This document shows, piece after piece, positions 1 to 64,000 of a DNA stretch of 64,000 bases. Below the pieces are notes generated by a model. That model saw nothing but the letters and a program-made list of their open reading frames with translations, had not been told where the DNA came from and made no database searches. Both the position numbers and the translations under genes were made by a program. This DNA comes from a virus. The DNA lies in IMG/VR virus record IMGVR_UViG_3300038556_000043, positions 19,736-83,735 of that record, one strand, 5' to 3'. How positions within the stretch are numbered: position 1 is the stretch's first letter; every line of letters starts with the position of its first letter.

Positions 1-259
1 CCCGTTCTTTGGCTTTGGCTACTGGCCAGTAAGCAGCCGAAAGAACTACCAGATTTTTCACATCGGGATATTTGTTTTCCTGCCATGTGAGCCCCGAGCA
101 AAGCACCAGGTCATACTCAGAAGTATCCTCCGGAATCTGATCGTGCAAATGATGGTATTGCACATCAATGCCAGTCATGATTGACAGAACTTCGGCGGTA
201 CCGCTATCGTCCTGGTCCTTGTAGTAATGGATATACAATACATTGATTTCTTGTTTCAT
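1..259 (-). CDS. hypothetical protein, runs off window start (weak DHH-phosphoesterase-like N-terminus)
   Basis: Not in ORF track. ATG at 259 overlaps upstream TGA (ATGA); open to position 1: MKQEINVLYIHYYKDQDDSGTAEVLSIMTG... Confidence 0.7.
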   Translation of the reverse strand, partial: MKQEINVLYIHYYKDQDDSGTAEVLSIMTGIDVQYHHLHDQIPEDTSEYDLVLCSGLTWQENKYPDVKNLVVLSAAYWPVAKAKER

Positions 260-510
260 ACCAGTTCTTCTACGGATTTTTCGGTTTCTACAAACGTTTC
301 AATAAACTCTTGCACATCAAAGGAGAATCTTTGAATGCGATACCCGGCATACGGGGGATCTGGCTGCACTTCTTCCAATTTGAAGAACTGATCACCAGAT
401 AGCGGATTGCGATACAGCTTTACGGCCGTATATTCCTGCCCTTTCTTAATCCAGTTCTTCAACTGTACTTCATTCGGGCGGTGGGTGTCATCGATGCAAA
501 CTACTTTCAT
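256..510 (-). CDS. hypothetical phage protein
   Basis: 84-aa ORF in tightly packed minus-strand run. Confidence 0.75.
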   Translation of the reverse strand: MKVVCIDDTHRPNEVQLKNWIKKGQEYTAVKLYRNPLSGDQFFKLEEVQPDPPYAGYRIQRFSFDVQEFIETFVETEKSVEELV

Positions 511-511
511 C

Positions 512-919
512 TTATTTGACTACTTGAATTATTTCCATGTACAAGGTTTTTATCATTTCCCTTTCTTCGTTCTCTTTTTTGGTGTTGGCCATATCTGTTG
601 AACACATCAGCTTTTGGCTTACTTCTTCAACTTTCCAGTGTTGGGTAGAGACTTTGAAAGTGGCTACAACATAAAAATTACGATAATCAATCTCGGTTTC
701 GATTTTTATGTCTTTGTAGTCATAACCTTTGCCAATGGCATAGTCAATTCGCTGAACAAGCTTCTTTTTTGTTTCCTGATCCAACTCAAAAAAAATATCA
801 ATGAGTTTTCTTCTTTTGACATTGGCCTCTTTCAAACACGCATCAAGCTTTTCCTCGTCACTGAATGGTATTGGCATACCTTCCTGCAATTCATTGTAAA
901 TTTGATCTACTTCGTTCAT
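512..919 (-). CDS. hypothetical protein
   Basis: 135 aa, start/stop overlap with neighbours. Confidence 0.75.
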   Translation of the reverse strand: MNEVDQIYNELQEGMPIPFSDEEKLDACLKEANVKRRKLIDIFFELDQETKKKLVQRIDYAIGKGYDYKDIKIETEIDYRNFYVVATFKVSTQHWKVEEVSQKLMCSTDMANTKKENEEREMIKTLYMEIIQVVK

Positions 920-1206
920 CCGATTTTCCAGGTTAAGTGTCCTTTTTCAAACGCTTTTGCAATAACTATCCGTTGTTTTCGAAACGGTAACGAACGTAAA
1001 TGGGCTTGGTTCTTCTCATTCAACGCTGAGCAAAGCAACTCAATGGATTTGCGTTTTTGTATAACCTCACGCCTAAGAATCCAAACGGTACACCTTTGGC
1101 AGTTGTGGCCTTCAATGTCCTGCTCTTTCCATTCCTTGTACACTCCTCCGCAGCAGGAGCAAGTTCTGTTGCGTCCTATTGCGGTAGTTCTACTTATATT
1201 ATTCAT
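916..1206 (-). CDS. putative Zn-binding protein
   Basis: CSCC..CQRC cysteine pairs; overlapping start/stop. Confidence 0.65.
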   Translation of the reverse strand: MNNISRTTAIGRNRTCSCCGGVYKEWKEQDIEGHNCQRCTVWILRREVIQKRKSIELLCSALNEKNQAHLRSLPFRKQRIVIAKAFEKGHLTWKIG

Positions 1207-1651
1207 CTTTTTCGTTTTTAGTAGTTATTAATTTTTCCCATCCCGGGCTATGTCTGTTTAGCCATTCATTGAAAACGCTAAAAGAATCGGTAAACTCTCC
1301 CCAATTTTTTGAGTAGTTTGTAAAGTTTACAATTGCCCTAAATCCGTCGCTAGATACTTTTGAATCTTTCTTTCTGGAAAGCGTCAAAAATTTTGAAACT
1401 TGCTTAAAAGGATATTCAAGTCCAGAAAAATCATCCGGATTTGATATTTGCAAAGTTTTAGCACAGTCAAGACCAACTTGGAAAACAGTATTGCTTGAGT
1501 TTTTTATTTCAGCTATATTGGAAATGACCTTTCCGCAATTTTCGCAAGTAGTACCGTTGCCAGATAAAAAATCTCCCCTGTAAATGGAAAGAACCTCGTA
1601 TTTCTGATCCAAAAGCAAAGCTCTTTGAACAACTTTTTTGCTTTTTGTCAT
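1199..1651 (-). CDS. Zn-ribbon phage protein
   Basis: CENCGK...VGLDCA motif. Confidence 0.7.
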   Translation of the reverse strand: MTKSKKVVQRALLLDQKYEVLSIYRGDFLSGNGTTCENCGKVISNIAEIKNSSNTVFQVGLDCAKTLQISNPDDFSGLEYPFKQVSKFLTLSRKKDSKVSSDGFRAIVNFTNYSKNWGEFTDSFSVFNEWLNRHSPGWEKLITTKNEKDE

Positions 1652-1890
1652 AATAATACGTTGGTACTTACAGGTTCAATTACAAATTCACCTTCACCAG
1701 AATATCCTTGCGTTTGTTTCAGGTTTTGCAAGTTCCAAAACTGCTCTTCCGAGATTTCTTCGCTTTCTTTCTTTGATTGCAAACGACAAATCTCTAATGC
1801 ATACGAAAAATCGGTAGCCACGCCAATTATGTCGCGGCTGGCATACGAATGGTGTACATCGGTTTTGTACACTAAATAAATTTCATCCAT
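1648..1890 (-). CDS. hypothetical protein
   Basis: 80 aa, translationally coupled. Confidence 0.7.
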   Translation of the reverse strand: MDEIYLVYKTDVHHSYASRDIIGVATDFSYALEICRLQSKKESEEISEEQFWNLQNLKQTQGYSGEGEFVIEPVSTNVLL

Positions 1891-2149
1891 GTAAATCGTG
1901 GTAGTCTAAATGGTCGTATGGGTCAGAATCCGGATTTTCCGGATCTCGTTGATCAATCACAATCTGCTCGATCCTGGTGGTATCCCCTACCTTTTCGTTC
2001 AGGTACGCCCAGGTATCTTGCGTATGTGCGCCTTTTATCTCATTGTCAAACATCCAGTAATAGAACGAATCTGGTACTTTGTCGTAGGCAGTTCCCTTGT
2101 AAGGGCCCCACGAAATAGTATCTTTTGGATTTTGGTTTTCAAAGATCAT
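1883..2149 (-). CDS. DUF3820-like small domain protein
   Basis: WGPYKG...KVPDSFYYWM resembles the FGK(Y/H)KG...VP..YL.W motif. Confidence 0.6.
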   Translation of the reverse strand: MIFENQNPKDTISWGPYKGTAYDKVPDSFYYWMFDNEIKGAHTQDTWAYLNEKVGDTTRIEQIVIDQRDPENPDSDPYDHLDYHDLHG

Positions 2150-2619
2150 TACCAGTCTAAGATGTTATCGGTTGAGAATTCGATTGATTGGCCTTTCTTG
2201 GGTTCTATCATTGGCTCTACCGGATTGTATATCATTACTGGCGAATAGGAAAGCATTGTACGCTCAGTCACCAATTCCATTTCCTTTTTTCCGCTTGCTA
2301 TGGGCACATCTGGTATTTTGCAATAATCAATGGCCTTGCCAATGCCGGCAGCCAATCCAGCCACATGAATGAATGAAAAGCCTTCTTCTTTCATGTAGTC
2401 ATCCAGCGTTTCATTAGGCTTGAATTTCCTGCTCGCCAGTACCAGCAAATGAGTTCCGTAAAACTTTTGTATCGGCTCCGGCCATGGGTCTTTATCCATT
2501 TCCCAAGCAAAGAAGGCTTGCTCATGCTCCTGTATCTTGTTTTTGCTCACGGCAATAACCAGTTTCAGGTTAGGAGTTACATGCTCCTGGTATTCGGTAA
2601 TCTGATATTTAATTTCCAT
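2149..2619 (-). CDS. hypothetical protein
   Basis: 156 aa, coupled to neighbours. Confidence 0.7.
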   Translation of the reverse strand: MEIKYQITEYQEHVTPNLKLVIAVSKNKIQEHEQAFFAWEMDKDPWPEPIQKFYGTHLLVLASRKFKPNETLDDYMKEEGFSFIHVAGLAAGIGKAIDYCKIPDVPIASGKKEMELVTERTMLSYSPVMIYNPVEPMIEPKKGQSIEFSTDNILDW

Positions 2620-3079
2620 TGAGTTTTTCAGCTTCTAAGCGTTTTTCTTTGGATACCCTGTCACACCAATCATTTACCCAATTGCGTTTCGTCTTGGTGT
2701 GTTTATGGGCTTTTACATGGCGAAAACGGGTATGTTCTACTTGCAGATGGTACTCAACTGCTTCCAATGCTTGAAAAGCTTTTTCTGCATTGGATCCTTT
2801 TTTTGGCTTTTGAATGGCAAACATGGCAGACTTTGAATCGCTATTGATAACCAGCCAGGGTGAACGAATAAACTGGCCTTCTTTTGACAGCTTTTCCAAT
2901 GCCATTCTGATAGCAATAATTTCGGCTTCGTGACACGATTTCAAATTGAATCCATATCCGCTACCGAAAAACCGCTTATTTTCGCCATAGGTAATCCAGA
3001 AAGCGTATCCGTAGGTACCTTCCTTGTAGCTGGCGTCTGTATTAATGGTAACACAGCCAGCGGTATAAACCTGTTCCAT
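2609..3079 (-). CDS. rnhA: ribonuclease HI family protein
   Basis: INTDAS, HEAE, INSDS, HVKAH and N.WCD give the D-E-D-D catalytic set; start reassigned to MEQVY (3079) because the track start lies in a terminator U-tract. Confidence 0.85.
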   Translation of the reverse strand: MEQVYTAGCVTINTDASYKEGTYGYAFWITYGENKRFFGSGYGFNLKSCHEAEIIAIRMALEKLSKEGQFIRSPWLVINSDSKSAMFAIQKPKKGSNAEKAFQALEAVEYHLQVEHTRFRHVKAHKHTKTKRNWVNDWCDRVSKEKRLEAEKLNGN

Positions 3080-3109
3080 ATTGATTAATTTTCTTATAGG
3101 ATTGGACAT

Positions 3110-3147
3110 AAAAAACACCGGGGAACTTCTACCTAACCCGGTGTTTT
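3110..3147 (-). terminator. intrinsic terminator (bidirectional-looking)
   Basis: AAAACACCGGG-loop-CCCGGTGTTTTTT. Confidence 0.75.
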
Positions 3148-3352
3148 CCGCACATTACATTTGCATTAGGCTCCTTGAGCTGCTTGCAATAAATTAATTA
3201 GATATCCATATAGATTCATATTTGGTGAAAGAAAGGGACAAACCCAAACCACAAACAAGCAACAAAACCAAAAAAGCAACAAACTTACAATTGGATTTTT
3301 GGTACTAGAATGTGGGCAAACCACACACAATATTAATCAATTTTCTTATTGA

Positions 3353-3928
3353 TTAAATAAAGCCGTAGGAATTTCTTTGCCTTTCGTACCAGAATGTATT
3401 ACCCAATGTATCTGTTTCGTACATCTTATGATTATACCTAAACATTCTTTCCATGCAAACCTCCCTGTTTGTTTCAAAGTAATGCTTATAAGAATATCGC
3501 AATACCTGCAATCGCCAGAAAAGAACGTGATGCTTTATATCCATAAACCAAATCTTATCCCCTTGCTTATGGTAAATGGGCTTCTCCAAAGGGCTGTAAT
3601 ATCTATCGGTTATGATTGCTCGCATCCTGCGTTGGTCTTCTGCCTTTCTTTTTTCCTCAAAATGATTTTTTCTGAATTCCTTTAATCCAGACGGATCAAA
3701 AAATATTCTGTACAATTCAATCTCAGTTGGAGTTTCATCTTCAAAACGCATATACATCTTTCGATGGTCACCGTCAGCCATTACTATGTAGTGAATAGCA
3801 TTGTCGTCATCAAAAAGCTGCAAGCCGGCATTTAGATGAATACCGGTTTGAATCATATCCTGATCATCGGCAAACAACTGGCGAAGCAGATTAAGCTTCA
3901 TCTGGGCAATTTCCTCATGATTTTCCAT
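3353..3928 (-). CDS. hypothetical protein
   Basis: Likely start MENHEE (3928), overlapping upstream stop. Confidence 0.7.
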   Translation of the reverse strand: MENHEEIAQMKLNLLRQLFADDQDMIQTGIHLNAGLQLFDDDNAIHYIVMADGDHRKMYMRFEDETPTEIELYRIFFDPSGLKEFRKNHFEEKRKAEDQRRMRAIITDRYYSPLEKPIYHKQGDKIWFMDIKHHVLFWRLQVLRYSYKHYFETNREVCMERMFRYNHKMYETDTLGNTFWYERQRNSYGFI

Positions 3929-4334
3929 AATGCTCCAAAATGTAATCCTGCATCCATTGAATGCGTTTTTCAAAAGATTCAAAAAGCTTATCCCAATGAA
4001 TTTCTTGCCAATTCACGTGCATATCATATGGGCAATCAAAAACGTAGCCTTGGTAATTTTTTTGTTTTTGTAATGCCAAATCAATGACTGTGTACACTTC
4101 CGCAGATTTGCTTTTTCTGTGAATATGGTAACAAATTCCGTGTTGCATTGCGTTGTTTTCCAAAAACTTTTCAACAACACTTCCTGACACTTCATTTTGT
4201 TGAAACCATTTTAGGTTTTCGTAAGCATTCTGGTAATCAGCCAAAGCCATGCGCATATAATCTATGAGCTCCAATTTTTTTTCTTGTTTTTCAAGACTGA
4301 GTTGGTTATCTATTTGGGTGTCTTTAATTTCCAT
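3915..4334 (-). CDS. hypothetical protein
   Basis: Likely start MEIKDT (4334). Confidence 0.7.
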   Translation of the reverse strand: MEIKDTQIDNQLSLEKQEKKLELIDYMRMALADYQNAYENLKWFQQNEVSGSVVEKFLENNAMQHGICYHIHRKSKSAEVYTVIDLALQKQKNYQGYVFDCPYDMHVNWQEIHWDKLFESFEKRIQWMQDYILEHYGKS

Positions 4335-4503
4335 CGGTTTTTTGTTTTTCGAGTAATGGGCCGCCATACAATAGTAAATTTTCGCGTTCGGCAAGCTCCC
4401 TGGCTTTCCTTAGCGCATCCTTTTCGCAATCGGTTGTAAACCGGTGCCAGACAAGCGTACCTGGCCCCGGTTTTTGTTTGAATGCCGCTACGTATTTTTG
4501 CAT
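4324..4503 (-). CDS. small hypothetical protein
   Basis: MQKYVAAFKQ..., TAATG coupling at 4503. Confidence 0.65.
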   Translation of the reverse strand: MQKYVAAFKQKPGPGTLVWHRFTTDCEKDALRKARELAERENLLLYGGPLLEKQKTDGN

Positions 4504-4664
4504 TATCCTGTGCGGTTGTGAAAACATTCTTCCAGCATTTCTAATCTTTCCGGATCAATCGTTTCCAATTTGACCAGTTCGCAAAGCTTATCGACCAAAT
4601 CCAATTGCTCCTCTTCGGGCAGCTGCAGAAAGTTCCATACGATTCTGTTTGCTTCTTCGCTCAT
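4503..4664 (-). CDS. 53-aa hypothetical protein (not in track)
   Basis: MSEEANRIVWNFLQLPEEEQLDLVDKLCELV...; ATGA and TAATG overlaps on both sides. Confidence 0.7.
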   Translation of the reverse strand: MSEEANRIVWNFLQLPEEEQLDLVDKLCELVKLETIDPERLEMLEECFHNRTG

Positions 4665-4984
4665 ATCGAGTAGGTAAACTCAATTTTTTTGACTTTGCGC
4701 CATTGCAGATGCTTCTCATTGTTGAGCGCATCTACGATTGCTGTACCGTTCTCAAAACAGCTTTCTATGTTGTTTCCGGAAGAATTCAGGGAAAGAATAG
4801 AAGCATTGGTCAGCGAAACCAAAGAGTAATACTCTCCGGTGTTATTGCTAAAGTCTTCCTGGAAATACACAACCATGTACAAATCTATTTCATCGTGTCT
4901 TATCACTTCCACAAGATCAGAGGTCAGCAGTTTTGTGACTTCTTCCTTTATAGGCACTACTTTGAATTTTTTTTCTGTACTCAT
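4661..4984 (-). CDS. hypothetical protein
   Basis: Likely start MSTEKK (4984). Confidence 0.65.
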   Translation of the reverse strand: MSTEKKFKVVPIKEEVTKLLTSDLVEVIRHDEIDLYMVVYFQEDFSNNTGEYYSLVSLTNASILSLNSSGNNIESCFENGTAIVDALNNEKHLQWRKVKKIEFTYSI

Positions 4985-4994
4985 GATCAATTGG

Positions 4995-5357
4995 TTAAAA
5001 ATGTTTCTCGATATATTCAGCAAGGGATTCAAATGTTTCTCCCCGGTCATTTATGGCCGAAAGCGTAGACTCCATTTGATAGGTAATTCCTGACCATTCC
5101 TCTACTTCTGTAGTAGGGAAACAAGCCACGCCAATTCGTTTTGTCTTGAACAAATCCGGTACTCCCTTAAAAGCAGAGGCTTTAATCCATTCTGCTTTGC
5201 GTTTACTTTGCTTCAAATACAAATCACAAAGCACTCCAAGCACACAATAGCAATCATTGCATTTAAGGTAGTTCTTACCTTGCGTGTACTCACCGGATCG
5301 TAAAGAATGAACCCAGAGTTGTTTTACCTCCGGGTTTATTTTCTGAGTTTCTTCCAT
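4995..5357 (-). CDS. conserved phage hypothetical protein
   Basis: W..SLRSGEYTQG..YL....CYCVLGVLCD motif common in phage early proteins. Confidence 0.75.
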   Translation of the reverse strand: MEETQKINPEVKQLWVHSLRSGEYTQGKNYLKCNDCYCVLGVLCDLYLKQSKRKAEWIKASAFKGVPDLFKTKRIGVACFPTTEVEEWSGITYQMESTLSAINDRGETFESLAEYIEKHF

Positions 5358-5363
5358 CAGCGT

Positions 5364-5534
5364 TTATTCTTTTTTTGATTCGATACATTCACCCAGATAC
5401 AAAAAGCCGCCGCAAACAATGGCAACGAAAAATCTTGAAAACCATTTCTCGTCGCCAGTTGACACGTAAATAAGGCAGTTGACTATAGCTATCACATAAT
5501 TGAATAGCAAAAACGCTTTCAATAAGAACTTCAT
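5364..5534 (-). CDS. 56-aa two-TM membrane protein (not in track)
   Basis: MKFLLKAFLLFNYVIAIVNCLIYVSTGDEKWFSRFFVAIVCGGFLYLG... Confidence 0.65.
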   Translation of the reverse strand: MKFLLKAFLLFNYVIAIVNCLIYVSTGDEKWFSRFFVAIVCGGFLYLGECIESKKE

Positions 5535-5548
5535 ATCAATCAATTTTC

Positions 5549-5824
5549 TTATTTCTCAAAGACAATAATAACGTCTGAATACGTCCATGACTCACTACCG
5601 TATGTGGCTGTGATTGTATTAGCTACTTTGTATCCTTTGGTTCGGTATTGCACAATATCTTTTCGAATTTGTTGCCGCGCAACATCGGCATTTTGTGTGC
5701 TGAAAAAATACGATTGCGTAATAACCGAATGTGCCGGTTGCTGTTGTTTTGTAACGGCTGCAATGCAAAAGATTGACGCCAGAATCAAAATGCAGAGGAT
5801 ACTATTTTTCGTGTTAATTTTCAT
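5549..5824 (-). CDS. signal-peptide/membrane-anchored small protein
   Basis: N-terminal hydrophobic stretch ILCILILASIFCIAAV. Confidence 0.7.
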   Translation of the reverse strand: MKINTKNSILCILILASIFCIAAVTKQQQPAHSVITQSYFFSTQNADVARQQIRKDIVQYRTKGYKVANTITATYGSESWTYSDVIIVFEK

Positions 5825-6242
5825 TGGATTGGATTGCGTTTAATTGTTCACGTTTGATTTTGACAAAAGCCAGAATGTTTTCGGCCACATCTTCTTTTGT
5901 GGCTAAAACATCCAGCTCTTTTTTACTAAATCTGATTCCTAAAAAGTTTGGCATAAAAAGATTGTCGTATTGATACGTATTTAAGCCAAACCATACTTTA
6001 CCAACCGAAGTTGTTCCCATATCCGGAGAAGTGATGTCTTCAATACTGTTTCCCGAAAATCGAAACTTATCCGGCCATACAATAGGCAGTTCTCCCATGG
6101 CACAACCTGCGGTTCCACAGCTTTGAAATCCATCATCAAAATTCCTGTTGTAAAATGCAAAGTCAAATTGCTGATGACCAAGTTTGCCGTTAAGCAAATG
6201 ATCGGCTAGTTTTTCAAGCCGTTCCAAGTGAAATTCTTGCAT
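5814..6242 (-). CDS. conserved phage protein with CGTAGC motif
   Basis: FDFAFY...SCGTAGCAMG. Confidence 0.75.
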   Translation of the reverse strand: MQEFHLERLEKLADHLLNGKLGHQQFDFAFYNRNFDDGFQSCGTAGCAMGELPIVWPDKFRFSGNSIEDITSPDMGTTSVGKVWFGLNTYQYDNLFMPNFLGIRFSKKELDVLATKEDVAENILAFVKIKREQLNAIQSNEN

Positions 6243-6245
6243 GAT

Positions 6246-6344
6246 TTAAAACCAGAAGGTTTGAGTTAACAATTCGAATATGAATTTTATTGTCCAGTAC
6301 AATACATTACCTATTGTCTGGAGGATCCTTTTTAGGATTTTCAT
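6246..6344 (-). CDS. 32-aa amphipathic peptide (not in track)
   Basis: MKILKRILQTIGNVLYWTIKFIFELLTQTFWF fills the gap between two genes. Confidence 0.55.
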   Translation of the reverse strand: MKILKRILQTIGNVLYWTIKFIFELLTQTFWF

Positions 6345-6355
6345 TGACTGGCGAG

Positions 6356-7075
6356 TTAGAGATAGGAAAGGACTTTTGCGCGTAGATCAGCCGTAGAGAA
6401 TGCTTTGCCCCAAACGCCTTCCTGGTATATACAGCAAGCCCTTCCTTCCGAGCTGTGGATATACATTAAATCCGTTCGGTAATCGTAATGAAATTCTAGC
6501 TTTGTATTAGCGGTATAAATCTTAGGTTTTGCTGCGCAGGTTTCAAACGAACAACCTGGTTTAAATCCTCTAATCAAAGCTTGCTTTTCCAAATGTTGTT
6601 TGATTTCATCCGCATTTGCCAGTTCATACCAATGTACCTGTTGATGCGCTATATAACCGTCTCCTGTTGTCGCATTGTAATCGAGAATAAAGCCTTGTTC
6701 GTTAAAGGCATTGATTCGTATTGGTCCCTCTGGGAAATTCTTGTATTTAACCCATTTGCCAACAAAAGAAGCCTCGTGGCGCAACTCTTTCTGTTTTTTA
6801 AGGTTTTCCAAGTACAATTCCCGATCAATCTGCGCAGCAATCAAAGCGCCGGCCACTACCAGTTTTTGCAAATAGGATTTATTGTCTACCTTTTCTTTAA
6901 AGCTTTTGTTCCAGAAGCGCGGCCAATCAAATACGGTAGGTGAAAGGCAATACCTGGCAGCATGCAAGAGTTCTTCATTGTTGTAATCGGCATCATTGGC
7001 AATATTGAAGCCATGCTTTTCAATTTGCTCCATACGTTCGGCTCCGATTAACTGTACCCCTATTGTGTATTTCAT
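6356..7075 (-). CDS. conserved phage protein (ER..QI..HG...EL..AA...WP...GALIAA.IDR family) with C-terminal extension
   Basis: Motif recognised in N-terminal 90 aa. Confidence 0.75.
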   Translation of the reverse strand: MKYTIGVQLIGAERMEQIEKHGFNIANDADYNNEELLHAARYCLSPTVFDWPRFWNKSFKEKVDNKSYLQKLVVAGALIAAQIDRELYLENLKKQKELRHEASFVGKWVKYKNFPEGPIRINAFNEQGFILDYNATTGDGYIAHQQVHWYELANADEIKQHLEKQALIRGFKPGCSFETCAAKPKIYTANTKLEFHYDYRTDLMYIHSSEGRACCIYQEGVWGKAFSTADLRAKVLSYL

Positions 7076-7095
7076 AAATAGTATGTTTTGAAAGT

Positions 7096-7464
7096 TTACG
7101 ATTGATTTTCAGGCTCTTTGAGTTTGTCTTTTGAAAACTCTTCAAATACCAACTGGCCTTTGCAATACTGGTAAAGACCGCCCACAAGATGGTATTTGAA
7201 TGGGTCTTCTTCTTTGTTTACAATCTCAAAATGCAAATCCGGATGCTCTTTGGATTGCCTTATGAAAGCTGGCCAGAGCGTTTTTGCAAAATGCCAGTCC
7301 TTGCATTGGATGCTATGAATGTCGAAATACTCATTCAACTCTCTTACGATTGCGCTTTCAATAGCTTGATATTCATCCATACTGATTTCCGACTCCTTTA
7401 CTTCGCCAGTATCAGTTTTTTCTTCCCTGTAGATGAACATTTCTAAATGATACCAATTAGCCAT
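7096..7464 (-). CDS. hypothetical protein (possible ferredoxin-like fold)
   Basis: 122 aa; W...SKEHPDLHFEI...EED pattern. Confidence 0.7.
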   Translation of the reverse strand: MANWYHLEMFIYREEKTDTGEVKESEISMDEYQAIESAIVRELNEYFDIHSIQCKDWHFAKTLWPAFIRQSKEHPDLHFEIVNKEEDPFKYHLVGGLYQYCKGQLVFEEFSKDKLKEPENQS

Positions 7465-7479
7465 AAATAGTATGTTTTG

Positions 7480-7923
7480 TTATTGAATAAGACTATAAAT
7501 CATGGTTTTAAGCATTTCTGCTTCTACTCTGGTACTTACATCGGCAATGCACCGTTTTGTACCATCCGAATGAGTGGCATACAAACTCCAAAATTCGGCT
7601 TCATTGGCCGCTACCACTTCGACAATTCTTTCTTCGCCTTTCTCGTAAGAGCGCACCGGTTGGATGATCAACTCTGTCCAAATCGAATCTTCATGATCAA
7701 ACTCGTAAAACCCTGGCAAATCGTTTACATGGATCTCAGGGCTTTCCAGATAGATTATCATGGCCGAATAGTTGGTTTCGGTATTCTGGTTTTCGGAGCA
7801 AACATTAAACTTGATATCCAATACACTTGCTTGGTCAAGCGTATTTAGAAAATTGTTTACACTCTTTTCTAAATACGCATCGGTCCCGCTACTGAGTATT
7901 TTTACTTTCTTTTTGAGTCTCAT
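7480..7923 (-). CDS. hypothetical protein
   Basis: 147 aa. Confidence 0.7.
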   Translation of the reverse strand: MRLKKKVKILSSGTDAYLEKSVNNFLNTLDQASVLDIKFNVCSENQNTETNYSAMIIYLESPEIHVNDLPGFYEFDHEDSIWTELIIQPVRSYEKGEERIVEVVAANEAEFWSLYATHSDGTKRCIADVSTRVEAEMLKTMIYSLIQ

Positions 7924-7974
7924 AAATCAATTTTGTATATGATTTTTTTTAGTTTGCAAATACACGATCTTAAT

Positions 7975-8364
7975 TTAGTTTGCCCTTGTTTTTTGGCTTT
8001 GCTTCAAATGGGCATCCATTAGCTTGAAAGCGTTTTCAATGGCCATCATTCTGGCTTGCTCCCTGGTGGTACCTACTCCTTCCGTTTTTGTTTCAAACAG
8101 CTTCCAGACAAAGTATTTGATTCGGTTAGGTGTCCTAGCCGGATAAACGGATATCAGTATTTGATTTTCATCAAAAAAATCCTCCAGGTAGCCTATTACT
8201 GCTGCCAAATCGGTTTGGTTGAGAAGCTTTATAAAATCTCCGGTAGGTATTGTTCTTTGCTTTTGCGAAAGAAGGCTTGAGTTCCTTGCGTAAGTAAAAA
8301 ACATCAAAAAGGGATGAGGATATTTCTTAAATATCTCATCCCATTGGGGGATCTGCTTTTCCAT
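7975..8364 (-). CDS. hypothetical protein
   Basis: 129 aa. Confidence 0.7.
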   Translation of the reverse strand: MEKQIPQWDEIFKKYPHPFLMFFTYARNSSLLSQKQRTIPTGDFIKLLNQTDLAAVIGYLEDFFDENQILISVYPARTPNRIKYFVWKLFETKTEGVGTTREQARMMAIENAFKLMDAHLKQSQKTRAN

Positions 8365-8379
8365 AGCTGTGTGTTTTCT

Positions 8380-8730
8380 TTATTTTTCCTTTTTATACCA
8401 TTTTATAAAATCAACTACGCATTCAAAAACCATTTGGATTTTGGTTTTATTCAAAATACTGATGCAGTTGATCAACCTGCCGTTATAATAGGCGCGACAT
8501 ATATTAGATTCAATCTTTATGCTGCAAAAACTGCCTCCCTGCAAAGACTCGATCTTTTGCACTACCGGCATCAAATGGTTCCAATCGGTATTGTAAAGCA
8601 GATAATTAATATCTCCCCGTATACCTGTTTGAGCAACCGGATCAAACATCGGAAAAGCGCCTTCAATTAGTTCAATGCCCATGAAAGCGGCAACAACCTT
8701 TTTGGCTTCATTTATTTGCTCTTGCGTCAT
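8380..8730 (-). CDS. Bacteroidota-phage conserved protein
   Basis: AAFMG...YNTDWNHLMPVVQKIE motif. Confidence 0.75.
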   Translation of the reverse strand: MTQEQINEAKKVVAAFMGIELIEGAFPMFDPVAQTGIRGDINYLLYNTDWNHLMPVVQKIESLQGGSFCSIKIESNICRAYYNGRLINCISILNKTKIQMVFECVVDFIKWYKKEK

Positions 8731-9281
8731 ACATCAATTTCTTTTAGGATTCTGGCCAGTTTTTCGAACGCTTTTAATCTTTCCAGCAAATCTTGGTCCG
8801 GCATATCGTATAAATCACTATATTCCAGTTTTGTGATCGCTTTTTTTACCTGATACATTTTCTTAGGATCGTTATTGGTTTTTTCTCCAATAACTTCCCC
8901 AAAATAATTCATTGCATCGCCCAGATCGCGGGTATTGAGCATGTACTTGAGAATAGGATACAAGTTGCTCTGTCTCATGCTGTCAATGGCTCCTTCGAAT
9001 TTTACCAGGTCATGACTTTCGAAATTCAAAGCTTTTGCCCTGAATACTACATCATCAATATTGTTTTTGTCCAGGTTTTTGCCAGCAATTTCCTGTATTG
9101 TGCAAGTGGCTGCACACCCGTAGCAGATGCCATTGTGGGCGGCTCCAAATGAGGTAAAGTAAAACTTGAAGTCTTCTCTTTCCATTTGATTTTTGATGCC
9201 ATTGACCATAGCCTCAATAGCCTTGTGGATTTTTCCATCCAGGAGCTCACGAATGGTTTTGGTTTCTGTTAATGTTTCCAT
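8727..9281 (-). CDS. CxGCAATC family paralog 1
   Basis: FTSFG...ICYGCAATC; start reassigned to METLTE (9281), downstream of a terminator. Confidence 0.8.
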   Translation of the reverse strand: METLTETKTIRELLDGKIHKAIEAMVNGIKNQMEREDFKFYFTSFGAAHNGICYGCAATCTIQEIAGKNLDKNNIDDVVFRAKALNFESHDLVKFEGAIDSMRQSNLYPILKYMLNTRDLGDAMNYFGEVIGEKTNNDPKKMYQVKKAITKLEYSDLYDMPDQDLLERLKAFEKLARILKEIDV

Positions 9282-9287
9282 TGGAGT

Positions 9288-9317
9288 AAAAAGAAAAAAC
9301 CCAGGCAATGACCCGGG
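9288..9317 (-). terminator. intrinsic terminator
   Basis: CCCGGG-TCATTG-CCTGGG-TTTTTTCTTTTT. Confidence 0.7.
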
Positions 9318-9338
9318 CGAAGTGGAAAATAGTATGTT

Positions 9339-9539
9339 TTATTGTATCCAGGTTAAGCAATCCTGTGTTTCGCATTTACCTGCTGTGTGACCGTTGGAGG
9401 ATTTGTTGTAAAACAGCTTTCCACCGCATTTAGGGCAAACAATACTGCCGGTAGCAGTTGGCTCTTTGCGTATCAATGACAATGCATTAAGCGTATAGCT
9501 AATAGCCCTTACATGAGTATTACTCAGTTCTGTGTTCAT
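9339..9539 (-). CDS. small Zn-finger protein
   Basis: CPKCGG...NGH...KC...DCLTW. Confidence 0.75.
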   Translation of the reverse strand: MNTELSNTHVRAISYTLNALSLIRKEPTATGSIVCPKCGGKLFYNKSSNGHTAGKCETQDCLTWIQ

Positions 9540-9834
9540 TACAAATTGTTTTTTCGATTTTGTTTAAACGATCAATTTCAGAGTTAATAAAAGCTTGAGC
9601 CATTTTAAGCTGGTCGATTTTATTTAGATTTTTTATCTGAATTTTCATTTCTTCAAAAAATCGCTGGGGCCATTCTTGTTTTTCTGGTTCGATACAAAAC
9701 ATGGCTCCTGAAAGCAATTCACCTTTGTTGAATTGCTTATTTTCCAGTTTTAAAATGTCGGGCTCTTCAATTATTTTTTTTACAAGAGAAAAAACGAATT
9801 GAGGCCATGTTTCTGATTTTGTTTCTGTGCTCAT
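9520..9834 (-). CDS. divergent paralog of the 6356-7075 N-terminal domain
   Basis: GELLSGAMFCI...WP...AQAFINSEIDRL. Confidence 0.65.
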   Translation of the reverse strand: MSTETKSETWPQFVFSLVKKIIEEPDILKLENKQFNKGELLSGAMFCIEPEKQEWPQRFFEEMKIQIKNLNKIDQLKMAQAFINSEIDRLNKIEKTICNEHRTE

Positions 9835-10040
9835 AATAAATCGGTTCTATAATTGTAGTATCTGCTTTTTATTACATTCAGACGTTCACCATACCCGAAA
9901 TGATCCTGTTCATAACTGAGCAATGATACGTCGTGGTCAAAATTGTGCACAAGAGAATCTGGCAGACAAAAATTGTATGTGCCAAATCCTCGTTCGTTTG
10001 TTTCTATTTTGCGGTCATGCATTTCTCTTATGGCTCCCAT
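9831..10040 (-). CDS. hypothetical protein
   Basis: 69 aa, overlaps neighbours. Confidence 0.55.
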   Translation of the reverse strand: MGAIREMHDRKIETNERGFGTYNFCLPDSLVHNFDHDVSLLSYEQDHFGYGERLNVIKSRYYNYRTDLL

Positions 10041-10255
10041 TCTTTAAGATTTACAAATTCATCTTTTAACATTGTTGTACGTTCTAACCTTTTTACCTCT
10101 TTGATATTTTGAGAGGTCTGCCTTAGAAAGCCTTTCCAGCCTCCTACTTCTTTCCATTGCTCTTGACTCCATACCTGAGTAGGAGAATCATGATAATGAA
10201 TTTTAACTACCGCAATAAAGTCTTGCGGATGTGTTTCTATTGTTTTTAAGGCCAT
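10028..10255 (-). CDS. hypothetical protein
   Basis: 75 aa. Confidence 0.65.
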   Translation of the reverse strand: MALKTIETHPQDFIAVVKIHYHDSPTQVWSQEQWKEVGGWKGFLRQTSQNIKEVKRLERTTMLKDEFVNLKEWEP

Positions 10256-10494
10256 TTGTAATTAATAGTAATTAGTTTCAGTTGAATAAGAGCCCCGAGC
10301 AATGCATACACGTTGCACGGTATAATTAAGAAGTTATGCCCTTTTTGATAAAAGCTTATCCCTTCACCATTTTTTGCAATCGAAATGTTTATTGCTTTTT
10401 TAAAAATGAAGAAATAGTAATAATTGTCTTCATGGATAAAATCAAATTGATTCATTTTCAAAAAACGAAGGATTAATTCAATGTCTTTTTTCAT
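10246..10494 (-). CDS. hypothetical protein
   Basis: 82 aa, AT-rich. Confidence 0.65.
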   Translation of the reverse strand: MKKDIELILRFLKMNQFDFIHEDNYYYFFIFKKAINISIAKNGEGISFYQKGHNFLIIPCNVYALLGALIQLKLITINYKWP

Positions 10495-10495
10495 A

Positions 10496-10666
10496 TCAAT
10501 ACGGGTGTGTTTCAGTTTCCAATACTGTCCATTGAGAGTATCCTAATTCATCCTTTGGATGCACCTGCTGCCAATACGGAAGCATCGGTAAATGGTAGTG
10601 TACCAAATAAAAGGTTCCGCCAATCCATCGACGGAACCAATGATATTGCAGTAGCTTGTGTTTCAT
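10496..10666 (-). CDS. 56-aa Trp/His-rich protein (not in track)
   Basis: MKHKLLQYHWFRRWIGGTFYLVHYH...; fills the gap exactly, coupled to upstream stop. Confidence 0.6.
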   Translation of the reverse strand: MKHKLLQYHWFRRWIGGTFYLVHYHLPMLPYWQQVHPKDELGYSQWTVLETETHPY

Positions 10667-11139
10667 CACGAATGAGATTGTAAGAATTTCTCATTTAGAT
10701 CATGGTAATGCTGCGCATGATCATCAGGCATGGCATGCGGTGAAGATTGCCAGATTTCCATTTGATTTGTCTGGCGAAGCGTTACCCAAGCCTTATTGTG
10801 AATATGCCAATAGAATATCCAGGGTGTGCCATGATATAGTGCTATCCAATAAGGCTTGCCGTCATTACCAATGAAAACAAAGCCTTTTTCGTCTAATTGT
10901 TTTGTTTCCTTTAATTGCTTGTGTGTTTGTACAAATTCTTTTATAAATTCCATTATTTCACTATCTGGCATAACACCTTTGTCATGCTCATTTAGTATTT
11001 CATTTGCTTTTTCGTATAATTCTTCAATTGTTTTCATGGGGCTACGAGTTGTTTTATTCGTGAATAAAGCTTTTTTGATTTGCTGGCCATACCACGTAAT
11101 TACTATCAGTAGCATGCCTAGTAAGTAATCGGTTAGCAT
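10666..11139 (-). CDS. hypothetical protein with possible N-terminal TM
   Basis: 157 aa; alternative start MKTIEE at ~11040. Confidence 0.65.
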   Translation of the reverse strand: MLTDYLLGMLLIVITWYGQQIKKALFTNKTTRSPMKTIEELYEKANEILNEHDKGVMPDSEIMEFIKEFVQTHKQLKETKQLDEKGFVFIGNDGKPYWIALYHGTPWIFYWHIHNKAWVTLRQTNQMEIWQSSPHAMPDDHAQHYHDLNEKFLQSHS

Positions 11140-11146
11140 AAGGGTA

Positions 11147-11183
11147 GAAATGAAAACAGCCCAGGCGATAGGCCCAGGCTGTA
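11147..11183 (-). terminator. intrinsic terminator-like hairpin
   Basis: ACAGCCTGGG-CCTATCG-CCTGGGCTGT-TTTCATTTC. Confidence 0.6.
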
Positions 11184-11203
11184 CTTGCGATTGATCGTAT
11201 TAA

Positions 11204-11728
11204 CTAGATATTGTTCTCTTTTAAGAACTGAGCAAATCGTTTGTAATTTCCAATATCTTCTTGCCAGCCTTTGCTATTGAGAAAATTCAACCGATTGGCT
11301 GACTCAGACAAGTATTCATAGATTTTATCAGCATCTTGTGCGCTTATATCCATGTAGTCATAAGCGGAATTAGGGTTGCCGCAACGTAGTTGGTTGACAA
11401 CGCATTCGAAATTTTCTATGTTCCTTACCTTAAAACCAGTGATAACCTCTTTGCTATCATTGCTTATCTCAATGTGATTGGTTCCCAGATGTCCGCCACT
11501 GTGCATATACTCTTTTATTGTTTCGGTGTGTTGAGAAAACTCTTTCTCTGCAATTAATTGCAAAGCACACGTTGCGGCACAACCATAGCAAATGTCATTT
11601 TGGATCTCGCCAAAGGTTGACATATCAATTTTGAAATTAGGCTTTTGTGAAAATTCTTCCAAGCCCTGTATCATGACTTCTACCAGACGGTAAAGCTTGT
11701 TATCTAATAACTCTTGAATTGTCTGCAT
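11204..11728 (-). CDS. CxGCAATC family paralog 2
   Basis: DMSTFGE...ICYGCAATC. Confidence 0.8.
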   Translation of the reverse strand: MQTIQELLDNKLYRLVEVMIQGLEEFSQKPNFKIDMSTFGEIQNDICYGCAATCALQLIAEKEFSQHTETIKEYMHSGGHLGTNHIEISNDSKEVITGFKVRNIENFECVVNQLRCGNPNSAYDYMDISAQDADKIYEYLSESANRLNFLNSKGWQEDIGNYKRFAQFLKENNI

Positions 11729-11753
11729 TTTATTTGATTAGGGGGAATACGGG

Positions 11754-12263
11754 TTATAGATCATTTTCCTTAAGAAAATCGGCCAACTTCTGATAGCCTT
11801 CCAGGTTTTTTTCCCAGTTTGAAGTTGCTAGTTTTTCCAGTGGGTTTTCTCTTAAAAAGCTATAGATTGATATTTCTTTTACAATATCGTCAAAGCCAAA
11901 ATATGTCATTAACGGGCCAATACCTGTTTGTCTGAGCGCGTTAATAGATTCTTCGAAATGATTTATGTCTGATGATTTCATATCAAGCAATACTGCTTGA
12001 CTTGAAGGAAGCAAATCAATGCTATATCCTTTTACTGCTGGAAATTTAGACCGAATTTTATCAGCAGTAAAAGTTACTCCTGATAATTGTTGAACTGCAC
12101 ATGTTGCAGCGCATCCAAAGCAGATATTCTTTTCCGACAATTCTCCATACGTAGACATTTTAATTATGAAGTCTTCGCGTTTGGAATGGGTTTTAAGACC
12201 ATCAATCATGGCTTGTACGGCAACATGCATTTTGCCATTGCATAATTCTTTGAATGTTTGCAT
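11754..12263 (-). CDS. CxGCAATC family paralog 3
   Basis: KMSTYGE...ICFGCAATC. Confidence 0.8.
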   Translation of the reverse strand: MQTFKELCNGKMHVAVQAMIDGLKTHSKREDFIIKMSTYGELSEKNICFGCAATCAVQQLSGVTFTADKIRSKFPAVKGYSIDLLPSSQAVLLDMKSSDINHFEESINALRQTGIGPLMTYFGFDDIVKEISIYSFLRENPLEKLATSNWEKNLEGYQKLADFLKENDL

Positions 12264-12288
12264 TTGATTTAGTAGGGATTTTTTAGGT

Positions 12289-12320
12289 GAAATGAAAAAG
12301 CCAGCTTTTACACTGGCTTT
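12289..12320 (-). terminator. intrinsic terminator
   Basis: AAAGCCAG-TGTAAAAG-CTGGCTTT-TTCATTTC. Confidence 0.7.
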
Positions 12321-12322
12321 GA

Positions 12323-12901
12323 TTAGTATAAATCTTCCGATTTGAGTTCTGGCACCATTGATTCGATTTGTTTGGCATGATAGGCAATAACCGAAGCTTC
12401 TATTCTATCAACAAAACGATTTGTATTGGTAAGAAATCCTTGTATCGGCTTCAAGTTCTTAAATGCGTTGATACCTGCCAGCATTGCTTTTGTCGTAAAA
12501 CAATTGTGGTGTCTGCGACCGGTTACTACAAAACCGGTTTTGACATTGATAGGCTGGTGAACGTAGGTGTTTATACCGTCATCCCACCATACAGCCGCAC
12601 ATAGAATGTATTCTTTTTGTGCGTCTGTTGTATCAGGTTTTACCCTAAGATGTGACAACGCAAATTCGTAATTAACCGAATTATCCGGATCGGCAGTCGG
12701 GCCTACCCATACTGCCATATCAATCAAATCGGTACAATCTTCCCATGACTTTTTGTAGAACTCAAAATCTTCTCCATCAATGACTCCTTCCATGTAACTG
12801 CCATCGTCCGGATGAAGCACAATCACAGGCATTCCTACGTATATGTTGTCAGGAGTTACCTGAGCCAGTTGGCTTACATCTACTGTTTGTATCTGTTGCA
12901 T
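12323..12901 (-). CDS. two-domain phage protein; C-terminal conserved phage domain
   Basis: EYILCAA...GRRH...QGFLTN..RFVDR.EA...LKSEDLY motif; start reassigned to MQQIQT (12901). Confidence 0.75.
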   Translation of the reverse strand: MQQIQTVDVSQLAQVTPDNIYVGMPVIVLHPDDGSYMEGVIDGEDFEFYKKSWEDCTDLIDMAVWVGPTADPDNSVNYEFALSHLRVKPDTTDAQKEYILCAAVWWDDGINTYVHQPINVKTGFVVTGRRHHNCFTTKAMLAGINAFKNLKPIQGFLTNTNRFVDRIEASVIAYHAKQIESMVPELKSEDLY

Positions 12902-12971
12902 ATGTGTATGTGTTAGGTGAGTAAAAAAACAACAAAGCCATGAGCAAAGCCCATAGCCGTAAACCAACCTA

Positions 12972-12987
12972 ACCAAGAGAGCAACAC
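12972..12987 (-). promoter_or_regulatory. conserved 16-nt early-region motif, copy 1
   Basis: + strand ACCAAGAGAGCAACAC, 1 mismatch to consensus, ~70 nt upstream of 12901 ATG. Confidence 0.6.
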
Positions 12988-13614
12988 TTGAATGATCAGT
13001 GAGCAAGAGCAATCGCAAGCAGCCTCGAAACCAAACGCAATCGGGAACCAACCGACCTACCCCAAATCAAAGTACTAAGGACAGTCAGTAGCGTAAGAAG
13101 TAACCGGTAGAGGAGTAACCAGAGGAGAATGAAAAATCAACTCCTATTACATGTTAAACCCAACAGCCGCCGCTCAAACGTCTCAAGCAAATTTTGTCAG
13201 CAGCAAAACAGAGGAAAAGGGCACAATAAGAATAAACTCCTTGTATCTCTTGCTGAGTTCTGTTTGCATCTGTGTGAGGTTCTTGTGTACTGCTATCCTT
13301 ATGTATTGGACATAGTAGTATGTCCCCGGTTCGCGCGTGAACGCGAAAAAAAATGTCCCGAATCTTTAGCACAAGCCTTTGGAAATCAGAATGATGTAAC
13401 GAAAACTTGTGACCGTCCGGTAGGGATGCAGTTAACGATAGCGAAAGATTCAAAGGGTTTCGATCCTAGAAGCGGCCGCGCCTTGCCGAAGGGGATTTAA
13501 CTTTAGCTGTTCCATCTAAGGTAGTTATTTGACGACCCTTAGTAGTATTCGGCGGCAGTTGTGCGATTGTTTTTCAAATCTCCTGCTCTCGCTTCCCGGA
13601 CTTGTGATCAGGTA

Positions 13615-13854
13615 TTACCAGTTAATTCCTGATTGCTTGAATTTGCCAGAGCCAAAAAGACTCAGCTTGTGTTTATCTCTGTTTTGAAGGAACTTGGCTT
13701 TCTTATTGGCAGCTTTCCGTTTAGCCATCTGCTTTCTTTTCTCAGCTTTCTCGGCTTTGACTTCATTGGCCATCTGCAAGCGTTGTTCTTCTGTCAGGGT
13801 TCTTGAGAGAACTTCTGATTTATGCTTGAGATAATTTTCTTTAGATAATTTCAT
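13615..13854 (-). CDS. highly basic Lys-rich small protein
   Basis: MKLSKENYLKHK...KAEKAEKRKQMAKRKAANKKAK. Confidence 0.7.
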   Translation of the reverse strand: MKLSKENYLKHKSEVLSRTLTEEQRLQMANEVKAEKAEKRKQMAKRKAANKKAKFLQNRDKHKLSLFGSGKFKQSGINW

Positions 13855-13918
13855 ATTATCTTGGTGATGCGAATATAAGTACACTAATCAATAATGACAA
13901 AATATTAATCAATATTTC

Positions 13919-13949
13919 TTTGATATTTTTTTTATTACTAATACATTTG
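13919..13949 (+). promoter_or_regulatory. Bacteroidota sigma-A-type promoter
   Basis: TTTG (13919-22), 19-nt spacer, TACATTTG (13942-49). Confidence 0.7.
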
Positions 13950-13953
13950 TGTC

Positions 13954-14039
13954 CCTCCTTAGCCAACTACTGGCGCACTTGGTGAACGACAATCCGGATA
14001 TGGAAGTCCGCAGGTAACCCACTTGCGGACTTTCTTTTT
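13954..14039 (+). ncRNA. candidate ~85-nt small RNA
   Basis: Lies between a consensus host promoter and a strong intrinsic terminator; no usable ORF. Confidence 0.55.
14004..14039 (+). terminator. intrinsic terminator
   Basis: AAGTCCGCAGG-TAACCCA-CTTGCGGACTT-TCTTTTT. Confidence 0.8.
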
Positions 14040-14047
14040 GTATCCAT

Positions 14048-14089
14048 CGCAGTCGCAGTAGCATAACCGCAGTAGCAACGCAGTAGCAA
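14048..14089. repeat. three direct repeats CGCAGTAGCA
   Basis: Copies at 14054, 14068 and 14079 plus a partial copy at 14048. Confidence 0.85.
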
Positions 14090-14100
14090 AGCCGGACGAG

Positions 14101-14128
14101 AAATAGAGGGCTGGCAAAGCCAACCCCT
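14101..14128 (-). terminator. terminator-like hairpin
   Basis: GGGTTGGC-TTT-GCCAGCCC-TCTATTTCTC after the 14165 stop. Confidence 0.6.
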
Positions 14129-14164
14129 TATCCATCATAGGTCATTTCTCATGTATTCATCCCG

Positions 14165-14368
14165 CTACGCAGGTTCTTTGACCAGCTCTATTGCGATGCT
14201 GGTTTTGTTTTCGATGCTGTCAAACAGTTCCAGGATTTGCTTGCGGTCTGCTTCATCGGCTTGCTGCCAATAGGTGACAAACTTGCCAGCGGCTTCGAGC
14301 TGTCTTTGGTATTCTTCGTGTGGCTTGGGCGCGTGGTATTGTGCTTTTAATGCTCTCAGGTATGACAT
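14165..14368 (-). CDS. hypothetical protein
   Basis: 67 aa. Confidence 0.7.
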   Translation of the reverse strand: MSYLRALKAQYHAPKPHEEYQRQLEAAGKFVTYWQQADEADRKQILELFDSIENKTSIAIELVKEPA

Positions 14369-14393
14369 ATTAATTAGGGGAAAGACTGGCGGG

Positions 14394-14708
14394 TTATTCT
14401 AAACCCGTCCAGTCAAGTGATAGATTGTTTTCAGGTAATTGTTCAATGGTAATTTCACCAGCGTATATCTCAGGATTCAAAGACTTGAATGATACATCCA
14501 AGCCCTCGGCAAATCCTTGTTCGTAGCCTAGCTTTTTACCTTCCTCTCGCCCGTTGTCAAAGCCATCCTGATAGGCTCCGTCCAATTGGCGCGAATGAAG
14601 TTCTTCTTGTTGCTGCAAGGTTGCTTCTAGTCTTTGCAATAATTCTTTAGGCGTAACGACGATAATGTCAATGCCCAACAGGAAAAGAATGCGGTTGAGT
14701 TTTTTCAT
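14394..14708 (-). CDS. hypothetical protein with FliH/Yae1-like G-xxx-G repeats
   Basis: DGAYQDGFDNGREEGKKLGYEQGFAEG; start reassigned to MKKLNR (14708). Confidence 0.7.
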   Translation of the reverse strand: MKKLNRILFLLGIDIIVVTPKELLQRLEATLQQQEELHSRQLDGAYQDGFDNGREEGKKLGYEQGFAEGLDVSFKSLNPEIYAGEITIEQLPENNLSLDWTGLE

Positions 14709-14803
14709 AGTCCACGAGAGTTTTGGAATTCCTTTGCAGAAATCGAGAGTTTGATAAATATGTCCAGTACTTTGTTCATAAATCTTTCGAATAACTTTTT
14801 CAT
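14705..14803 (-). CDS. 32-aa peptide (not in track)
   Basis: MKKLFERFMNKVLDIFIKLSISAKEFQNSRGL; ATGA overlap with next gene. Confidence 0.55.
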   Translation of the reverse strand: MKKLFERFMNKVLDIFIKLSISAKEFQNSRGL

Positions 14804-14838
14804 GGTGCTGTGCTAAATTGATTGTGAAAAATAAGGGG

Positions 14839-14883
14839 AGCCGTGTCTGGTTTCGAACCAGATGTACCCCAAAGGTCACGGCT
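14839..14883 (-). ncRNA. tRNA-like minihelix (acceptor stem + T arm)
   Basis: AGCCGTG-14nt-TCTGG-TTCGAAA-CCAGA-CACGGCT: perfect 7-bp stem stacked on a 5-bp T-stem with G-TTCGAAA-C loop; no D or anticodon arm, no CCA. Confidence 0.55.
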
Positions 14884-14900
14884 TGCAGACAGTCCGGAGA

Positions 14901-14990
14901 CTATCTGCCTTCGCGGATTTCGCGGATGATGCGCTTTAATTCTTCCCGGCTGCTAACATAGTAGAGCGTGGAATTGATGATTACCGACAT
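14901..14990 (-). CDS. 29-aa peptide (not in track)
   Basis: MSVIINSTLYYVSSREELKRIIREIREGR. Confidence 0.5.
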   Translation of the reverse strand: MSVIINSTLYYVSSREELKRIIREIREGR

Positions 14991-15021
14991 ATGCCTTTGT
15001 CTGGTTAGGATGAAACATGGA

Positions 15022-15048
15022 GAAAAAGAAAAGGGGCACTAGGCCCCT
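15022..15048 (-). terminator. intrinsic terminator
   Basis: AGGGGC-CTAGT-GCCCCT-TTTCTTTTT directly after the 15053 stop. Confidence 0.8.
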
Positions 15049-15052
15049 GATC

Positions 15053-15538
15053 TTATGCTGCTGCGTCGGCTTCAACCATTGTAGGCTGAGCAACCGGCTT
15101 TGCTGCGCGCTCTGTCTTTGGAGTGTCGCAACGACGTTCCAGTTCAGAGAAGTTCAGCTTTGTGTGTACCCATTCGTTGAACTCATCAACGATCTGTAAA
15201 AGACCGCCAGCTACGAACGTTTCCCGGTTCAGGTTTTGGATAGCACCATTCTCATCGGAGTACTGGTTGATTACAAACATTCCGGGAAGTTCTTTTCCGT
15301 CTTTGTCCTTACCGTAGCCAATGGCGTTTCCGGCAATCTTCTTACCTGCAAGCTTGCTTGGTGTGTCAACATTGGCTTGGCTCATCAGGTTGTCAACCTG
15401 GGCTTTGCCCATGCGGAAGGCCATACGGTTTTTGTTACCGTCAACGGCTTCTCCCCAGAAGCTGTCAAGGATGGATCCTTCTTTAGACTTGGAAACGTTG
15501 ATAGAGGCAATCGCGAATACTAATCCTTGCTTTGTCAT
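15053..15538 (-). CDS. hypothetical protein (possible ssDNA-binding/OB-fold)
   Basis: Start MTKQGL (15538); own upstream motif and terminator; beta-rich N-terminus and low-complexity tail. Function is a guess. Confidence 0.7.
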   Translation of the reverse strand: MTKQGLVFAIASINVSKSKEGSILDSFWGEAVDGNKNRMAFRMGKAQVDNLMSQANVDTPSKLAGKKIAGNAIGYGKDKDGKELPGMFVINQYSDENGAIQNLNRETFVAGGLLQIVDEFNEWVHTKLNFSELERRCDTPKTERAAKPVAQPTMVEADAAA

Positions 15539-15669
15539 AACGGTAAAATTTAAAAGGGTTTTTGGGTTGGAAAACTGTGGTTTACAGCAGGTTACATTTT
15601 GATTACCGCCAATGTGAGGATAGTCAAACCCTTTATTGAAGAGCAAGACAACCTGAGCAAACCAGATAA

Positions 15670-15685
15670 ACAAAGAGAGCAACAC
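15670..15685 (-). promoter_or_regulatory. conserved 16-nt motif, copy 2
   Basis: + strand ACAAAGAGAGCAACAC. Confidence 0.65.
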
Positions 15686-15697
15686 AAGGCGTATTGC

Positions 15698-15877
15698 TCA
15701 GAAATAAAGTGTGGAATAAAGAGCGTGAAGAATGACACAAGACAAACCTTCCTGGGCAAATCGCTCAGAAAGGTATTGTCTCATTCCTTCGGTGGTAGTC
15801 TTGGCCAGCTTGACCAATACACCATTGGAATCAATCGCGGCAATGTACATAGGTGCAATAAGTGATTGCATTGCCAT
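15698..15877 (-). CDS. 59-aa hypothetical protein (not in track)
   Basis: MAMQSLIAPMYIAAIDSNGVLVKLAKTTTEGMRQYLSERF... Confidence 0.55.
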   Translation of the reverse strand: MAMQSLIAPMYIAAIDSNGVLVKLAKTTTEGMRQYLSERFAQEGLSCVILHALYSTLYF

Positions 15878-15941
15878 TGAAACGGACTGGCATAGGCCAG
15901 AAAGAACAGAAGGTCAGCATTTGACGCGGCGTTTAAGTGGA

Positions 15942-15985
15942 ACAAAACAAAAAACCCCGACAGGTTTGCTAGGCCTATCGGGGTC
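15942..15985 (-). terminator. intrinsic terminator
   Basis: ACCCCGATAGG-CCTAGCAAA-CCTGTCGGGGT-TTTTTGTTTTG. Confidence 0.8.
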
Positions 15986-16200
15986 AATCCTCTTTCGTAT
16001 TTTCGTCCGGTGATGAGGCAGAGTTTGAACTCTCGCACCGGCTTATCTGTCAAGACCAGTTACTATCTGGCAATTCAAGATTAACATAGCTGCCAGAACA
16101 GCTATGTTAATCCTCTATACGCTGCTGATTTTCCTTGCTTTCAGCGAGAGTGCGTAGACTCAACTATTCAGTGCTGTTTTTGGGACAGCCAACCTATTTC
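15945..16200 (-). ncRNA. candidate structured ncRNA (~250 nt)
   Basis: No credible ORF; serial hairpins incl. perfect 14-bp GATTAACATAGCTG/CAGCTATGTTAATC; bounded by motif copy 3 and a terminator. Confidence 0.5.
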
Positions 16201-16210
16201 AATCAGAAAG

Positions 16211-16226
16211 ACAAAGAGAGCAACAC
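16211..16226 (-). promoter_or_regulatory. conserved 16-nt motif, copy 3
   Basis: + strand ACAAAGAGAGCAACAC. Confidence 0.65.
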
Positions 16227-16405
16227 TAATCAACATCAGTGACAGAACATGCCACGAATGGAGTGAGTAGTGTTGCACCAATCATCATTACGAACCAATA
16301 CGGATCATTTGTCTCAATTGCCATGACAATCGATACTGCCATAATCATGATCGTCAGGATAATCATTGTAAATACTTCGGTGTATTTGTATACTATATTT
16401 TTCAT
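16226..16405 (-). CDS. 59-aa two-TM membrane protein (not in track)
   Basis: MKNIVYKYTEVFTMIILTIMIMAVSIVMAIETNDPYWFVMMIGATLLTPFVACS... Confidence 0.65.
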   Translation of the reverse strand: MKNIVYKYTEVFTMIILTIMIMAVSIVMAIETNDPYWFVMMIGATLLTPFVACSVTDVD

Positions 16406-16443
16406 AGCTGTTTGTAAGGCAGGGGTTTGATTGCCTCAGAACT

Positions 16444-16459
16444 ACAAAAAGAGCAACAC
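16444..16459 (-). promoter_or_regulatory. conserved 16-nt motif, copy 4
   Basis: + strand ACAAAAAGAGCAACAC (1 mismatch). Confidence 0.6.
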
Positions 16460-16473
16460 AAGCATTACCCTAG

Positions 16474-16512
16474 GTGAGTAAGTGAGTAAGTGAATGCTAA
16501 GTGAGTAAGTGA
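16474..16512. repeat. tandem GTGAGTAA repeats at the strand switch
   Basis: GTGAGTAA-GTGAGTAA-GTGAATGCTAA-GTGAGTAA-GTGA. Confidence 0.8.
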
Positions 16513-16679
16513 TTTTTTCTTGACACCCCTAACCTCCGATCAGCCACCAAAACCCGATTTCATTCTACTTTCATTCCAATACCCCTACCCCTATTTTTCT
16601 AGGTGTCACTTCTGACCATACACACTAAGATGATTTTAGATATTTGGTTTTGGGTGTGGGTATGGATGGTTTGTAATTT

Positions 16680-16711
16680 TTTGGTGATATTAATTAATTA
16701 TCTTATTTTTG
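16680..16711 (+). promoter_or_regulatory. host-type promoter for the packaging operon
   Basis: TTTG, 20-nt spacer, TATTTTTG; AATTATCT extension. Confidence 0.7.
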
Positions 16712-16730
16712 GGAAAATCAATTATGCGTT

Positions 16731-17195
16731 ATGGATTACAGGAAATTGGATACAATGTATTTATGGTTGACCGGTAGCAGCATTGATATGGATAAGGAGA
16801 AGGGAAAATTGAAGAAGTTCCCGTTTCGCATTCCGGTAAAGTCACAGGACCAGGTTGAGTACGTGAAAGCTTGCATGGATTTAAACCCTGACATTTTAAA
16901 TGTATGGGTATTCAGTGCTGATTACAAGGAGTTGGTTAAGATGCGCAGTTGGGAGGAGTGGGAAAAATTGAAGCGGTACCGTTGGGATTTAAATACAATG
17001 GGGAGGTTGTTGGAGTTATGGGGGGATCCGAATAAACCGGGAGAATTCAGACCAAAGGGAGGCGCAATTAACTCTTTCAATGACACGGCCAACTATTACA
17101 AGAGTCAGCGCACCGCTATTCAGATGCGTAATGCAAAAGTAGATTCATCTGCTTCGCCGGTAAAAAAACAGAAGTGGAAAAGTTTTAAGGCCTGA
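16731..17195 (+). CDS. hypothetical protein
   Basis: 154 aa, first gene of + strand module. Confidence 0.75.
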   Translation: MDYRKLDTMYLWLTGSSIDMDKEKGKLKKFPFRIPVKSQDQVEYVKACMDLNPDILNVWVFSADYKELVKMRSWEEWEKLKRYRWDLNTMGRLLELWGDPNKPGEFRPKGGAINSFNDTANYYKSQRTAIQMRNAKVDSSASPVKKQKWKSFKA

Positions 17196-17229
17196 TATAA
17201 GAAAATTTATTAATATTAATTTTTGTTGT

Positions 17230-17868
17230 ATGGGATTCAAAGGATGGAATAATCTGCCTGGGTTAAAAGTGACAAACGCCAATGGCTTTTCTGATCTTCA
17301 AATGCCGGTACAAAACCAGAGTGAAAACAAGAAGGTAAAGAATGCTACCAAGCACACTTACGATGGAATTGTTTTTGATTCGAAGCTAGAAATGCTGGCA
17401 TACCAGCGATTGAAGGGATACGGGTTTGATTTCAACATGAAAGATGTGATTGAACTGGTAAAAAGCTTTATGTTCAACGGAAAGCTTGTCAAGAGCATTA
17501 CCATGGAACCCGATTTTAATTTGGATGTGCATGGTGTGCATATCATTGTTGAGACAAAAGGTAATCCGAACGATGTGTACCCCTACAAGTTGAAGCTGTT
17601 GAAGCAAAAGATAATGCAGGACAATTATGTGTATGAGTACGGGGATACGGGCACTACGATAATTTTGTTTATCCACCTGCAGAAGCAATTGGATGACTTT
17701 TTTGAAAACCTGCATGCGTTTAAAAAGACTGCCAATCCCCAAAATTTAAAATACCTGATTGAAAAATATTCCCATTATGAATCAGAGGCGACAGTAAAAC
17801 GCAGGAAGAAAAAAAGCAAGGAATACAGGGAAAAGAAAAAACTCGAAAAAAATGGCGCTCAAATTTGA
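17230..17868 (+). CDS. DUF1064-like PD-(D/E)XK nuclease
   Basis: YDGIVFDSKLE...EPDF...IVETKG. Confidence 0.75.
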   Translation: MGFKGWNNLPGLKVTNANGFSDLQMPVQNQSENKKVKNATKHTYDGIVFDSKLEMLAYQRLKGYGFDFNMKDVIELVKSFMFNGKLVKSITMEPDFNLDVHGVHIIVETKGNPNDVYPYKLKLLKQKIMQDNYVYEYGDTGTTIILFIHLQKQLDDFFENLHAFKKTANPQNLKYLIEKYSHYESEATVKRRKKKSKEYREKKKLEKNGAQI

Positions 17869-18487
17869 AATAAAAAAAGGGAAGGCAGAATTCAAGGAGG
17901 AGTATCTGATCCACCGCGAATTTGCTGACTTGTACGAACTGGACCAGAGCGAAGACAAGGATTTTGCTCAGCGGTTGTTTACCGTTGTCTACATGATTGG
18001 GGACGAAGAAAGTTCTTTACGTAACATGGTTGAGTCTGTCAAATGGGAATATGCCATTAACAACTGCCAGATTACTACCGAAGAACTTTCCCTCGCCCGT
18101 CCCTGCCTGGAAGAAGCCATTGGCCTGTATTCGTACTTGAACAATACCGCAGAGTACCGTTCTATCCAATCACTGGAACGTGTGCTTAACAGCCTCAATG
18201 ACCAGCTTGCCGAAATTACTCCTTCGGCTATCAACGTCAAGAAAAAAATAAATGTAGGTACCAAAAACGATCCTCAATACGAAGAAATTGAGGAAATAAA
18301 AGATAACTACAATGATATCCAACGGCTGACGGATTTGATTGAAGATACCCGGTCGAAGCTTTCCAAGATGAAGGAGGAGTACAATAAAAATAAGTTGGCC
18401 GGCACATTGCGGGCTGACAAAGAGCCAGGAGGTCTAGCTACACGAAAGCTCACCAATCCTGCCCTGAATCAGAATTTTAAACGTTAA
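17852..18487 (+). CDS. putative terminase small subunit / packaging-associated protein
   Basis: Helical, coiled-coil protein translationally coupled to TerL; position only. Confidence 0.5.
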   Translation: MALKFEIKKGKAEFKEEYLIHREFADLYELDQSEDKDFAQRLFTVVYMIGDEESSLRNMVESVKWEYAINNCQITTEELSLARPCLEEAIGLYSYLNNTAEYRSIQSLERVLNSLNDQLAEITPSAINVKKKINVGTKNDPQYEEIEEIKDNYNDIQRLTDLIEDTRSKLSKMKEEYNKNKLAGTLRADKEPGGLATRKLTNPALNQNFKR

Positions 18488-20550
18488 TGGCGCATTCCTT
18501 AGACCCCGAATTTCTTTCGGGACGAACACCGCCAAAGATGGACCCGGAAAGCCTTCAGTACATAAACTGGTGGGATGAGCAAATCAACCGGTGTCTGTTT
18601 GGTTTTAAGAAGAACGGAAGAAAAGTCACCGGGAGTTATTACCATTATTTGAATTTCTATGGCATGGAAATCCTGGAAGGTAAAGGAGAGAATAAGATTC
18701 GCCGTTACTTTCATCCCCATCCTTGTAATACTGACGAAGCTGTTTTTCAAGCTATGGAAGATTGTCATAGAAGTTGGCAAACTTTTATGATGTTTACCTC
18801 GGGTGGTACCGGAAAATCTTCAATGGTGGCTTCTTATGTTGACCGCGAATTTACATTCTTTCCCCGATCGCAGTCAATCATTACCGCATCGACAGATGTT
18901 CCGGCCACTCAGCTGATGAAGTTTGTCGATGACTCGTTGATGAACAAACCTAAGGCTTTCCAGCACGAAATCTATCCTTACAAAAAGTATCAGCTAATGG
19001 GTTCCCAAACCCGGCGTAAGGATGGTACCGTAGATCCCGAACTCTCTTACAACTCCACAATTGAGAAAATAGTATTTGGCGACAACTCTGGTGCGGTTCG
19101 TTCCAAGCGTCCTACCCTTCTGGTAATGGAAGAAATTGGTAACTGGGTCGGAGGCGCGTCGCTTCTGGATTGCTACAATGCTTGCGTCGCCCGTGGTAAA
19201 ATCGCTGGTGAATCTTCGTGTTTCTACATGATGATCGGTACCGGTGGCCACACGCGAAACAACGTTATCAAAGACGTTCAGGAAATGATTGACCATCCGG
19301 ATGCATACAACCTGTATCTGTGTGATCCGTGGAATTGGGGTAAGAAAAACATATTCTTCATTCCTGCTTACAAAAAGCGTTGGGGATACTTTGAAGAAAC
19401 CGGCATTATGGATGAGGTTGGAGCCAAAGCAGCTTACGATGCCGAACGGGAAAAGAAGAAAGATTCTTACAAGGCCTTGCTTACGCTCAAGCGGGAATTT
19501 CCTTATACCCTGGAAGAATGTTTCTTGAAAGAGGTGACTGGAGGTTTGTTTTATCCTAACAAGCTGGAAGAACAATTCCGGATGATTCAGAACCGGAAAG
19601 AAAATAGTATCCCTGAACCTCGTCGCGGCTGGTGGAAAGAAAACAAAATCACTGGCATTCCTGATTTTATTGAAAAAGCGGACGGTCCTGTCTGGATGTA
19701 CGAAGAACCTCACCGGGAAATTCCCAAAGGAGCCCGCAGAAACACTACGGCTGCCATACTTGGCCAGGTGCCCGACAGATTGTATGTAGGAGGTTATGAC
19801 GGTATAGACCAGACAAAGAAAGATTCGCAAACTGATGGCGGCTCAAAGGGAGCTCTCTGGATTAAAAAGCGCACTACCGGCATTTCCACTACCAATAACA
19901 CCTATGTCATAAAGATCAACTGGCGACCCGAAGGAGATATTGACGAGATCAATGAGCAGGTTCTTTTGAGTGCGATTGCTTACAACTGCAAGATAAATAT
20001 CGAGTACACCAAGATATCGGTCAAAAAATATTTCGAATCCAAAGGATATCGGCATCTGCTGATGGCAAGGCCCAAAGCCGTTGCCGGCAACAGCTTTGAT
20101 GACCAGATGTTAAAGCCGGATTTAATTGGTACCGTTCCCACTCCGCAGAATATCAACTACGGCATTCAGCTTTTGCAATCGTATGTGTTTAATTATTACC
20201 AGAACATTTACGATGAAGAATTCTTGAAACAGCTTGCCGAATTTACCATAGAAGACAAAGGCAAGTACGATTTGATTATGGCGGCCTTGTGGTGTGAGGT
20301 TGGTGACGAAGATATGCCAATTTACATCAATCGTGAATACGTTGAACAATACGTTGACGTAGGTTACTACGATGACCCGATAACCGGAGAATTGAAATAC
20401 GGTATCATTCCTCCGCAGGAACAAATCACTGCCAGCGACTTTGTGCGCCAGTCAGTCAATCCGTTTGGCAACGATCCGGGGTATGAACCTGATCCTGTCA
20501 CCGAGCATCCGTTTTTAATTGATGCTCACTTATATTATCAAGCTTCGTAA
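18487..20550 (+). CDS. terL: terminase large subunit
   Basis: Walker A SGGTGKS, Walker B LLVMEE, IGTGG coupling motif, nuclease YVGGYDGID. Confidence 0.9.
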   Translation: MAHSLDPEFLSGRTPPKMDPESLQYINWWDEQINRCLFGFKKNGRKVTGSYYHYLNFYGMEILEGKGENKIRRYFHPHPCNTDEAVFQAMEDCHRSWQTFMMFTSGGTGKSSMVASYVDREFTFFPRSQSIITASTDVPATQLMKFVDDSLMNKPKAFQHEIYPYKKYQLMGSQTRRKDGTVDPELSYNSTIEKIVFGDNSGAVRSKRPTLLVMEEIGNWVGGASLLDCYNACVARGKIAGESSCFYMMIGTGGHTRNNVIKDVQEMIDHPDAYNLYLCDPWNWGKKNIFFIPAYKKRWGYFEETGIMDEVGAKAAYDAEREKKKDSYKALLTLKREFPYTLEECFLKEVTGGLFYPNKLEEQFRMIQNRKENSIPEPRRGWWKENKITGIPDFIEKADGPVWMYEEPHREIPKGARRNTTAAILGQVPDRLYVGGYDGIDQTKKDSQTDGGSKGALWIKKRTTGISTTNNTYVIKINWRPEGDIDEINEQVLLSAIAYNCKINIEYTKISVKKYFESKGYRHLLMARPKAVAGNSFDDQMLKPDLIGTVPTPQNINYGIQLLQSYVFNYYQNIYDEEFLKQLAEFTIEDKGKYDLIMAALWCEVGDEDMPIYINREYVEQYVDVGYYDDPITGELKYGIIPPQEQITASDFVRQSVNPFGNDPGYEPDPVTEHPFLIDAHLYYQAS

Positions 20551-20551
20551 C

Positions 20552-22843
20552 ATGACATACGTATCAGATCAAGCTTATTCTGGTGATGAAAGAGATAAAC
20601 GCTATCAGTTTCATTCTCTGCACGAACCATCCGAACAGCAAAAACAAACCAGCAAATACCTGTATTTCTGGGCAAACTATTTCATTGCCATGACCCGCGA
20701 GCGCAGCAAGCTTGCACTGGAAAAGGCATATGCGCAGAAAAAAGGCAAATACGATCCGTTCCGGCCACTCCGATTGAACCGTAATTATGGCATCAAGCGT
20801 CCGCGCGACATTGCTCACATTCCCGTAGTGGAGCCTTTCTTTCGCCGGTTGAAGGGAACCCACAAGTCTACACCCATTCGTTTCCAGACGACTACCAATA
20901 ATACCTCCAGTTATTTACTAAAGCAGCAGGAAAAGACTTCTGAGGTTATGAAGTCTTTGGCCATGCTCGAAGAGCAAATGCTTAAAATGCGCATGCAAGG
21001 GCTTTCTACCTCAGCAGTAGAAAAGTTTATTGATCAGAAACACGATCAGCTGCGATTTCGGATTGAAAACGAATTTCGTTCTTCCCTGGAAGTACAGGGA
21101 CAGCATGCGCTTAATTATCTGGTTGAGCGTTGCAGTGTAAAAGATGTGCTGGACGACTTGTTTGATGACCTGGCCGTGTGCCGAATGCCCGTATGGCAGG
21201 TGAAGGTGGAACGGCTCGGAGAAATGCCAAAACCTCGTTCTTTGGATCCCCGAAAGATATTTTTTTCCAAGCGTCCAGAAACCAAATGGATTCGCGAGTG
21301 TGATTCCTACGTATACAAAGAACGCATGCTAGTCAGCGAAGTGCTGGCTCAGTACGGAGAATATTTTGATGAAGAACAAATCAAAATCATTCAGGATGAA
21401 AAATCTATCTACTGGCAATACAACCAGACTTTCTACAATCAGGAAAATTGGGACAATGTAAAAAATACCGATCCTGACTTTGAAATCAATGGTTTGAAAG
21501 GTGAGTACATCGACGTCTATTATGTGGAATGGAAAGCATTGAACAAAAAGAAAGAGGTGGACGAGGTAGACGGAATGGACGAAAAGAAACTTGGAGACAG
21601 CATTGTTTCCGGGCCGGACAAAATTTATAACAAAGGCTACCGTCAGGATTTGTATTGCTGCACCCGTATCGGATCATGCATCTATCTCAAATCCGGAAAG
21701 GTTGAGCATGTGGTTCGCGACCAGGATGATCCGGACAAATGCTATTTGTCTGCCGATGGAATGATTCAGGACGGTCGCTTTGGGGAAATAGATTCGCTTT
21801 ACCAGCGGGTGCAATCGCTGGCCGACGATTACGACGTATATGCCAACAAGCTTCGTCAGCACATCTCCAAATCCGGGCCAAAGGTGCTTACCATGATTCG
21901 CGAAAACATTCCTGCCGAATACGGCCGCAATCCTATCGAACGGGTATTGAAAGCATACGAACGACTGCAGGAAGGTCACCACGAGATTTCTATAAGCCAA
22001 TCAGGAGCCAATCTTGCTGCGCAGCAGTATGCCAATAGCAGCATTGATATGTCAATGTCAAAAGATGTGGCTTCACTGCCGCAAATCCTTGCTTTCATAG
22101 AAGAACTGATTGGCCGAATCTTTGGCACTCCCCGGCAAGCCCTTGGCGATATCGGACAAACCGATGGAAAAGGAACTACCCAGATGGCTCTTATGCAATA
22201 CCTGATGATGTCCCAAGATATTTTTATGGATATGCATAATATCACCCAACGGGTACTTACGCAGCTTCTGAATGCGTTTCGTGTTTGTTTTCCGAAAGGA
22301 TTTGCAGCCAGCTATTCGGAAGCCGGAAAGCAGGTTCATTTTGAAATCAAAGACAATTTCTCTCTCGCCAGTTTCAATGTATTCCTTTCCAATACGGGCG
22401 AGGAGCAAGCATTGCTGGAACTGTATCGCCAGATTGCCGGGGATATGGCCGCGCAAGGAAGATTGGAAAACGAAGACCTGGTTGCAATCCTGGCCGCCAA
22501 GTCTCTTGCTGAAATCCAACGAGAACTTTACAAGAAGCTTGAGGCATCAAAAGAAAACATGGTTAGCGAATTGCAGCAGCAAATGGCCCAGATGGAACAA
22601 GAGTTGAAAGATATGAAACGTCAGGTAGATGTGAACCAGCAAGCCGAAAATGAAAACAATGCAATGAAGCTTCAGCTTGAACAGGAAAAACTCAAGATCG
22701 AATCTCAATTGAAAGCCCAAGCGCAAGCCGACGAAAAAGCGTTCCAAGATAAAAAGATAGAACTTGATAACAAACGGGTCAACCTGGAAGGTGCGCAGGT
22801 GCTTATGGATGAGGGCTCAAGTACAGAAGTAAGAAATTATTAA
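20552..22843 (+). CDS. portal protein
   Basis: ~760 aa after TerL, C-terminal Q/E-rich coiled-coil barrel; crAss-like gene order; start MTYVSD. Confidence 0.85.
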   Translation: MTYVSDQAYSGDERDKRYQFHSLHEPSEQQKQTSKYLYFWANYFIAMTRERSKLALEKAYAQKKGKYDPFRPLRLNRNYGIKRPRDIAHIPVVEPFFRRLKGTHKSTPIRFQTTTNNTSSYLLKQQEKTSEVMKSLAMLEEQMLKMRMQGLSTSAVEKFIDQKHDQLRFRIENEFRSSLEVQGQHALNYLVERCSVKDVLDDLFDDLAVCRMPVWQVKVERLGEMPKPRSLDPRKIFFSKRPETKWIRECDSYVYKERMLVSEVLAQYGEYFDEEQIKIIQDEKSIYWQYNQTFYNQENWDNVKNTDPDFEINGLKGEYIDVYYVEWKALNKKKEVDEVDGMDEKKLGDSIVSGPDKIYNKGYRQDLYCCTRIGSCIYLKSGKVEHVVRDQDDPDKCYLSADGMIQDGRFGEIDSLYQRVQSLADDYDVYANKLRQHISKSGPKVLTMIRENIPAEYGRNPIERVLKAYERLQEGHHEISISQSGANLAAQQYANSSIDMSMSKDVASLPQILAFIEELIGRIFGTPRQALGDIGQTDGKGTTQMALMQYLMMSQDIFMDMHNITQRVLTQLLNAFRVCFPKGFAASYSEAGKQVHFEIKDNFSLASFNVFLSNTGEEQALLELYRQIAGDMAAQGRLENEDLVAILAAKSLAEIQRELYKKLEASKENMVSELQQQMAQMEQELKDMKRQVDVNQQAENENNAMKLQLEQEKLKIESQLKAQAQADEKAFQDKKIELDNKRVNLEGAQVLMDEGSSTEVRNY

Positions 22844-22848
22844 ACAGA

Positions 22849-22893
22849 ATCCGTACAGTTTTTTTATTGAAAAATAAAATGCTGTACGGGTTG
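22849..22893 (+). terminator. long stem-loop after portal
   Basis: AATCCGTACAG...TTTTATT-GAAA-AATAAAA...CTGTACGGGTT. Confidence 0.55.
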
Positions 22894-22894
22894 T

Positions 22895-22928
22895 TTTGTA
22901 AATTATAAGAAAATTAATTTATATTTGC
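22895..22928 (+). promoter_or_regulatory. late promoter for scaffold/MCP
   Basis: TTTG, 21-nt spacer, TATATTTGC with AATTAATT extension. Confidence 0.75.
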
Positions 22929-22967
22929 TATTAATTATTAATAATTTCACAACTTAACAAAGCAGCA

Positions 22968-24236
22968 ATGTTAGCGAACTTTAATTTTGGTAGTAGCGAT
23001 TCGGGCAACTTTGTTTCTGATTCCCCTTCGGATAACTTCGATACAGGAGAAAACAATGGATCAGACAATGACATTGACCTGGAAAATAGTACGCCAGAAG
23101 AAATTGCGGCCCACTTCGAAATTCCGCTTGAAAACGTAATTGTCGATGAAGAAACCGGAAAGATTATTCGTATTCTGGATGCGGATGGCGAAGTGATTTC
23201 TGACGATTTCTTTTACGATCAAAATGGCGGCCAAAACCCGGATACTTCTCAAGGACAACAAAACCAACAGCAAGCCGCTGGCGCGGGTGCTGGCACACAA
23301 GGCTCGTCTGCTGCCGATCCGAATGGCCAGCAAGGGCAAGAGCCCGGCACGTTTAATCTGGCCATAGAAACCGCTCAGCGTTTTGGCTTGGACCTGGATC
23401 ACATCACCTACACCAATGAGCAGGGACAGGAAGAAAAAATACCCTTTTCGGAATTGACCCCTGAAATGCAGTTGGAAGTGACAAACATGATGGTTCAAGA
23501 ATATGTGGCCAGCATTCAAAATAAACCTGCTTTCCAAAACAAAACGGAAGAAGGATTCATCAACAGCCTTCGCAGTGGTAAAACCCCAAGAGAATTAGCC
23601 CTTGAAATTCTCCAGAACGACGGAGAACACCTTGCTTCGTCTTTGTCTGACTTTGACTTGTATGTTCGTCAGCAAAAGAATCTAGGAGTTGAATTGACCG
23701 AAGCTGAATTCAAAGAGGCGTTCGAAGCTATCCCCGCCAGTACACGCGAAAAGCAAATCAACGCCTATCGTGAGCAATTGAAAAAAACCAGTTCGGTTGA
23801 CAACGTTCTAAATGCCTATGAGCAATCTCAGAAAGAAGCGATTGAAACCGAATACAAAACCGAGACTGAGCAGTTTCAGCAAACCTTTGCACAGCTTGAA
23901 AAAGAAAGTCGCATTGGGAATTTTCAGGTATCGAAAGAATACATAAACGATGTGAAAGCTTTTGTGCTGTCTCCCGGCCCGGGCCAAGATTCTGAGTTCA
24001 TAAAAGCATTGTCTACTCCGGAAGGAGTTATTGAAGCCGCTTTCTGGTATAAGAATATTAATCAATATCAGCAAAATATTACAGCTGCGATTAACGAACG
24101 CGACCAGAAAATCAAAATCCTTGAAAACAAATTAAAAATCCAAGAGAAGGCTGCACCCGCAACTACTCCAAACAAAGCAGATACATGGAAACCAACTCAG
24201 CAAGACACTTTACCCCAAGACGCAATCATAGTGTAA
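22968..24236 (+). CDS. putative capsid scaffolding protein
   Basis: Acidic, low-complexity N-terminus, helical; between portal and MCP. Confidence 0.65.
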   Translation: MLANFNFGSSDSGNFVSDSPSDNFDTGENNGSDNDIDLENSTPEEIAAHFEIPLENVIVDEETGKIIRILDADGEVISDDFFYDQNGGQNPDTSQGQQNQQQAAGAGAGTQGSSAADPNGQQGQEPGTFNLAIETAQRFGLDLDHITYTNEQGQEEKIPFSELTPEMQLEVTNMMVQEYVASIQNKPAFQNKTEEGFINSLRSGKTPRELALEILQNDGEHLASSLSDFDLYVRQQKNLGVELTEAEFKEAFEAIPASTREKQINAYREQLKKTSSVDNVLNAYEQSQKEAIETEYKTETEQFQQTFAQLEKESRIGNFQVSKEYINDVKAFVLSPGPGQDSEFIKALSTPEGVIEAAFWYKNINQYQQNITAAINERDQKIKILENKLKIQEKAAPATTPNKADTWKPTQQDTLPQDAIIV

Positions 24237-24526
24237 ATCCTCCCAAGTATTATGCGGTGTATCTGCATATTCAGCTGGATGGGCTTTTGATCTGTACCAA
24301 TAGTATAATGCTGGCTCAGGACGAAAGCGAAATAAAAGGGCAAATGTACCTGGACAATTATTCTGTCCGGGTAATGAACAAAGTTCCGGTTAAAGAAAAG
24401 TACTCAGACTTTAACCCAAAAAAACCGGTCTACCAAGACCTGATCGCCGATGGAAAGGCGATGAAAAAGCGGCTTAACAATCTTTCTAAGCTTGTTAACC
24501 CTCAAGTTCATATTGAACAACAGTAA
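24185..24526 (+). CDS. hypothetical protein (start uncertain)
   Basis: Fills gap, TAATG-coupled to MCP. Confidence 0.5.
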   Translation: METNSARHFTPRRNHSVNPPKYYAVYLHIQLDGLLICTNSIMLAQDESEIKGQMYLDNYSVRVMNKVPVKEKYSDFNPKKPVYQDLIADGKAMKKRLNNLSKLVNPQVHIEQQ

Positions 24527-25971
24527 TGAGAATTCTAAACGTTAAAGACCTTCCAAAGTCTGTCACCACTACAAAAACAATGGCAGAATTTGGAAAAGCA
24601 GTGGGTGAAAAACCTTACTTGCTGAATGAGATCTTCACTTTACCCGGCTACGAAAACCTGACACTTTTAAAGCTGACCCAGAATGTAGCAGGTCTGATGA
24701 AGAAAAATCTCGGAGAGGGTGATATTCAAAAGATTGAATCCTTCCGTTTTGATTGGCGCATCGACGCCGGACCGCGGATTCCCGAAACCACGATTTCAGA
24801 AGATGCAGGTTCTTTCAACTTTGAAGGCTCGGCCTCCGGAGTTATCACCACAAAAGACAAGATGTTTTCAAAAGGCGACATCTTTGAACTGGTAGACACT
24901 GGTCACCAATTCCGTCTTTCCGACAATGCCCGTACCATTTCCAATGACAAGCACCTGAACCCCGTAGTGCTTTTGGGAACTCGTCGGGATCGCACAATTT
25001 CCTCAAGCCTTTTGACTGTCGGCAAACGCATCCGCTTCATTGCCGGTGGTATCGTTCCCGAAGCTTCCGACTACGGTTCCTATTTCACCCTGCCTAATCG
25101 CATGGAGCGTCATGCCAACTTCATTTCACGTTTCCGCGTGGATGGCAGCCGCTCTGGTGATTACTCATACAGTGAAAGAATCTATCTGGAACGTGTGAAG
25201 AAGAAAATGGATGGTTCTGTGGATGGTACTGGCGAGTTCTACACTTGGTCAGGACAGAAGCAGGACATGATGGACAAGCTGATGTTCTCGATCAACTCTG
25301 GCTTGCTGTTTATGCAAGGCGCGTTTGATGAGGATTTGATTCACCTTGTTCGCGAGGAAGACGGTCGTCCAATCCCTATCGGCCAGGGCATCATCCCTCA
25401 GATTCGGGCTTACGGTCAGTTCATGGGTTACAACAACCTGAGCGAAACCTTGATCCGGAAAGTGATTTCGTTGATCGTTGAACGTCGTCCTAAAAAGACC
25501 GGAAACGAGATTGTCATGCTGGTCAACTGGAGACTGTACCAACAAGTACAAATCATCCTGGATGCGTTGACAAAACAACGTTTGACTACTCAGGATTCTT
25601 ACCTGACACGTGACGACAACAAGAAAGCTTATGTTGTTGGCTCGACTTATTGCGGCTATGAATTTGCCGGCAACAAGTTGTTTGTCATGGAAGATAGCAC
25701 CCTGACTGACCGCTATCCCGACAAAGGATATGGTATTGTGTTCAATACCCGCGTTCAAACCAAAGATGGCAAAAGCCGGATGAACATTCAGCAATACACC
25801 ATCAACGGTTTCGAAATGTTTGATAACTCTATTCTTGGCGTTGGTGGCGAAAGCGGCCATAGCTCAGGAGCGGTATCATCAGCAGTTCATGCTTCTCAGT
25901 CCGTACTGATGGCATATCGCGGTGTGGCGGTTTACGATCCATATTCAACATTGATTTTGGAAGAAAACTAA
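24526..25971 (+). CDS. major capsid protein (crAss-like HK97 fold)
   Basis: 481 aa; NFISRFR, IGQGIIPQI and SSAVHAS segments; canonical position; followed by a strong hairpin. Confidence 0.85.
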   Translation: MRILNVKDLPKSVTTTKTMAEFGKAVGEKPYLLNEIFTLPGYENLTLLKLTQNVAGLMKKNLGEGDIQKIESFRFDWRIDAGPRIPETTISEDAGSFNFEGSASGVITTKDKMFSKGDIFELVDTGHQFRLSDNARTISNDKHLNPVVLLGTRRDRTISSSLLTVGKRIRFIAGGIVPEASDYGSYFTLPNRMERHANFISRFRVDGSRSGDYSYSERIYLERVKKKMDGSVDGTGEFYTWSGQKQDMMDKLMFSINSGLLFMQGAFDEDLIHLVREEDGRPIPIGQGIIPQIRAYGQFMGYNNLSETLIRKVISLIVERRPKKTGNEIVMLVNWRLYQQVQIILDALTKQRLTTQDSYLTRDDNKKAYVVGSTYCGYEFAGNKLFVMEDSTLTDRYPDKGYGIVFNTRVQTKDGKSRMNIQQYTINGFEMFDNSILGVGGESGHSSGAVSSAVHASQSVLMAYRGVAVYDPYSTLILEEN

Positions 25972-25982
25972 TTGTTTCATAA

Positions 25983-26008
25983 GCCGGGAGAATACCTATT
26001 CTCCCGGC
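25983..26008 (+). terminator. GC-rich hairpin after MCP (stabiliser/attenuator)
   Basis: GCCGGGAGAAT-ACCT-ATTCTCCCGGC, no U-tract. Confidence 0.6.
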
Positions 26009-26023
26009 AAAATTTAGCCAACA

Positions 26024-27145
26024 ATGAATAACCAGGATATTATTACAATAAAGGCTGTCAATAGCCATCAAAAAGGAAAAGCGATCATTCACCCTCGTCC
26101 GAATCCTTATGGCGGGTATTACGGGGTAAAAAAATATTCAGAAAACGAAAAGCTGAATCTTCCTTTTTTAATCACGGAAGATACCGCTTTTGAGTTGCGT
26201 CATGATATGACGATTAATCTGGCAGATCCTTACCAGAAAGCGTGTTGGGAGTTTATCAAGCATGATCCTATCCTGGCGCATAGCATTCAGGAAGCCCGGG
26301 ACAATACTCACGTTGCTCAATTCTACATTGACGACGAGGAAAAAGAATACCAGAAAGCGGCCACTACTTATCAAAAGAAACTAGAACTGTCTAACTGGGT
26401 AAATTCCATGAGCGAATTTGAGCAGCGCGAAGTTTGCGGATTGCTGGATTACACCACGCTTCATGTTTCTGCTGCGCACGTACTGCAGTTTCTTTTGAAG
26501 AAAATCAATGAAGAAACAGGTGGATGGCAAAAGGTTGCGGAAGTAAGAACCTGGACACAGAACGGATACGGCCGCAAAGTACAAATGGCGAAAAATCTTC
26601 TTCACAAAGGTATTGTCAAAAAATCCGAAAAATATTTTGTCTACAACGATCAAGCCATTGCAGAAGATTTGAAATCATTGATCATGTGGATGGAAAACCC
26701 AAACAACGCTCAAGATGTGCGGATGATGATTACCAAGCTGAAAGGAATGGAGAAACCGCTTTTAAATAGGAACGAAGATGTAGATTTTGATTCCATGGAC
26801 CGGTATGAAATTGCGCAGCCTACACACAAAGATCATTTAAACTCCGGTTCGCTTGAAAATATTCTCAATGAGTTTGATGATAAAAAAGTGCAGCAGCCAA
26901 TCAAAACGGCTCCGCAAGTTCCCGTTGTAACACTTCCCAACGTTGACCCTGCCGCGCAATCAGCGTTGCAAAATCTTGCGGATGGATTGAAAATAACCCC
27001 TGAGGTTGCGCTGACCAAACGCCCGGGACGTCCAAAAAGCACTCCGGTTGAGCAAAACGCTTCAACCGAGCAGACTTCAAATCCTGATAACGGTGACTTA
27101 TCCGGATTTCAAACGTCTAATTCACAACAAAGCGAAATTATCTAA
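26024..27145 (+). CDS. conserved crAss-like morphogenesis protein downstream of MCP
   Basis: 373 aa, position; disordered C-tail with KRPGRPK AT-hook-like motif. Confidence 0.65.
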   Translation: MNNQDIITIKAVNSHQKGKAIIHPRPNPYGGYYGVKKYSENEKLNLPFLITEDTAFELRHDMTINLADPYQKACWEFIKHDPILAHSIQEARDNTHVAQFYIDDEEKEYQKAATTYQKKLELSNWVNSMSEFEQREVCGLLDYTTLHVSAAHVLQFLLKKINEETGGWQKVAEVRTWTQNGYGRKVQMAKNLLHKGIVKKSEKYFVYNDQAIAEDLKSLIMWMENPNNAQDVRMMITKLKGMEKPLLNRNEDVDFDSMDRYEIAQPTHKDHLNSGSLENILNEFDDKKVQQPIKTAPQVPVVTLPNVDPAAQSALQNLADGLKITPEVALTKRPGRPKSTPVEQNASTEQTSNPDNGDLSGFQTSNSQQSEII

Positions 27146-27786
27146 TGCAGATTTTAGATGCATACGAAGGTTTTCTTCGGGCAATTGACAAGTACCAGGT
27201 TGCCACTGTAAGGAAAGAAAATTTCCTGTACTGGTTTCATCAAGGCCAGCAGGATTATGTTGATCAGCGTGTAAACTTTTTCGAGCAGACTGGTGAGATT
27301 GACGACGACCTAGCTATGATAACGAGTGAAAAGACCTATAGCTCTCCGTCGTTTACTTCCGGTCTTGACTTGCCAGAAGATTACTTTCGTACTGCAAGCT
27401 TGATTGTGTTTTTCAACTATAAGAATAATTGCGATGATACTGTAGAAGATTCTGAGCCGATCAAAAGACTGACTGGCGACAAAAAGGGGTTCGTTCTTTC
27501 TAATCCGTATTACAAGCCTAATCGCAACCGCTGGTACTACGAACGTTTGCAAAAGAAGCTAAAACTGTACGGCGACAAAGATGTAACGATTACAGAGATT
27601 ATCATGCGTTACGTTCAAAAGCTTCCTATTTACACTACTACTGATTTGGAAGCCAATAAAGATACTATTTGGTCCAAAGACCAGCAAGATCAAATCTCGA
27701 AGAAAGCAGCAATGCTTTTTCTTGAGAATAAACAATCGCAACGTGTCGGCACGTTTGCGCAGGTCAATAAGACTGACCAAATCTAA
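27145..27786 (+). CDS. tail ring / head-tail connector protein (P22 gp4-like)
   Basis: 213 aa; LPEDYFR...NPYYKP...WYY pattern; position. Confidence 0.65.
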   Translation: MQILDAYEGFLRAIDKYQVATVRKENFLYWFHQGQQDYVDQRVNFFEQTGEIDDDLAMITSEKTYSSPSFTSGLDLPEDYFRTASLIVFFNYKNNCDDTVEDSEPIKRLTGDKKGFVLSNPYYKPNRNRWYYERLQKKLKLYGDKDVTITEIIMRYVQKLPIYTTTDLEANKDTIWSKDQQDQISKKAAMLFLENKQSQRVGTFAQVNKTDQI

Positions 27787-27830
27787 TTCGCTTTTCCCAA
27801 AGCGGGTTATAAGATTCAATTTACAATACA

Positions 27831-28925
27831 ATGACTAAATTTAATTTAGAACCACAAAAACTTGTCATCAACCGCGCCGCTGATTTTCCGATGCTTTGGT
27901 ACATCAAAACGGCTCCTGGGTTTAACCTGATTGAAACTAATGACGTGTTTACGGCCGGTACTAAAACACTTGTCAGCGAAGGCGCAGGATACAGCCCTGA
28001 TGCAGATGGTGTGATGGCTGACCCTGATGGCGTTGGCGCAGGTACCGCAATTGCTATTGCTGATGTGGATGCGCTTAATATCGTCGGCCATAAATGGTAT
28101 CGCCGGGGTGAGGTTACCCGCGTGACAAAATCTCGCGGTATCGGCGGCCAAAAGCAAATCAGCACTTTGGCTTTTGCATTGGCTTCTCCGGATGCTGGCG
28201 CTCAGATTGTGTTGAAAATCACTTTCTCGTCTTGGGATGAAAAAGGTGAATACGCAACACACAATTCTGACTTCAAGGTTGACAAAGAGTTTGTGATTGA
28301 CCTTGCTACGGGTGAGACTCCGACTACACTGGCTACCAAAGTGGCTGCCATGTTCTCCGAGCAAGGCCAGAAAGAACAGCGGTATTTCCCTCTGACTGTG
28401 ACTGCTTCTGGCGCTACGATAACTTTCACTGCCAAAGATGAGTACACTGCCTTCACAATGTCTGTATACGGTGTTACCGATACAATCTTTGGCGGCACTA
28501 CTGTAAACCAGGTGTCAAGCGGCAAGGTTACTCCTACCGTTACTGTTACGCAACTGAACTTTTCTGGCCGGAACAACTACGCTAACCTGCGCATGGAGTT
28601 CCCCGAAACCAATCAGAAGGTTTATCCTTTTGCCAAAGGCCCGGAAGCGAAGCAGTTGATTTCTTCGAGCGATGTGTACAGCTGCTTCATCATTGAAGAG
28701 TCCGTGCCTCCTTCCTACGAAGATGTACACGGATTGGGCTACCAGGGCAATCGTTACGTTAAGTCTTTCATTTACCTGAACGAAACGACCTGCAAAGACC
28801 AGATCAATTACTTGGTTGCCTATTTCAACTCGGTAGCTACTACCAAAGTTGATATGCCGGCCACAACCCCTGCTGCTGCTTTGGCGGTAGAAGCGTTAGG
28901 TACTACTCTGACGGTAAACCCATAA
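27831..28925 (+). CDS. auxiliary capsid (decoration) protein
   Basis: 364 aa, Thr/Ala-rich beta protein followed by a terminator; crAss-like order. Confidence 0.6.
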   Translation: MTKFNLEPQKLVINRAADFPMLWYIKTAPGFNLIETNDVFTAGTKTLVSEGAGYSPDADGVMADPDGVGAGTAIAIADVDALNIVGHKWYRRGEVTRVTKSRGIGGQKQISTLAFALASPDAGAQIVLKITFSSWDEKGEYATHNSDFKVDKEFVIDLATGETPTTLATKVAAMFSEQGQKEQRYFPLTVTASGATITFTAKDEYTAFTMSVYGVTDTIFGGTTVNQVSSGKVTPTVTVTQLNFSGRNNYANLRMEFPETNQKVYPFAKGPEAKQLISSSDVYSCFIIEESVPPSYEDVHGLGYQGNRYVKSFIYLNETTCKDQINYLVAYFNSVATTKVDMPATTPAAALAVEALGTTLTVNP

Positions 28926-28941
28926 TTGTAGCAGTGTACAT

Positions 28942-28980
28942 AAAATGGGCTATGTCTTTGCTGGCATAGCCCATTTTTTT
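28942..28980 (+). terminator. intrinsic terminator
   Basis: AAAATGGGCTATGTC...GGCATAGCCCATTTTTTT. Confidence 0.8.
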
Positions 28981-28998
28981 AAATCAAACAGAAAACCT

Positions 28999-29685
28999 AT
29001 GGCTGATTCAGTAGAAATAATGACCTCGGATAAGATTGTCTGGGCTGTCATTTCCCATTTAATGGGCGGCTTGCAAGCGGTATCCAATCACCCTTTCTCA
29101 GAGGAGTTGATTGCCGACGAGATAGACAACATTCGATTGGAACTGATAAAAAATCCAAAAATTCTTGCAGCCCTTGACTTTCGGCTCATTTCCCAATCGG
29201 TAGGTTGCATTGATGTTCAGAAGGTACCCGATCAGGAATGCGTTGAACTTGGATTTGAAGGATACTTTTGGCGCACAAAAGACAAGCTGCCTAAAATGCT
29301 TACCATTCCTGGCAAACCACTGGTGGATTACATTGGTGCGGCAAACTGGATGCAACGCTACGATGTAATTTCAATGGAGTACCTGGATAGTTTAAGGTAT
29401 GATAAATACCCTGTCCCGGTGGCTTTCTGGATGAATGACTATTTTTATTTTGCGCACCTTCCCAAAAATACCGAAGTAGTTGCTATCCGGGCCCCGTTTG
29501 AGCGGCCTACCCAGATAGTAAAAAAATACTCTTGCTGCAAAGACAATTCTTATCCGATTCCTGGTGAGTTTGTTCAGGGTATCATTCGGAATCTGGTGGA
29601 TAATTACGTCAAATACGGATACTTCCGCAATCCGCAGCCAAACACCCAAGCTTTTATACCTCAGCCACAAGGAGGGGCTAAATAA
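28999..29685 (+). CDS. tail ring protein (putative)
   Basis: Start MADSVE; C-terminal PQPNTQ motif; position. Confidence 0.6.
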   Translation: MADSVEIMTSDKIVWAVISHLMGGLQAVSNHPFSEELIADEIDNIRLELIKNPKILAALDFRLISQSVGCIDVQKVPDQECVELGFEGYFWRTKDKLPKMLTIPGKPLVDYIGAANWMQRYDVISMEYLDSLRYDKYPVPVAFWMNDYFYFAHLPKNTEVVAIRAPFERPTQIVKKYSCCKDNSYPIPGEFVQGIIRNLVDNYVKYGYFRNPQPNTQAFIPQPQGGAK

Positions 29686-30545
29686 TGCAAATGCACCAAC
29701 CTGAAAAACTATATCCCATTCTTTCGGTAATGTCTCTTTGCCGGGATCTTTTTGACTTGCAGGTGGCCAAAAAGAAATTATTGGAAACGTGTCATATCCC
29801 GCTTTCGGAAATAGGCAATTACAATGTAAAAGTCGAGGATCAGGTTTTTGTAGTAAAAGAGTCTGACGAAAAAGATTTTGGAGAAATAGAACTCGAATGC
29901 AAAACATTCTTCATTCAAAAGGTTCTTGCCGATCCTAATTATGTCTCGCCAGTCATGTTGCAACAAAGCGAGATACAATACCTGAACAATCCGGTTCGCT
30001 TTGTCGAATACGTTACGGAAAATAGCATGGTAGACTGGGAAAATATTTTCGATTCTTCCGGAAAGTTTGTCGGTACCGTCCGCGCAGGAAAGTTTTATGA
30101 CAATACTGGTCAGGAGGTAGGAAACCTGGAAGCGCAAAAGCTGAAAGAGGAAAAAGAAAAGTGCGGTTTGATTTTTACCCTGCCTATCCCCTATCAGATC
30201 AAAAACTGCAAAATACAGTTAAACAAGAAATTCGTTGGCCACAAAGTTCGTATGAAATGGGAATACCTGATTGATGATGAGAACGGGCTGCCGCTGGTGG
30301 ATGAGAATACCAGAACGGCCATTGCCTTTTACATGAACTACCTACGGCAAATGACTTTGTATTTTCAAGGGCAGGCTCCGAAGCAAGTCATGGATAAGGC
30401 CGAAGAGCTTTATCAACAAAAGGCAACGTTTGCTCGTACTTCGGCAAGCCTAAACGAAAACATGAGAGCTCAGATCACAAACATGCTAATGAATTTCAAT
30501 AACCAAATGTATAACGCAGACCTGGACGATGAAAGTTTTCAATGA
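29685..30545 (+). CDS. tail ring protein (putative)
   Basis: 286 aa; DDENGLPLVDE...AIAFY pattern; position. Confidence 0.6.
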   Translation: MQMHQPEKLYPILSVMSLCRDLFDLQVAKKKLLETCHIPLSEIGNYNVKVEDQVFVVKESDEKDFGEIELECKTFFIQKVLADPNYVSPVMLQQSEIQYLNNPVRFVEYVTENSMVDWENIFDSSGKFVGTVRAGKFYDNTGQEVGNLEAQKLKEEKEKCGLIFTLPIPYQIKNCKIQLNKKFVGHKVRMKWEYLIDDENGLPLVDENTRTAIAFYMNYLRQMTLYFQGQAPKQVMDKAEELYQQKATFARTSASLNENMRAQITNMLMNFNNQMYNADLDDESFQ

Positions 30546-31371
30546 CACGTTTGCCTTGCAGTTGATGCAAGTGTATCCGGACGAATACATTAAATGGCTG
30601 GACATAGGTTATTCGGGTAATGGCGGCATTCGCAAACGCAGACAGAAATGTAATAAGATTCTGATGTGTGCGCTCAATTACATTCTGACCAATATCATTT
30701 TGTATGACCGTTATTATCAAGCCCCTTTTCGCGGAAAAAGCTTTTTTCTGATGTTTATGACAGCCAAAAGCAAAAAAGAGGTAGCCTACATTCTCAAGAC
30801 CAAGCCGCTTTACCAGTACGTAGACCTGATTCAGACCCGGGGAATGATTTACGAGATAGGAATGCATTTTCCCATGATGCCAAAAGGGAAAAGGCGTGTC
30901 AGGGTTCGGGTTGGCAAAAAACACTGGTATGCCATTGAAGCAATGTCCAATAGTGGCAAAGTATATTCGCTGGCCAACTACAAGGAAAGTGTCATAGAAC
31001 CATTGTCTCACAAAGAGATTTGCGATTATGTACAAAAGCAGATTCCGGAAGAAAGCCGAAAGACAATCAGCCGCTGCATTTCTTTTGGCATGAGAAGAAT
31101 CGGTTATTACAGTCGCAAAGGGGATGGTGTCAATTTTCTTTCGGCTCCTACCGGATTTTCTTTTCGTACATTTTATTACAAAAGGTTTACCGCTGAAATG
31201 GCAAAGAAAAGCTTGGCTTTAATGATCTCAAACAAAAATTGTAACGACCAGGGCATTAAAAGCAAGCAAACAATAATTAAAGAAAAACTAACATGGCTTC
31301 GCACAAAAACCAGTTTGAAAAAGGACTCCAGCAAGGCATCCACCCCTGGGTACAACAATCCAACACCCTGA
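30529..31371 (+). CDS. basic IHF/HU-like DNA-binding protein, apparent two-domain fusion
   Basis: Lys/Arg-rich; located where crAss-like phages carry two IHF-like genes before the muzzle. Confidence 0.55.
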   Translation: MKVFNDTFALQLMQVYPDEYIKWLDIGYSGNGGIRKRRQKCNKILMCALNYILTNIILYDRYYQAPFRGKSFFLMFMTAKSKKEVAYILKTKPLYQYVDLIQTRGMIYEIGMHFPMMPKGKRRVRVRVGKKHWYAIEAMSNSGKVYSLANYKESVIEPLSHKEICDYVQKQIPEESRKTISRCISFGMRRIGYYSRKGDGVNFLSAPTGFSFRTFYYKRFTAEMAKKSLALMISNKNCNDQGIKSKQTIIKEKLTWLRTKTSLKKDSSKASTPGYNNPTP

Positions 31372-34300
31372 CTGTAATGGAAAATTCGCGGTTGCTATCG
31401 AAAGAATCTACTTCGATGGTAACCCAAGCAATGCCTTCTACCAAGATACTTGAATCATTGCCGGAAGGTGCCATTGTCAGGGCTTGGGACGAATTCAATG
31501 GAGTTGTTTATTTGTTGCTCAAATACGAGGCTACCGGCGAGGGAGAAATAGGTTCGTTTCCTTCTCCGAATTATTCCAAAAGCCCCATTAGTATTGATGG
31601 TGTAACCTACGCGGCCGATGATCTGATTCCCCGGTATTCTGCTTTTCAAAACCTTAAAAAGATAAACCAGGATTTTTATTCTGATTTTAAGACTATTTAT
31701 TTGACGCTGGCAGAAGACAAGGTTGTAGATATCCAATTGCAGCCCGAATACGATGGATCGGTAAATGTGATTTTTACCGATGACACGGCGCCACTTCGTC
31801 TGATCAACTCACGGTTCTCGGTTTTGCCAGACAACAAATTCCAGATAATCGACCGTCAAGGCACTTCCGATACCAACCTTTACAACGAAACAACGTTGCT
31901 GACTACCATCCAACTAATACTGCAATCGGATAGCATTGTCAAGGTTGATCTGGATTCGGTCACTTCCGGAGGCACGTTACGCGCGGGAAATTACAGATAC
32001 TATTTTGCCTACGAAACCGCTGATGGGAACGCTACCAATATCGTCGCGCAGAGCTCCCTTGTTTCGGTTTTCTTTGGGGATACCCTGGGAACGGTTCGCG
32101 GTGGCAAAGAGAATGAGAAAACCGACAAGGCCGTTCGTTTTGTTCTTAGCGGATTGAATACGGCTTATTCCCGGCTTCGCGTTTATTTTGATTATTCTGC
32201 CGGTGACGCATCCAATCAGACTACCCTTTACCGGATTGATGCCACATTTTCAATCACAGGAGGAAAAACCTCATTTACCCACACTGGTGCAGAGACAATA
32301 ATCCAAACAGAGGTTTCTACGGTTCAGACCAACTTTGCCAGCATCGATACTGTCAAAAGCATTTGTCAGATTGGTCCTTACCTGGTTGGGGCAAACGTGA
32401 AAGAAAAGATCACCGATTATTCTTCAATGATCAACTTTGCCAAACGCACCATTCTTTCTTCCGGATACGAATACCTGCCTTTGACAGAAACCGTTTCGCT
32501 TGAAGATAGCATGGCAACCCTTTTGAATACCAAGCTGACCAACGCAAAGCTTTCAAACGGATTTTATGGAGGAGGCTATGCCAACCCGATGAATATTTAT
32601 TACAAGCTTGGCTACATGGATGGAGAAGGGTATGTATTCGGTATTGTCTACATTATGTCTGACGGCTCTCTTTCGCCAGTATTTCCGCTAGTAGGATTTG
32701 ACAATCTACAAAATCAATTCGGCCAGCATGCCGGTGGCTACATCAGCAAGTTTCCCGGCGAAGACTTTACCTACAAAGACATTCCCGATTACGGTCCCGC
32801 TCAAATCGATGCATTGACCGATGGATTTGATGCTACGCCCGGCATTGGATTGAATACAAAAGGGATTTATCGTTTTCCTAACCGGAACAATAATTTTCCC
32901 AAGCAATTTGTTTCCAATGGATCTGCCGCCATTCAGCATTTGTTGGTACATGTTCCTCAGGTAAAACCGGAAAATACCATTGGCGCCATGTTTGTTCGTG
33001 CGCCTCGGGTGCCGGATCGGATTGCGCAGGGCTACGCTGTGCCTACATTCAAGCTTCGCCAATCGGAAACAACCTTTTATACCCATACCGATTTTACTTC
33101 CGCTCAGCTTACCGACGAATCGTATTACAAGGTATTGCCGATTGTAGGCGGTTTGGTAGAGACAATCAAAACCGACGTCGGGCCTTTTCACCGAGCAATC
33201 AAAGTACGCAGGGGAATCCCTCGTGGTACGATACTGGACAGCAAACGGGTATCTATCATTATTCCGGATATGTTCGGCAATCCTGCAGAATTGTCCCAGA
33301 CGCTAAACAACCTTTCAATAAGCGTTGAGTTTGCCGCAAGAGTCACTGCCAGAAGAGCGGCGCCATTTGATTTGACCAATGCGCTCAACAACTGGTATGC
33401 TACCCAGAGAGTAGCTTCTGTATTGCAAACCAGCAGCATTGATAATATTGTGGCCAATAGTTATCCTGGAGGCGGTAGTAGGTCTTCAATTCGCGTCAAC
33501 GGCCGTTCGTACTATACCGGCAAAGCGAGTGCGCTTTACAATGCGGGTTTGTTTACTTCTTCGTCAGAAGCCTATCTGATGTTTCGTGTTCCTGGTAGCA
33601 TTGGCAGTTCAATCAATAATGACGATTATTTCATGCACTTGTCTGCCAGCTACAATGATTACATTGGTTTGGTTCTGGCCAACAACACAAACCTGATTTC
33701 AAGAAACATTGCCGAAATGTGGCCGGAGTCAGGAAACGTAAACAACGATACCGGTTTGGATGCAAAAGACTGGAACGGCGGTACAATACTAATGTCTTAC
33801 CTTGTCAACATTTATCCTAATGGCGGCCAGCGCAACACTTCGATTTTGCGGGACATTTACCAGAATACCAATTCGCTTTCGTTCATGCCAATCAACCAGC
33901 GAATGACCTGGGAAGAAATAGAAGGCCAGTTGGATGCCGAGCGCAACATCAAACTGTATGGCGGCGATTGTTTTACCACGGCTTCTTTCCGAAGAGTTTA
34001 TAACACCAACATGGAACCTGCTTCAAAACCTACGCTGGAACCGAATGCAGTGTATTTTTCGGAAGATAAGAAAAACGCCAAAACAGGTCAGGTAATTACA
34101 TTGGTAACCCAGAACGCGAACAATCCTTATTTTCGTAATTCCGTTTCCGAACTGGTAAACGAACGAAAGCAAGCTTGGCTGCCATACATGGACGGATCTC
34201 AGTCAGATATCCGAAACTGGCGTTCATCCGACTTTATGGAACCCGAACCCGATGGTTACAACAGAGGGTATTCGGTACAATCCAATTCGGTGCCTATTGT

Positions 34301-35477
34301 TCCTTACGATGTGGATGCGCCTTACATTGCCAATCACTGGTTTAATCGAATCGTATATTTCGGCCCGCACATAATTAGCAGCTTTACCAATTCGTACCGA
34401 AGCTGGACAGGTGTAAACTACAAAGATTACGAAAGTAAATTTGGAGCCATCACCGCAGTGCGTAGTGTGAACAACATGCTTGCGTGTGTATGGGAAAATG
34501 CCCTGGGCTTTATTCCATTCCAGGAACGAACCTATGGCGGCGCATCCGAAACAGGTCAGGTGTTTGTTGAATCCGAAACGGTATTGGGGCCGCGGGCTAC
34601 GATTATCAGCAGTTTGTACGGTTCACGCCATATGAACAGTCTGATAGCTTCAGACAATGCCTTGTATGGCGTCGACGCCAAAAATCGTAAAATATGGGTG
34701 CTTACACCGCAGGGAGCAGATATGTTTTCCGATTTTTCATTGCATCCGTACCTGGAAAAATACGCAACCTCGTATGCTTCGCAAAAGATAAGACCTGGTT
34801 ATGAAAATATCGTTGCCGGCTTTAACAAGTTTTTTTCCGAAGTCTGGTTCACCTTTCTTTCTTCCAATAACCCCGAACAAAACTTTACCATTGTCTACAA
34901 TGAAAAGTTTGCTCAAGAAGGGGACATTCGTTGCAGTGGCTTTTTCTCAGGTGTTCCGTATTGTTATATGAGAATTGGCGAAAAAATGCTTTCCCTTAAT
35001 TCGGCCACTGATAAAAATGTCATTTGGGAACACGACAAATACAGTGAAGGCTTTTTGAAAATCTACGGTATCAACCGGAAAATGAAACTTGGCTTTGTGG
35101 TAAATCCCGAATCAGATGTTTCCAAAGTCTACGACAACCTGCGTATTTCTTCTAACCGGGTATTTCCGGAAAGAATAATCTGGACAGTTGACGGGGCCAA
35201 AGTTGAACAAGAAATCATTCCGGCCACTGGTAGCAATATCATTTCCTCCAATGCTGATTACGAAAACGGAAGGGTCTTTATTCCGGTACCGGAAGCCAAA
35301 GACGTTACCAATGATCCGATTCGCGCGTTTTTAAGAAACGAGATTGGAAACTTTGATTCTGAAATTGAAGAAAACGCCAATATGCAAGGCCGTGCGATGG
35401 AGGTTGTTTTACAATATGGTGGCAATAAGCCAATTGAAATTCTGTCTACAGAAACGATTGTTAGACTGCCATTATAA
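31293..35477 (+). CDS. muzzle / tail stabilisation protein (P22 gp10-like)
   Basis: 1394 aa beta-rich; GNYRYYFAYETADGN, SLYGSRH, YGVDA..RKIW. Confidence 0.8.
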   Translation: MASHKNQFEKGLQQGIHPWVQQSNTLTVMENSRLLSKESTSMVTQAMPSTKILESLPEGAIVRAWDEFNGVVYLLLKYEATGEGEIGSFPSPNYSKSPISIDGVTYAADDLIPRYSAFQNLKKINQDFYSDFKTIYLTLAEDKVVDIQLQPEYDGSVNVIFTDDTAPLRLINSRFSVLPDNKFQIIDRQGTSDTNLYNETTLLTTIQLILQSDSIVKVDLDSVTSGGTLRAGNYRYYFAYETADGNATNIVAQSSLVSVFFGDTLGTVRGGKENEKTDKAVRFVLSGLNTAYSRLRVYFDYSAGDASNQTTLYRIDATFSITGGKTSFTHTGAETIIQTEVSTVQTNFASIDTVKSICQIGPYLVGANVKEKITDYSSMINFAKRTILSSGYEYLPLTETVSLEDSMATLLNTKLTNAKLSNGFYGGGYANPMNIYYKLGYMDGEGYVFGIVYIMSDGSLSPVFPLVGFDNLQNQFGQHAGGYISKFPGEDFTYKDIPDYGPAQIDALTDGFDATPGIGLNTKGIYRFPNRNNNFPKQFVSNGSAAIQHLLVHVPQVKPENTIGAMFVRAPRVPDRIAQGYAVPTFKLRQSETTFYTHTDFTSAQLTDESYYKVLPIVGGLVETIKTDVGPFHRAIKVRRGIPRGTILDSKRVSIIIPDMFGNPAELSQTLNNLSISVEFAARVTARRAAPFDLTNALNNWYATQRVASVLQTSSIDNIVANSYPGGGSRSSIRVNGRSYYTGKASALYNAGLFTSSSEAYLMFRVPGSIGSSINNDDYFMHLSASYNDYIGLVLANNTNLISRNIAEMWPESGNVNNDTGLDAKDWNGGTILMSYLVNIYPNGGQRNTSILRDIYQNTNSLSFMPINQRMTWEEIEGQLDAERNIKLYGGDCFTTASFRRVYNTNMEPASKPTLEPNAVYFSEDKKNAKTGQVITLVTQNANNPYFRNSVSELVNERKQAWLPYMDGSQSDIRNWRSSDFMEPEPDGYNRGYSVQSNSVPIVPYDVDAPYIANHWFNRIVYFGPHIISSFTNSYRSWTGVNYKDYESKFGAITAVRSVNNMLACVWENALGFIPFQERTYGGASETGQVFVESETVLGPRATIISSLYGSRHMNSLIASDNALYGVDAKNRKIWVLTPQGADMFSDFSLHPYLEKYATSYASQKIRPGYENIVAGFNKFFSEVWFTFLSSNNPEQNFTIVYNEKFAQEGDIRCSGFFSGVPYCYMRIGEKMLSLNSATDKNVIWEHDKYSEGFLKIYGINRKMKLGFVVNPESDVSKVYDNLRISSNRVFPERIIWTVDGAKVEQEIIPATGSNIISSNADYENGRVFIPVPEAKDVTNDPIRAFLRNEIGNFDSEIEENANMQGRAMEVVLQYGGNKPIEILSTETIVRLPL

Positions 35478-35495
35478 GATAATTAATTAATATTA

Positions 35496-35503
35496 TATAT
35501 TTG
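35496..35503 (+). promoter_or_regulatory. host-type -7 element
   Basis: TATATTTG in AT-rich intergenic. Confidence 0.5.
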
Positions 35504-35506
35504 TAT

Positions 35507-36286
35507 ATGCATTATCCCAAAAAACGTCCAAAACTTGTTTCAGGTTCTACCATACCCCAAACAAGTACAAGCTCCGCTGGCGGTGCTGGCGGGGGTGCGG
35601 CTGGCGGCATTATTTCCATGGGTGCCGATTTGGTAGGCAAAGGCATTGATGAATTTGTTCCTGACAAGAATATGCGTTACGGTATCTCCTACAGACCTGT
35701 AGGGGCTACCGTAGGCAAGTCTGCTGCCAAAGGCGCGGCAATGGGTGCAGCTGTCGGTTCGGTTGTTCCCGGCATTGGTACGGCTATCGGTGCGGCTGTT
35801 GGTGGCGTGGGAGGTGCGGTTGTCGGGTTGATCAAAGGCAATAAGGAGAAAAAGAAAGCCGAGGAAGCCGTTCGCAAGATGGATGAAATCTCTGCCAAGG
35901 CTTATGATCGCCAGTCACAAGCTGCTTATTCGGCGTTGCCAAGTTCTTCTATGGGATTTTCAGCTTACGGCAAGAATGGCATGATGATTCCTAAAGCCTA
36001 CAATTTTGGTCCCATTTCTTATTTGAAAGAAGGCGGCGCCATTATTCTGGGCGGCCAGCGTCACAGCCAGGAAGGAAAGTTGGGCAAAGGCAATCCCGGC
36101 ATTGATACCGAAACTGGCGAAAAGCTGGTTGAGGTGGAAGCCAAGGAAATGCTTTTGACCATGGATCAGTCTGATAAGGTTCACAACCTGATGGAACAAT
36201 ACTATGAAAATCCTTCGGATGATGTGCTTTTTGATTTGGGCAGTGTTGCCAGAGATATTTTATTAACCGCTAAAAAACAAAAGTAA
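35507..36286 (+). CDS. virion cargo/ejection protein with glycine-zipper TM segment
   Basis: GAAMGAAVGSVVPGIGTAIGAAVGGVGGAVVG; EGG...G.RHS...EVEAKE. Confidence 0.7.
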   Translation: MHYPKKRPKLVSGSTIPQTSTSSAGGAGGGAAGGIISMGADLVGKGIDEFVPDKNMRYGISYRPVGATVGKSAAKGAAMGAAVGSVVPGIGTAIGAAVGGVGGAVVGLIKGNKEKKKAEEAVRKMDEISAKAYDRQSQAAYSALPSSSMGFSAYGKNGMMIPKAYNFGPISYLKEGGAIILGGQRHSQEGKLGKGNPGIDTETGEKLVEVEAKEMLLTMDQSDKVHNLMEQYYENPSDDVLFDLGSVARDILLTAKKQK

Positions 36287-36705
36287 TGGCCTTTTATCGC
36301 AAAAAACCGGTAGTAATTGAAGCAATCACCTTTGATGAATTTGTACAATACGGCAAAGAGAACGGTGGCAACATTGTCAACGGCATGCCCTGGAGTTTCA
36401 AATACAAAGGACATCCGGTTACACATCATTCTGATGAGGCATATTTGATTCCTTCTTTGGAAGGTACGGTAAAATTTACCAGAGAAGATATGCTCATTAC
36501 CGGAGTGGACGGAGAAATCTACCCTTGTAAAATAAGCATCTTTAAAAAAACCTATACAAAGGCCAAAGAACCGATGCCGGCCGAAGTAAAAGAGGCTTAT
36601 AAGTATATGGAAGATTGTCACAAGGATTTAGGTTTTATGGGTTCTCCTGAATACTACGAGAAAAAGAAAATCGTAGACAATTACAATCAAAGCAAAAAGA
36701 AATGA
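36286..36705 (+). CDS. conserved phage protein (KKPVVIEA family), moron-like
   Basis: RKKPVVIEA...IPSLEG...ITGVDGEIYPCK..IF.KTY. Confidence 0.8.
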   Translation: MAFYRKKPVVIEAITFDEFVQYGKENGGNIVNGMPWSFKYKGHPVTHHSDEAYLIPSLEGTVKFTREDMLITGVDGEIYPCKISIFKKTYTKAKEPMPAEVKEAYKYMEDCHKDLGFMGSPEYYEKKKIVDNYNQSKKK

Positions 36706-36923
36706 AACCGAAAGGAAACATTCTGATTCGTTCCGGAAAAGACGGAAAGCCATTGGCCCGGACACAATCCGGAGCCCGTATTTATTCGATCAAGGATACA
36801 AACAAGTTAATGAATTTGGCCAAAAAAGCCACTGATCGAGAATCTACCATTGCATTAGGCAAAGCAATGTTAGAATCAACTATTGCCCAAAACAATAAAC
36901 CAACCCAGTACACCAATGAATGA
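36702..36923 (+). CDS. small crAss-like cargo-cluster protein
   Basis: GARIYSIKDTNKLMNLAKKA...LGK pattern. Confidence 0.65.
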   Translation: MKPKGNILIRSGKDGKPLARTQSGARIYSIKDTNKLMNLAKKATDRESTIALGKAMLESTIAQNNKPTQYTNE

Positions 36924-37290
36924 AGTAATGCAACAATTGGCTGCCGTAGCGCAGCAGTATATGCAATCGCAGTCTCCGGAGGCTGCCATGCAACTGATCC
37001 AGATGGCGGCTCAATCGCAAGACCCGCAATTACTGATGATGGTAGCCGATAGTATTGCCGCGACTGTCAGCCAAGGCGCGGGCGATCCTGCGGCCGCTGG
37101 TGGTGATCCTGCCGCTCAGGGTGGCGCTCCTATGGGACAAAACGGAATGCAGGTTCCAACCATGGGCGGCGGTGGCCAGCAACCCATGTACGCAAACGGT
37201 GGTAAGCTGACTGCCATTGGCAAAATGAAGGCAAAACGTGCAGCAAAGCATGGTGCATCCCACAAGCCAAACACGATTGCCGCCAAATAA
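36916..37290 (+). CDS. Gln/Ala/Gly-rich crAss-like cargo-cluster protein
   Basis: MNEVMQQLAAVAQQ...QQPMYANGGKL. Confidence 0.7.
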   Translation: MNEVMQQLAAVAQQYMQSQSPEAAMQLIQMAAQSQDPQLLMMVADSIAATVSQGAGDPAAAGGDPAAQGGAPMGQNGMQVPTMGGGGQQPMYANGGKLTAIGKMKAKRAAKHGASHKPNTIAAK

Positions 37291-37308
37291 TCCGGCTTGT
37301 CAGACGTA

Positions 37309-37340
37309 AAAAAAAGGGACTTATGCAAGTCCCTTTTTTA
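37309..37340. terminator. bidirectional terminator between convergent genes
   Basis: AAAAAAAGGGACTT-ATGC-AAGTCCCTTTTTT. Confidence 0.85.
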
Positions 37341-37356
37341 ATATCGATCAATCTTC

Positions 37357-38055
37357 TTATAAGTCAGCTGGAGATATAGTATCTGTTGCTGATCTGTCTT
37401 CGGTAATGTTTCCTGTATCCGGAGATTGCGCAGCAGTATCCACGCCAGCACGATAATCTCCAAACACTTCCGAGCCATTATGTGCCGGCATAGCTTTACT
37501 TTCTTCTTTGATTTCTTCTACCGATTCAGAAAGTACCCGTATTGATTCCAAAAACTCGTCTGAATGTTCTCCTGGTGTTCCTGAAATTACCGGAGGATAT
37601 TCGGGCATTTCTTTTGGCGTAACCGCATTGATTCCTTCAATAAATGAGTTACCCAACGCCTCAACAAAGTTAGTAACGGATTTTACATTGGCCGGATCTA
37701 CTACCGGGACGTCAGCTATTTTAGGAATGTCGGCTATGTTTCCCGTTTCTTCATAGCAAGAAAAAGATACTTCCGCTTTCTGCACCTGAAAATGATCGGT
37801 ATTGTTTATGTAGGATCTTCTGATTTTATTGGCCGCCAGAATTCTACCGGTAAATCCAACTACATCAATATGAGAAATTTTGTGCTGATGAATCTCACCG
37901 TCAAAAGATACTATTTTTTCTTTCACACTTGTCTCTCCTTTAAACTCGTATCCCTGATCGGTCAGCGTGTGTTTGAAAATTTCAAGGGCTTGTTCATCGT
38001 TTGCGGCCGCTTTAACTAGCACAATAAGACTTGCATTAAAAATCGCTTTTTTCAT
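37357..38055 (-). CDS. hypothetical acidic protein
   Basis: 232 aa, last gene of antisense island. Confidence 0.7.
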   Translation of the reverse strand: MKKAIFNASLIVLVKAAANDEQALEIFKHTLTDQGYEFKGETSVKEKIVSFDGEIHQHKISHIDVVGFTGRILAANKIRRSYINNTDHFQVQKAEVSFSCYEETGNIADIPKIADVPVVDPANVKSVTNFVEALGNSFIEGINAVTPKEMPEYPPVISGTPGEHSDEFLESIRVLSESVEEIKEESKAMPAHNGSEVFGDYRAGVDTAAQSPDTGNITEDRSATDTISPADL

Positions 38056-38065
38056 TTTGGGTTAA

Positions 38066-40003
38066 TTAAATGGTTAAATCAAAATTTAATTCCAGCATTG
38101 GTAAATCCGCTTTTATCGGCATTCGTATTTGTAATGTACCTGGTTTTTCAGATTCGGCTTTCACCGCTTCTTTCGCCAGTTCCTCTTGCTCTTTTCTTTG
38201 TTGAGCAACACGTTTTCCTTCTTCCTCGAAATCGCTAATCACCTGATTGGCGTCAAGGTCTTTGATTCTTTTTAGCATATCATCATCGGTCGGTTTGGTG
38301 GCAGGGGTTGGTTGTACAACTGGTTCTGGTTCAATTGTGGTAGCTGGTTCTGGGTTGGTTGGGTTACGCTTTTTGGTAAGTGTAAATTCTCCCATTTCCT
38401 CGTTTACCTTTTTCTGCTCTTTGGCGTGTTCTTTTTCTTTCTTGGCTCCTTTCTTGGTTTGCTCGGGTAAGACAAACCCTTTGATCCTGGCAATGTGCTT
38501 ATTGAACAAGATCCAGATATTTTCATCTTTAAATTCAAAATGTATAGTCCCTTTCTGGTACACTTTGATTTTGAAGAATCCCCAATCATAGCTGCCGCCA
38601 TATACCTTTTCCTGTTTGTGCATTACCGGATATTTGCCTTCTTCGTATAGTTGCTGGTATTTTTTTGTAGCAGTTCCGTGTCTGGCTTCTTCGTAGTCTT
38701 TAAAAACCTCAAAACCGGTATTATGCTCAATAATAATTTCGTGTCTAAGAAAGGTGTCAAGATTGATTATTTTCTTGTAATTGGAATTTGTGATGTAGCA
38801 AAGACCTTTTACAAAATCTTCGATCATATCAAAATTCCTGCCCCAAAGCGTACTGATTTTATTTCCATCGTTGTACTTTTCCTTGGGACACATATCGGGA
38901 ACCACGAATTTTTTGCCCAGCAAATACACATCGTTGGTTTTCCATCCTGGCAAACCATACCGGTTTTCGTGATGGTATTTGGTTACATTGTCAAACGATT
39001 CCACCAGCGCAGCATCCATACGGCTCGCATGAGTCAGGATTACAATACGAATCATATTGTAAACATTCTTCATGGTGAACGGGTACTGCTGCTGCTTTTC
39101 AACAAACCTGTTCAGTTCTTCTTTCAGCTTTTGGGTTACATATTCGGTCATATCCAGTTTGTTGAATATGTAGGTCCACGCTTGCTTTTGGAGCTCTCTT
39201 TTGAAATCGTCTTTGTTGAGCGTAATCTGCGTATTGCCTTGCTTGTTATAGCAGGTAAACCCAAACGAACCATTGAAAAAACCTTTTGTCAAGCGATAGA
39301 TCTCCGATCCTGCGCTAGCGACTTCTTCAAACTTTTTGACTGCTGAGACATAGCAGTTTACAGTTTCACGGACAAAATTGTGCTTTACCAATCCCGATTG
39401 CTGAATATCTTCCGGTTCTTCGTCCATGTAAAAACCATCGAATTCAGTGTCTTTTGTTTGGCCCGTTTTTGTCAGCTTGATAAATCCGATATCTACTGCA
39501 GTCTTGCGTTCGGCGTATGAAAAACAATCTGCAAGGTTTGATATTTCGCCGTTGTACTGGTTAATCGTTCTCTTTAGTTCTATTTGCTTTTGGGTGCCTT
39601 CTCCCTTATAGCTTCTATAGTTTACCGTGTTCCAGTTGCACAAGGCAAGAATCCGGCAATTGGCAGGGGCAATATTTATCGCGTGTAGAATGTGATCTTC
39701 GTCAGCCGAAAACGGCGGGTTCATAATGATCATATCTATGTGCGAAACTTCTTCGGCCCGAACTTTTAGAAAGTCACTGCCGATTAGCTTGCACTTTGAT
39801 TGTACTATTTTCCGCAATCGTTCATCAATCTCGCAGCCTAAAACTTCCTGAGCCCCCTGTAATTTGGCGAAGTCTAAAATATTTCCGGTTCCACAAGAAG
39901 GGTCAAAAATGATTTTTCCAACAAGGATTTCGTTTTTGACCATTTTTTCCAGTACATCTACCGGCGTAGGATACAGGTCTTTGTTGTCATTGAATATACT
40001 CAT
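38066..40003 (-). CDS. N6-adenine DNA methyltransferase with DUF4942-like C-terminal domain
   Basis: Motif I FDPSCGTG, motif IV NPPF (gamma order), YPTP; ENR...GWKTN in C-terminal half. Confidence 0.85.
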   Translation of the reverse strand: MSIFNDNKDLYPTPVDVLEKMVKNEILVGKIIFDPSCGTGNILDFAKLQGAQEVLGCEIDERLRKIVQSKCKLIGSDFLKVRAEEVSHIDMIIMNPPFSADEDHILHAINIAPANCRILALCNWNTVNYRSYKGEGTQKQIELKRTINQYNGEISNLADCFSYAERKTAVDIGFIKLTKTGQTKDTEFDGFYMDEEPEDIQQSGLVKHNFVRETVNCYVSAVKKFEEVASAGSEIYRLTKGFFNGSFGFTCYNKQGNTQITLNKDDFKRELQKQAWTYIFNKLDMTEYVTQKLKEELNRFVEKQQQYPFTMKNVYNMIRIVILTHASRMDAALVESFDNVTKYHHENRYGLPGWKTNDVYLLGKKFVVPDMCPKEKYNDGNKISTLWGRNFDMIEDFVKGLCYITNSNYKKIINLDTFLRHEIIIEHNTGFEVFKDYEEARHGTATKKYQQLYEEGKYPVMHKQEKVYGGSYDWGFFKIKVYQKGTIHFEFKDENIWILFNKHIARIKGFVLPEQTKKGAKKEKEHAKEQKKVNEEMGEFTLTKKRNPTNPEPATTIEPEPVVQPTPATKPTDDDMLKRIKDLDANQVISDFEEEGKRVAQQRKEQEELAKEAVKAESEKPGTLQIRMPIKADLPMLELNFDLTI

Positions 40004-40030
40004 GGTTGGGGATTTTTTTTGTAATATTAA

Positions 40031-40318
40031 TTAATTTTCTGATTTAGATAGCATTACAGAAGGCATAGAAATTTCCTGCCCATTGGTTATCACACGTGTC
40101 ATGTTGTTTTCGTCAACCTCGGCAACGATTCCTTCCAGGTTAGTATACACGTTGTTTTCATCCGGAATCTGCATTTCAACAAAATCCAGTACTGCAAAGT
40201 CTTGAGTGGCAAACCGGGGAACATTGGTCAGAACTTGCTCTGTTTTAAAAATGCGTTTTGCAATTACATAACCCATTGTGATTACGGCTACAAAAGCCAG
40301 AGAAGATAGAAAGATCAT
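40031..40318 (-). CDS. small membrane-anchored protein
   Basis: N-terminal TM MIFLSSLAFVAVITMGYVI. Confidence 0.7.
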   Translation of the reverse strand: MIFLSSLAFVAVITMGYVIAKRIFKTEQVLTNVPRFATQDFAVLDFVEMQIPDENNVYTNLEGIVAEVDENNMTRVITNGQEISMPSVMLSKSEN

Positions 40319-40368
40319 AAGTTATTGTTTGAGTTTGGTTTAAAGATTGAAAATCACTAATATAAATA

Positions 40369-40385
40369 AATTATCTTATATTTGC
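40369..40385 (+). promoter_or_regulatory. late promoter for cargo genes
   Basis: AATTATCT-TATATTTGC. Confidence 0.7.
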
Positions 40386-40440
40386 TATTATTACGGCTTT
40401 TGGCTGTCACAAAAACACACAAGCCAGCCAAACCACAAAA

Positions 40441-40456
40441 ACAAAAAAAGCAACAC
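40441..40456 (-). promoter_or_regulatory. early-type motif copy upstream of the MTase island
   Basis: + strand ACAAAAAAAGCAACAC (2 mismatches), ~125 nt upstream of 40318 ATG in minus orientation. Confidence 0.45.
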
Positions 40457-40460
40457 ACAA

Positions 40461-43400
40461 ATGGCGACAAATCCTCCAGCAAAAAAAATCAAACTTGGTG
40501 GGCCATCCAAAAATACTATCACCAGTCAAGACATTAAAGCGGCTGGCCTTTCTTCCAATCTTCCTTATATTCCCGAAGAAGAATTTGCGCATACGGCAAA
40601 CACGTCCGTTCGCAGAAGAAACGTGCTTAACGTAGGGGCTCCCGATCAAGCGGCCGGCGTTGATCTTTTGAAGCAAGCCGAAGATTCCAGGGCTTACATG
40701 ATGAACTGGGTTGCCAATCGGAAAGTACAAGACCCGGAAATCCAAAAAGAGATTGATGCGGTAAAACCGCAACGGCTTCAAAACCTTGCCAATACGCACA
40801 TTGAAGTTTACAAAGCTGCTCCCGGTGATGCAGTAGGCGGCGGCTACAATCTGGGACGAAACAAAGTCACGCTGGATTTGGGCTTTGGTATGACTCCTCA
40901 GGGATCGACCGCAGAAACCCATGAAATTCGTCACGCGGCTGACAAGGCAAAACGAAACGAAGGTTCTCTTTTGACCGAAAGGGAAATTGAACTGATGCGT
41001 AAAAACCGCACATCTTTTGAGAATCTGCCAATGCAAATGCAGATGAACAAAAATTATTACCTGGAGCCTTCTGAGCAAGCCGCTCGGATACAAGCCCTCA
41101 GAAAAGCGTTGAATCTACGACCTGACGAAGTAGTAACTTCTGAACTGTACAACCAGCGCATGAAGGATTACAAATCAAAAAACAAAATCATTTCTCAGGA
41201 TGTAGAGGAAGCCGAAACTTTATTCAAAGGACAGGGTATGATAAACGTTCTTAACAATTTGTCTAGCAACAACCGTGGCCAGCAATTTGCTCCCGTAGCC
41301 AAAGGCGGCATTAAACTGGCCAAAGGTGGTGTGATGGATGCCCAAGGCAATACCATTGACACAAATCAGATTGCTTCTCATATCAATGATTTGCAAGCTT
41401 CCGGCAAGCTTTCCAAACGAGAATCAATCCGTCTGCAAAAAGGTTTGATGAAAATTAACGATGCTTCCAGTCAGGGTGTCCAGTACAAGATTACCGGCGA
41501 GGGAACATTTACCTCAAAGAAAGATGGAAAGGATATCGAAGGCCAAGCTTCGGGATTGAGTCAGAATGGCAATTTCATCCAACGCAATCTGGAAGGCAGA
41601 AAGGTTTCCAAGGTTATGCAGCTGGCCAGCGGATTTGCTGCCAAAAAACCCGAGCAGGTAGAAGCTGCCGAGAACACTGCTACAGCCTCGGTTGCCGCGG
41701 CTGCCGGTGTTCCGTCCGCTGGTATTCCATCGGCTGGTTCGTCTGCGGCAAAAGAACAACCTAGCATGTTTCAAGCTGCTTACCAGAATCCTTCTTTGGA
41801 TTTGGTTGCCAATCCTTTTTCCATGGGCAAACCAGGTTACACAAATCCTATCACTGATCAGAATACATTCATTGCCAATGCCAAGAATGCAGGTGCTTCT
41901 CAGCAAGTGCCGGCTGTGGCCAATCAGAAAAAACCTGCTACAAAAACAACTCCTCAAAATGGAGGGCAAGCAAAACCGGCTCAAAAACCGACAATAAAGC
42001 TAGGTTCTTCCAGTGGCAAACCGGCTCCTGGTGCCACACAAGCCAGACCTGCTGCCAAGCAAAACCAACCTGTGGTATTGGATTTGTATACCGAAAAAGA
42101 TGCAGCCAAAGAAAAAGCTTCTCAGTCAGTAGCTCAACCTGCGAACGTTGGACAATCGTTAAAAAAGACAGTGGCGCCAACTACTCAGGTAACAAAAAAA
42201 CCTGCACCTGCAAATCCTGCACCCGCACAACAAAAGGCACAACCTTCCGGCCCGGGATTGCGTTCGGTAATGAATAACGCGGTAATGAACCAGTCCAAAA
42301 AATACGTTCCTTCCAATCCGTCCGAACAAATCAAAATCAGACAGCAACAGGATCAGCAATTTGCTCAGGACAATAAAGATGTTTTTGAAAAGGCGCGTCA
42401 GGAGTTTGCCAAAAATCCTTCCTTGAAAGAATACAAGGCAAACAGCATTCCTAATCCTTTGTATCTATTTTCTCCTGTTGAATATTCAATAGATCGATCA
42501 GGAAATTACAAGCGTATTGAAAAGAAAAATATCGGAGGTTTGGCTTTGTCAGGTTTGCAAGCGCCTAACACCGGTTTGAATGTAAACCGTATCAGCTTAG
42601 GCAAGCCCGGATACACCAACCCTATCAATAACCAATCTACGTTTATCAACAACGCAAAAGCAGTCGGTGGTTCTTCTTCGCCAGTTGTGGATGGTGTTCA
42701 GAAAATGATCCAACCTAACTTTCAGAATTCGGCCAATCAGGTTACAGACGGTGCAGGAGCAGGATTGCGCCAGGGTACCGGACTTCGTTTGCTTAATGCT
42801 GGTCTGGGACTTGCCGGAGCCATCAGCTTTGCCACTGCCAAACGTCCGAACCTTCCCGGTCCTGGCAAATTCCAATCGCTTATCAATCCGGCTACGGGCA
42901 TGAGTGAAGCCAGCAAACGGTTTGCTCAGACGCAGATTGCAGCCAACACAGCCGCGGCAACCAAACCCATGACTTCGGATGCGCGGTTGAATCAGCAAGC
43001 CAAACTGCAAGCCAACTACAACGCAAACCAAGCTCTGAGCAATATCGCCGTACAGGATGCGGAAATGATGAGACAAGACCAGATGCGGGTAAACCAGCAG
43101 GTAAACCAGGATTCGCTGATGAACTTCCAAAACCAGCAAGCCTACAACCAGCAAAAGTTTGCATTGGACAATGAGGCATTCCAGCAACGCAGGGCGCAAG
43201 GCCAGCAAATGGTTCAGTCTGCTATCAACTACGAAAACCAACGCGCGGCTGATATGGCAAACAAGCGTATTGCGGAAAACACGGCTAACAACCAGGTCAA
43301 CATGTTTGCCGAGCAAGCGATTATGTCTGAAAACGCGAATCGTAGAATTGCCTACAAACCTCAGATGACCCCGGAAGAAGAAGCAGCTTTCCGTCAGCGT

Positions 43401-43478
43401 TTTTCTTCGTACAATACCAATAACTATCAGCGTCCTATGCGTTTTAAGCTAGGGGGCACAATGTCTAAAAAATGCTAA
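40461..43478 (+). CDS. virion cargo protein with zincin-like metallopeptidase domain
   Basis: HEIRH (40920-34) plus YYLEPSEQAAR; long Q/A/P/N-rich disordered and coiled-coil regions; start MATNPP. Confidence 0.75.
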   Translation: MATNPPAKKIKLGGPSKNTITSQDIKAAGLSSNLPYIPEEEFAHTANTSVRRRNVLNVGAPDQAAGVDLLKQAEDSRAYMMNWVANRKVQDPEIQKEIDAVKPQRLQNLANTHIEVYKAAPGDAVGGGYNLGRNKVTLDLGFGMTPQGSTAETHEIRHAADKAKRNEGSLLTEREIELMRKNRTSFENLPMQMQMNKNYYLEPSEQAARIQALRKALNLRPDEVVTSELYNQRMKDYKSKNKIISQDVEEAETLFKGQGMINVLNNLSSNNRGQQFAPVAKGGIKLAKGGVMDAQGNTIDTNQIASHINDLQASGKLSKRESIRLQKGLMKINDASSQGVQYKITGEGTFTSKKDGKDIEGQASGLSQNGNFIQRNLEGRKVSKVMQLASGFAAKKPEQVEAAENTATASVAAAAGVPSAGIPSAGSSAAKEQPSMFQAAYQNPSLDLVANPFSMGKPGYTNPITDQNTFIANAKNAGASQQVPAVANQKKPATKTTPQNGGQAKPAQKPTIKLGSSSGKPAPGATQARPAAKQNQPVVLDLYTEKDAAKEKASQSVAQPANVGQSLKKTVAPTTQVTKKPAPANPAPAQQKAQPSGPGLRSVMNNAVMNQSKKYVPSNPSEQIKIRQQQDQQFAQDNKDVFEKARQEFAKNPSLKEYKANSIPNPLYLFSPVEYSIDRSGNYKRIEKKNIGGLALSGLQAPNTGLNVNRISLGKPGYTNPINNQSTFINNAKAVGGSSSPVVDGVQKMIQPNFQNSANQVTDGAGAGLRQGTGLRLLNAGLGLAGAISFATAKRPNLPGPGKFQSLINPATGMSEASKRFAQTQIAANTAAATKPMTSDARLNQQAKLQANYNANQALSNIAVQDAEMMRQDQMRVNQQVNQDSLMNFQNQQAYNQQKFALDNEAFQQRRAQGQQMVQSAINYENQRAADMANKRIAENTANNQVNMFAEQAIMSENANRRIAYKPQMTPEEEAAFRQRFSSYNTNNYQRPMRFKLGGTMSKKC

Positions 43479-43479
43479 T

Positions 43480-45495
43480 ATGAAACTCAAATTAGGCAAA
43501 GGGCTCATAGAAAAAAAAGATATAGGAGGCACTATAAACCAGTTGGTGCCAGCCGTAGGGTTGCAATACATCGCTACCGCTCCCGATATCGCTGATGTAC
43601 AATCTGTAGCCGCTTTGGAACAAGCCCGCCAAGCGGCTCAGCAAAAAGTGGATGCGGCCAGAGCTGCCGCAATTCCTGATGATAAGTCTGCGCAGGATTT
43701 TTTCAAGTCTGCCGAAGGTCTTTCCGGAGAAGTAAATTCCATTCAGCAAGAATACAATCAGGAACGAAACAACTTTTACCAAAAAGTTTTGGAAGATCCT
43801 GATTACGGTCTTTCTCCGCAAGGCAAACAGCATTTGCGCAAAATCGGAAGCATTGTTTCCATGGAACGAATCAACGCCTTAAGAAACAACAAGGAGACTT
43901 TTGAGCAGGATCGCAAAAAGGTCAATGAGAAAGGGACTGGCGACGATATATTCTACGATAACGGATTTGTGCATATTGAGAATCCGAAGACCGGGGAAAC
44001 GATAAAAGTGGATGCCAGCGACTACAATGCGCAAAGGAACAATCCAAGCAGTCAGTTGTATGGTGCCAGGGCGTTGACCATCAACGAAAATTTCAATCGT
44101 ATCAATAGCCGTGTGGCCAATACCAAAGGCAACCTGCCGGCAATGAGTTCTCAGCTTGCTTACCAGGATGCGGTAAAAGAATTGGAAAAATACTTTGAAG
44201 ATATCGGAGGTACCAGTTCGGAAACGGTAAGGGATTCGTTCGGACACATGGGCGTGACCACTTCGGGCGAAAACATTCCGGGTATTTCCACCATGGCCAG
44301 CAAAACCGGAGGCAACACAAGGCAACTGGCCGCCGCTGTTGCACTGGCTGGTTCCAATCTGTCGGTAGGTGCGCGTAATGCTTTTGCTGCCGAACTGTTG
44401 CGCAGAGGTGTTGATCCTAAGCAGACACAAAAATACATCAATGACCTTGCCAGTGGCGAAGCTGCCAAGCGTGTTGAATCCGAAAGATCCAGCAAGCAAC
44501 AGTTTTCGCCTATGCTTGGGGCCATCGATACTCCCAAAAGCGGAAGCGAAGCGGGAGATTTTCTTGGCTTCACTCCTGCCGTGGAAGTCAATTCGTCTTT
44601 TGCCGGTGATGCTGACAAATCATGGATTAACTTCTGGGATAACAAAAACGTCAATGGCGTTGTGATAGAAAGAAACGATTCGTTTCCGATCAGCCAGGGT
44701 GCAAAAAAATCCGTATCAGTCAACGGCGATATGCTTTACAAAATCGGTGGTGATGACGACAGTCCCAACAATGGCGGCAAGATGGTTCGCTCTTCGGTTC
44801 TAACCAATGTGGTTGAATCTCGTCCAATTGCTACTTTTGTCTTTACCGGGAACGAATTAACCCAGGATGGTAAGCAGAAAAGGGATGCCAACGAATCGGG
44901 AAAGATGCTTCTTACCGGCGACAAGGGAACTATTGGCGTAAAGTCGATGGCCGATCTTCAACGCAAGCCAGGTCCGAATGGTGAAGAATACGTTTACGAT
45001 CCTGACAAAGAAGTGTGGCGCGAAGTTACCCGCAGGGGCTTCCGTGTTTACGAAGGGTTGGACGATGACCAAAAGCCCAAAGGCGAAAAATACTTTGTGC
45101 CGATGACCCTTGGCGAATCCCGGGTAATCATGGGTAAGCAGGATCGTAGCGGCCAGCTTGCAAACATCACCTTTGTTACCAAAAACGGAATGAATCAGCA
45201 AGGCACACAAGCCATGCGCTGGCTTCAGCAAAAAGCGGGCGAGGCAGTAAGGAACAAGGACGCCTTTGCCGCCAATGCCTTGACTCAGCAATACAAGGTA
45301 GTTGAAGGCCTTTACAATACGGCAATGAATCCAAATGTCTCAGCCGAGCAACGAGGCAAAGCCATTGCCAATCTGAACAAAGTGATTTCGGGTATTTACT
45401 ACGATGCGGCCGGAGACAGCTTTATCAAAAATGTGCCGGCAATCAAACCTGCTGCTACACCTCAATCAATTAATACTTTGGAGGCTTATCAGTAA
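43480..45495 (+). CDS. virion cargo/ejection protein
   Basis: 671 aa between cargo gene and RNAP; helical N-terminus. Confidence 0.65.
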   Translation: MKLKLGKGLIEKKDIGGTINQLVPAVGLQYIATAPDIADVQSVAALEQARQAAQQKVDAARAAAIPDDKSAQDFFKSAEGLSGEVNSIQQEYNQERNNFYQKVLEDPDYGLSPQGKQHLRKIGSIVSMERINALRNNKETFEQDRKKVNEKGTGDDIFYDNGFVHIENPKTGETIKVDASDYNAQRNNPSSQLYGARALTINENFNRINSRVANTKGNLPAMSSQLAYQDAVKELEKYFEDIGGTSSETVRDSFGHMGVTTSGENIPGISTMASKTGGNTRQLAAAVALAGSNLSVGARNAFAAELLRRGVDPKQTQKYINDLASGEAAKRVESERSSKQQFSPMLGAIDTPKSGSEAGDFLGFTPAVEVNSSFAGDADKSWINFWDNKNVNGVVIERNDSFPISQGAKKSVSVNGDMLYKIGGDDDSPNNGGKMVRSSVLTNVVESRPIATFVFTGNELTQDGKQKRDANESGKMLLTGDKGTIGVKSMADLQRKPGPNGEEYVYDPDKEVWREVTRRGFRVYEGLDDDQKPKGEKYFVPMTLGESRVIMGKQDRSGQLANITFVTKNGMNQQGTQAMRWLQQKAGEAVRNKDAFAANALTQQYKVVEGLYNTAMNPNVSAEQRGKAIANLNKVISGIYYDAAGDSFIKNVPAIKPAATPQSINTLEAYQ

Positions 45496-45504
45496 AAATA
45501 ATAT

Positions 45505-45927
45505 TTATTTAACTATATTAATTAATACTGTTTGGTCAAATATGAACAATTGCCAAACAGTATTTGTTTTTAATTGTTTCCATTCGTTTATAGTTGCAAG
45601 TTTTTTAAACAAATTTTTATTGTTTAATCTATTTTTTATTCCTTGTATTCGAATTTTATCATTTTTATCAAATGAAAACTTTATCATAAAACAATAATTA
45701 TCTTTAAAAAGATATGTTAAAAATATTTTTTCAATAGGTTCGCTAAAAATAATATATTCTGCTTCTTTGTTTTTCCCTTCTGAATACTGAAGCCCATTGT
45801 ATATATAAAGAATTTCTTCTTTAGTTTTTCCTAAATACTCTCCTAATAAATCATCTTGAGAAAAACAAAAAATACTTTTGTAAGCGGTTAAAAACAATAC
45901 AAAAACAATACAAATTACTTTTTTCAT
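45505..45927 (-). CDS. AT-rich secreted protein
   Basis: Signal peptide MKKVICIVFVLFLTAYKSIFC. Confidence 0.7.
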   Translation of the reverse strand: MKKVICIVFVLFLTAYKSIFCFSQDDLLGEYLGKTKEEILYIYNGLQYSEGKNKEAEYIIFSEPIEKIFLTYLFKDNYCFMIKFSFDKNDKIRIQGIKNRLNNKNLFKKLATINEWKQLKTNTVWQLFIFDQTVLINIVK

Positions 45928-45947
45928 TTAGATGTCAATTTTAATAT

Positions 45948-46382
45948 TTACAACTTTACAATACGTTTTTGTTCTAAAATGGCTTTTTTTAACTCTTTGA
46001 TAAGCTTATCAATATCTGCTTCCGGCTTAAGTTGTAAAAAAATATAGTTTCCTTTTGATATTTGAGGTTTGTTGTTTTGTCCTATTATCACTTCAATGAC
46101 AAGATCATCGTTATTTTCACAATTTTGCTTTGCATTTATACGTAATATTTTTGTTCTTTTTTCGTAATGTTTAGCAACTTTTATTTCTTCTACATTTAAT
46201 TCCCAAGAATTCGCTATTTGAGTTCTTTTTTCTCCAAACCACGTGTCTTCAATTTTTATATATCCATGATCAATATAAAACTTAGTGTTCACGCAATTTT
46301 GAGAAACGGAATACAAAGCGGTTTGGCCATAGCTGTAATTCGCCAGTACAAAAAACAAGGCTAAAAATAGTATCTTTTTCAT
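45948..46382 (-). CDS. AT-rich secreted protein
   Basis: Signal peptide MKKILFLALFFVLANYSYG-Q; start reassigned to 46382. Confidence 0.7.
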   Translation of the reverse strand: MKKILFLALFFVLANYSYGQTALYSVSQNCVNTKFYIDHGYIKIEDTWFGEKRTQIANSWELNVEEIKVAKHYEKRTKILRINAKQNCENNDDLVIEVIIGQNNKPQISKGNYIFLQLKPEADIDKLIKELKKAILEQKRIVKL

Positions 46383-46599
46383 TGTCGTTTTTTTGCTGTA
46401 AAGAAAATCAGTAAAAAGATAAATCTCCTTATTGATATTACAATAGCATAAAAAGCCGGGTAAGATTTGCCTTGCTTTTCTTCTGTTTTTATCGGATTCG
46501 AATTTGAATATTTGTTTGACGGTCAAACCTTGCGGCTCAAATTATCAATACAGTAATTAATTATTAACATATTACAATACTAACCTGTTAATATTTATC

Positions 46600-46616
46600 A
46601 ATTTACTTATATTTGC
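46600..46616 (+). promoter_or_regulatory. late promoter for the vRNAP gene
   Basis: AATTTACT-TATATTTGC; track start (TTG 46613) lies inside it. Confidence 0.7.
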
Positions 46617-46636
46617 TGAAATTAAATTCGGCAAAT

Positions 46637-49600
46637 ATGTTCAATACTTCAAACGAAAATAGTGGCAATCTGCCTTTTGTTCCGTTCAAAGACGTACAAA
46701 AACAACTCCAGGAAGAAGCACAAAACTCTCCCAAAGAAATTTTTCAGGATGGCCCCTTAAAAGGCAATCCGAAGCCTCCCGCAAAGCCAATCATAGATTT
46801 TACTGACATTTCTGATTACGCTCCCAAAACATCACAGGATATAGACATATACCGTGATTTTGTGCGCGAAGCGGCTAATAACGCCAATGCAAACGGAAAG
46901 ATTGTTGACAGCCAGGGCAAAGAGAAAGAATTGAAAGGAAGCTGGTATGACACAATGGAAGGAAAGTTTGCGGGATTCAATGACTGGAAATACATGGCTC
47001 CCGTTCGTCAGGATGAATCTGGCCAATGGGTAGACGATACCAGTTACAACCCCACTACCGGATATATGCGTAAGTTCGACGACGAACAAAAATACGCTTT
47101 CCTCTATCCTGTTTATGATGAGAATGGCCAAGCCACTCTCAAAGAATTTATCGGTACCAAAGCCGAAATGCAATCAGCCCAGATTGCGGCATTGAATACG
47201 TTTGGTCCTGCCGAACGCAATGAAGGACTGATGACCTCGTTTGCCAAAGGTTTATCCAAGACTGTTTTGTCTACGGATGACCTGGTGGCCGGATTTGTAA
47301 AGTTTGGTACGCAGCCTTCCCGTTGGGTTAGCGAAGCCTTGTTCCGTGCCATGGGCGACAGTCCCGAAGAAGCAAGCTATTACGCAAACAATTCTTGGTT
47401 TGCCAAAGCCATTGATGGATTTTACAAAGATACCATCGAAGACTCCAACCAAAACGACTACGTTGCCAGCCAGAAGGCCAGTGACGCTTTTTCTGCCGAC
47501 TGGGTTGGTTCGGGCGTAGGTAACGCTTTGGGTAGTATCGCTCAGTTTGGTGGCATTGGCCGCGGCATTCGTCTGAGCGCGGGACTGTTCAACGCAGGAG
47601 CAAAACAGTTGGGTATTGATTTGCTCAAGCGTGAAACGGCAACCCTTTTGAGTACTTACGGTTCGTCTGCTGTACTTGGTTTTGGCGCAGGATTCAATGA
47701 GGCCAAAGCCAACGGGTTATCTGATGACATGGCATTTGCTTTTGCATTGCCAGTGGGATTAATCAATACCATTGTAGAAACCAAGCTTGGTGAAAACCTT
47801 GATAAATACCTCGTTGGTGGCCTTTCGGGAAATATTGCCAAGGAACTTTTCAACGAGACTGGCGGCAAGATATTGAGCGAAAAAGCCCTTGCCAAAGTAG
47901 TAAACAAGGTAGCCGAAAAAATGTCTTCCAAAGCCTTATTGGAAACCGCAAAGAATGCAGGTTCGGAAGGTCTTGAGGAAATGATTCAGGAAGGCAACGA
48001 ACAGCTTTGGCGCACTACCTTCAATGCTTTTGCGCTTACAGGTAACAAGGGGGAAGGAAAATTCAAAGAGGATGGTATCAATCTGGGTGCCATTGCCGAA
48101 AGCGGATTTTTTGGTACGGTGGCTTCCGGGCCTTCGTCTTACCGTGCGGCTTTGGCAGAATCGCGCAGCTATGGCTATCAGCCAGACAAGGTGATTGAAA
48201 GCTACGTTGCCCAGGGCAAAAAAGATCAGCTGATTTCCGGTTTGGACGAACTGCTTGCAAAAAAAGTAATCACCCAGGATCAATACAATGAGAAGATAGA
48301 CCGCATCAAAAAATTTGATCGGGTAGAGCAGCTGGCCAAAAAGAACAAAGCCAATTTCGGCAATGCTTTTCCTCAATTTTTGAAACACGAATTCACGCAA
48401 CTCAACTTGCAAAAATTCGAAATTGAGGAATCGTTAACAAACCTTTGGAATACCGAAGGTCAAAAACTGGCTTCGGGTGAGTTTGATCCCAAGTCATTAA
48501 AGAAAGAGGCTCAGGAGAAACTAGGAGGCTATCAGAAGCAGATTAATGAACTTGACAAGAAGATCAATCTGTACTATAGCCCTGAGTACATTGGCATGCG
48601 CAGTACGCAAATCAAAGAGTTGGCTGATTCGGTCAGTTCGGCCAACCGGTTTGCACGTACACGCAAATTTTTTGTCAACCTGAACCAACTCAAAACCAAA
48701 GCCCTCAACCGGCTGAAAAACAAATCTGGCAATACAACCGCTGATGTGGCTCCGGATGATATGCCGGTGGTAATCACTCCGGAAGAATTGAAAGCTGTGG
48801 TGGATGCGGTGAAAGCAGGAGATCCAGATGCAGGTATTACCATTGATGCCAATTGGCTCAATGAGAATCCTATCTACCTTTCGGATTTGTTCGGACCTGA
48901 TGACCTGGCGGTACTGGCTCAGTTTGGCGTAAATGTGCCTATGCCACAAACAACCCAATCCAATAAACCACAAGAAGGCCAAACCCAAACAAAGCCAGAA
49001 GAGCAAGGTCAGTTGCAAGCAGAAGGCCAAGCGGTATCTGTTACCGAACCTATAACCCCAAATCCGATTGCCGAGAACCCAGACGTTAGCCAGCAAACCC
49101 AAGGGGAGCAAACCAGTACAGAGGCGCAAGACAGCCTAATTAACCCCGTAGAGGCAACAACACAAGAACCCATTGCGCAACAGCAGCCCGTTCAAACCCA
49201 ACAAACCGAAGATACTACTTCCTCGCCAGTTGAAGTAGTATTGACTCCCGAGCAACAGGAATTGCAGCGGGTGGCCCAACTTGTGTCAAAACTGAAAAAC
49301 TTTGATCAGCTAAATTCTCTGCTGAAAAAGAATCCGGAGATTACCAAGACTTCAATCAAAGCAGCTGATCAGACTCAGGTGGCCATGAGTTTTCTCAAAC
49401 CTGAACAGCAATTGCTTTACAAAAAGCTTTTGGGTAGCAATTCTTATCCGCATTCGGTAATTCTGCTTGATTCGGCTGGCTCCAAGAAAGAAGGCCGTTA
49501 TGTGCGCAACCTGTACGCCACATTTGTCAAGGTCGATCTTACCAAACTCAATACCATTAGGCAAAAGATTGAAGCGGGTATTGAATCGCAAAAAGACTGG

Positions 49601-52600
49601 CTAGACTATCAGCAAATACAGAATGATTTCTTTCATCTGCTGATGCACGAAGGCACACACGCTTTGTTTGATGGAGAACTGACAAAGCTGCATAAGCAAG
49701 CCGTGGACGGTGATGTTCATGCGCAACGGGCTTGGAAGCGGTATACGGATTTAGCCACAACTGCATACGAGGCATTGAAGAATAATCCGGCTGCCAAAAA
49801 CCTGTACTTCTTCTCTCCTTTGGTGGCTCAAAAATACCAGAACATGACTGGCGCAAGGAAAATGACTTTTTCGCTGGATTTTGTTCATGAGTTTTTTGCT
49901 GAAGCTCTTTCCAATCGCAGCTTTATGGAACTTCTGAACGGGGTAAACCTGGACACAAGTGATCCTACGCTACGAGCAATCATTGATGAAAATTACGCTT
50001 ATGCCGATGTACCTCCAAGGTCTACTCTTTGGAATGAGATTGTCAAAGCAGTCGTTTCGGTATTCCCTTCGTTACGGGATAAGCTAAGCTTGTCTGACCG
50101 GACGCTATTGGCTGAGGCTTACAACATGGCTTCTCAGCTTAATATTGACATTGATCCGATTGTAGAACCGGCTCCTGTCAACAGTCCCGATGCGGTTGAA
50201 ATTACCAACCTTGACATTTTCCGCTATGAGCCGTTTGCCTTGTTTGGTCGTAACGAAAGCATCAATGCATCCGATCTGGCATCAGAGATTCAAGCCCGGG
50301 TTTCGGTTTTCAATCTGCCTTTTGATGACAAGTTTGACAAAAAACTTCGGGCCTCTTTGCAAAAAGGCATTGGCCTTAACTTTGTAGATGGCACATTCAA
50401 GCCTATTTTTTTCCGGTCAACCAATACCTACATGGTATCCTGGCAAGCAGACAATGGTGATGGAACGCAGGGAACACGCCGGATTTTTATTGACAGTTGG
50501 GGTAATCTGACTTCGATCAACACCAACGTTTTCAATACGGTTGATCCTGTAGACTTTTCCAAGCCAAGCGTATACGAGCCCTTCATGCAAGCCAACAAGC
50601 AAAGCAGCTATTGGGAAAGCAAACGCGAAATGCTCAATGCGTTTGACCGTGCGCACAAAGAAGAATTTCAAGGCCGTAGCTGGCTGACCTATGATCCTGA
50701 CTATGAATTTGTCATTGGCCGGGGAACCGACTACCAGAAAAAAGTAAAAGGTCAGGTTCAGGTGAATTACCAGTTTGCCGATGGAAGTACGGCCGTAATC
50801 GGATATGTACACGATCTGGCCAAAATAAAGCTTGGCCGTTTGCTTTCTACAGGAGCAAGCATTGAACTTGACTTGAAAGTTAAGCCGGGTGCGATGGGTT
50901 CTACCCTGCGCGTGAAGCGCAATGAGAATGGCGCCATTACCGATGTGAAATCTTTGAAAGAACTGGTAGAAGGCTATCAGGTTGAAGAAGGATTGTTCCC
51001 TGCCATAGATGTTCGCTACAAGTCTACTAATGTCAGCAAAGAGGTTTCTGACGCTTCTATCAAAGCCGATTCGTTCACCCACTACGACGAGGCCATTCCG
51101 GTAGAAACCAGAGAAGACCGACAAGATATGCAGCCCGAAGAAATAGTACGGGAAATCGAAGAAGAAAACGGATTCAAGGAGGTGCAACCTGTAAACGAAG
51201 AAGCTACCGTTGTTGACTTCATAATGCCCGATGCGGTAAAACTTCGCATTGAAACCAACAAGGATTTGGTATACCGTCGCGCACGTTACCGTAGGGCTTG
51301 GTTCAACCTGGAAGAAAACGACTTGAAAGACTTTATCATCAGTACTTCCCTGTCGCTTATAGAGAACATCAAACAATCGGAGATCCAAAACTACGGCCCT
51401 CAGATTGGTCCGTCCATAGACCTGTTTGGAATGTCTCAGGATGAATACAGCCAATGGGTGAAAGATGTTCACGACAAGGTAGTGGATGAAACGGCAAATG
51501 CCAGCCAGACGCAAGACGGTCAGGATTGGGACGGTAACGGATTCAACCCGGTAAACACGATTGCCCCGCGAATCAAATGGGACATTGAACGGCTTTTGTT
51601 CGTTGATCCGAACCTGAACCGTGTTGTACCCATGGACTTTACCGATGCTTCGGATATCCTGTATGACGCCACTCAGTTTGCCACTACCATTGAGCAGGTG
51701 ATTGCCAATCTTGAAAAAGTCGGCAACGATCCTGGCCAAAGCATTCGTAACCGAAACATTGCCGGCACACTTGCCAAAAACTATAAAAACTACCTGGGAG
51801 ACAAGTTGCCTCAAAGCGAAAAAGACGAGTTTACAAAAGCGGTACCTTCCCTGTTGTCGCAACTAGGTTCTTACCGTAGAACCGAAGCAATCATTTTCCA
51901 GCCCGTAGCCGACTCAAATGCGGTAAAAGGTTTTTATCCTAACCAGAGCAAAGAGTTCAGAAAGGTTGAGCAGGAACTTGTAACCAAGATCGAAAATTAT
52001 GTTTCTGACCTGAAAGCGATTCAGCTTCCGGAAGGCAGAAAACCAAGTTCTGTGCTGTGGAGCGAAGGCAATAAGATTTTCAACATCACCTCTGCAATGC
52101 GTACTGGCGACGATAAGCTTTCCCCTGTCAAGGTGCTAAAGCTTATTAATCGTTACCTGAACAATGACACGCTTGTTACCGGTATCAATGCCAAGGCTAT
52201 TTATGACAGCTTGAATGCCAAAGAGAAAATGTTTATGAGCCGGTACGTAAATCCTTCTACTGGCCTTTTCATTGACGAACCGGGGAAAGATGGTTACCAG
52301 ATGCTTACAAAGCACATGGAAGATTTCTTGCGCATGATCGGCATTGAAGATTTTCCTTTCCATCTGATGAGCCGTACACGCATTGAAGGCAGTGAGCAGT
52401 TTATTAACGAGCAGATTGAAGAAAACAAGAAGAAGGTTGTCAACCAAAGCTTGAACGAACTGGAAGAATTTCAGAAAACAGATCCTAGCGAGCAAGCATT
52501 GGAAGCCAAAAAAGCCGAGATTCGCAAAGAGGCTCAAAAGAAGCTGAATCGTTTCCGCAGGGATATTCAAAATTCGGTTCCGCTTTACAAGTACCATACG

Positions 52601-55600
52601 GTTACTGTTTCGCGCAACCAAAGCGAATCCAGTGAAAAAACCACTTCCGTAGAAAGAACCGTTCCCATTGCCGAGTTTGCCGTTCAGCTCTCCCGCTTTG
52701 CCTACACTACCGTGGAAAGTGCGGCCGATGGAAATACCGTTCCGATTGCTAAACGCTTGGGAGAATTAAAGACCCTTGCCGAAATTGTGCAGAATTACCG
52801 GGAAGGCAGAAACACCCCTCCTTTCTACATGGATGCTTCGCAGTCCAAACGCTGGAGCCGAAGAATCCGCAACTGGACGGATGATTTGATGGAAAAGCTT
52901 TCAAAGAATATTGACGGTATGATGCACCGTTACATGAAAGCTGATATCCACAAGGATAACAACGTGCTGGCCGCCATTGCCAAAAACAACGGTGAGCCGA
53001 TTGATGTGTATTTTGCCGGGGTGAAAAATTCAGAAGGCGTAGACGGTAGCACGTATTCGGATATGGACAATGGCGATTACATCTTTGCCCAGCTGTCGGG
53101 ATTTGTTACTATGCCAGACAAGTACTGGCACATGGACAAAACCCCTTCGGATAAGCCGGGGACCTACATGTATAAGCTTTTCAAGATTGATACGGCGCAG
53201 TACGAGAACGAGATTGAAAAGCTAAAAGGCATTGAGGAGGTCAGGGCGCAACGGGCCAGCCTACGTTTTAACGAAGCTTTTGAGCCGGTATACAAGAAAG
53301 ATGAAAATGGTAAAGCTATCAAAAATAGCAAAGGATTGCGTGTGGTTGACTACTATGCCATTAAAGACCAAGCCAAATTCAATAACCTTGTTGAACGTGC
53401 TGACTACAAAGGAAAAGACGGAAAATACTACAAAGGCGATTTACATGATCGAGCCAAATACTGGTACGGTGGCAAATCTACCGAGGCCACTCTTGCCAAA
53501 CTAAAAGAGGAGGCGCAGAAGTTTTATGACAAGCTGATTCAGGATAAGGTAAAGATTCCGGTTTCGTCTGCTTTTGAAAACGAATACAATCCTAATCTTA
53601 CCTATCAGCGGGCGGCAAGCGAAGGTTCTGAGTTTGAAGTAACCGAACAAGCCAAACTGCAATACCAGAACCTTTTGCAAAAAGAGCAGGAAAAGATTGT
53701 CAAGCAGTGGTATATCAATAGTGCCATTAATCAGTTCCACTTGGAAATGCTGGTTCAGGGTGATCCGCTGTACTACAAAGATTCGGTGGATACTTCTAAG
53801 CGTATGGCAGGAGCTCGCGGCCCGATTCAGCATCATGTGATGCAAGGAACTTTCAAGCTGGCCAGCCTTCGTGACATTGACGGTGGGAAAACTCCGGTCA
53901 TGCTGCCTAGCATTTCGGTCGACGCCGATGGCAATGCGGTCATTACCGAGCCAACAGAGAAGGCCGAAACCAACCGGGGGGATGCCCAGGGCTACGTAAC
54001 CGAAGATTTTGCCAGAAGATTGACAGAGGCATACGGTACGCTGGCAGGATATGGCCAAATCTTCAAGCCGCTCCTGTTTGGCGTACAGCCTCAGCACATC
54101 GAAGATAACCGTCCGAGTTACCTGAAGCTTTCCTTGTTTGTCGTTCCTGATCCGTACAATCCCAACAATTTGAAATACTACCAGGATCAACCCGACATGA
54201 TGCAGTTTGCCATGAAAATGTACGGGGAAACGGGTAACGCTGTCGATATTGCCGTATTTGAGTCAGGTATAAAAGTGGGTATGTCCAATGTATCCAATTA
54301 CGATGATCCTTTCTATGCTACGCAGGATATGGATTTGTCAATGCTCGGATTCCAGAACAACCCCAAACATATTACCGATGAAGATTCTGATATTTCGGGC
54401 ATGAGCCAGGGCAAAAAGATTTCGGGCAATATGTCTCCGAATCTGGCCAAGATTGCCTATGAAATTGAGGCTCGCATGATCAATGGCAAGGTAGATAAGG
54501 CATTGGAAAAGCTTACTCCGGATGGAATCATTCAGACTGCCTACGAAAGCTTGTCTGCGCGAAACCATACCGCTGAGATAGCAGAGGCGTTGAAGTCTGG
54601 TTTGTCGGTCGATAATCCAATCTTTGGAACCATGATCGAAAACCTTGTCAATTCCTCATTCGCCAGTGCAACAGAATATTTGCGTCTGCCAGGAAACAAG
54701 CTTGTCAACGTTTCCGAGTTGGGCATGAATCGTCCCGGACTCACACAGGAGCAGATTGAATTATACAACCAGATTGCCGAATCTGTTGGTGATCGCACCT
54801 TGCGTTGGGCCGGACCAAGAAAGGTAGACGAACTGCTGCCGTTCCAGTTGGAAGAATACCAGTACGGATTGGAAGCAGGGATTTACTCACTTGATTCCAA
54901 CGGCAACATTTTACAAGAAAAAGAAGGCAAATGGTATCCAAAAGTATTTCCTGCTGAGGTTCTGGTTCCGGCGTCCATGGGAAGCATTGGAGAGAAGTTG
55001 TTGGCTACCCGTATTCCGACTTCGGGGCCGCAGTCAATCATTCCCGCTGTCATTGTCGGTCATTTGCCTAGCGAACTTGTGTCTGGCAATACCATTGTAT
55101 CTCCCAAAGAAGGCCCCGGCATTTTGGGTTTTGACTTTGATGTGGACGGTTTGTTTACCTGGAGAAAAGGCGGTAACAAGGCCATGAAGCAGATGTTTGA
55201 CATTTACTTTGAAATCTTTACCGATCCTAACAACTACAATGACATTACCGAGGCGATCAGCACCGATACATTCAATGACCTTTTGTTCGACCCCAAGAAA
55301 AGCGATGAACAAAACAAGGAACGTTTATTAGGTAGAGAAGGCTCCGAGTATGATCCAAGTTCTCCGGCCACTCAGATTCTTTACAGGGATTTGAATAAGA
55401 TCGGTAAGAAGTTCATTGGTATTTCTGCTGTGGCTGCCAATATCCACAACGTATTTTCCTCTTACCATAAAATGGGAAAGACCATTGAGATTCTGGGAAA
55501 GGTAAGCAAATACGTCAATCTGCCGCGCAGCATCAATATCGGTAGCATCATTTACCGCCAATATGTTTCTACGTATGTGGACATGGTGACTGGCGAGGTA

Positions 55601-58600
55601 AAGCCTATTGCCCCTGTCATGGCAACAATGGTAAACCTTGCGACCGATAACGCCAAACTGCAAAAGCTTTTCAAACTAGGCCTTACGCTTGAAAACGCAG
55701 GTATCTTCTTTGACTTTGTTCTCAAGGGCATTGACCCCAAATACCCACTGTATTTGCTCAATCAGCCTATTGTGAAGGAATACGAAAAGCTGGCTTTGTC
55801 CGAAAAACGGGTTTCTCAAAAGTATTCCGGAAACGAGGCTTACCGGGATCTTGTTGCCAAATACGAAGGAATCATTTCGAACCTGACCGGACAGCAATAC
55901 CGGTACGCTTCCCGCGTAATGGTATCTCCTACCAACCAGGTTGATGTTTCCGTTTCGTTTGATGACCTGAAAATAATGCTGGAACGTTCGGTAATGGGCA
56001 CTGATTCGCCAATGCAAAACGATGTGGAGTACATGAAGCAACAGCTGTTGGTTCTGGAAAAATACCGTTACTACAGCAAGATATCTAAAATTACCAATCA
56101 GCTAGGGGCTTTGATTCGTTTGGATTCTTCGTATCCGAAAACATTCCTGGAGGCTGCCAGCCGTTATGAGCAAATCGGAAAAGGCTTTGACAAAAGCAAT
56201 GTCTCCCAACTGGTAGGGCTCGAAAGAGAAGAAACCGATTTTGGTGTTATCTATAAAGAGATCAAAGACAATCACCCGATTTACAAGATGCATTACCGTG
56301 CATTGACCGAACTTATCAATGCCTATTCGGGTGTTAAGGCCATTGCCGAGCAAGACGTATTTTCAAGATTGTATCCGTTTATGGAAGGTCTTTCTTCTGA
56401 CAACCAGAAAAAGATAGAGGAGCATTACAAAAACTACCTGGTTCAAAGCAAGACCGATTACAATTCTTCTTTGCTTGGCAAGAAAATGACCAATTACCAT
56501 TTTGTGGATTGGTCGAGCCGGATCATTGCCGATCTGATGAATGATCCTTCGTATGCCGGCAACGAGTTTTTTAAGCTGCTTACTGCCGAAATCGTACTCA
56601 AATCTAACCATGACAGAATTATTAATCAGCAAATCAAGCCCTCTACTATCAAGGCCAACACGTTAGGCAAGGAGTTCACCAAAAAGCAAGTCGACGCGAT
56701 TCACAAAGCCTACCTGAGTCTGCCTACAGAGTACCAGCATCCGGAGTTTGATCAGCCGATAGATATTCAAAAATTGCTGGTGGCCAATATTCTTTATACG
56801 AAAGGCTTGGGAATGGGCGGCTTTAACTTCACGCAGCTTTTGCCGGTAGATATAATCAAGTCTTTGGATAGTGCCATAGACCTAAGTGACAGCCGCGACT
56901 TGAGAATAAAGGCAACCGCGTTTTCCAAGCAGCTCATTCAAAACATGAAATTCCTGCAGCGCGACATTAAGAACGACGAACTGGAAGGATTACGGACTTT
57001 GGTACGGATGCAAAAGAAAGTTGATCTGAACCGCATCAAAGTAACCTATGATGTAAAATCCCGCCGCAATCCCGGGTTCAATTTCCTTTGGGATAACCTG
57101 AGCGAATACCGTGGGGTATGGGTGCCGCAGAAAGATGGTAGCAAAGCCTTGTATACCAAAGAATCGGTTCAGATTTCCGAATACGAATACGAACATTACC
57201 TGGTTAAGCTTGACGCTCCCAAGCAAAACTTTGTGGCTGAGTTCTATCCTGCTGCCGATCCTGTCGCAGAAGATATGTCACAAGAGATCGAAAATACAAT
57301 AGCGGTTGCAGAGCAAATTATAAATGCGGTAAACAAAGGCTCCCTGGCCAATGACCCACAGGAAAAGCCAATTCAGGAAAACGAGGAAATCAGCCAGCAA
57401 CAAACCGAGCCAAAAGAACAACCAGGTGAGCCGCAAGCACCCGAACCAATCAATGAAAAAGCAGTAGGAAAAGCAACGCTGATCAAAGCAAACAAGAAGC
57501 TGGAATACACCTTGTTCAATTCCGTTTTTGGAAAGGACATAACCAAAAAAGGATACAAGGTAACCATTGCTGAATTGCCAGACGTTGAACTTTACATTAC
57601 CAATGAGTATGTTGGCACGGACGGAAACCCGGTAACCAAAAAGGCATGGCAAATCGAATCGGTATTACCTGAAAAGGGCGTGATTACCGTTGCCAACTAT
57701 GGAACTACCATTGCTGAGACTTTGGAGAAGTTTGCCGATGACCTCAATTACAAATACATGTATTCGGCCCAAGCCAGGGAAAAGCTGGCTACGGTAGGAA
57801 TTTATTTGGACCCGCGGCTTATGCCTCCAGCAGAAGACACTGACGAGAGCCAAGAGGGTATTCTGAACTACTATGAAGATGTGGTAGGCTACAAGCAACG
57901 GGATACGCCTATGGATGACATGACGCTGGCAGAGCAGGTGATCTATTACCGTTTCGGGGATCTGGCTAACGATATCTGGTCAGCAAACAGTACGATCAAT
58001 CCTGATGATGTGTATGATCCGAACTTTGTAGATTCTGCCACAAGACAGCCCTACACCTATCAGCAAATCATTGATCAGATTATGGGCCAATACCGCGCGG
58101 AAGAAGGCGAATTATTCCAGCTTGCCGATAAGATTGACAATAACAACTACCTGGGACGCGATGCCAATGGCAATTATGTGACCTCTACGAAGGATTTGGC
58201 AGTCATGCATCACTTCATGGCGCGTAATTTCAATACCGCGGATGGACTTGCCAAAAAGGAATTTGCCAATTTGTTCCGCAAGGTTGCCGACGAACTGGTA
58301 AACCGCAGGGTAATGGAGCATATTGCCAAAAACAATATCAGTCCCGATGTTTTGAAAAATCAGAGAGACATTGGCCGCTTCTCAAACTTTACCACTTCCG
58401 TTGCCGAAGTATCTGCCAACCAAGCAGCCTTGCAAGCTGAATCCAAGCGTATCGATGCAGCCAAATATATGACCGATACTGAAACAAACAAGGTAGTTGG
58501 AAAGCTTCGCATTTTGCTTAACAACGTGTACAAAGCCCACTTCGCCAGTCAATCCGATCAGTGGCATCGCAGGTTCCGTTTCTGGGAAAACCACAAGCGT

Positions 58601-60568
58601 CACAACGAGCCCTTCCTATGGCTGTACGAGAAAGACCAGTTTGGCGAATATACCGGGCGTTTCATTCAGAAATACGATTACCGTACCAAAGCCAAAACAC
58701 AGGAGTTTTTGGATATGGAATTGGCTGCCACACAAAACACACCGGAAGGAGAATTGGCAAAAGCAAAACTGGCCTTGTATGATTTTCTGGAAACAGAAGG
58801 AAACAAGCTTTTGCAGGAAAACGATTATACCAATATTCCGCAGGATCGGGCTTTCATGCCGCATCTGGGCGTGGATATGGAAGAGGCATATTCCCGCTAC
58901 GGTATGTCGGGCGCGTATCTGGCTTTCTCCGGAGTTGAAGATTACAACGATATCCTGAACAAAGTCATTGTTACTGACAACGGCAAAACGCAAAGCGTAG
59001 GCCAATGGCGCATAGACTTGGTAGAAGTTACCGGAAAATTCACCGATAACAAAGCCAATATTGATCGGTTTGCCGCTATCCTGGACAATGCCAGACAACA
59101 GGTAAAGAACGGCACTTCCGGGCTTTCCCGTTACGACATTGAACAAATGGAATCGTTTGAGTCAAGCTTCTCGGTAAGTTCGAAAATTCCGTTCCGTGCG
59201 GTAATGCGCAAAAAGCGTTTCTCGATCAATACTTCCCGTATTCTGGTTCAGCATTTCACTCAACTGATTTTCAAGAAATACCACGATCCTGTACTTACCG
59301 AGTTGCAGGCTACGGCAATGCATTACCAGATGAAGTCAAAGAATCCGAAGGATTTCGAGAACATCAACAACTTCATTGAACTGTACGGCAACCGGTATTT
59401 CTTTGGAAAAAAAGATGCGTTTTCCAACTCAAAAGCGGGAAAAACTCTTGAGGTGCTTTCTTCGGTTACCGTGTCTGCCTTTTTGGGATTTGCCCCTACC
59501 AATGCCCTTTTGAACATGGTCGGCGGCTTGACAGAGGTTTACAAGAATAATATTGAAAACTACGGTTGGGCAGAAGGTACTACCAAATTTGGCGTAGGTA
59601 TGAAAAGATTGCTAGCCGAAGGCAAACGCGAATACCGCAGTCCGTCCGAAGCAGTTCCACGTGTAGTATTCAATCCGAAGGCCCTGGCACTTGCCGAACG
59701 TTTCAATATTGAGAACTTTAGCCAGATTGATACCGAGCAGGAAGGCAGTGCTTGGGCGCGTTTTACCAAGTTTGCAATGCAGCTTCAGCGCAGTTCCGAG
59801 ATTGCGGTACGGGTGGCATCTTTCTTAGGGGAGCTCACGCAAGAGCAATGGGATAATTACGTTCTTGACCCCAACGGACAAATACTAATCAAAGATCCTT
59901 CCATTGCACCAACGATTGAAGATGTAAACCGCTGGAAATACTATGTTTCTTCCAAGCAAGGATTTTACGATCCTGCCCAACGCTACAACTATTCGTATTA
60001 CGGAATAGCCAAAGGGGTTATGCTATTCAAAAACTGGATGCTCTCATTTTTCAAGGAACGCTTTTATCTGGACCCGAAAAACAAGGAACTCAACTACGCC
60101 GATCTGGACAGATACGGGCGAATGAGGCAAGGCTATTACGTAAGCGGGGCAATGGTAGCCAAAGACTACCTGGTTCATCTGGCAAAATTCAAATCCATCA
60201 TGGGCTTTAGGCCGCTGAACGAAATGGAGCAAGCCAACCTAAGAAAGCTGATTTTTGATGTGGGCATTCTGGTTACGCTTCTGGCCCTGGGCAATATCGG
60301 CGACGATGATGAAGAAGAAGGTTACTGGACAAATTTTGTCAATAAACTGAACTCTCAGCTTTATTTTTCATTGACGCCGGCCGAATGGGTAAAAACCTTG
60401 AAACAGCCTACTCCTTCGCTGTCGATCATTGAAAACCTTGTCAGCGCATTGGCTAACCTTGCCAGCTTGAAAGCAGAAAAAGCAGGAAACAATCTGATCA
60501 AAGCAATTCCTGGTGGCAATATCGTGGAAGGTGTCATTGATCTGGCACAATCAGAGGAAAACGAGTAA
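46637..60568 (+). CDS. giant virion-associated DNA-dependent RNA polymerase polyprotein (crAss-like) with zincin domain
   Basis: ~4643 aa; catalytic GFDFDVD (55133-47) preceded by ATRIPTSGPQS; HEGTH (49646-60) plus HEFFAEALSN; N-terminal Gly-rich hydrophobic helices with EGLEE..QE. Confidence 0.9.
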   Translation: MFNTSNENSGNLPFVPFKDVQKQLQEEAQNSPKEIFQDGPLKGNPKPPAKPIIDFTDISDYAPKTSQDIDIYRDFVREAANNANANGKIVDSQGKEKELKGSWYDTMEGKFAGFNDWKYMAPVRQDESGQWVDDTSYNPTTGYMRKFDDEQKYAFLYPVYDENGQATLKEFIGTKAEMQSAQIAALNTFGPAERNEGLMTSFAKGLSKTVLSTDDLVAGFVKFGTQPSRWVSEALFRAMGDSPEEASYYANNSWFAKAIDGFYKDTIEDSNQNDYVASQKASDAFSADWVGSGVGNALGSIAQFGGIGRGIRLSAGLFNAGAKQLGIDLLKRETATLLSTYGSSAVLGFGAGFNEAKANGLSDDMAFAFALPVGLINTIVETKLGENLDKYLVGGLSGNIAKELFNETGGKILSEKALAKVVNKVAEKMSSKALLETAKNAGSEGLEEMIQEGNEQLWRTTFNAFALTGNKGEGKFKEDGINLGAIAESGFFGTVASGPSSYRAALAESRSYGYQPDKVIESYVAQGKKDQLISGLDELLAKKVITQDQYNEKIDRIKKFDRVEQLAKKNKANFGNAFPQFLKHEFTQLNLQKFEIEESLTNLWNTEGQKLASGEFDPKSLKKEAQEKLGGYQKQINELDKKINLYYSPEYIGMRSTQIKELADSVSSANRFARTRKFFVNLNQLKTKALNRLKNKSGNTTADVAPDDMPVVITPEELKAVVDAVKAGDPDAGITIDANWLNENPIYLSDLFGPDDLAVLAQFGVNVPMPQTTQSNKPQEGQTQTKPEEQGQLQAEGQAVSVTEPITPNPIAENPDVSQQTQGEQTSTEAQDSLINPVEATTQEPIAQQQPVQTQQTEDTTSSPVEVVLTPEQQELQRVAQLVSKLKNFDQLNSLLKKNPEITKTSIKAADQTQVAMSFLKPEQQLLYKKLLGSNSYPHSVILLDSAGSKKEGRYVRNLYATFVKVDLTKLNTIRQKIEAGIESQKDWLDYQQIQNDFFHLLMHEGTHALFDGELTKLHKQAVDGDVHAQRAWKRYTDLATTAYEALKNNPAAKNLYFFSPLVAQKYQNMTGARKMTFSLDFVHEFFAEALSNRSFMELLNGVNLDTSDPTLRAIIDENYAYADVPPRSTLWNEIVKAVVSVFPSLRDKLSLSDRTLLAEAYNMASQLNIDIDPIVEPAPVNSPDAVEITNLDIFRYEPFALFGRNESINASDLASEIQARVSVFNLPFDDKFDKKLRASLQKGIGLNFVDGTFKPIFFRSTNTYMVSWQADNGDGTQGTRRIFIDSWGNLTSINTNVFNTVDPVDFSKPSVYEPFMQANKQSSYWESKREMLNAFDRAHKEEFQGRSWLTYDPDYEFVIGRGTDYQKKVKGQVQVNYQFADGSTAVIGYVHDLAKIKLGRLLSTGASIELDLKVKPGAMGSTLRVKRNENGAITDVKSLKELVEGYQVEEGLFPAIDVRYKSTNVSKEVSDASIKADSFTHYDEAIPVETREDRQDMQPEEIVREIEEENGFKEVQPVNEEATVVDFIMPDAVKLRIETNKDLVYRRARYRRAWFNLEENDLKDFIISTSLSLIENIKQSEIQNYGPQIGPSIDLFGMSQDEYSQWVKDVHDKVVDETANASQTQDGQDWDGNGFNPVNTIAPRIKWDIERLLFVDPNLNRVVPMDFTDASDILYDATQFATTIEQVIANLEKVGNDPGQSIRNRNIAGTLAKNYKNYLGDKLPQSEKDEFTKAVPSLLSQLGSYRRTEAIIFQPVADSNAVKGFYPNQSKEFRKVEQELVTKIENYVSDLKAIQLPEGRKPSSVLWSEGNKIFNITSAMRTGDDKLSPVKVLKLINRYLNNDTLVTGINAKAIYDSLNAKEKMFMSRYVNPSTGLFIDEPGKDGYQMLTKHMEDFLRMIGIEDFPFHLMSRTRIEGSEQFINEQIEENKKKVVNQSLNELEEFQKTDPSEQALEAKKAEIRKEAQKKLNRFRRDIQNSVPLYKYHTVTVSRNQSESSEKTTSVERTVPIAEFAVQLSRFAYTTVESAADGNTVPIAKRLGELKTLAEIVQNYREGRNTPPFYMDASQSKRWSRRIRNWTDDLMEKLSKNIDGMMHRYMKADIHKDNNVLAAIAKNNGEPIDVYFAGVKNSEGVDGSTYSDMDNGDYIFAQLSGFVTMPDKYWHMDKTPSDKPGTYMYKLFKIDTAQYENEIEKLKGIEEVRAQRASLRFNEAFEPVYKKDENGKAIKNSKGLRVVDYYAIKDQAKFNNLVERADYKGKDGKYYKGDLHDRAKYWYGGKSTEATLAKLKEEAQKFYDKLIQDKVKIPVSSAFENEYNPNLTYQRAASEGSEFEVTEQAKLQYQNLLQKEQEKIVKQWYINSAINQFHLEMLVQGDPLYYKDSVDTSKRMAGARGPIQHHVMQGTFKLASLRDIDGGKTPVMLPSISVDADGNAVITEPTEKAETNRGDAQGYVTEDFARRLTEAYGTLAGYGQIFKPLLFGVQPQHIEDNRPSYLKLSLFVVPDPYNPNNLKYYQDQPDMMQFAMKMYGETGNAVDIAVFESGIKVGMSNVSNYDDPFYATQDMDLSMLGFQNNPKHITDEDSDISGMSQGKKISGNMSPNLAKIAYEIEARMINGKVDKALEKLTPDGIIQTAYESLSARNHTAEIAEALKSGLSVDNPIFGTMIENLVNSSFASATEYLRLPGNKLVNVSELGMNRPGLTQEQIELYNQIAESVGDRTLRWAGPRKVDELLPFQLEEYQYGLEAGIYSLDSNGNILQEKEGKWYPKVFPAEVLVPASMGSIGEKLLATRIPTSGPQSIIPAVIVGHLPSELVSGNTIVSPKEGPGILGFDFDVDGLFTWRKGGNKAMKQMFDIYFEIFTDPNNYNDITEAISTDTFNDLLFDPKKSDEQNKERLLGREGSEYDPSSPATQILYRDLNKIGKKFIGISAVAANIHNVFSSYHKMGKTIEILGKVSKYVNLPRSINIGSIIYRQYVSTYVDMVTGEVKPIAPVMATMVNLATDNAKLQKLFKLGLTLENAGIFFDFVLKGIDPKYPLYLLNQPIVKEYEKLALSEKRVSQKYSGNEAYRDLVAKYEGIISNLTGQQYRYASRVMVSPTNQVDVSVSFDDLKIMLERSVMGTDSPMQNDVEYMKQQLLVLEKYRYYSKISKITNQLGALIRLDSSYPKTFLEAASRYEQIGKGFDKSNVSQLVGLEREETDFGVIYKEIKDNHPIYKMHYRALTELINAYSGVKAIAEQDVFSRLYPFMEGLSSDNQKKIEEHYKNYLVQSKTDYNSSLLGKKMTNYHFVDWSSRIIADLMNDPSYAGNEFFKLLTAEIVLKSNHDRIINQQIKPSTIKANTLGKEFTKKQVDAIHKAYLSLPTEYQHPEFDQPIDIQKLLVANILYTKGLGMGGFNFTQLLPVDIIKSLDSAIDLSDSRDLRIKATAFSKQLIQNMKFLQRDIKNDELEGLRTLVRMQKKVDLNRIKVTYDVKSRRNPGFNFLWDNLSEYRGVWVPQKDGSKALYTKESVQISEYEYEHYLVKLDAPKQNFVAEFYPAADPVAEDMSQEIENTIAVAEQIINAVNKGSLANDPQEKPIQENEEISQQQTEPKEQPGEPQAPEPINEKAVGKATLIKANKKLEYTLFNSVFGKDITKKGYKVTIAELPDVELYITNEYVGTDGNPVTKKAWQIESVLPEKGVITVANYGTTIAETLEKFADDLNYKYMYSAQAREKLATVGIYLDPRLMPPAEDTDESQEGILNYYEDVVGYKQRDTPMDDMTLAEQVIYYRFGDLANDIWSANSTINPDDVYDPNFVDSATRQPYTYQQIIDQIMGQYRAEEGELFQLADKIDNNNYLGRDANGNYVTSTKDLAVMHHFMARNFNTADGLAKKEFANLFRKVADELVNRRVMEHIAKNNISPDVLKNQRDIGRFSNFTTSVAEVSANQAALQAESKRIDAAKYMTDTETNKVVGKLRILLNNVYKAHFASQSDQWHRRFRFWENHKRHNEPFLWLYEKDQFGEYTGRFIQKYDYRTKAKTQEFLDMELAATQNTPEGELAKAKLALYDFLETEGNKLLQENDYTNIPQDRAFMPHLGVDMEEAYSRYGMSGAYLAFSGVEDYNDILNKVIVTDNGKTQSVGQWRIDLVEVTGKFTDNKANIDRFAAILDNARQQVKNGTSGLSRYDIEQMESFESSFSVSSKIPFRAVMRKKRFSINTSRILVQHFTQLIFKKYHDPVLTELQATAMHYQMKSKNPKDFENINNFIELYGNRYFFGKKDAFSNSKAGKTLEVLSSVTVSAFLGFAPTNALLNMVGGLTEVYKNNIENYGWAEGTTKFGVGMKRLLAEGKREYRSPSEAVPRVVFNPKALALAERFNIENFSQIDTEQEGSAWARFTKFAMQLQRSSEIAVRVASFLGELTQEQWDNYVLDPNGQILIKDPSIAPTIEDVNRWKYYVSSKQGFYDPAQRYNYSYYGIAKGVMLFKNWMLSFFKERFYLDPKNKELNYADLDRYGRMRQGYYVSGAMVAKDYLVHLAKFKSIMGFRPLNEMEQANLRKLIFDVGILVTLLALGNIGDDDEEEGYWTNFVNKLNSQLYFSLTPAEWVKTLKQPTPSLSIIENLVSALANLASLKAEKAGNNLIKAIPGGNIVEGVIDLAQSEENE

Positions 60569-60569
60569 A

Positions 60570-60599
60570 CAAAAAAGCCCTTCAAGAAAGGGCTTTTTT
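60570..60599 (+). terminator. intrinsic terminator
   Basis: AAAAAAGCCCTT-CAAG-AAAGGGCTTTTTT. Confidence 0.85.
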
Positions 60600-60645
60600 G
60601 TTCCTACTATCTATTTAAAGCATTTGTCTTCATCAAATATAAGAT

Positions 60646-60662
60646 AATTGATTTATATTTGC
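60646..60662 (+). promoter_or_regulatory. late promoter for tail genes
   Basis: AATTGATT-TATATTTGC. Confidence 0.7.
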
Positions 60663-60716
60663 TAAAAATTATTAATATTGAAGAATATTAATAATATAAC
60701 CGACAAAAATTTTACC

Positions 60717-61397
60717 ATGGCTTTATCTCCCAAGTTCGCACTAAAACCATTGGATACCGATGCGCAAATTCTTGTTGTAACCGATATTACCGGAGATTAT
60801 TCTGATGACAATTCTGGAGGCTATGGCGAGCCCAATCCATTTAAAAGCGATGTTCATTGGAATTTCTTTTTGAAAGTAAAGACAAAAGGAAAGGCGTTGA
60901 CTTTTGACGAAACCGACAAAATAGTTATTTCGGATGATGACGATGAAATAATCGACGAAGTTCAGGATGCGGTTGCTTATTCTCAGGTTGACATTGGCGG
61001 GCTTTTTACGCTGGTCTGTTATGGTGTGCTTGCTTATTCGCTGGCCAATACCCCTGCTGACGGTGAAATATATTGGGATTACGACAATGCAACCTATGTG
61101 ATCATTACTGATGGTCTCCCGGTTCCTATCACCTTTGAAAACATTGACAAAGAATTTATCCCCTACCAAGTTACTTCACAGTATTTCTATCCTTTTGAGT
61201 TAAACAAAGCCCAAGGCGAAATGCTGGAAACCTTGCCGGCAACAGACGGATGCAAAATTGATGACTGGCTTGATGACTGGATGCGACTTGAAAAAGATGC
61301 CCAGATAATCAAAATCTACGCTTGTCGCGGCTTTTACAATAATGCCTTGCTGGTACTTGCCGAGTATCAAAACAAAATCATAACCGACAACTGCTAA
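60717..61397 (+). CDS. tail hub/adaptor-like structural protein
   Basis: VTDITGDY...GGYGEPNP motif; start MALSPK. Confidence 0.55.
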   Translation: MALSPKFALKPLDTDAQILVVTDITGDYSDDNSGGYGEPNPFKSDVHWNFFLKVKTKGKALTFDETDKIVISDDDDEIIDEVQDAVAYSQVDIGGLFTLVCYGVLAYSLANTPADGEIYWDYDNATYVIITDGLPVPITFENIDKEFIPYQVTSQYFYPFELNKAQGEMLETLPATDGCKIDDWLDDWMRLEKDAQIIKIYACRGFYNNALLVLAEYQNKIITDNC

Positions 61398-62500
61398 TGT
61401 CTACCCTACAGGATATCCAATACAGCTTGGAAACTTCTTTTATCAAAAAGAGGCTCAAAAAATCCAAGCAACAAATCATTGGCTTTTCCACTGAAAAGGA
61501 AAAGTTTTCGTGGGAATGGCTAGGAATGATGTTGGCTAGTGGCCGCTGGAACGGGTTTCTCAGCGAAGAAAAACGACTTGAAATCCTTAGTACCATTTTA
61601 TTGTACAGCAATGTGATGCAGATTCAGAGTTATCCTGAACAAGCTTGTCTTTATCAGTACAAGGATTGCATAGGATCTACCGCATACTTTGCTCCTGTCA
61701 CCGACATAATTGATTCAGAAATGATACAAAGCCTCAAATTTGCAAATGGTACGCTTACGTTAAAAACCAACAAGCAGACGTTTACAACGCAAATACCTCA
61801 CAACGAATTATCTGGCTTGCAGGGTGGTAAATCTCCTGATGAATATTATCACTTGAATAAAGCCAAACACGACGAAATCAATGCGGTTCCACAGGTTGCG
61901 GCCACTGCAAACATGAACGTAACACCTGCTACATTCCAGCAAGGATTTGGCGTTACTCCTACCGTTGTTATTTCTTACAATCCCGGTACCGATGTGATCA
62001 CAGGTCACACTCTTACCCGAAACGGAAATCCGATCAGTTTGAACGCGGTAAATCCTGCCGGGGGGTCGCAAACAATTGCGGATTCTGTTGTCAGTACGGA
62101 TACCACATATGTTTACACAGTGTTTGTGGAAGGCAAATCTCCGATTGTCGTTACCCGGACGATTACGGCCGCAGCTATCTTGTTTTACGGAAACACCATT
62201 TCCGAGCCAAATGCTTCGCAGATTCTTGCTGGAACACAAAGCCCAAAAAACAGCAACTTAGTTACCCTTAATTATACGGCTGACGATCAATACCTGTGGA
62301 TAGCTTACCCGAAATCTTTTGGTCTGCTTAATAGTATCCTAAACAGCCAGGGCTACGAGAATCTTCCAGCATTTTCACAAGGCTACCCTAAAACAGTAGT
62401 CTTGACTATAGGCGGTAATTCGGTTGAATACTACCTGTATGTGAACAATCTAGCGGTAAGTGTTACAGCTTACCAGCTTAGATTCTATTTTAATTCCTAA
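61397..62500 (+). CDS. tail-associated protein with Ig-like C-terminal domains
   Basis: HNELSGLQGG...YYHL motif; Thr/Val-rich beta domains. Confidence 0.6.
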   Translation: MSTLQDIQYSLETSFIKKRLKKSKQQIIGFSTEKEKFSWEWLGMMLASGRWNGFLSEEKRLEILSTILLYSNVMQIQSYPEQACLYQYKDCIGSTAYFAPVTDIIDSEMIQSLKFANGTLTLKTNKQTFTTQIPHNELSGLQGGKSPDEYYHLNKAKHDEINAVPQVAATANMNVTPATFQQGFGVTPTVVISYNPGTDVITGHTLTRNGNPISLNAVNPAGGSQTIADSVVSTDTTYVYTVFVEGKSPIVVTRTITAAAILFYGNTISEPNASQILAGTQSPKNSNLVTLNYTADDQYLWIAYPKSFGLLNSILNSQGYENLPAFSQGYPKTVVLTIGGNSVEYYLYVNNLAVSVTAYQLRFYFNS

Positions 62501-62505
62501 TACCT

Positions 62506-64000
62506 ATGTTAGAAGGTGCAAGCCCACTAATAACCGGGTTTGAGGTCGCAGGTCGTAGGCCACTTGATTTCAAATCATATGCTACATCAGTAGAAGAGCT
62601 GTACACCATCCGCAAAAAATACGAAGGTATGGCGGTGTACATTGAAAAAAGCACTTCCGATGACAGAACCGGTAAATGGTACACACTCAAAACCTTGGCC
62701 GAATGCGGTCTTACGCAAGCTACGATAAACAATTGGGGTACAGCTTTTACTCACTGGAAGCCACACGGTAGCGATGCAATTGTAGACCTGTCTGCTTATG
62801 TTCTCAATTCCACTGCCGGGGAAACCGCAATTGTCACCATATCGCAATCCAACCAGGATGCGGTTTCGGTAAACCAGGAAGGAAAAGGTACTCTCAATTC
62901 TGTTTTAAACCAGATCATTGATTACGTAAAAGCCAATCTTGGAGATACTACCGAGCCGATCAGCGTTGTTGACCAGGTAGAGGAAGGAAACGCAAATCCT
63001 GTTACCAGCAATGCGGTGGCTTTGGTTGTCGGTAGCATTGTCGAAGTAATTTCTCAAATACAAACTTCCATACAAGCACTCTTTACTGCGCTGGAAAGCA
63101 AAGCGGATTTGGTAAACGGCAAAGTTCCTGCAAGCCAGTTGCCGGCTTACGTTGATGACGTTATAGACTACGACACGTATGATTTGATGGTTGCCGCTGG
63201 TGGACAGAAAGGTTTTATCTACGTTGTCACAGCTGATACTGTAACTTCAAGAAATGGTTCGTATCGTTGGAGTGGATCAACCTTTGTCAAAATTGACTCA
63301 GGAGTAGACCTTGCTCCCTATACCAGAAACGTTGATGGGGGCTCTACATTGCAGGTTCAACCAGAAGCCGATGTTGCTGATCAGTATACGCTTGTTGGCG
63401 GCAAAGGACTTTTGAACTCGTTATTTTCGGAACTTAGCCGAAAGGTAAAAGTCCTTTACAGTTCGATTTCTTTCAGAATAAATACCACATTGTATTTCCG
63501 TATAAGACGAAATTCAACAACGGTGATTGTCGGATCAGGGGTCAATATCATTCCACTTGGCGGCCTTGAGAATTTTGACAACTTCAACCTCAATGTAACT
63601 GGCGCAGAAAGAGAAGTCATAGATATTTCCGGAACGTTTTACGATGGCCAATATTTGCATTTCAGGAACACCGGATCAGGAACGCTTAGCTTTTCCCATG
63701 GAACCAAGTTTCAGACCGATGGCACGTATCCTATCAAATTGCTGACTGGCGACGTAGTAGTATTTGAGTTTTATCAGGGCGTTTTCTACCAGCTTACCGG
63801 TTCGTATTTTCGCGCGGTAAGCATTACCCTTCCCGGTGGCGGCGGTACGGCTCCCGATCTTACCCCTTACACCAAGAACGCCGATGGAGGTTCTACCTTA
63901 AATGTCACTCCGGAATCTGATGTAGCCGATCAATATACCCTCGCCAGTGGAAAAGGAATATTGGACGTATTGTTTTCTTCGATCAGCCGCAAGGTAAAAA
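62506..64000 (+). CDS. tail fibre protein, truncated by window end (not in track)
   Basis: ATG 62506, open to end; KADLVNGKVPASQLPAYVDDV fibre motif; internal 48-aa repeat. Confidence 0.8.
   Translation, partial: MLEGASPLITGFEVAGRRPLDFKSYATSVEELYTIRKKYEGMAVYIEKSTSDDRTGKWYTLKTLAECGLTQATINNWGTAFTHWKPHGSDAIVDLSAYVLNSTAGETAIVTISQSNQDAVSVNQEGKGTLNSVLNQIIDYVKANLGDTTEPISVVDQVEEGNANPVTSNAVALVVGSIVEVISQIQTSIQALFTALESKADLVNGKVPASQLPAYVDDVIDYDTYDLMVAAGGQKGFIYVVTADTVTSRNGSYRWSGSTFVKIDSGVDLAPYTRNVDGGSTLQVQPEADVADQYTLVGGKGLLNSLFSELSRKVKVLYSSISFRINTTLYFRIRRNSTTVIVGSGVNIIPLGGLENFDNFNLNVTGAEREVIDISGTFYDGQYLHFRNTGSGTLSFSHGTKFQTDGTYPIKLLTGDVVVFEFYQGVFYQLTGSYFRAVSITLPGGGGTAPDLTPYTKNADGGSTLNVTPESDVADQYTLASGKGILDVLFSSISRKVK

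Follow-up and report, generated by a model that had tools for sequence, protein, structure and literature searches.

A short word recurs ahead of minus-strand units of this uncultured crAss-like phage, which raises the question of whether it is a promoter and, if so, which RNA polymerase (RNAP) reads it. A first-pass annotation had proposed that the word is the promoter, or an operator, of an RNAP injected with the phage DNA, and that an antisense MTase operon in the late region belongs to the same early regulon. The window analysed here is a stretch of 64,000 nucleotides from a 104.6-kb virus record (G000), whose source is an algae-associated community. We examined the word in the window, in the whole record and in related phages.

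An oriented word at the heads of minus-strand units

The word, GTGTNGCTCTYTTTGT in its minus-strand reading, is present in six copies in the window, one of them degenerate (Table 1). A window scan with its plus-strand form, ACAAAGAGAGCAACAC, returned two exact copies, two with one mismatch and one with two; all lie on the plus strand as written and therefore all read GTGTTGC... on the minus strand. At three or fewer mismatches there are 5 matches in the window against 0.61 expected, and none of 100 shuffles gave 5. The degenerate copy has a PWM score of 22, compared with 31–36 for the other copies. Beyond the window, the record contains two further clear copies (G000 8321 and 12986) and a doubtful third (G000 100366–100381), which doubles as the 3′ arm and T-run of a 15-bp terminator hairpin.

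Table 1. Motif copies and associated features of the window, in order of position
Feature	Coordinates	Strand	Predicted +1	Remarks
Degenerate motif copy, TTGTTGCTTTTTTGGT	3267..3282	(-)	G 3260	Heads a unit whose first gene is RNase H-like (2609-3109)
Motif copy 4, 1 mismatch	12972..12987	(-)	G 12965	Heads a ~9.5-kb operon of small genes, the first a 192-aa gene (12323-12901)
Motif copy 3, exact	15670..15685	(-)	G 15663	Heads the 161-aa gene (15053-15538), with a terminator of that gene's own at 15032-15048
Intrinsic terminator	15948..15985	(-)		Closes the non-coding unit begun at motif copy 2
Motif copy 2, exact	16211..16226	(-)	G 16204	Overlaps the stop codon of the 59-aa ORF; heads a ~250-nt unit without a credible ORF, ending at the terminator 15948-15985
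Motif copy 1, GTGTTGCTCTTTTTGT, 1 mismatch	16444..16459	(-)	G 16437	54 nt before the ATG of the 59-aa ORF (16226-16405); head of the first early-arm unit, at the divergent junction
Host (Bacteroidota)-type -7 box, TAnnTTTG	16704..16711	(+)		Before the first structural-arm gene
Motif copy, 2 mismatches	40441..40456	(-)	G 40434	Heads an antisense three-gene island (95 aa, 645-aa MTase/DUF4942, 232 aa; 37357-40318) inside the structural arm; sits within the 5′ leader of the plus-strand gene starting at 40461
Giant 4,643-aa ORF	46637..60568	(+)		DFDVD at residue 2833; host-type TATATTTG at 46608-46615

When the entire record was scanned with a relaxed 13-nt core, [GT]TG[TG][TGC]GCT[CT][CT][CT]TT, we found nine matches on the minus strand and none on the plus strand, where the chance expectation is by our estimate about 0.14 per strand. 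All nine are intergenic, in a record whose intergenic share is 9%. The record-wide scan thus bears out the single orientation and non-coding location claimed in the first-pass annotation, whose coordinates for the motif copies were correct in every case. Also confirmed at the positions given there are the extra GAGCAA hexamers (TTGCTC half-words) at 12942, 13001, 13007, 15641 and 15655, and CCAAACCACAAA, which is common to the 3244 and 40428 sites. Scans of the window for tRNAs and Rfam families gave no matches.

Every copy faces minus-strand units, and the window copies place their 5′ base 54, 86, 138, 147 or 173 nt from the next minus-strand ATG. The arm junction consists of three short units that would each run from promoter to terminator, and further copies head operons of 4–10 kb. 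The earlier description of the word as heading minus-strand units is accurate for the motif copies themselves and does not extend to all such units: the motif is absent from the minus-strand island 45505–46382, from most distal replicative genes and from many minus-strand gaps of G000. The putative membership of the MTase island in the same regulon rests on one copy with two mismatches.

Conservation in related phages

The same word, in the same orientation and in the early arm only, is found in four relatives with 57–64% identical TerL (seven copies in L111/L095, three in L096, two in L112 and four in L113). A motif search of the genome and these relatives gives a total of 25 non-redundant copies across five phages; all 25 point with transcription, and the opposite strand of G000 has none. 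Placement is orthologous in G000 and L111, where the word precedes the pair formed by a ~100-aa gene and Sak4 after ParB, and the word also precedes the 161/167-aa gene. The leader of the 161-aa gene is kept in relatives from the motif on but not upstream of it, and across the clade the motif is kept while the flanks are not. The 161-aa protein itself has only a weak atlas match, to a phage SSB (0.86).

Beyond this clade, neither phi14:2 nor the relatives with ~30% identical TerL carry the motif. The latter have too few intergenic regions for an informative de novo motif search. Exact peptide words of the 161-aa protein or of TerL found no close relatives in IMG/VR, and an exact motif scan of IMG/VR gave 87 contigs with one match each, which is the chance level, and no multi-copy contig. 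The best TerL identity among named phages is 25%, too low to be of use, and GTDB genomes contained a single relative, at 25%. RNA runs were searched as well, and none contained this phage. The antisense islands beside the RNAP gene of one relative lack the motif.

Anatomy of the word and predicted start

In the 25 copies, information content is limited to positions 1–16 and position 23. GTGTNGCT is invariant among the copies; G6, C7, T8, T10, T12 and T13 are invariant or nearly so, with a pyrimidine at positions 9 and 11. The TTTG is kept in G000, L096 and L112, in two of the seven L111 copies and in none of the four L113 copies. Six pyrimidine-rich bases separate the word from a conserved purine at position 23, which is G in 19 of the 25 copies and a purine in 24 (p ~6e-9); positions 21–22 are pyrimidines in 22 of 25. 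This arrangement, pyrimidines and then a purine, has the look of a transcription start. Positions −60 to 0 have an unremarkable composition, with at most 0.3 bits at −11 to −1 and 0.4 at position 0.

Several known signal classes were compared with the copies and rejected. The −7 element of Bacteroidota sigma-A, TAnnTTTG, does not fit, as position 9 is C or T and never A and the TTTG is lost in most L111 and all L113 copies; at the place of the −33 element (TTTG/TTG), some 19–21 nt upstream, there is no information, and TTG-N17-21-TAnnTT is not enriched. A sigma-54 promoter (−24 GG/−12 TTGCW) would need a GG about 12 nt upstream of the GC of TTGC; 16 of the 25 copies have TTGCT, and the columns at that distance are A/T-rich without GG. 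Folding for an N4-type hairpin promoter gave a mean z-score of −1.1; pairing with the upstream flank is possible in only about 10 of the 25, where stems measure ~5–16 bp and loops 3–15 nt. The word is not self-complementary and is oriented with transcription in 25/25 copies, on which a repressor operator or parS site was rejected; an iteron was rejected on sequence grounds. A terminator reading (3′ arm plus T-run) holds solely for G000 100381 and partly for 15670–15699, and fails for most copies.

Host-type promoters on the opposite arm

The Bacteroidota box TAnnTTTG occurs twice in the 150 nt upstream of the 25 copies, against 1.3 expected. With no host −7 box enriched there, the motif-headed units have no other visible promoter. 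The claim that none of the sites has such a box therefore stands in the statistical sense and needs one reservation, as a near-box, TATATTAG, precedes the ATG of the MTase island by 61 nt.

Host-type boxes are found before plus-strand units. We located TATATTTG boxes with an AT-rich upstream block at 22920, 35496, 40377, 46608 and 60654, always before plus-strand units. Six plus-strand units carry a host-type box, the RNAP gene included, and TATATTTG boxes occur in the relatives too. The AT-rich block of the G000 host-type promoters is absent from the relatives, where the motif is retained, a pattern that fits a conserved, phage-encoded reader. The late promoters, like the type of integrase, mark the host as evidently a Bacteroidota-type organism. 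In the early arm, terminator-like hairpins number 36 against 16.3 expected, a twofold excess.

A candidate reader in the structural arm

The minus arm encodes a clamp, Sak4, ParB, RNase H and methylases, and the plus arm contains the TerL, portal, capsid-region and RNAP genes. The RNAP gene is the giant ORF of Table 1. A profile built from its residues 2450–3550 and their homologues matches the phi14:2 gp66 virion RNAP (6VR4_A, E 4.4e-28), in an alignment that spans the catalytic motif; searched as a single sequence, the giant ORF had no match in PDB, Pfam or PHROGs, and the profile alone found 6VR4. No sigma70 r2/r4 domains were detected, and we found no recognisable transcription factor in the early arm. 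The T7-RNAP Pfam domain gave no match, in a search whose control likewise gave none. An integrase is present and the phage is recorded as a provirus; it appears to be temperate.

To our knowledge, phi14:2 is the sole experimentally studied case of a crAss-like injected RNAP. There the early class comprises the whole replicative arm, which the injected gp66, an enzyme resistant to rifampicin, transcribes, and middle and late genes use the host RNAP (Drobysheva et al.; bioRxiv 10.1101/2020.03.07.982082). The phi14:2 early transcripts had no upstream motif in common, and gp66 required denatured DNA for its activity in vitro (bioRxiv 10.1101/2020.03.07.982082). The phage studied here resembles phi14:2 in its divergent replicative and structural arms, in having a DFDxD gp66-type two-barrel RNAP (known here from sequence) among the virion genes, in the host-type promoters before its structural and 'gene expression' units, the RNAP gene included, and in the short non-coding units that head its early arm. 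Unlike phi14:2, it marks early units with a 16-nt word and a putative +1 purine, its RNAP is one domain of a 4,643-aa protein, and it has an integrase. The motif-headed units include replication, recombination and methylase genes, and 'early', as the units had been called, is thus better taken to mean the whole replicative arm, as in phi14:2.

Discussion

We conclude that GTGTNGCTCTYTTTGT is probably a phage-specific early promoter. The proposal that it is a promoter gains from its fixed orientation, its purely intergenic location, its retention in four relatives, the purine 7 nt downstream and the lack of a host-type promoter upstream; further support comes from the distinct host-type class that serves the opposite, structural arm. 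In this model the polymerase would recognise the word at about −22 to −7; downstream come a pyrimidine-rich spacer of 6 nt and the purine, in most cases G, at which transcription would start, to proceed leftward on the minus strand into the early/replicative-arm units. We infer both the promoter role and the position of +1 from these sequence features. The presumed reader is the phage's own gp66-type RNAP domain within the 4,643-aa structural-arm protein. As in phi14:2, the virion would carry this protein and deliver it together with the DNA, and the host RNAP would use a separate set of promoters, the TATATTTG type, for the structural and late units. For the joint statement, an early promoter that is also read by the injected polymerase, we see the case as evenly balanced. 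Against this joint reading are the lack of an early motif in phi14:2 itself and the need of gp66 for a denatured template, the absence of the word from phi14:2 and from the more distant relatives, the minus-strand gaps and antisense islands that lack it, the partial likeness of the 3′ part of the motif, TYTTTG, to the host −7 box, and the resemblance of the core GCTCTTT to boxA; moreover, in a temperate phage a promoter dependent solely on a virion protein could be induced only by some additional route.

The word may instead be read by the host RNAP, as a weak −7 variant (TYTTTG) with an upstream extension or as the docking site of an activator beside a weak −7, which would make the motif-headed units early or middle genes that depend on the host. 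With an activator, from phage or host, the arrangement would resemble the middle promoters of T4 with their MotA box. Positions 8–15 (TCTYTTTG) differ from TAnnTTTG only in the A, their final G stands 8 nt before the predicted +1, near host geometry, and the host is of the right type. The early starts of phi14:2 have no motif, so a sharp one may signal a sigma or activator system, and in a temperate phage the early promoters have to function in the absence of virion proteins. Yet L111 and L113 have largely or wholly lost the TTTG with GTGTNGCT invariant, the genuine host-type promoters of the same phages keep TATATTTG, and there is neither a −33 element nor upstream conservation of any kind. 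Neither a sigma domain nor a recognisable transcription factor was detected in the early arm, and the foremost junction units could not depend on an activator that the phage itself produces. On this evidence we regard reading by the host RNAP as unlikely, though the most probable of the alternatives.

Two further readings give the word no promoter function. It could be an RNA element, either a boxA/nut-like antitermination signal with the core GCUCUUU or a leader processing or binding site, for read-through of the early-arm hairpins. The core G6 C7 T8 Y9 T10 Y11 T12 T13 resembles the rrn/lambda boxA core, GCUCUUUA, to which NusB/NusE bind; a strict orientation suits an RNA signal as well as a DNA one, and the excess of terminator-like hairpins would give antitermination something to act on. 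Such an element requires a promoter upstream, and none is detectable in the 150 nt above the copies or in the 270 nt above the first junction copy, so the word is probably not transcribed. Several copies directly follow a terminator or overlap the preceding stop codon, one of the 25 has just 13 nt left before the ATG, and a purine at 23 after pyrimidines is what a typical start site looks like; we consider an RNA element very improbable. Only slightly less remote, in our judgement, is a docking site at which a lysogeny repressor, a ParB-like protein or an iteron-binding replication initiator would mark the start of early units. The integrase and the provirus record call for some means of silencing these units, the early arm encodes a ParB-like protein, several copies have TTGCTC half-words close by, and the relatives have a RepL-like gene antisense in their early arm. 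RepL was not detected in G000, however, so that it is not a candidate reader shared by these phages, and the copies are dispersed over the genome with no iteron array. The word has no dyad symmetry and its orientation strictly follows transcription, which also makes the operator of the first-pass annotation the less likely of its two suggestions. A docking site would moreover leave the units without any promoter.

The phage-specific early promoter that we favour has partial counterparts in known systems. The early promoters of the N4 virion RNAP are few oriented copies that head the early region, differ from host promoters and are read by a polymerase delivered with the DNA; each forms a small regular DNA hairpin, and the N4 enzyme is T7-like. 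The word shares with them its few oriented copies at the head of the early region and its difference from host promoters, and departs from them in its irregular stems and loops, in the minority of copies able to pair and in a polymerase of the two-barrel family. T7-type promoters are contiguous oriented blocks of ~16–23 nt by the initiating G, without −35 or −10 elements, that recur before each unit. The word is likewise a single oriented block near a predicted initiating G and repeated before units, with an unrelated sequence and, unlike T7-type promoters, a poorly conserved 6-nt spacer between block and +1. Promoters of the Bacteroidota primary sigma factor (−33 TTTG/−7 TAnnTTTG) are similar in the 3′ TYTTTG and in the distance to the predicted start, and differ in that the word lacks the A of TA, has lost TTTG in two relatives, has no −33 and contains GTGTNGCT, which has no counterpart there. 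The true host-type boxes of the same genome differ from the word and sit on the other arm. The word resembles boxA of rrn operons and lambda nut in its GCUCUUU core and in its place at the head of long terminator-bearing operons; unlike boxA/nut, it has no boxB-like hairpin at a fixed distance.

If the injected polymerase is indeed the reader, it may give the virion RNAP of crAss-type phages (two-barrel, gp66-like) its first promoter defined by sequence, a block of 16 nt from −22 to −7 with G at +1, kept across a clade of temperate, environmental crAss-like phages, whose prophage copies, lacking the virion enzyme, would remain silent until the host-type promoter of the polymerase gene fires; we put this forward tentatively, at somewhat less than even confidence. 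Should the host polymerase read the word instead, it would represent a new non-canonical promoter or activator class in Bacteroidota phages. The word and its predicted start base are a concrete template for the recombinant polymerase domain, and the word offers a means to predict the early regulon of related phages, including their anti-restriction methylases and non-coding RNAs.

The motif is intergenic and shares one orientation

The window holds five copies of the 16-nt motif (minus-strand reading GTGTTGC...) with at most two mismatches, plus a degenerate sixth, and on re-checking we found all coordinates in the first-pass annotation to be correct. Two clear copies and one doubtful copy lie elsewhere in the 104.6-kb record. 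A relaxed 13-nt core gave nine matches on the minus strand of the record and none on the plus strand, and all nine are intergenic in a record that is only 9% intergenic, bearing out the earlier claim of one shared orientation and non-coding placement. The flanks of the copies are mutually unrelated, so the motif is not a dispersed longer repeat. The proposal that the motif heads minus-strand units stands for the units that carry it, but not for a second island or for most distal replicative genes, both of which lack it. The MTase island, an antisense three-gene block, has a near host-type box in addition to its motif copy, which is the weakest of the clear copies. The weakest "copy" of all, outside the window, makes up the 3' arm of a 15-bp hairpin (-22.9 kcal/mol) together with its T-run; this may be a terminator whose likeness to the motif is fortuitous.

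Over 25 non-redundant copies, the information resides in G1 T2 G3 T4 n G6 C7 T8 Y T10 Y T12 T13 T14 G15 T16, followed by variable, pyrimidine-rich positions 17-22. Position 23 is G in 19 of the 25 copies and A in five (p about 6e-9), and is G in all six window copies; positions 21-22 are pyrimidines in 22/25. No conservation was found from -60 to 0 in these 25 copies, and the first 20-40 nt after the signal are A-poor (16% A) and T-rich (47% T). Two pyrimidines and then a purine, set at a constant distance from a recognition block, have the look of a transcription start, and we infer that +1 lies at position 23.

Coordinates of features in the window, the record (G000) and related contigs
Feature	Location	Strand or arm	Remarks
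Early arm	record 1315-36140	minus	many small unknown genes, sliding clamp, Sak4-like annealing protein, ParB-like protein, RNase H, several DNA methylases
Structural arm	record 36466-94169	plus	terminase, portal-region and virion genes
Right-end stretch		minus	additional genes, beyond the plus arm
Tyrosine integrase	record 40-1326 (outside window); L111 18034-19293	far end of early arm in both	Arm-DNA-bind_5 / Phage_integrase
Giant ORF	window 46637-60568	plus arm	4,643 aa; DFDVD at residue 2833
Clear motif copies	window 16444, 16211, 15670, 12972, 40441	minus	
Degenerate motif copy	window 3267-3282	minus	
MTase island	window 37357-40318	antisense	
Second island	window 45505-46382		no motif
Short unit	window 15948-16204	minus	about 250 nt
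161-aa gene leader	window 15538-15663; L111 3545-3675; L096 7417-7542	minus (window)	roughly 125 nt
ATAAGAAAATTGATTRAT block	window 3349, 5552, 3097, 17197, 22905, 35474, 40379, 46610, 60639; about 25 more, including record 3073, 4166, 12460, 19624, 99498, 100456	both arms	
Hairpin	record 100366-100420 (outside window)		
Acb2/Tad1-hairpin match	record 2728-3012 (outside window); L114 2845-3078	early arm (record)	
RepL-like gene	L095 5546-6034; L096 5657-6250	antisense in early arm	
Genes flanking giant RNAP gene	L133 914-2884, 16286-18500	antisense	no early motif
Terminase	L113 10001-13129		1,042 aa

The motif is conserved among relatives

Five metagenomic contigs carry terminase homologues at 57-64% identity. 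The motif is present in all four that contain part of the early arm, and in early-arm orientation only, with seven copies in L095/L111 (none on the opposite strand), three in L096, two in L112 and four in L113; L097, which has structural genes only, contains none. The sites correspond between phages: two to three occur where the arms diverge, one ahead of the 161/167-aa gene and another ahead of the pair made up of a ~100-aa gene and Sak4, downstream of ParB. At the 161-aa gene, similarity between phages starts at the motif and runs through the leader; further upstream the sequences show no relationship. The motif was not found in phages at about 30% terminase identity, in phi14:2, or beside the giant RNAP gene of the relative L133 in its flanking antisense genes, and an IMG/VR scan for the exact word gave single matches only, at chance level. 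The L133 flanking genes include NOV_C and PIN_12 domain proteins, defence-like morons.

The 161-aa gene carries a motif copy and a terminator of its own; the protein that it encodes has no family match. The leader of this gene contains blocks conserved in three phages (for example ACTATCCTCACATTGGCTGGTAATCAAAATGTA) and may act as a regulatory RNA or as a site of autoregulation. The short unit that runs from motif copy 2 to a strong terminator lacks a credible ORF and matches neither Rfam nor a tRNA; this predicted unit is reminiscent of the abundant early non-coding RNAs reported for the start of the phi14:2 early arm.

Some relatives have a RepL-like gene, preceded in L095 by a host-type TTATATTTG box, which could serve in lysogeny or maintenance; no counterpart was detected in our record. 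The L113 terminase has Hom_end/LAGLIDADG matches, indicating a probable intein or homing endonuclease insertion.

A probably temperate crAss-like phage with a polymerase domain in a giant ORF

The window covers positions 19736-83735 of the record, which comes from an algae-associated metagenome. Judged by its sequence, this is a highly divergent crAss-like phage; the terminase is at most 25% identical to those of named Crassvirales phages. The record has three stretches of genes; one right-end gene, recognised by eye from its N-terminal sequence, is presumably a thymidylate synthase. Integrase genes here and in L111, the IMG/VR provirus class, a 684-kb contig on which this terminase is also listed and a 105,886-nt Logan contig of this phage ending 156 nt from the integrase all point to temperate crAss-like phages. 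A small early-arm protein has a precomputed Pfam match to Acb2/Tad1-hairpin and is a candidate anti-CBASS/Thoeris sponge.

The giant ORF gave no match when searched as a single sequence. A profile of its DFDVD region, derived from 12 homologous giant proteins (homologues span 3,600-5,500 aa), matches the phi14:2 gp66 DNA-dependent RNA polymerase (6VR4_A, E 4.4e-28) in an alignment that spans the catalytic motif. Besides the RNAP domain, this single ORF contains a zincin-like HEGTH at residue 1004. The record yielded no sigma-factor domain, and a scan of roughly 45 proteins and ORFs of the early arm showed no recognisable transcription factor; a search for a T7-like polymerase gave no match, but its control likewise gave none.

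Who reads the motif

The two arms bear two mutually exclusive signal types. The Bacteroidota -7 box TATATTTG stands before six plus-strand units, including the first structural gene, the gene after the portal region and the polymerase gene, with a variant TATTTTTG before the first unit, at 16704; similar boxes lie ahead of structural units in relatives. An AT-rich block, ATAAGAAAATTGATTRAT, immediately precedes TATATTTG in these late units. It is more abundant than the motif (about 35 copies in the record at ≤4 mismatches) and mostly oriented along the gene that follows. Outside the late units it covers a stop codon (TAA), the following 12 nt and then an ATG, an arrangement that might reflect leaderless starts or a translation signal. 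The block is absent from the four relatives, in which the motif is kept, and this fits a conserved, phage-encoded reader of the motif.

In the main rival reading, the motif is read by the host's polymerase, either unaided or together with a factor. The 3' part of the motif is similar to a -7 box, and a temperate phage needs to be able to start without proteins from the virion. However, conservation among relatives is lowest in this -7-like part, nothing in host promoters corresponds to the invariant part, and a -33 element is lacking. The 150 nt ahead of the 25 copies show no excess of host-type boxes (2 vs 1.3 expected), and the entire early arm of L111 has only two intergenic ones on the early strand. 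The GCUCUUU core suggests a boxA-like RNA element, but this would require a promoter further upstream, where no candidate can be seen. A site for a repressor or ParB, or an iteron, is at odds with a motif that is asymmetric and always oriented along transcription. Readings as an N4-like hairpin promoter or a terminator were rejected, each fitting a minority of copies only.

The motif is real and conserved, and it is most likely an early promoter, one specific to the phage. In phi14:2, the whole replicative arm is an early class transcribed by the injected, rifampicin-resistant gp66, and middle and late genes are transcribed by the host polymerase from sigma-70-like promoters (bioRxiv 10.1101/2020.03.07.982082). 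Our phage has the layout and the kind of polymerase of phi14:2, and its early arm likewise opens with short non-coding units. By this analogy, the injected polymerase is a plausible reader, and in the simplest reading the virion polymerase would recognise the motif as its early promoter.

Follow-up and report, generated by a model that had tools for sequence, protein, structure and literature searches.

The DNA analyzed here, a 64-kb stretch (the window) that comprises bases 19736–83735 of a 104.6-kb IMG/VR virus record, contains what is, in our judgment, likely to be a genuine, conserved, and stand-alone small non-coding RNA gene, situated at the probable replication origin of the phage and in the slot that is occupied by a repL gene in distant relatives. 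We infer the expression and timing of the RNA, its targets, and any effect that it has on replication from the DNA and from its comparison with these relatives.

Results

Phage and gene neighborhood

Searched against GenBank, the terminase of the phage matches only crAss-like phages, at 23–25% identity, and the matches include phages of Bacteroides, Cellulophaga phi14:2, and the IAS virus; the terminase and the portal also match PHROG families, and the window contains an ORF of 4651 aa. Because the terminase matches are confined to crAss-like phages and lie at 23–25% identity, the phage is, as judged from its sequence, a very divergent crAss-like phage. Shine–Dalgarno (SD) motifs are rare (6 of 115 start regions, against a background of 9.8%), and TAnnTTTG boxes precede the plus-strand genes of the phage; both features appear consistent with a host from the Bacteroidota, a phylum that normally does without SD-type ribosome-binding sites.

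A block of minus-strand genes spans position 1 to ~16.2 kb of the window, and the RNA unit lies within it, in a 310-bp gap between a gene for a 67-aa protein (14165–14368) and a gene for a 79-aa protein (13615–13854), both on the minus strand. The 67-aa helical protein is conserved, with 66–75% identity across lineages, and is present only in lineages that carry the small RNA; no homologue was found in the lineages that carry RepL (see below). Its predicted structure consists of three helices (pLDDT 78), and the idea of a Rop-like protein was rejected, as a fold search gave no PDB match. A further conserved neighbor, a protein of 162 aa, shows weak but consistent matches to SSB/OB-fold proteins. 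The alignment of its homologues is too diverged to be used for scanning of the locus, and a search of GTDB prokaryote genome contigs with the neighboring protein gave no match.

A promoter-to-terminator unit without coding capacity

The unit opens with a predicted promoter on the plus strand (13919–13949), in which a −33 TTTG (13919–13922) and a −7 TACATTTG (13942–13949) are separated by a 19-nt spacer. The Bacteroidota sigma-A consensus combines a −33 TTTG with a −7 TAnnTTTG (PMC7366714), and TTTG-19-TACATTTG is an exact match to it; for the analysis as a whole, a promoter of this type was defined as a −7 TAnnTTTG with a −33 TTTG located ~19–21 nt upstream. The start of the transcript, placed 5–8 nt past the −7 box, coincides with a C/U-rich 5′ motif, GTCCCTCCTTAGCC (13951–13964, plus strand). 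At the other end, a terminator scan identified an intrinsic terminator (14002–14039, plus strand) with a 14-bp stem (14002–14034), a 5-nt loop, and TTTTT; seven of the 14 pairs in the stem are G–C and two are G–U, and the hairpin is followed by a T-run on the plus strand only, with none on the minus strand. The predicted RNA (~13955–14039, plus strand) is thereby ~85 nt long, and its fold consists of a weakly structured 5′ half, with a C/U-rich 5′ end of GUCCCUCCUUAGCC, and the terminator hairpin (MFE −28.4 kcal/mol, z −3.6).

The plus-strand ORFs inside the unit are a 22-aa ORF, which begins with GTG within the −7 box, and a 5-aa ORF with an ATG start; neither is kept in the relatives, and the unit has no conserved ORF. 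ARAGORN found no tRNA or tmRNA. Compared with Rfam, as the original prediction had proposed, the RNA fits no known RNA family: the whole window gave 0 matches at gathering thresholds, and permissive thresholds gave only chance-level matches near the locus (E = 0.57 and 4.2), none of which overlaps the predicted RNA. A DNA search of GenBank phages with the locus returned no real match, and scans of IMG/VR and JGI metagenomes (with the exact hairpin, the repeat patterns, the 18-mer GCAGTAGCAAAGCCGGAC, and patterns from the neighboring proteins) returned only coding-repeat or chance matches.

By itself, the full promoter pattern occurs six times in the window, compared with 3.3 expected; half of these occurrences are intergenic, and two of the intergenic ones immediately precede plus-strand genes (at 16731 and 22968). 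Promoters of the host type are thus plausible in this phage. When a full promoter had to be followed within 30–200 nt by a perfect hairpin of at least 8 bp and a T-run, the 104.6-kb genome yielded two pairs in all, and 60 first-order Markov simulations yielded none. The stand-alone, non-coding promoter-to-terminator unit with a host-type promoter that had originally been predicted is thus borne out, its promoter and terminator being exact and the unit being kept in two diverged relatives. Its strong terminator hairpin is likewise confirmed, with the correction that the 11 bp reported for it are the uninterrupted core of the 14-pair stem. The description of the unit as the only one on the plus strand in a 16-kb minus-strand block has to be qualified, as the gene caller also gives a plus-strand ORF of 123 aa (13129–13500), for which no family support was found.

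Conservation in diverged relatives

An identical copy of the locus is present in the Logan assembly SRR12951531. More diverged relatives were reached by way of the neighboring proteins: L003/L004 were found through a 66-aa homologue of the 67-aa protein (66% identical), and L124/L125 through a homologue of the 162-aa protein (43% identical), the 67-aa protein of L124 being 70% identical to that of the window. In these two lineages, with neighboring proteins 43–70% identical to those of the window, the gene order is the same and the RNA unit is found at the syntenic place and on the same strand. All three lineages have a perfect −7 box (TACATTTG in the window, TATATTTG in L004, and TATCTTTG in L124), and the −33 element matches at three of its four bases in both L004 and L124. 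All three RNAs start with a (C/U)CCU motif, the C/U-rich start being TGTCCCTCCTTAG in the window and TATTCCTACCTAG or TATCCCTATCTG in the relatives. Furthermore, L004 and L124 share an identical 13-mer, ATCCCTCACCTCA, well inside the transcript and within surrounding sequence that has diverged. Elsewhere between the 5′ motif and the hairpin, the RNAs cannot be aligned across the lineages, and their lengths are about 70, 85, and 110 nt or more.

At its 3′ end, the L124 unit has, where the terminator of the window lies, a stem of 8 bp that is followed by T8 and is unrelated in sequence; L004 has a 13-bp hairpin that lacks the T-run of an intrinsic terminator. As the hairpin sequences of the lineages are unrelated, it is the architecture that is kept and not the letters. 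The number of independent sequences (n = 3) is too small for a covariation test. The perfect −7 box, the (C/U)CCU start, and the identical 13-mer point to selection on the RNA or on its start.

Direct repeats and a probable origin in the repL slot

Immediately beyond the terminator lie four direct repeats of GCAGT(A/C)GCA (14049–14088, plus strand, starting at 14049, 14055, 14069, and 14080), all in one orientation, which are candidate origin iterons; the 64-kb window contains no other exact copy. Six relative lineages have conserved the repeats, which constitute the most significant DNA similarity of the intergenic region (E = 8e-9 against L124). In the window, 5–10 nt separate the end of the RNA from the first repeat, and in L124 the RNA ends directly at the repeat; in both of the RNA-bearing relatives, a cluster of GCAGTAGCA repeats comes after the hairpin. 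The terminator stem itself is composed of inverted iteron-like half-sites, AGTCCGCA..TGCGGACT in the window and AGTCGCA..TGCGACT in L124.

In four more distant lineages (L223, L224, L225, and L127), whose 162-aa homologues are 32–37% identical to that of the window, a RepL-like gene stands in place of the RNA unit, in the same slot and on the same strand. Its matches to PF05732 have E-values of 9e-8, 4e-4, and 3e-7, with a weaker value of 0.016 for L224. In three of these four lineages, GCAGT(A/C)GCA repeats are located at or just past the repL stop codon: in L225, two copies of ATCGCAGTAGCA overlap the stop; in L223, repeats of the GCAGTCGCA type lie just past it, three of them exact in a motif scan and a fourth, ACAGTCGCA, recognized by eye; L224 has two copies of GCAGTAGCA. 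RepL genes with adjacent predicted origins have been described for the prototypic crAssphage, Carjivirus communis (PMC10983915). In the 104.6-kb genome of the phage studied here, an HMM search for RepL (PF05732) found no match, and tblastn with the RepL proteins of six relatives gave nothing below E = 0.5. A repL remnant at the locus was rejected as well, since a frame-tolerant HMM search gave no match there. The genome thus contains neither repL nor a remnant of it.

Iteron origins were recognized by at least three clustered direct repeats, an adjacent A+T-rich region, an adjacent initiator gene, and a skew switch. Within the window, the repeats are accompanied by an A+T-rich spacer and a broad skew minimum, and an initiator gene is adjacent only in the relatives. 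The spacer (13880–13950) contains two divergent promoters and is 84.5% A+T, compared with 57.2% for the genome, which makes it a candidate DNA-unwinding region. Cumulative G−C has its genome-wide minimum at position 14188 of the window, 2 kb away from the switch in coding strand (near 16.3–16.7 kb) and within a broad basin (about 13200–14600). On these sequence features, to which the weak SSB/OB-fold matches of the neighboring 162-aa protein may be added, the locus is probably the replication origin of the phage. The context originally described for the RNA included neither the iteron-like repeats nor the minimum in GC skew, nor did it include the repL gene that relatives carry in this slot. 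By eye, the repeats are flanked on both sides by DnaA-box-like TATCCATC, as would be expected by chance at that stringency.

The position of the unit gives rise to the main rival of a base-pairing RNA, namely that the origin is served by transcription as such, or by the RNA's 3′ end, and not by a diffusible regulator. The host promoter, firing toward the iterons, would activate the origin, whether by opening the A+T-rich spacer or by supplying a primer; in the clade of the window, the coding part of repL would have been lost and only its promoter-proximal transcript kept. P1 repL/oriL, pAMbeta1 repE-ori, ColE1 RNA II, and the origin promoters of T4 and T7 provide parallels. In line with this explanation, the unit occupies the slot and strand of repL in L223, L224, L225, and L127; repL runs directly into the same repeats in three lineages; the RNA ends immediately before or at the first repeat; the skew minimum and the A+T-rich stretch between the divergent promoters are found here; and, without repL or a remnant of it, the origin has to work in another way. 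RepL-linked origins have, moreover, been proposed for crAssphage (PMC10983915). However, the strong terminator would release the RNA before the repeats are reached, which is the opposite of R-loop priming or of transcription through the origin, the conservation of the internal 13-mer is unexpected if transcription alone matters, and the origin function at this locus is itself putative. We regard origin transcription as rather unlikely, while giving it more weight than any of the other alternatives considered below.

Minus-strand ORFs run across the repeats and antisense to the RNA, with 59 aa in the window (14138 to 13959) and 57 aa in L124, and the N-terminal half of the window peptide is hydrophobic and followed by KKK; the RNA could on these grounds be taken for the antitoxin of a type I toxin–antitoxin-like pair. 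This is very improbable. An open frame across the repeats arises automatically, because TGCTACTGC has no stop in any frame, and the reading of the minus-strand ORF as a type I toxin was rejected on the ground that its frame is open by construction. In addition, the repeats are read in three different frames, with spacings of 14 and 11 nt that are not multiples of three; the L004 ORF has just 20 aa, and the peptides are unrelated beyond the repeats; the window ORF begins upstream of the hairpin that ends the 67-aa gene transcript and lacks a separate promoter; and in the lineages with RepL it is the stop codon of repL, on the opposite strand, that these repeats overlap.

A second unit with the same start

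The genome contains a second unit with a 13-bp hairpin (G000:C1 ~12445 to 12330, minus strand), which leads into a gene for a 210-aa protein. It begins with AGTCCCTTTACAGCC and shares with the small RNA the start TTTG-N-GTCCCT..TTA.AGCC, which was absent from the other 71 TAnnTTTG sites in the genome. Since the 5′ motif sits at the start site and is common to the promoter of a protein gene, it may function as DNA, as an operator or an initiation element, and not as the seed of an RNA.

The second unit bears on a further alternative, according to which the promoter is a remnant of that of repL, or one half of a divergent pair, the hairpin serves to stop stray antisense transcription, and the RNA has no function. 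Such a leftover or insulator would explain why the RNA body varies in sequence and length and why distant relatives have repL and this phage does not, and the occurrence of the 5′ motif in the leader of a protein gene agrees with a part in a promoter or operator. Yet the repL promoters of L223 and L225 (TAATTTTTG), and the leaders that follow them, are unlike the promoter or the 5′ motif of the small RNA. Moreover, although the intergenic DNA of the three lineages cannot otherwise be aligned, each of them retains a perfect −7 box and a hairpin, and the same 13-mer is found deep in the L004 and L124 transcripts. A functionless RNA seems to us a doubtful proposition.

Divergence from the 79-aa gene

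The original prediction had put forward the lysine-rich 79-aa protein gene (13615–13854, minus strand) as the target of cis-antisense control by the RNA. This gene has a host-type promoter of its own (13870–13901, minus strand), with TTTG at 13901–13898 and TATATTCG at 13877–13870 separated by 20 nt, which is arranged back to back with that of the RNA; a sigma-70 style scan also flags 13900–13872 on the minus strand. The divergent promoter is kept in the relatives, as a perfect TATATTTG at the same place on the minus-equivalent strand. As the predicted starts of the 79-aa gene transcript (near 13865) and of the small RNA (near 13955) are ~90 bp apart and point away from each other, the two transcripts do not overlap. 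Furthermore, the 79-aa protein has no family match and a weak homologue in L004 only, and the L124 lineage has no counterpart of the gene even though it has kept the RNA. Cis-antisense control of the 79-aa gene therefore finds no support, given both the divergent, non-overlapping transcripts and the lack of the gene in an RNA-bearing lineage.

For a transcript to be antisense to the RNA, it would have to come from the 67-aa gene upstream by read-through. The transcript of that gene ends in a hairpin (14107–14127, minus strand), with equivalents in L004 and L124, and read-through past it is plausible because its T-run is weak. An oop-like RNA or countertranscript is complementary to a functional RNA that is transcribed from the opposite direction, for instance at the 3′ end of a gene or in the leader of a rep gene; no rep gene is present here, and read-through of the 67-aa gene past 14127–14107 would be the one source of a complement. 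A trans-acting or decoy role, which had also been suggested, is possible.

Target searches

RNAduplex predictions, carried out on the phage genomes, revealed no target that is conserved across the lineages. The best overall match of the window RNA lies inside a C5-methyltransferase gene; it is not an outlier and looks like chance. Its best match at a start codon is to the gene at 29685, within the coding sequence of the gene upstream, where the seed pairs with a strong SD, AAGGAGGGGC, at −16 kcal/mol, the best of 115 start regions. The L124 RNA, in comparison, pairs over ~30 nt with GGGGGAGGATG at −36.8 kcal/mol, an outlier relative to the next best value of −27.0 kcal/mol; the site is the start of an uncalled 60-aa Cys-rich ORF, of which no homologue was found in the genome of the window. 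Pairing of the RNA with the terminator of the convergent 66/67-aa mRNA, for which matches of 7–8 nt were seen by eye in all three lineages, was rejected as not significant, shuffle tests giving P = 0.70, 0.08, and 0.05.

Another alternative is a trans-acting anti-SD mimic, an RNA whose partners would be those few mRNAs of the phage or the host that have a strong ribosome-binding site of the GGAGG type. The motif CCUCCUUA in the window, and CACCUC in the relatives, appears to resemble the 3′ tail of 16S rRNA. The rarity of SD-like motifs in the phage would suit such an RNA, as would the preference of the window seed for one strong SD and of the L124 RNA for GGGGGAGGATG. Against this, the two predicted targets are unrelated genes, the window SD doubles as coding sequence for QGGAK in the gene upstream, no homologue of the L124 target was found in the genome of the window, and any C/U-rich RNA scores well against any G-rich site. 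We consider an anti-SD mimic to be improbable.

Discussion

Of the explanations weighed here, the one that we favor overall, tentatively and without going so far as to call it probable, is a base-pairing or antisense RNA, made by the host RNA polymerase at the probable origin and similar in kind to lambda oop. It is favored because the build of the unit matches that of validated Bacteroides sRNAs. GibS, a small RNA of Bacteroides thetaiotaomicron, has a single-stranded 5′ seed of 30–50 nt (PMC7366714), and shares with the RNA described here a TAnnTTTG promoter, an intrinsic terminator, little structure, and a long single-stranded 5′ region (PMC7366714); it differs in that the present RNA is encoded by a phage and does not match Rfam models.

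As for how the RNA works, a still more guarded proposal is that the base-pairing RNA acts against early read-through. In phi14:2, an injected virion polymerase reads the early genes, and the host RNA polymerase reads the middle and late genes from primary-sigma promoters (bioRxiv 10.1101/2020.03.07.982082). Because the promoter of the small RNA is of the host type and points against the early block, the RNA would be made when the host polymerase is in use. The host polymerase would thus produce the RNA in opposition to the flow of the early operon, and the free 5′ half of the RNA would be its base-pairing part. Its fully complementary partner would be an early transcript that has passed the weak terminator of the 67-aa gene and continues across the repeats toward the 79-aa gene. 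Formation of the duplex, or collision of the polymerases, would then cut or stop the read-through and leave the origin repeats clear. The C/U-rich motif may, in addition, have trans partners in purine-rich sites that surround start codons.

A close parallel is provided by lambda oop, an RNA of 77 nt that is transcribed from pO, lies beside ori-lambda, and is antisense to cII at the 3′ end of that gene. Both are short RNAs with a host-type promoter and an intrinsic terminator of their own, directed against the main early operon; both adjoin an iteron-type origin, which here is a probable one, and both have an antisense partner only on transcripts that run in the opposite direction. There is, however, no sequence or structural homology between them, and the RNA described here overlaps no annotated coding region, only a possible read-through RNA. 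Its promoter, furthermore, is of the Bacteroidota type, and the early operon that it faces is probably read by a virion RNA polymerase.

Small RNAs transcribed from host promoters at origins, where they control or prime initiation, are well known from plasmids, as in ColE1 RNA I/II, R1 CopA, and the pAMbeta1 repE transcript. The present case resembles these countertranscripts and primers in having a small, host-promoter-driven RNA at what is here a probable origin. It differs from them in that the RNA, in a genome that lacks a rep gene, has no antisense overlap with a rep mRNA leader or a pre-primer, and in that the terminator separates it from the repeats. P1 repL/oriL is a RepL-linked replication origin. 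The RepL-linked origins of the Crassvirales (PMC10983915) are comparable insofar as the relatives of the phage carry a RepL-like gene (PF05732) in this slot, with repeats at or after its stop, but the phage of the window lacks repL and has the RNA unit and the 67-aa gene instead. Non-coding RNAs are also abundant in the early region of phi14:2 (bioRxiv 10.1101/2020.03.07.982082); they too come from a crAss-like phage and lie inside its early or replicative module, but they are long and in the sense of the early genes, whereas the RNA reported here is short, antisense to the block, and served by a host-type promoter.

It is conceivable, if unlikely, that in one clade a host-transcribed small RNA, possibly together with the 67-aa protein, has functionally replaced RepL at an iteron origin. 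The RNA would in that case license initiation at the GCAGTAGCA repeats, prime it, or set its timing, and, if this were true, an RNA-dependent phage origin would have evolved from a protein-dependent one.

The kind of element is already known, as a phage small RNA and as an origin-adjacent transcript; this member of it and its context are new. The literature that we searched contained no characterized small RNA of a crAss-like phage and no experimentally mapped origin. The locus offers a candidate for each, a small RNA together with an origin that is marked by 9-bp repeats, an A+T-rich spacer between divergent promoters, and a GC-skew minimum. Even if the RNA were a mere by-product, the locus would still annotate promoter and terminator usage in a deep-branching crAss-like lineage. 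Beyond this, relatives with repL and relatives with the small RNA and the 67-aa gene in the same slot make up a natural comparison, one that bears on how replication starts in these abundant phages and on how transcripts of the host polymerase interact with an early program that is read by a virion polymerase.

RepL-like genes and direct repeats at the sRNA locus

In the more distant relatives of the window phage, the slot occupied by the predicted sRNA (window 13955-14039, plus strand) holds RepL-like genes (PF05732), which belong to a replication-initiator family. Minus-strand genes are located at L225:5572-6060, L223:5167-5760 and L224:1885-2415; L127 has three RepL-like paralogues, with genes in the slot at 1958-2784 (minus) and 3057-3419 (plus). 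As the RepL-carrying lineages lack the 67-aa protein that the window's clade encodes (window 14165-14368, minus strand), the combination of sRNA and 67-aa gene, on the one hand, and repL, on the other, appear mutually exclusive (three lineages versus four).

Direct repeats of the form GCAGT(A/C)GCA, irregularly spaced, are retained in six lineages: at window 14049-14088, in the two relatives that carry the sRNA unit (L004:2682-2730 and L124:4631-4730) and in three of those that carry repL (L225:5570-5595, L223:5079-5136 and L224:1835-1864). The proteins neighboring them share merely 32-58% identity with their counterparts in the window, and in every case the repeats are found where the opposite-strand unit, be it sRNA or repL, has its 3' end. 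They are candidate iterons. The terminator stems at window 14002-14034 (AGTCCGCA..TGCGGACT) and L124:4739-4762 (GAGTCGCA..TGCGACTC) each resemble an inverted pair of the iteron core; the chance level for one such 8-mer is ~0.05. The hairpin DNA of the terminator might also serve as a palindromic site for the predicted iteron-binding protein.

Neighboring proteins and the ORF-poor stretch

The conserved 162-aa protein encoded at window 15053-15541 (minus strand) was found in all seven lineages. Its structural model, which is confident (pLDDT 83), has weak matches to SSB/OB folds (E ~0.02); the protein is possibly a diverged single-stranded-DNA-binding protein adjoining the probable origin. By eye only, the lysine-rich 79-aa protein (window 13615-13854, minus strand) displays KLSLF near its C-terminus, similar to the beta-clamp-binding motif QL(S/D)LF; KLSLF is absent from the L004 homologue.

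Downstream of the minus-strand promoter, window 13052-13614 comprises ~560 nt without a credible ORF, and its counterpart in L124 (4960-5858) extends to ~900 nt. No DNA-level conservation was detected between the lineages over these two stretches, and no Rfam matches were obtained in window 13052-13614. A T-arm-like GGGTTTCGATCC is present at ~13455 on the plus strand of the window's stretch.

Additional promoter units and the plus-strand promoter class

A second promoter-plus-hairpin unit lies outside the window on the minus strand of the phage's whole genome (G000:C1 ~12330-12445, equivalent to L233:1535-1645, minus strand). It reads TTTG..TATATTTG AGTCCCTTTACAGCC ... CACTCCCTATC, after which come a 13-bp hairpin and, 20 nt further on, the ATG that opens a 210-aa gene of unknown family. 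Because the sRNA has the same start motif, the second unit may represent either a leader that is paralogous or an operator that is shared. The whole record is labeled 'provirus' in IMG/VR (completeness 70%); the longest contig listed for the cluster of the 67-aa protein is 684 kb, and the phage-bearing Logan contig only 105.9 kb. Two possible readings are occasional integration of this crAss-like phage and a chimeric 684-kb contig.

Of the pairings predicted for the L124 sRNA, the best is with an uncalled 60-aa Cys-rich ORF (MKRLRCYCCG..., L124:7990-8172, plus strand), which exactly fills an intergenic gap and carries a strong SD sequence, of which few exist.

Finally, promoters of one uniform class, (A/T)-rich ..TTATCT-TATATTTG-CTA, precede the plus-strand structural genes, the 4651-aa ORF among them, with plus-strand examples at window 22920, 35496, 40377, 46608 and 60654 and a minus-strand one at 60641. 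The majority lack a clear -33 TTTG, and the class likely comprises middle or late promoters, predicted to be used by the host RNAP.

Follow-up and report, generated by a model that had tools for sequence, protein, structure and literature searches.

Genomic context of the locus

The window analysed here is a 64,000-nt stretch of DNA, corresponding to positions 19736-83735 of a 104.6-kb single virus record. Its genes run leftward from ~16500 and rightward from ~16730, and the locus under study lies on the leftward arm, where a small membrane peptide gene, a promoter-like motif, an ORF-free stretch with several hairpins, a terminator and two overlapping small ORFs follow one another. These features are listed below in the order of transcription; L132 and L133 are contigs of a relative described in a later section.

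16226-16405, minus strand: upstream gene for a membrane peptide of 59 aa that has the NDPYW motif; 33% identical to L132:2403-2582, which lies at the same place
16211-16226, minus strand: promoter-like 16-nt motif GTGTTGCTCTCTTTGT, copy 'P2', an exact match
16157-16204, minus strand: SL1, a 48-nt imperfect rod, from the alignment with L132/L133
16171-16190, minus strand: apical hairpin of SL1, holding GCUGU/ACAGC, with the loop CCCAAAA at 16178-16184
16044-16156, minus strand: window-specific expansion, hairpins 2-4
16118-16156, minus strand: hairpin with GCUGA/UCAGC inside CUACGC/GCGUA
16079-16092 / 16099-16112, minus strand: perfect 14-bp inverted repeat
16055-16071, minus strand: CCAG/CUGG hairpin
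16007-16041, minus strand: hairpin 5, CCGGUG...CACCGG enclosing AGAGU-UCAA-ACUCU
15943-15985, minus strand: intrinsic terminator, from sequence and folds
15698-15893, minus strand: downstream small ORFs without a motif of their own
15831-15893, minus strand: degenerate-looking micropeptide ORF, overlapping the 50-59-aa ORF
15698-15877, minus strand: 50-59-aa ORF with a likely start at 15850; the 50-aa form is 52% identical to L132:2836-2988

The source is a very divergent crAss-like phage. Its terminase and portal matched crAss-type PHROG families, the closest sequences by tblastn were crAss-like phages only, at 22-25% identity, and the domains found in its relatives included Crass_capsid and CrAss_Ring. 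An ORF of 4651 aa (window 46613-60568) carries DFDVD at residue 2841, and the catalytic motif of crAss-like virion RNA polymerases is DFDxD with V or I at the fourth position (bioRxiv 10.1101/2020.03.07.982082). This ORF is roughly twice as long as gp66, the virion polymerase of phi14:2, and the giant ORFs of the phage are uninterrupted under table 11. Across the region, a second assembly (L124) of this phage was 100% identical to the window. The record is classed as a provirus in IMG/VR, with a CheckV completeness of 70%; the same proteins are recorded on a 684-kb contig, and an independent assembly is a contig of 105.9 kb, so that either the phage is integrated somewhere or the 684-kb contig is chimeric. 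The host is probably a member of the Bacteroidota, where we know of no Hfq-type chaperone.

Boundaries and hairpins of the unit

An earlier note on this DNA, made from the letters alone, had described a ~250-nt multi-hairpin noncoding RNA on the minus strand, starting just after a copy of the motif and ending at a strong terminator. Both ends held up. The unit extends from 16210, immediately behind the exact motif copy, to ~15947, and is the second transcription unit of the leftward, presumably early, arm. The motif copy adjoins the stop codon of the 59-aa membrane peptide gene. Since no terminator lies between that gene and the motif, the stretch would also form the 3′ end of the upstream message. 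At the other end, a 12-pair stem (GACCCCGAUAGG/CCUGUCGGGGUU) at 15953-15985 encloses a 9-nt loop and is followed by the U-tract UUUUUUGUUUUG, which runs to 15943. Read on the plus strand, this hairpin has AATCCTCTTT behind it and no T-tract, and the terminator is therefore specific to the minus strand.

All hairpins that had been named (GCTGT/ACAGC, GCTGA/TCAGC, the perfect 14-bp repeat, CCAG/CTGG and CCGGT...ACCGG) were recovered at their positions. The perfect repeat, one of only five in 64 kb with separate arms of at least 13 nt, extends to 17 pairs with G-U ends in a hairpin at 16077-16114, for which the folding probability was ~1.0. Pair probabilities were 0.8-1.0 for the inner stems of hairpins 2-4 and 0.77-0.96 for the outer stem of hairpin 5. 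Considering the unit as a whole, the fold z-score was -3.6 with the terminator and -1.9 without it, the latter with 6 of 200 shuffles as good, and the 189-nt core ranked in the best 3% of the 190-nt windows of the genome after correction for G+C. Overall folding energy is thus suggestive and not decisive, and the fold alone is insufficient for a claim. No paralogue of the RNA was found in the phage's own genome, and hairpins 2-4 have no other copy there.

The 16-nt motif occurs five times in the window, compared to 0.22 occurrences expected, and seven times genome-wide, always on the minus strand and ahead of leftward units. Variants of it stand at the head of early units in all of the relatives L120, L121, L123, L125, L132, L135 and L136. 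We infer that the motif is a promoter, possibly one for a virion-packaged polymerase, and as such it would be the unit's own promoter. A scan of IMG/VR with the 16-nt motif gave more than 119 single matches in unrelated contigs, which were regarded as chance.

Coding potential and known RNA families

The claim that no credible ORF lies in the unit was borne out. The only ATG-initiated ORF wholly within it has 8 codons. Longer frames comprised two overlapping TTG-initiated ORFs of 90 and 37 aa on the minus strand and a 93-aa ORF on the plus strand, the last of which was called by an automatic gene finder in L124. None of the three matched a Pfam or PHROG family, the two minus-strand TTG ORFs had no tblastn match in the relatives, and the composition of these frames was odd; all three were rejected as genes. 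Short frames running through SL1 have no ATG, and substitutions there suit pairing better than codons. Recoded frames were discarded as well, as they would need 1-11 stops to be read through.

A comparison with known RNAs gave the same outcome for the statement that the stretch does not match tRNA, tmRNA, RNase P or hammerhead cores. The Rfam search that the earlier note had proposed, run with Rfam 15 over the whole window, returned nothing at gathering score; within 15400-16800 the best match was snoU13 (19.5 bits vs 46), which lies outside the unit, and the others were driven by the terminator, with E>0.2, and were regarded as junk. The homologue in L132 had no Rfam match either, and ARAGORN found no tRNA or tmRNA gene in the window. 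The loop of hairpin 5 holds UUCAAA, and this hairpin was considered as a T-arm; it was rejected, since its loop has 4 or 6 nt and no 5-pair stem is formed around a 7-nt loop.

Relatives of the phage and a homologous unit in L132

A search with the terminase detected seven relatives (57-76% identity), four of which gave loci including the divergent region, namely L120, L121, L123 and L125. These four share with the window the motif, the TGGTGGCTGA box and the CACTTA repeats before the first motif copy, and also a conserved leader followed by a gene of 161-169 aa. Two models were used for searching the RNA itself: R1, of 189 nt and built from the window sequence only, and R2, covering SL1 and built from two sequences. 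R1 gave nothing significant in L120, L121, L123 and L125. An exhaustive profile search with the 161-aa protein led to further contigs including L132, in which R1 matched positions 2616-2698 with 25.4 bits (E 7e-6). L132 and L133 are identical sequences from two sequencing runs and were counted as one distinct homologue. R2 returned only a look-alike at E=6 on the antisense strand of the L123 terminase gene, which we regard as chance, and the RNA was absent from six other, more distant relatives.

Wider searches added nothing to this set. Terminase-based searches of IMG/VR and species genomes found no relatives, and a terminase search of a metagenome collection returned only three contigs that were already known. 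Exact-pattern scans of IMG/VR and species genomes with hairpin 5, hairpin 3 and the SL1 core were empty, blastn of 15400-17000 against phage GenBank records had no match, and word-index protein searches with the neighbouring 161-aa and 50-aa proteins recovered only the window's own proteins.

The gene order of L132 is that of the window: membrane peptide, motif, RNA, terminator, micropeptide overlapping the 50-aa ORF, motif, conserved leader, and then the 161-167-aa gene (167 aa in L132). In both phages the motif and a terminator bound an ORF-free stretch, and the terminator of L132 is equally strong and at the matching place. The RNA would be ~167 nt long in L132, compared to ~260 nt in the window. 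DNA identity between the two peaks at 73-80% across 16153-16222 and is nil across 16000-16150, so that only the promoter motif, the first ~65 nt and the position of the terminator are conserved. In this 5′ module the identity is well above that of the neighbouring proteins (33-52%).

Hairpins 2-4, including the perfect repeat, take up 114 model positions and correspond to 11 nt in L132; they are best explained as a lineage-specific expansion, which would have no conserved role. As for hairpin 5, the covariance model aligned its CCGGUG/CACCGG with UCAGAG/CUCUGG of L132. L132 folds this stretch in another, competing register, and the conservation of hairpin 5 is therefore ambiguous. The whole L132 RNA folded no better than shuffles (z -1.06). 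Homology and covariation, which had been suggested as a check, thus supported the idea of a noncoding unit with a syntenic homologue and compensatory changes in its first stem-loop, while the idea of a single multi-hairpin fold as a conserved structure did not stand, hairpins 2-4 being absent in L132.

Covariation in SL1

SL1 begins ~6 nt after the motif, behind a brief single-stranded start, and has 14 pairs. Of the 28 pair cells in the window and L132, 27 were paired, and 4 of the 14 pairs had changed on both sides (A-U/G-C, U-G/A-U, U-A/C-G and G-C/U-A). When the pairing was slid by 1-3 columns as a control, 0-1 double-changed pairs and 29-50% pairing were observed. The two sequences differ at 13 of 48 positions, of which 8 are in compensating pairs, 1 is a wobble, 3 are internal-loop positions and 1 breaks a pair. 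Identical in both phages are the 7-nt loop CCCAAAA and the 3′ flank GCACUGA, which spans the internal loop; the 4x4 internal loop GGUU/UGAW varies at its last position only. A shuffle control for SL1 gave 34 of 500, in a test that two distinct sequences limit to ~1 in 16. Compensatory substitutions were seen for SL1 only, again between two distinct sequences. The best reading of these data is that SL1 would be the selected part of the RNA.

Downstream genes

The micropeptide encoded behind the terminator is conserved in the clade, where its ORF belongs to the first early units, with the pattern (F/W)(I/L)GN(R/H/K)I(A/C)xLQD and a length of 21-26 aa in L120, L121, L125, L132, L135 and L136. Its ORFs in these relatives are at the following positions.

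L120:7815-7875, micropeptide ORF
L121:7610-7680, micropeptide ORF
L125:7210-7275, micropeptide ORF
L132:2787-2855, micropeptide ORF
L135:595-675, micropeptide ORF
L136:462-530, micropeptide ORF

Synonymous third-position changes suggest that the micropeptide may be translated. In addition, its core codons GGCAAT-CGC-ATTGCC fold into a hairpin. In the six relatives that lack the RNA (L120, L121, L125, L135 and L136, and partly L123) the micropeptide ORF stands directly behind the motif, with a leader of 30-60 nt between them; in the window and in L132, the interval between motif and ORF is taken up by the RNA with its terminator. Such an arrangement could have arisen by insertion of an RNA gene behind a promoter or by expansion of a regulatory leader.

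Proposed mode of action and alternative explanations

The stretch is most likely a real early phage noncoding RNA. We consider it a noncoding RNA unit because it has no coding signal, a terminator that works in one direction, a syntenic homologue, and compensatory changes in SL1. It is a new family of a known kind of RNA. Transcription would start a few bases past the motif at 16211-16226 and in most cases end at the intrinsic terminator at 15943-15985. The product, ~260 nt in the window and ~167 nt in L132, would have a stem-loop at its 5′ end and the terminator hairpin at its 3′ end, as stable small RNAs usually do. SL1, whose apical and internal loops are kept while its stems change by compensation, would be the part that functions, and it could serve as a specific docking site. 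What docks there could be a protein or a complementary RNA loop, for which the leader of a methyltransferase unit at 40400-40417 is the candidate. The downstream small ORFs would be expressed from transcripts that read through the terminator. Promoter function, transcript ends, abundance and action in trans are inferred throughout, and we give an even chance to this reading, in which an early small RNA ending at the terminator acts through SL1.

The arrangement in the relatives could also mean that the stretch is the cis-acting 5′ leader, or attenuator, of the downstream small-ORF unit, for which the motif would be the promoter; read-through would then be set by the terminator together with SL1, to which a phage or host factor might bind, and the short RNA would be a by-product. 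The motif followed directly by the micropeptide ORF behind a 30-60-nt leader in six relatives, the position of RNA and terminator in the window and L132, precisely in the interval from this motif to this ORF, and the conservation (52%) of downstream ORFs which have no motif of their own all agree with a leader. CAGGG/CCCUG repeats in L132 could moreover pair alternatively with the terminator arms. In the window, however, nothing upstream was seen by eye to be complementary to either arm of the 15953-15985 stem, and because this alternative pairing for opening the terminator is missing there, an attenuator switch appears not to be conserved. The terminator is also very strong in both phages, the window copy of the micropeptide looks degenerate, and no riboswitch or leader family of Rfam matched the stretch. 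On balance we hold a leader to be somewhat unlikely.

It is improbable, in our view, that the stretch has no dedicated RNA function, being instead a fast-evolving spacer or the 3′ tail of the upstream peptide message, in which the hairpins are incidental and the first 65 conserved bases are an extension of the promoter at the DNA level. Such a spacer would account for a body that is not conserved and an overall fold only modestly better than shuffles, and the high conservation of the leader behind the next motif copy indicates that promoter-proximal conservation is general in the clade. A DNA site, however, would not need the pair-preserving changes that overwhelmingly make up the substitutions in SL1, and a gap of ~260 nt in a dense phage genome, with a dedicated strong terminator in both phages, is not what a spacer would lead one to expect. 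A different role in cis, that of a nut-like antitermination site, would make the motif a boxA-like RNA element and give the apical hairpin with its A-rich loop the role of boxB, so that loaded factors let the polymerase pass the many terminators of the early arm. E. coli rrn boxA is UGCUCUUUAACAA, and lambda nut consists of boxA and boxB; the motif core UGCUCU(C/U)UUU seems to resemble the boxA consensus, and a hairpin, SL1, follows the motif from ~6 nt. In addition, the early arm is rich in terminator-like hairpins (13 in 4.5 kb, compared to 3.8 expected), and the motif copy at 12972 has one such hairpin within 14 nt behind it, which is odd for a promoter. Set against this, the other motif copies are followed by unrelated sequence, with SL1 behind only one of the seven, and the motif at 40441-40456 is 2 nt from the start codon of a divergent gene, so that a promoter upstream of it would fall inside that gene; we rank this explanation low for these two reasons. 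The loop also has 7 nt (CCCAAAA) and not the 5 nt of a boxB-type loop, and an N-like protein is not known here. We consider a nut-like site most unlikely.

A candidate partner of SL1

The partner named above for SL1 was found by a blastn-short search of the whole genome.

40400-40417, minus strand: candidate trans target of 18 nt, 17/18 match, E 0.083

It is complementary to nt 19-36 of the RNA, which run from the 5′ flank of the apical hairpin through its 5′ arm into the loop. The candidate lies 24-41 nt past the motif copy at the head of the methyltransferase unit, which also has a 96-aa ORF, and falls within the loop and 3′ arm of a local hairpin. SL1 could then be a trans-acting kissing antisense regulator, its CCCAAAA loop and 5′ arm pairing with the hairpin loop UGUUUUUGUG in the leader of the methyltransferase unit. 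An early RNA might control this unit because the same motif would drive it. The complementarity is marginal; its position in one of the few leaders headed by the motif adds interest only post hoc, and we treat it as a lead only. RNAduplex target prediction was uninformative, its energies being the same as for random segments because it allows long interior loops. We would be surprised if the antisense reading proved right; if it did, L132 would be expected to have, in the leader of its methyltransferase unit, the complement of its own SL1, a sequence similar to CCUUUUUUGGGAAGGCCAA.

Were this the case, one early RNA would time or limit the expression of the DNA-modification island. In a crAss-like phage such a regulatory RNA circuit would be the first to be described, and it would open a way to study the promoters that the injected polymerase uses.

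Relation to known early RNAs

Structured RNAs that act early are known from other phages: the lambda nut sites and HK022 put RNAs are cis antitermination RNAs located just downstream of early promoters. The unit in the window is similar to them in that a structured RNA follows a promoter-like element upstream of a terminator, with an A-rich hairpin loop and a boxA-like string nearby. It differs in the size and sequence of the loop, and in that its hairpin is present at one of seven motif copies.

In the crAss-like phage phi14:2, two very abundant early noncoding RNAs were reported, between g004 and g005 and between g005 and g006, near the start of the early arm and with function unknown (bioRxiv 10.1101/2020.03.07.982082). 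Like the RNA of the window, they are noncoding and lie within the first few kb of the early arm of a crAss-like phage, in the direction of the early genes. Their regions total ~1.7 kb, in contrast to ~0.26 kb in the window, and the phi14:2 early transcripts have no common upstream motif, whereas the unit in the window is headed by the 16-nt motif. Expression was shown for the phi14:2 RNAs; the RNA of the window is predicted from its sequence. When R1 and R2 were run against phi14:2 (NC_021806 1-8000), nothing better than E 0.24 was obtained, and the RNAs of the two phages have no similarity in sequence or structure.

Like terminator-ended small RNAs of bacteria and phages in general, the unit has a promoter-like element of its own, is 170-260 nt long, opens with a stem-loop whose exposed loop is conserved, and closes with a hairpin and U-tract; it differs in matching no known family.

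Few viruses are known to be as abundant as crAss-like phages, and their early transcription is poorly understood. The divergent clade studied here offers a compact and bounded case, consisting of a 16-nt motif, a 48-nt conserved stem-loop and a terminator, in a unit small enough for synthesis and assay in vitro. Should SL1 turn out to be a decoy or to regulate, an early RNA of the group would for the first time have a function assigned to it; if the stretch is a leader only, it would be an ordinary piece of phage gene regulation.

Other elements in the early region

Several other elements were observed in the early regions of these phages. In several relatives, the motif's 5′ half doubles as the 3′ arm of the hairpin before it, as seen at L121:7728-7767, L123:325-347 and L125:7325-7356. 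The divergent intergenic region of the window (16460-16730) has a conserved box (T/C/G)GGTGGC(T/A)(G/A), which reads TGGTGGCTGA in the window and is followed in every relative by 2-6 CACTTA(A/C/G) repeats just 5′ of the first motif copy. Box and repeats occur at L120:7930-8260, L121:7770-7900, L123:690-860, L125:7560-7640, L132:2070-2160, L135:330-400 and L136:60-180. They may be iterons, a replication origin or an element lying upstream of the first promoter of the early arm.

The leader behind the third motif copy (window 15600-15669, minus strand) is 73-83% identical to L132:3080-3160 and has counterparts at L120:7640-7720 and L121:7450-7540. It forms a hairpin ACAUU-GGCGGUAAUCAA-AAUGU, with UACU/AGUA in L121, and is putatively another conserved RNA element, located before the 161-aa gene.

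In L125, a noncoding stretch of ~330 nt (6850-7170, minus strand; fold z -2.45) lies between two terminators and 5′ of the same conserved early gene, and is a positional analogue of the window RNA, with which it has no detectable homology. The terminase of L125 (10001-13129) contains an intein with a homing-endonuclease domain (Hom_end_hint, LAGLIDADG_3).
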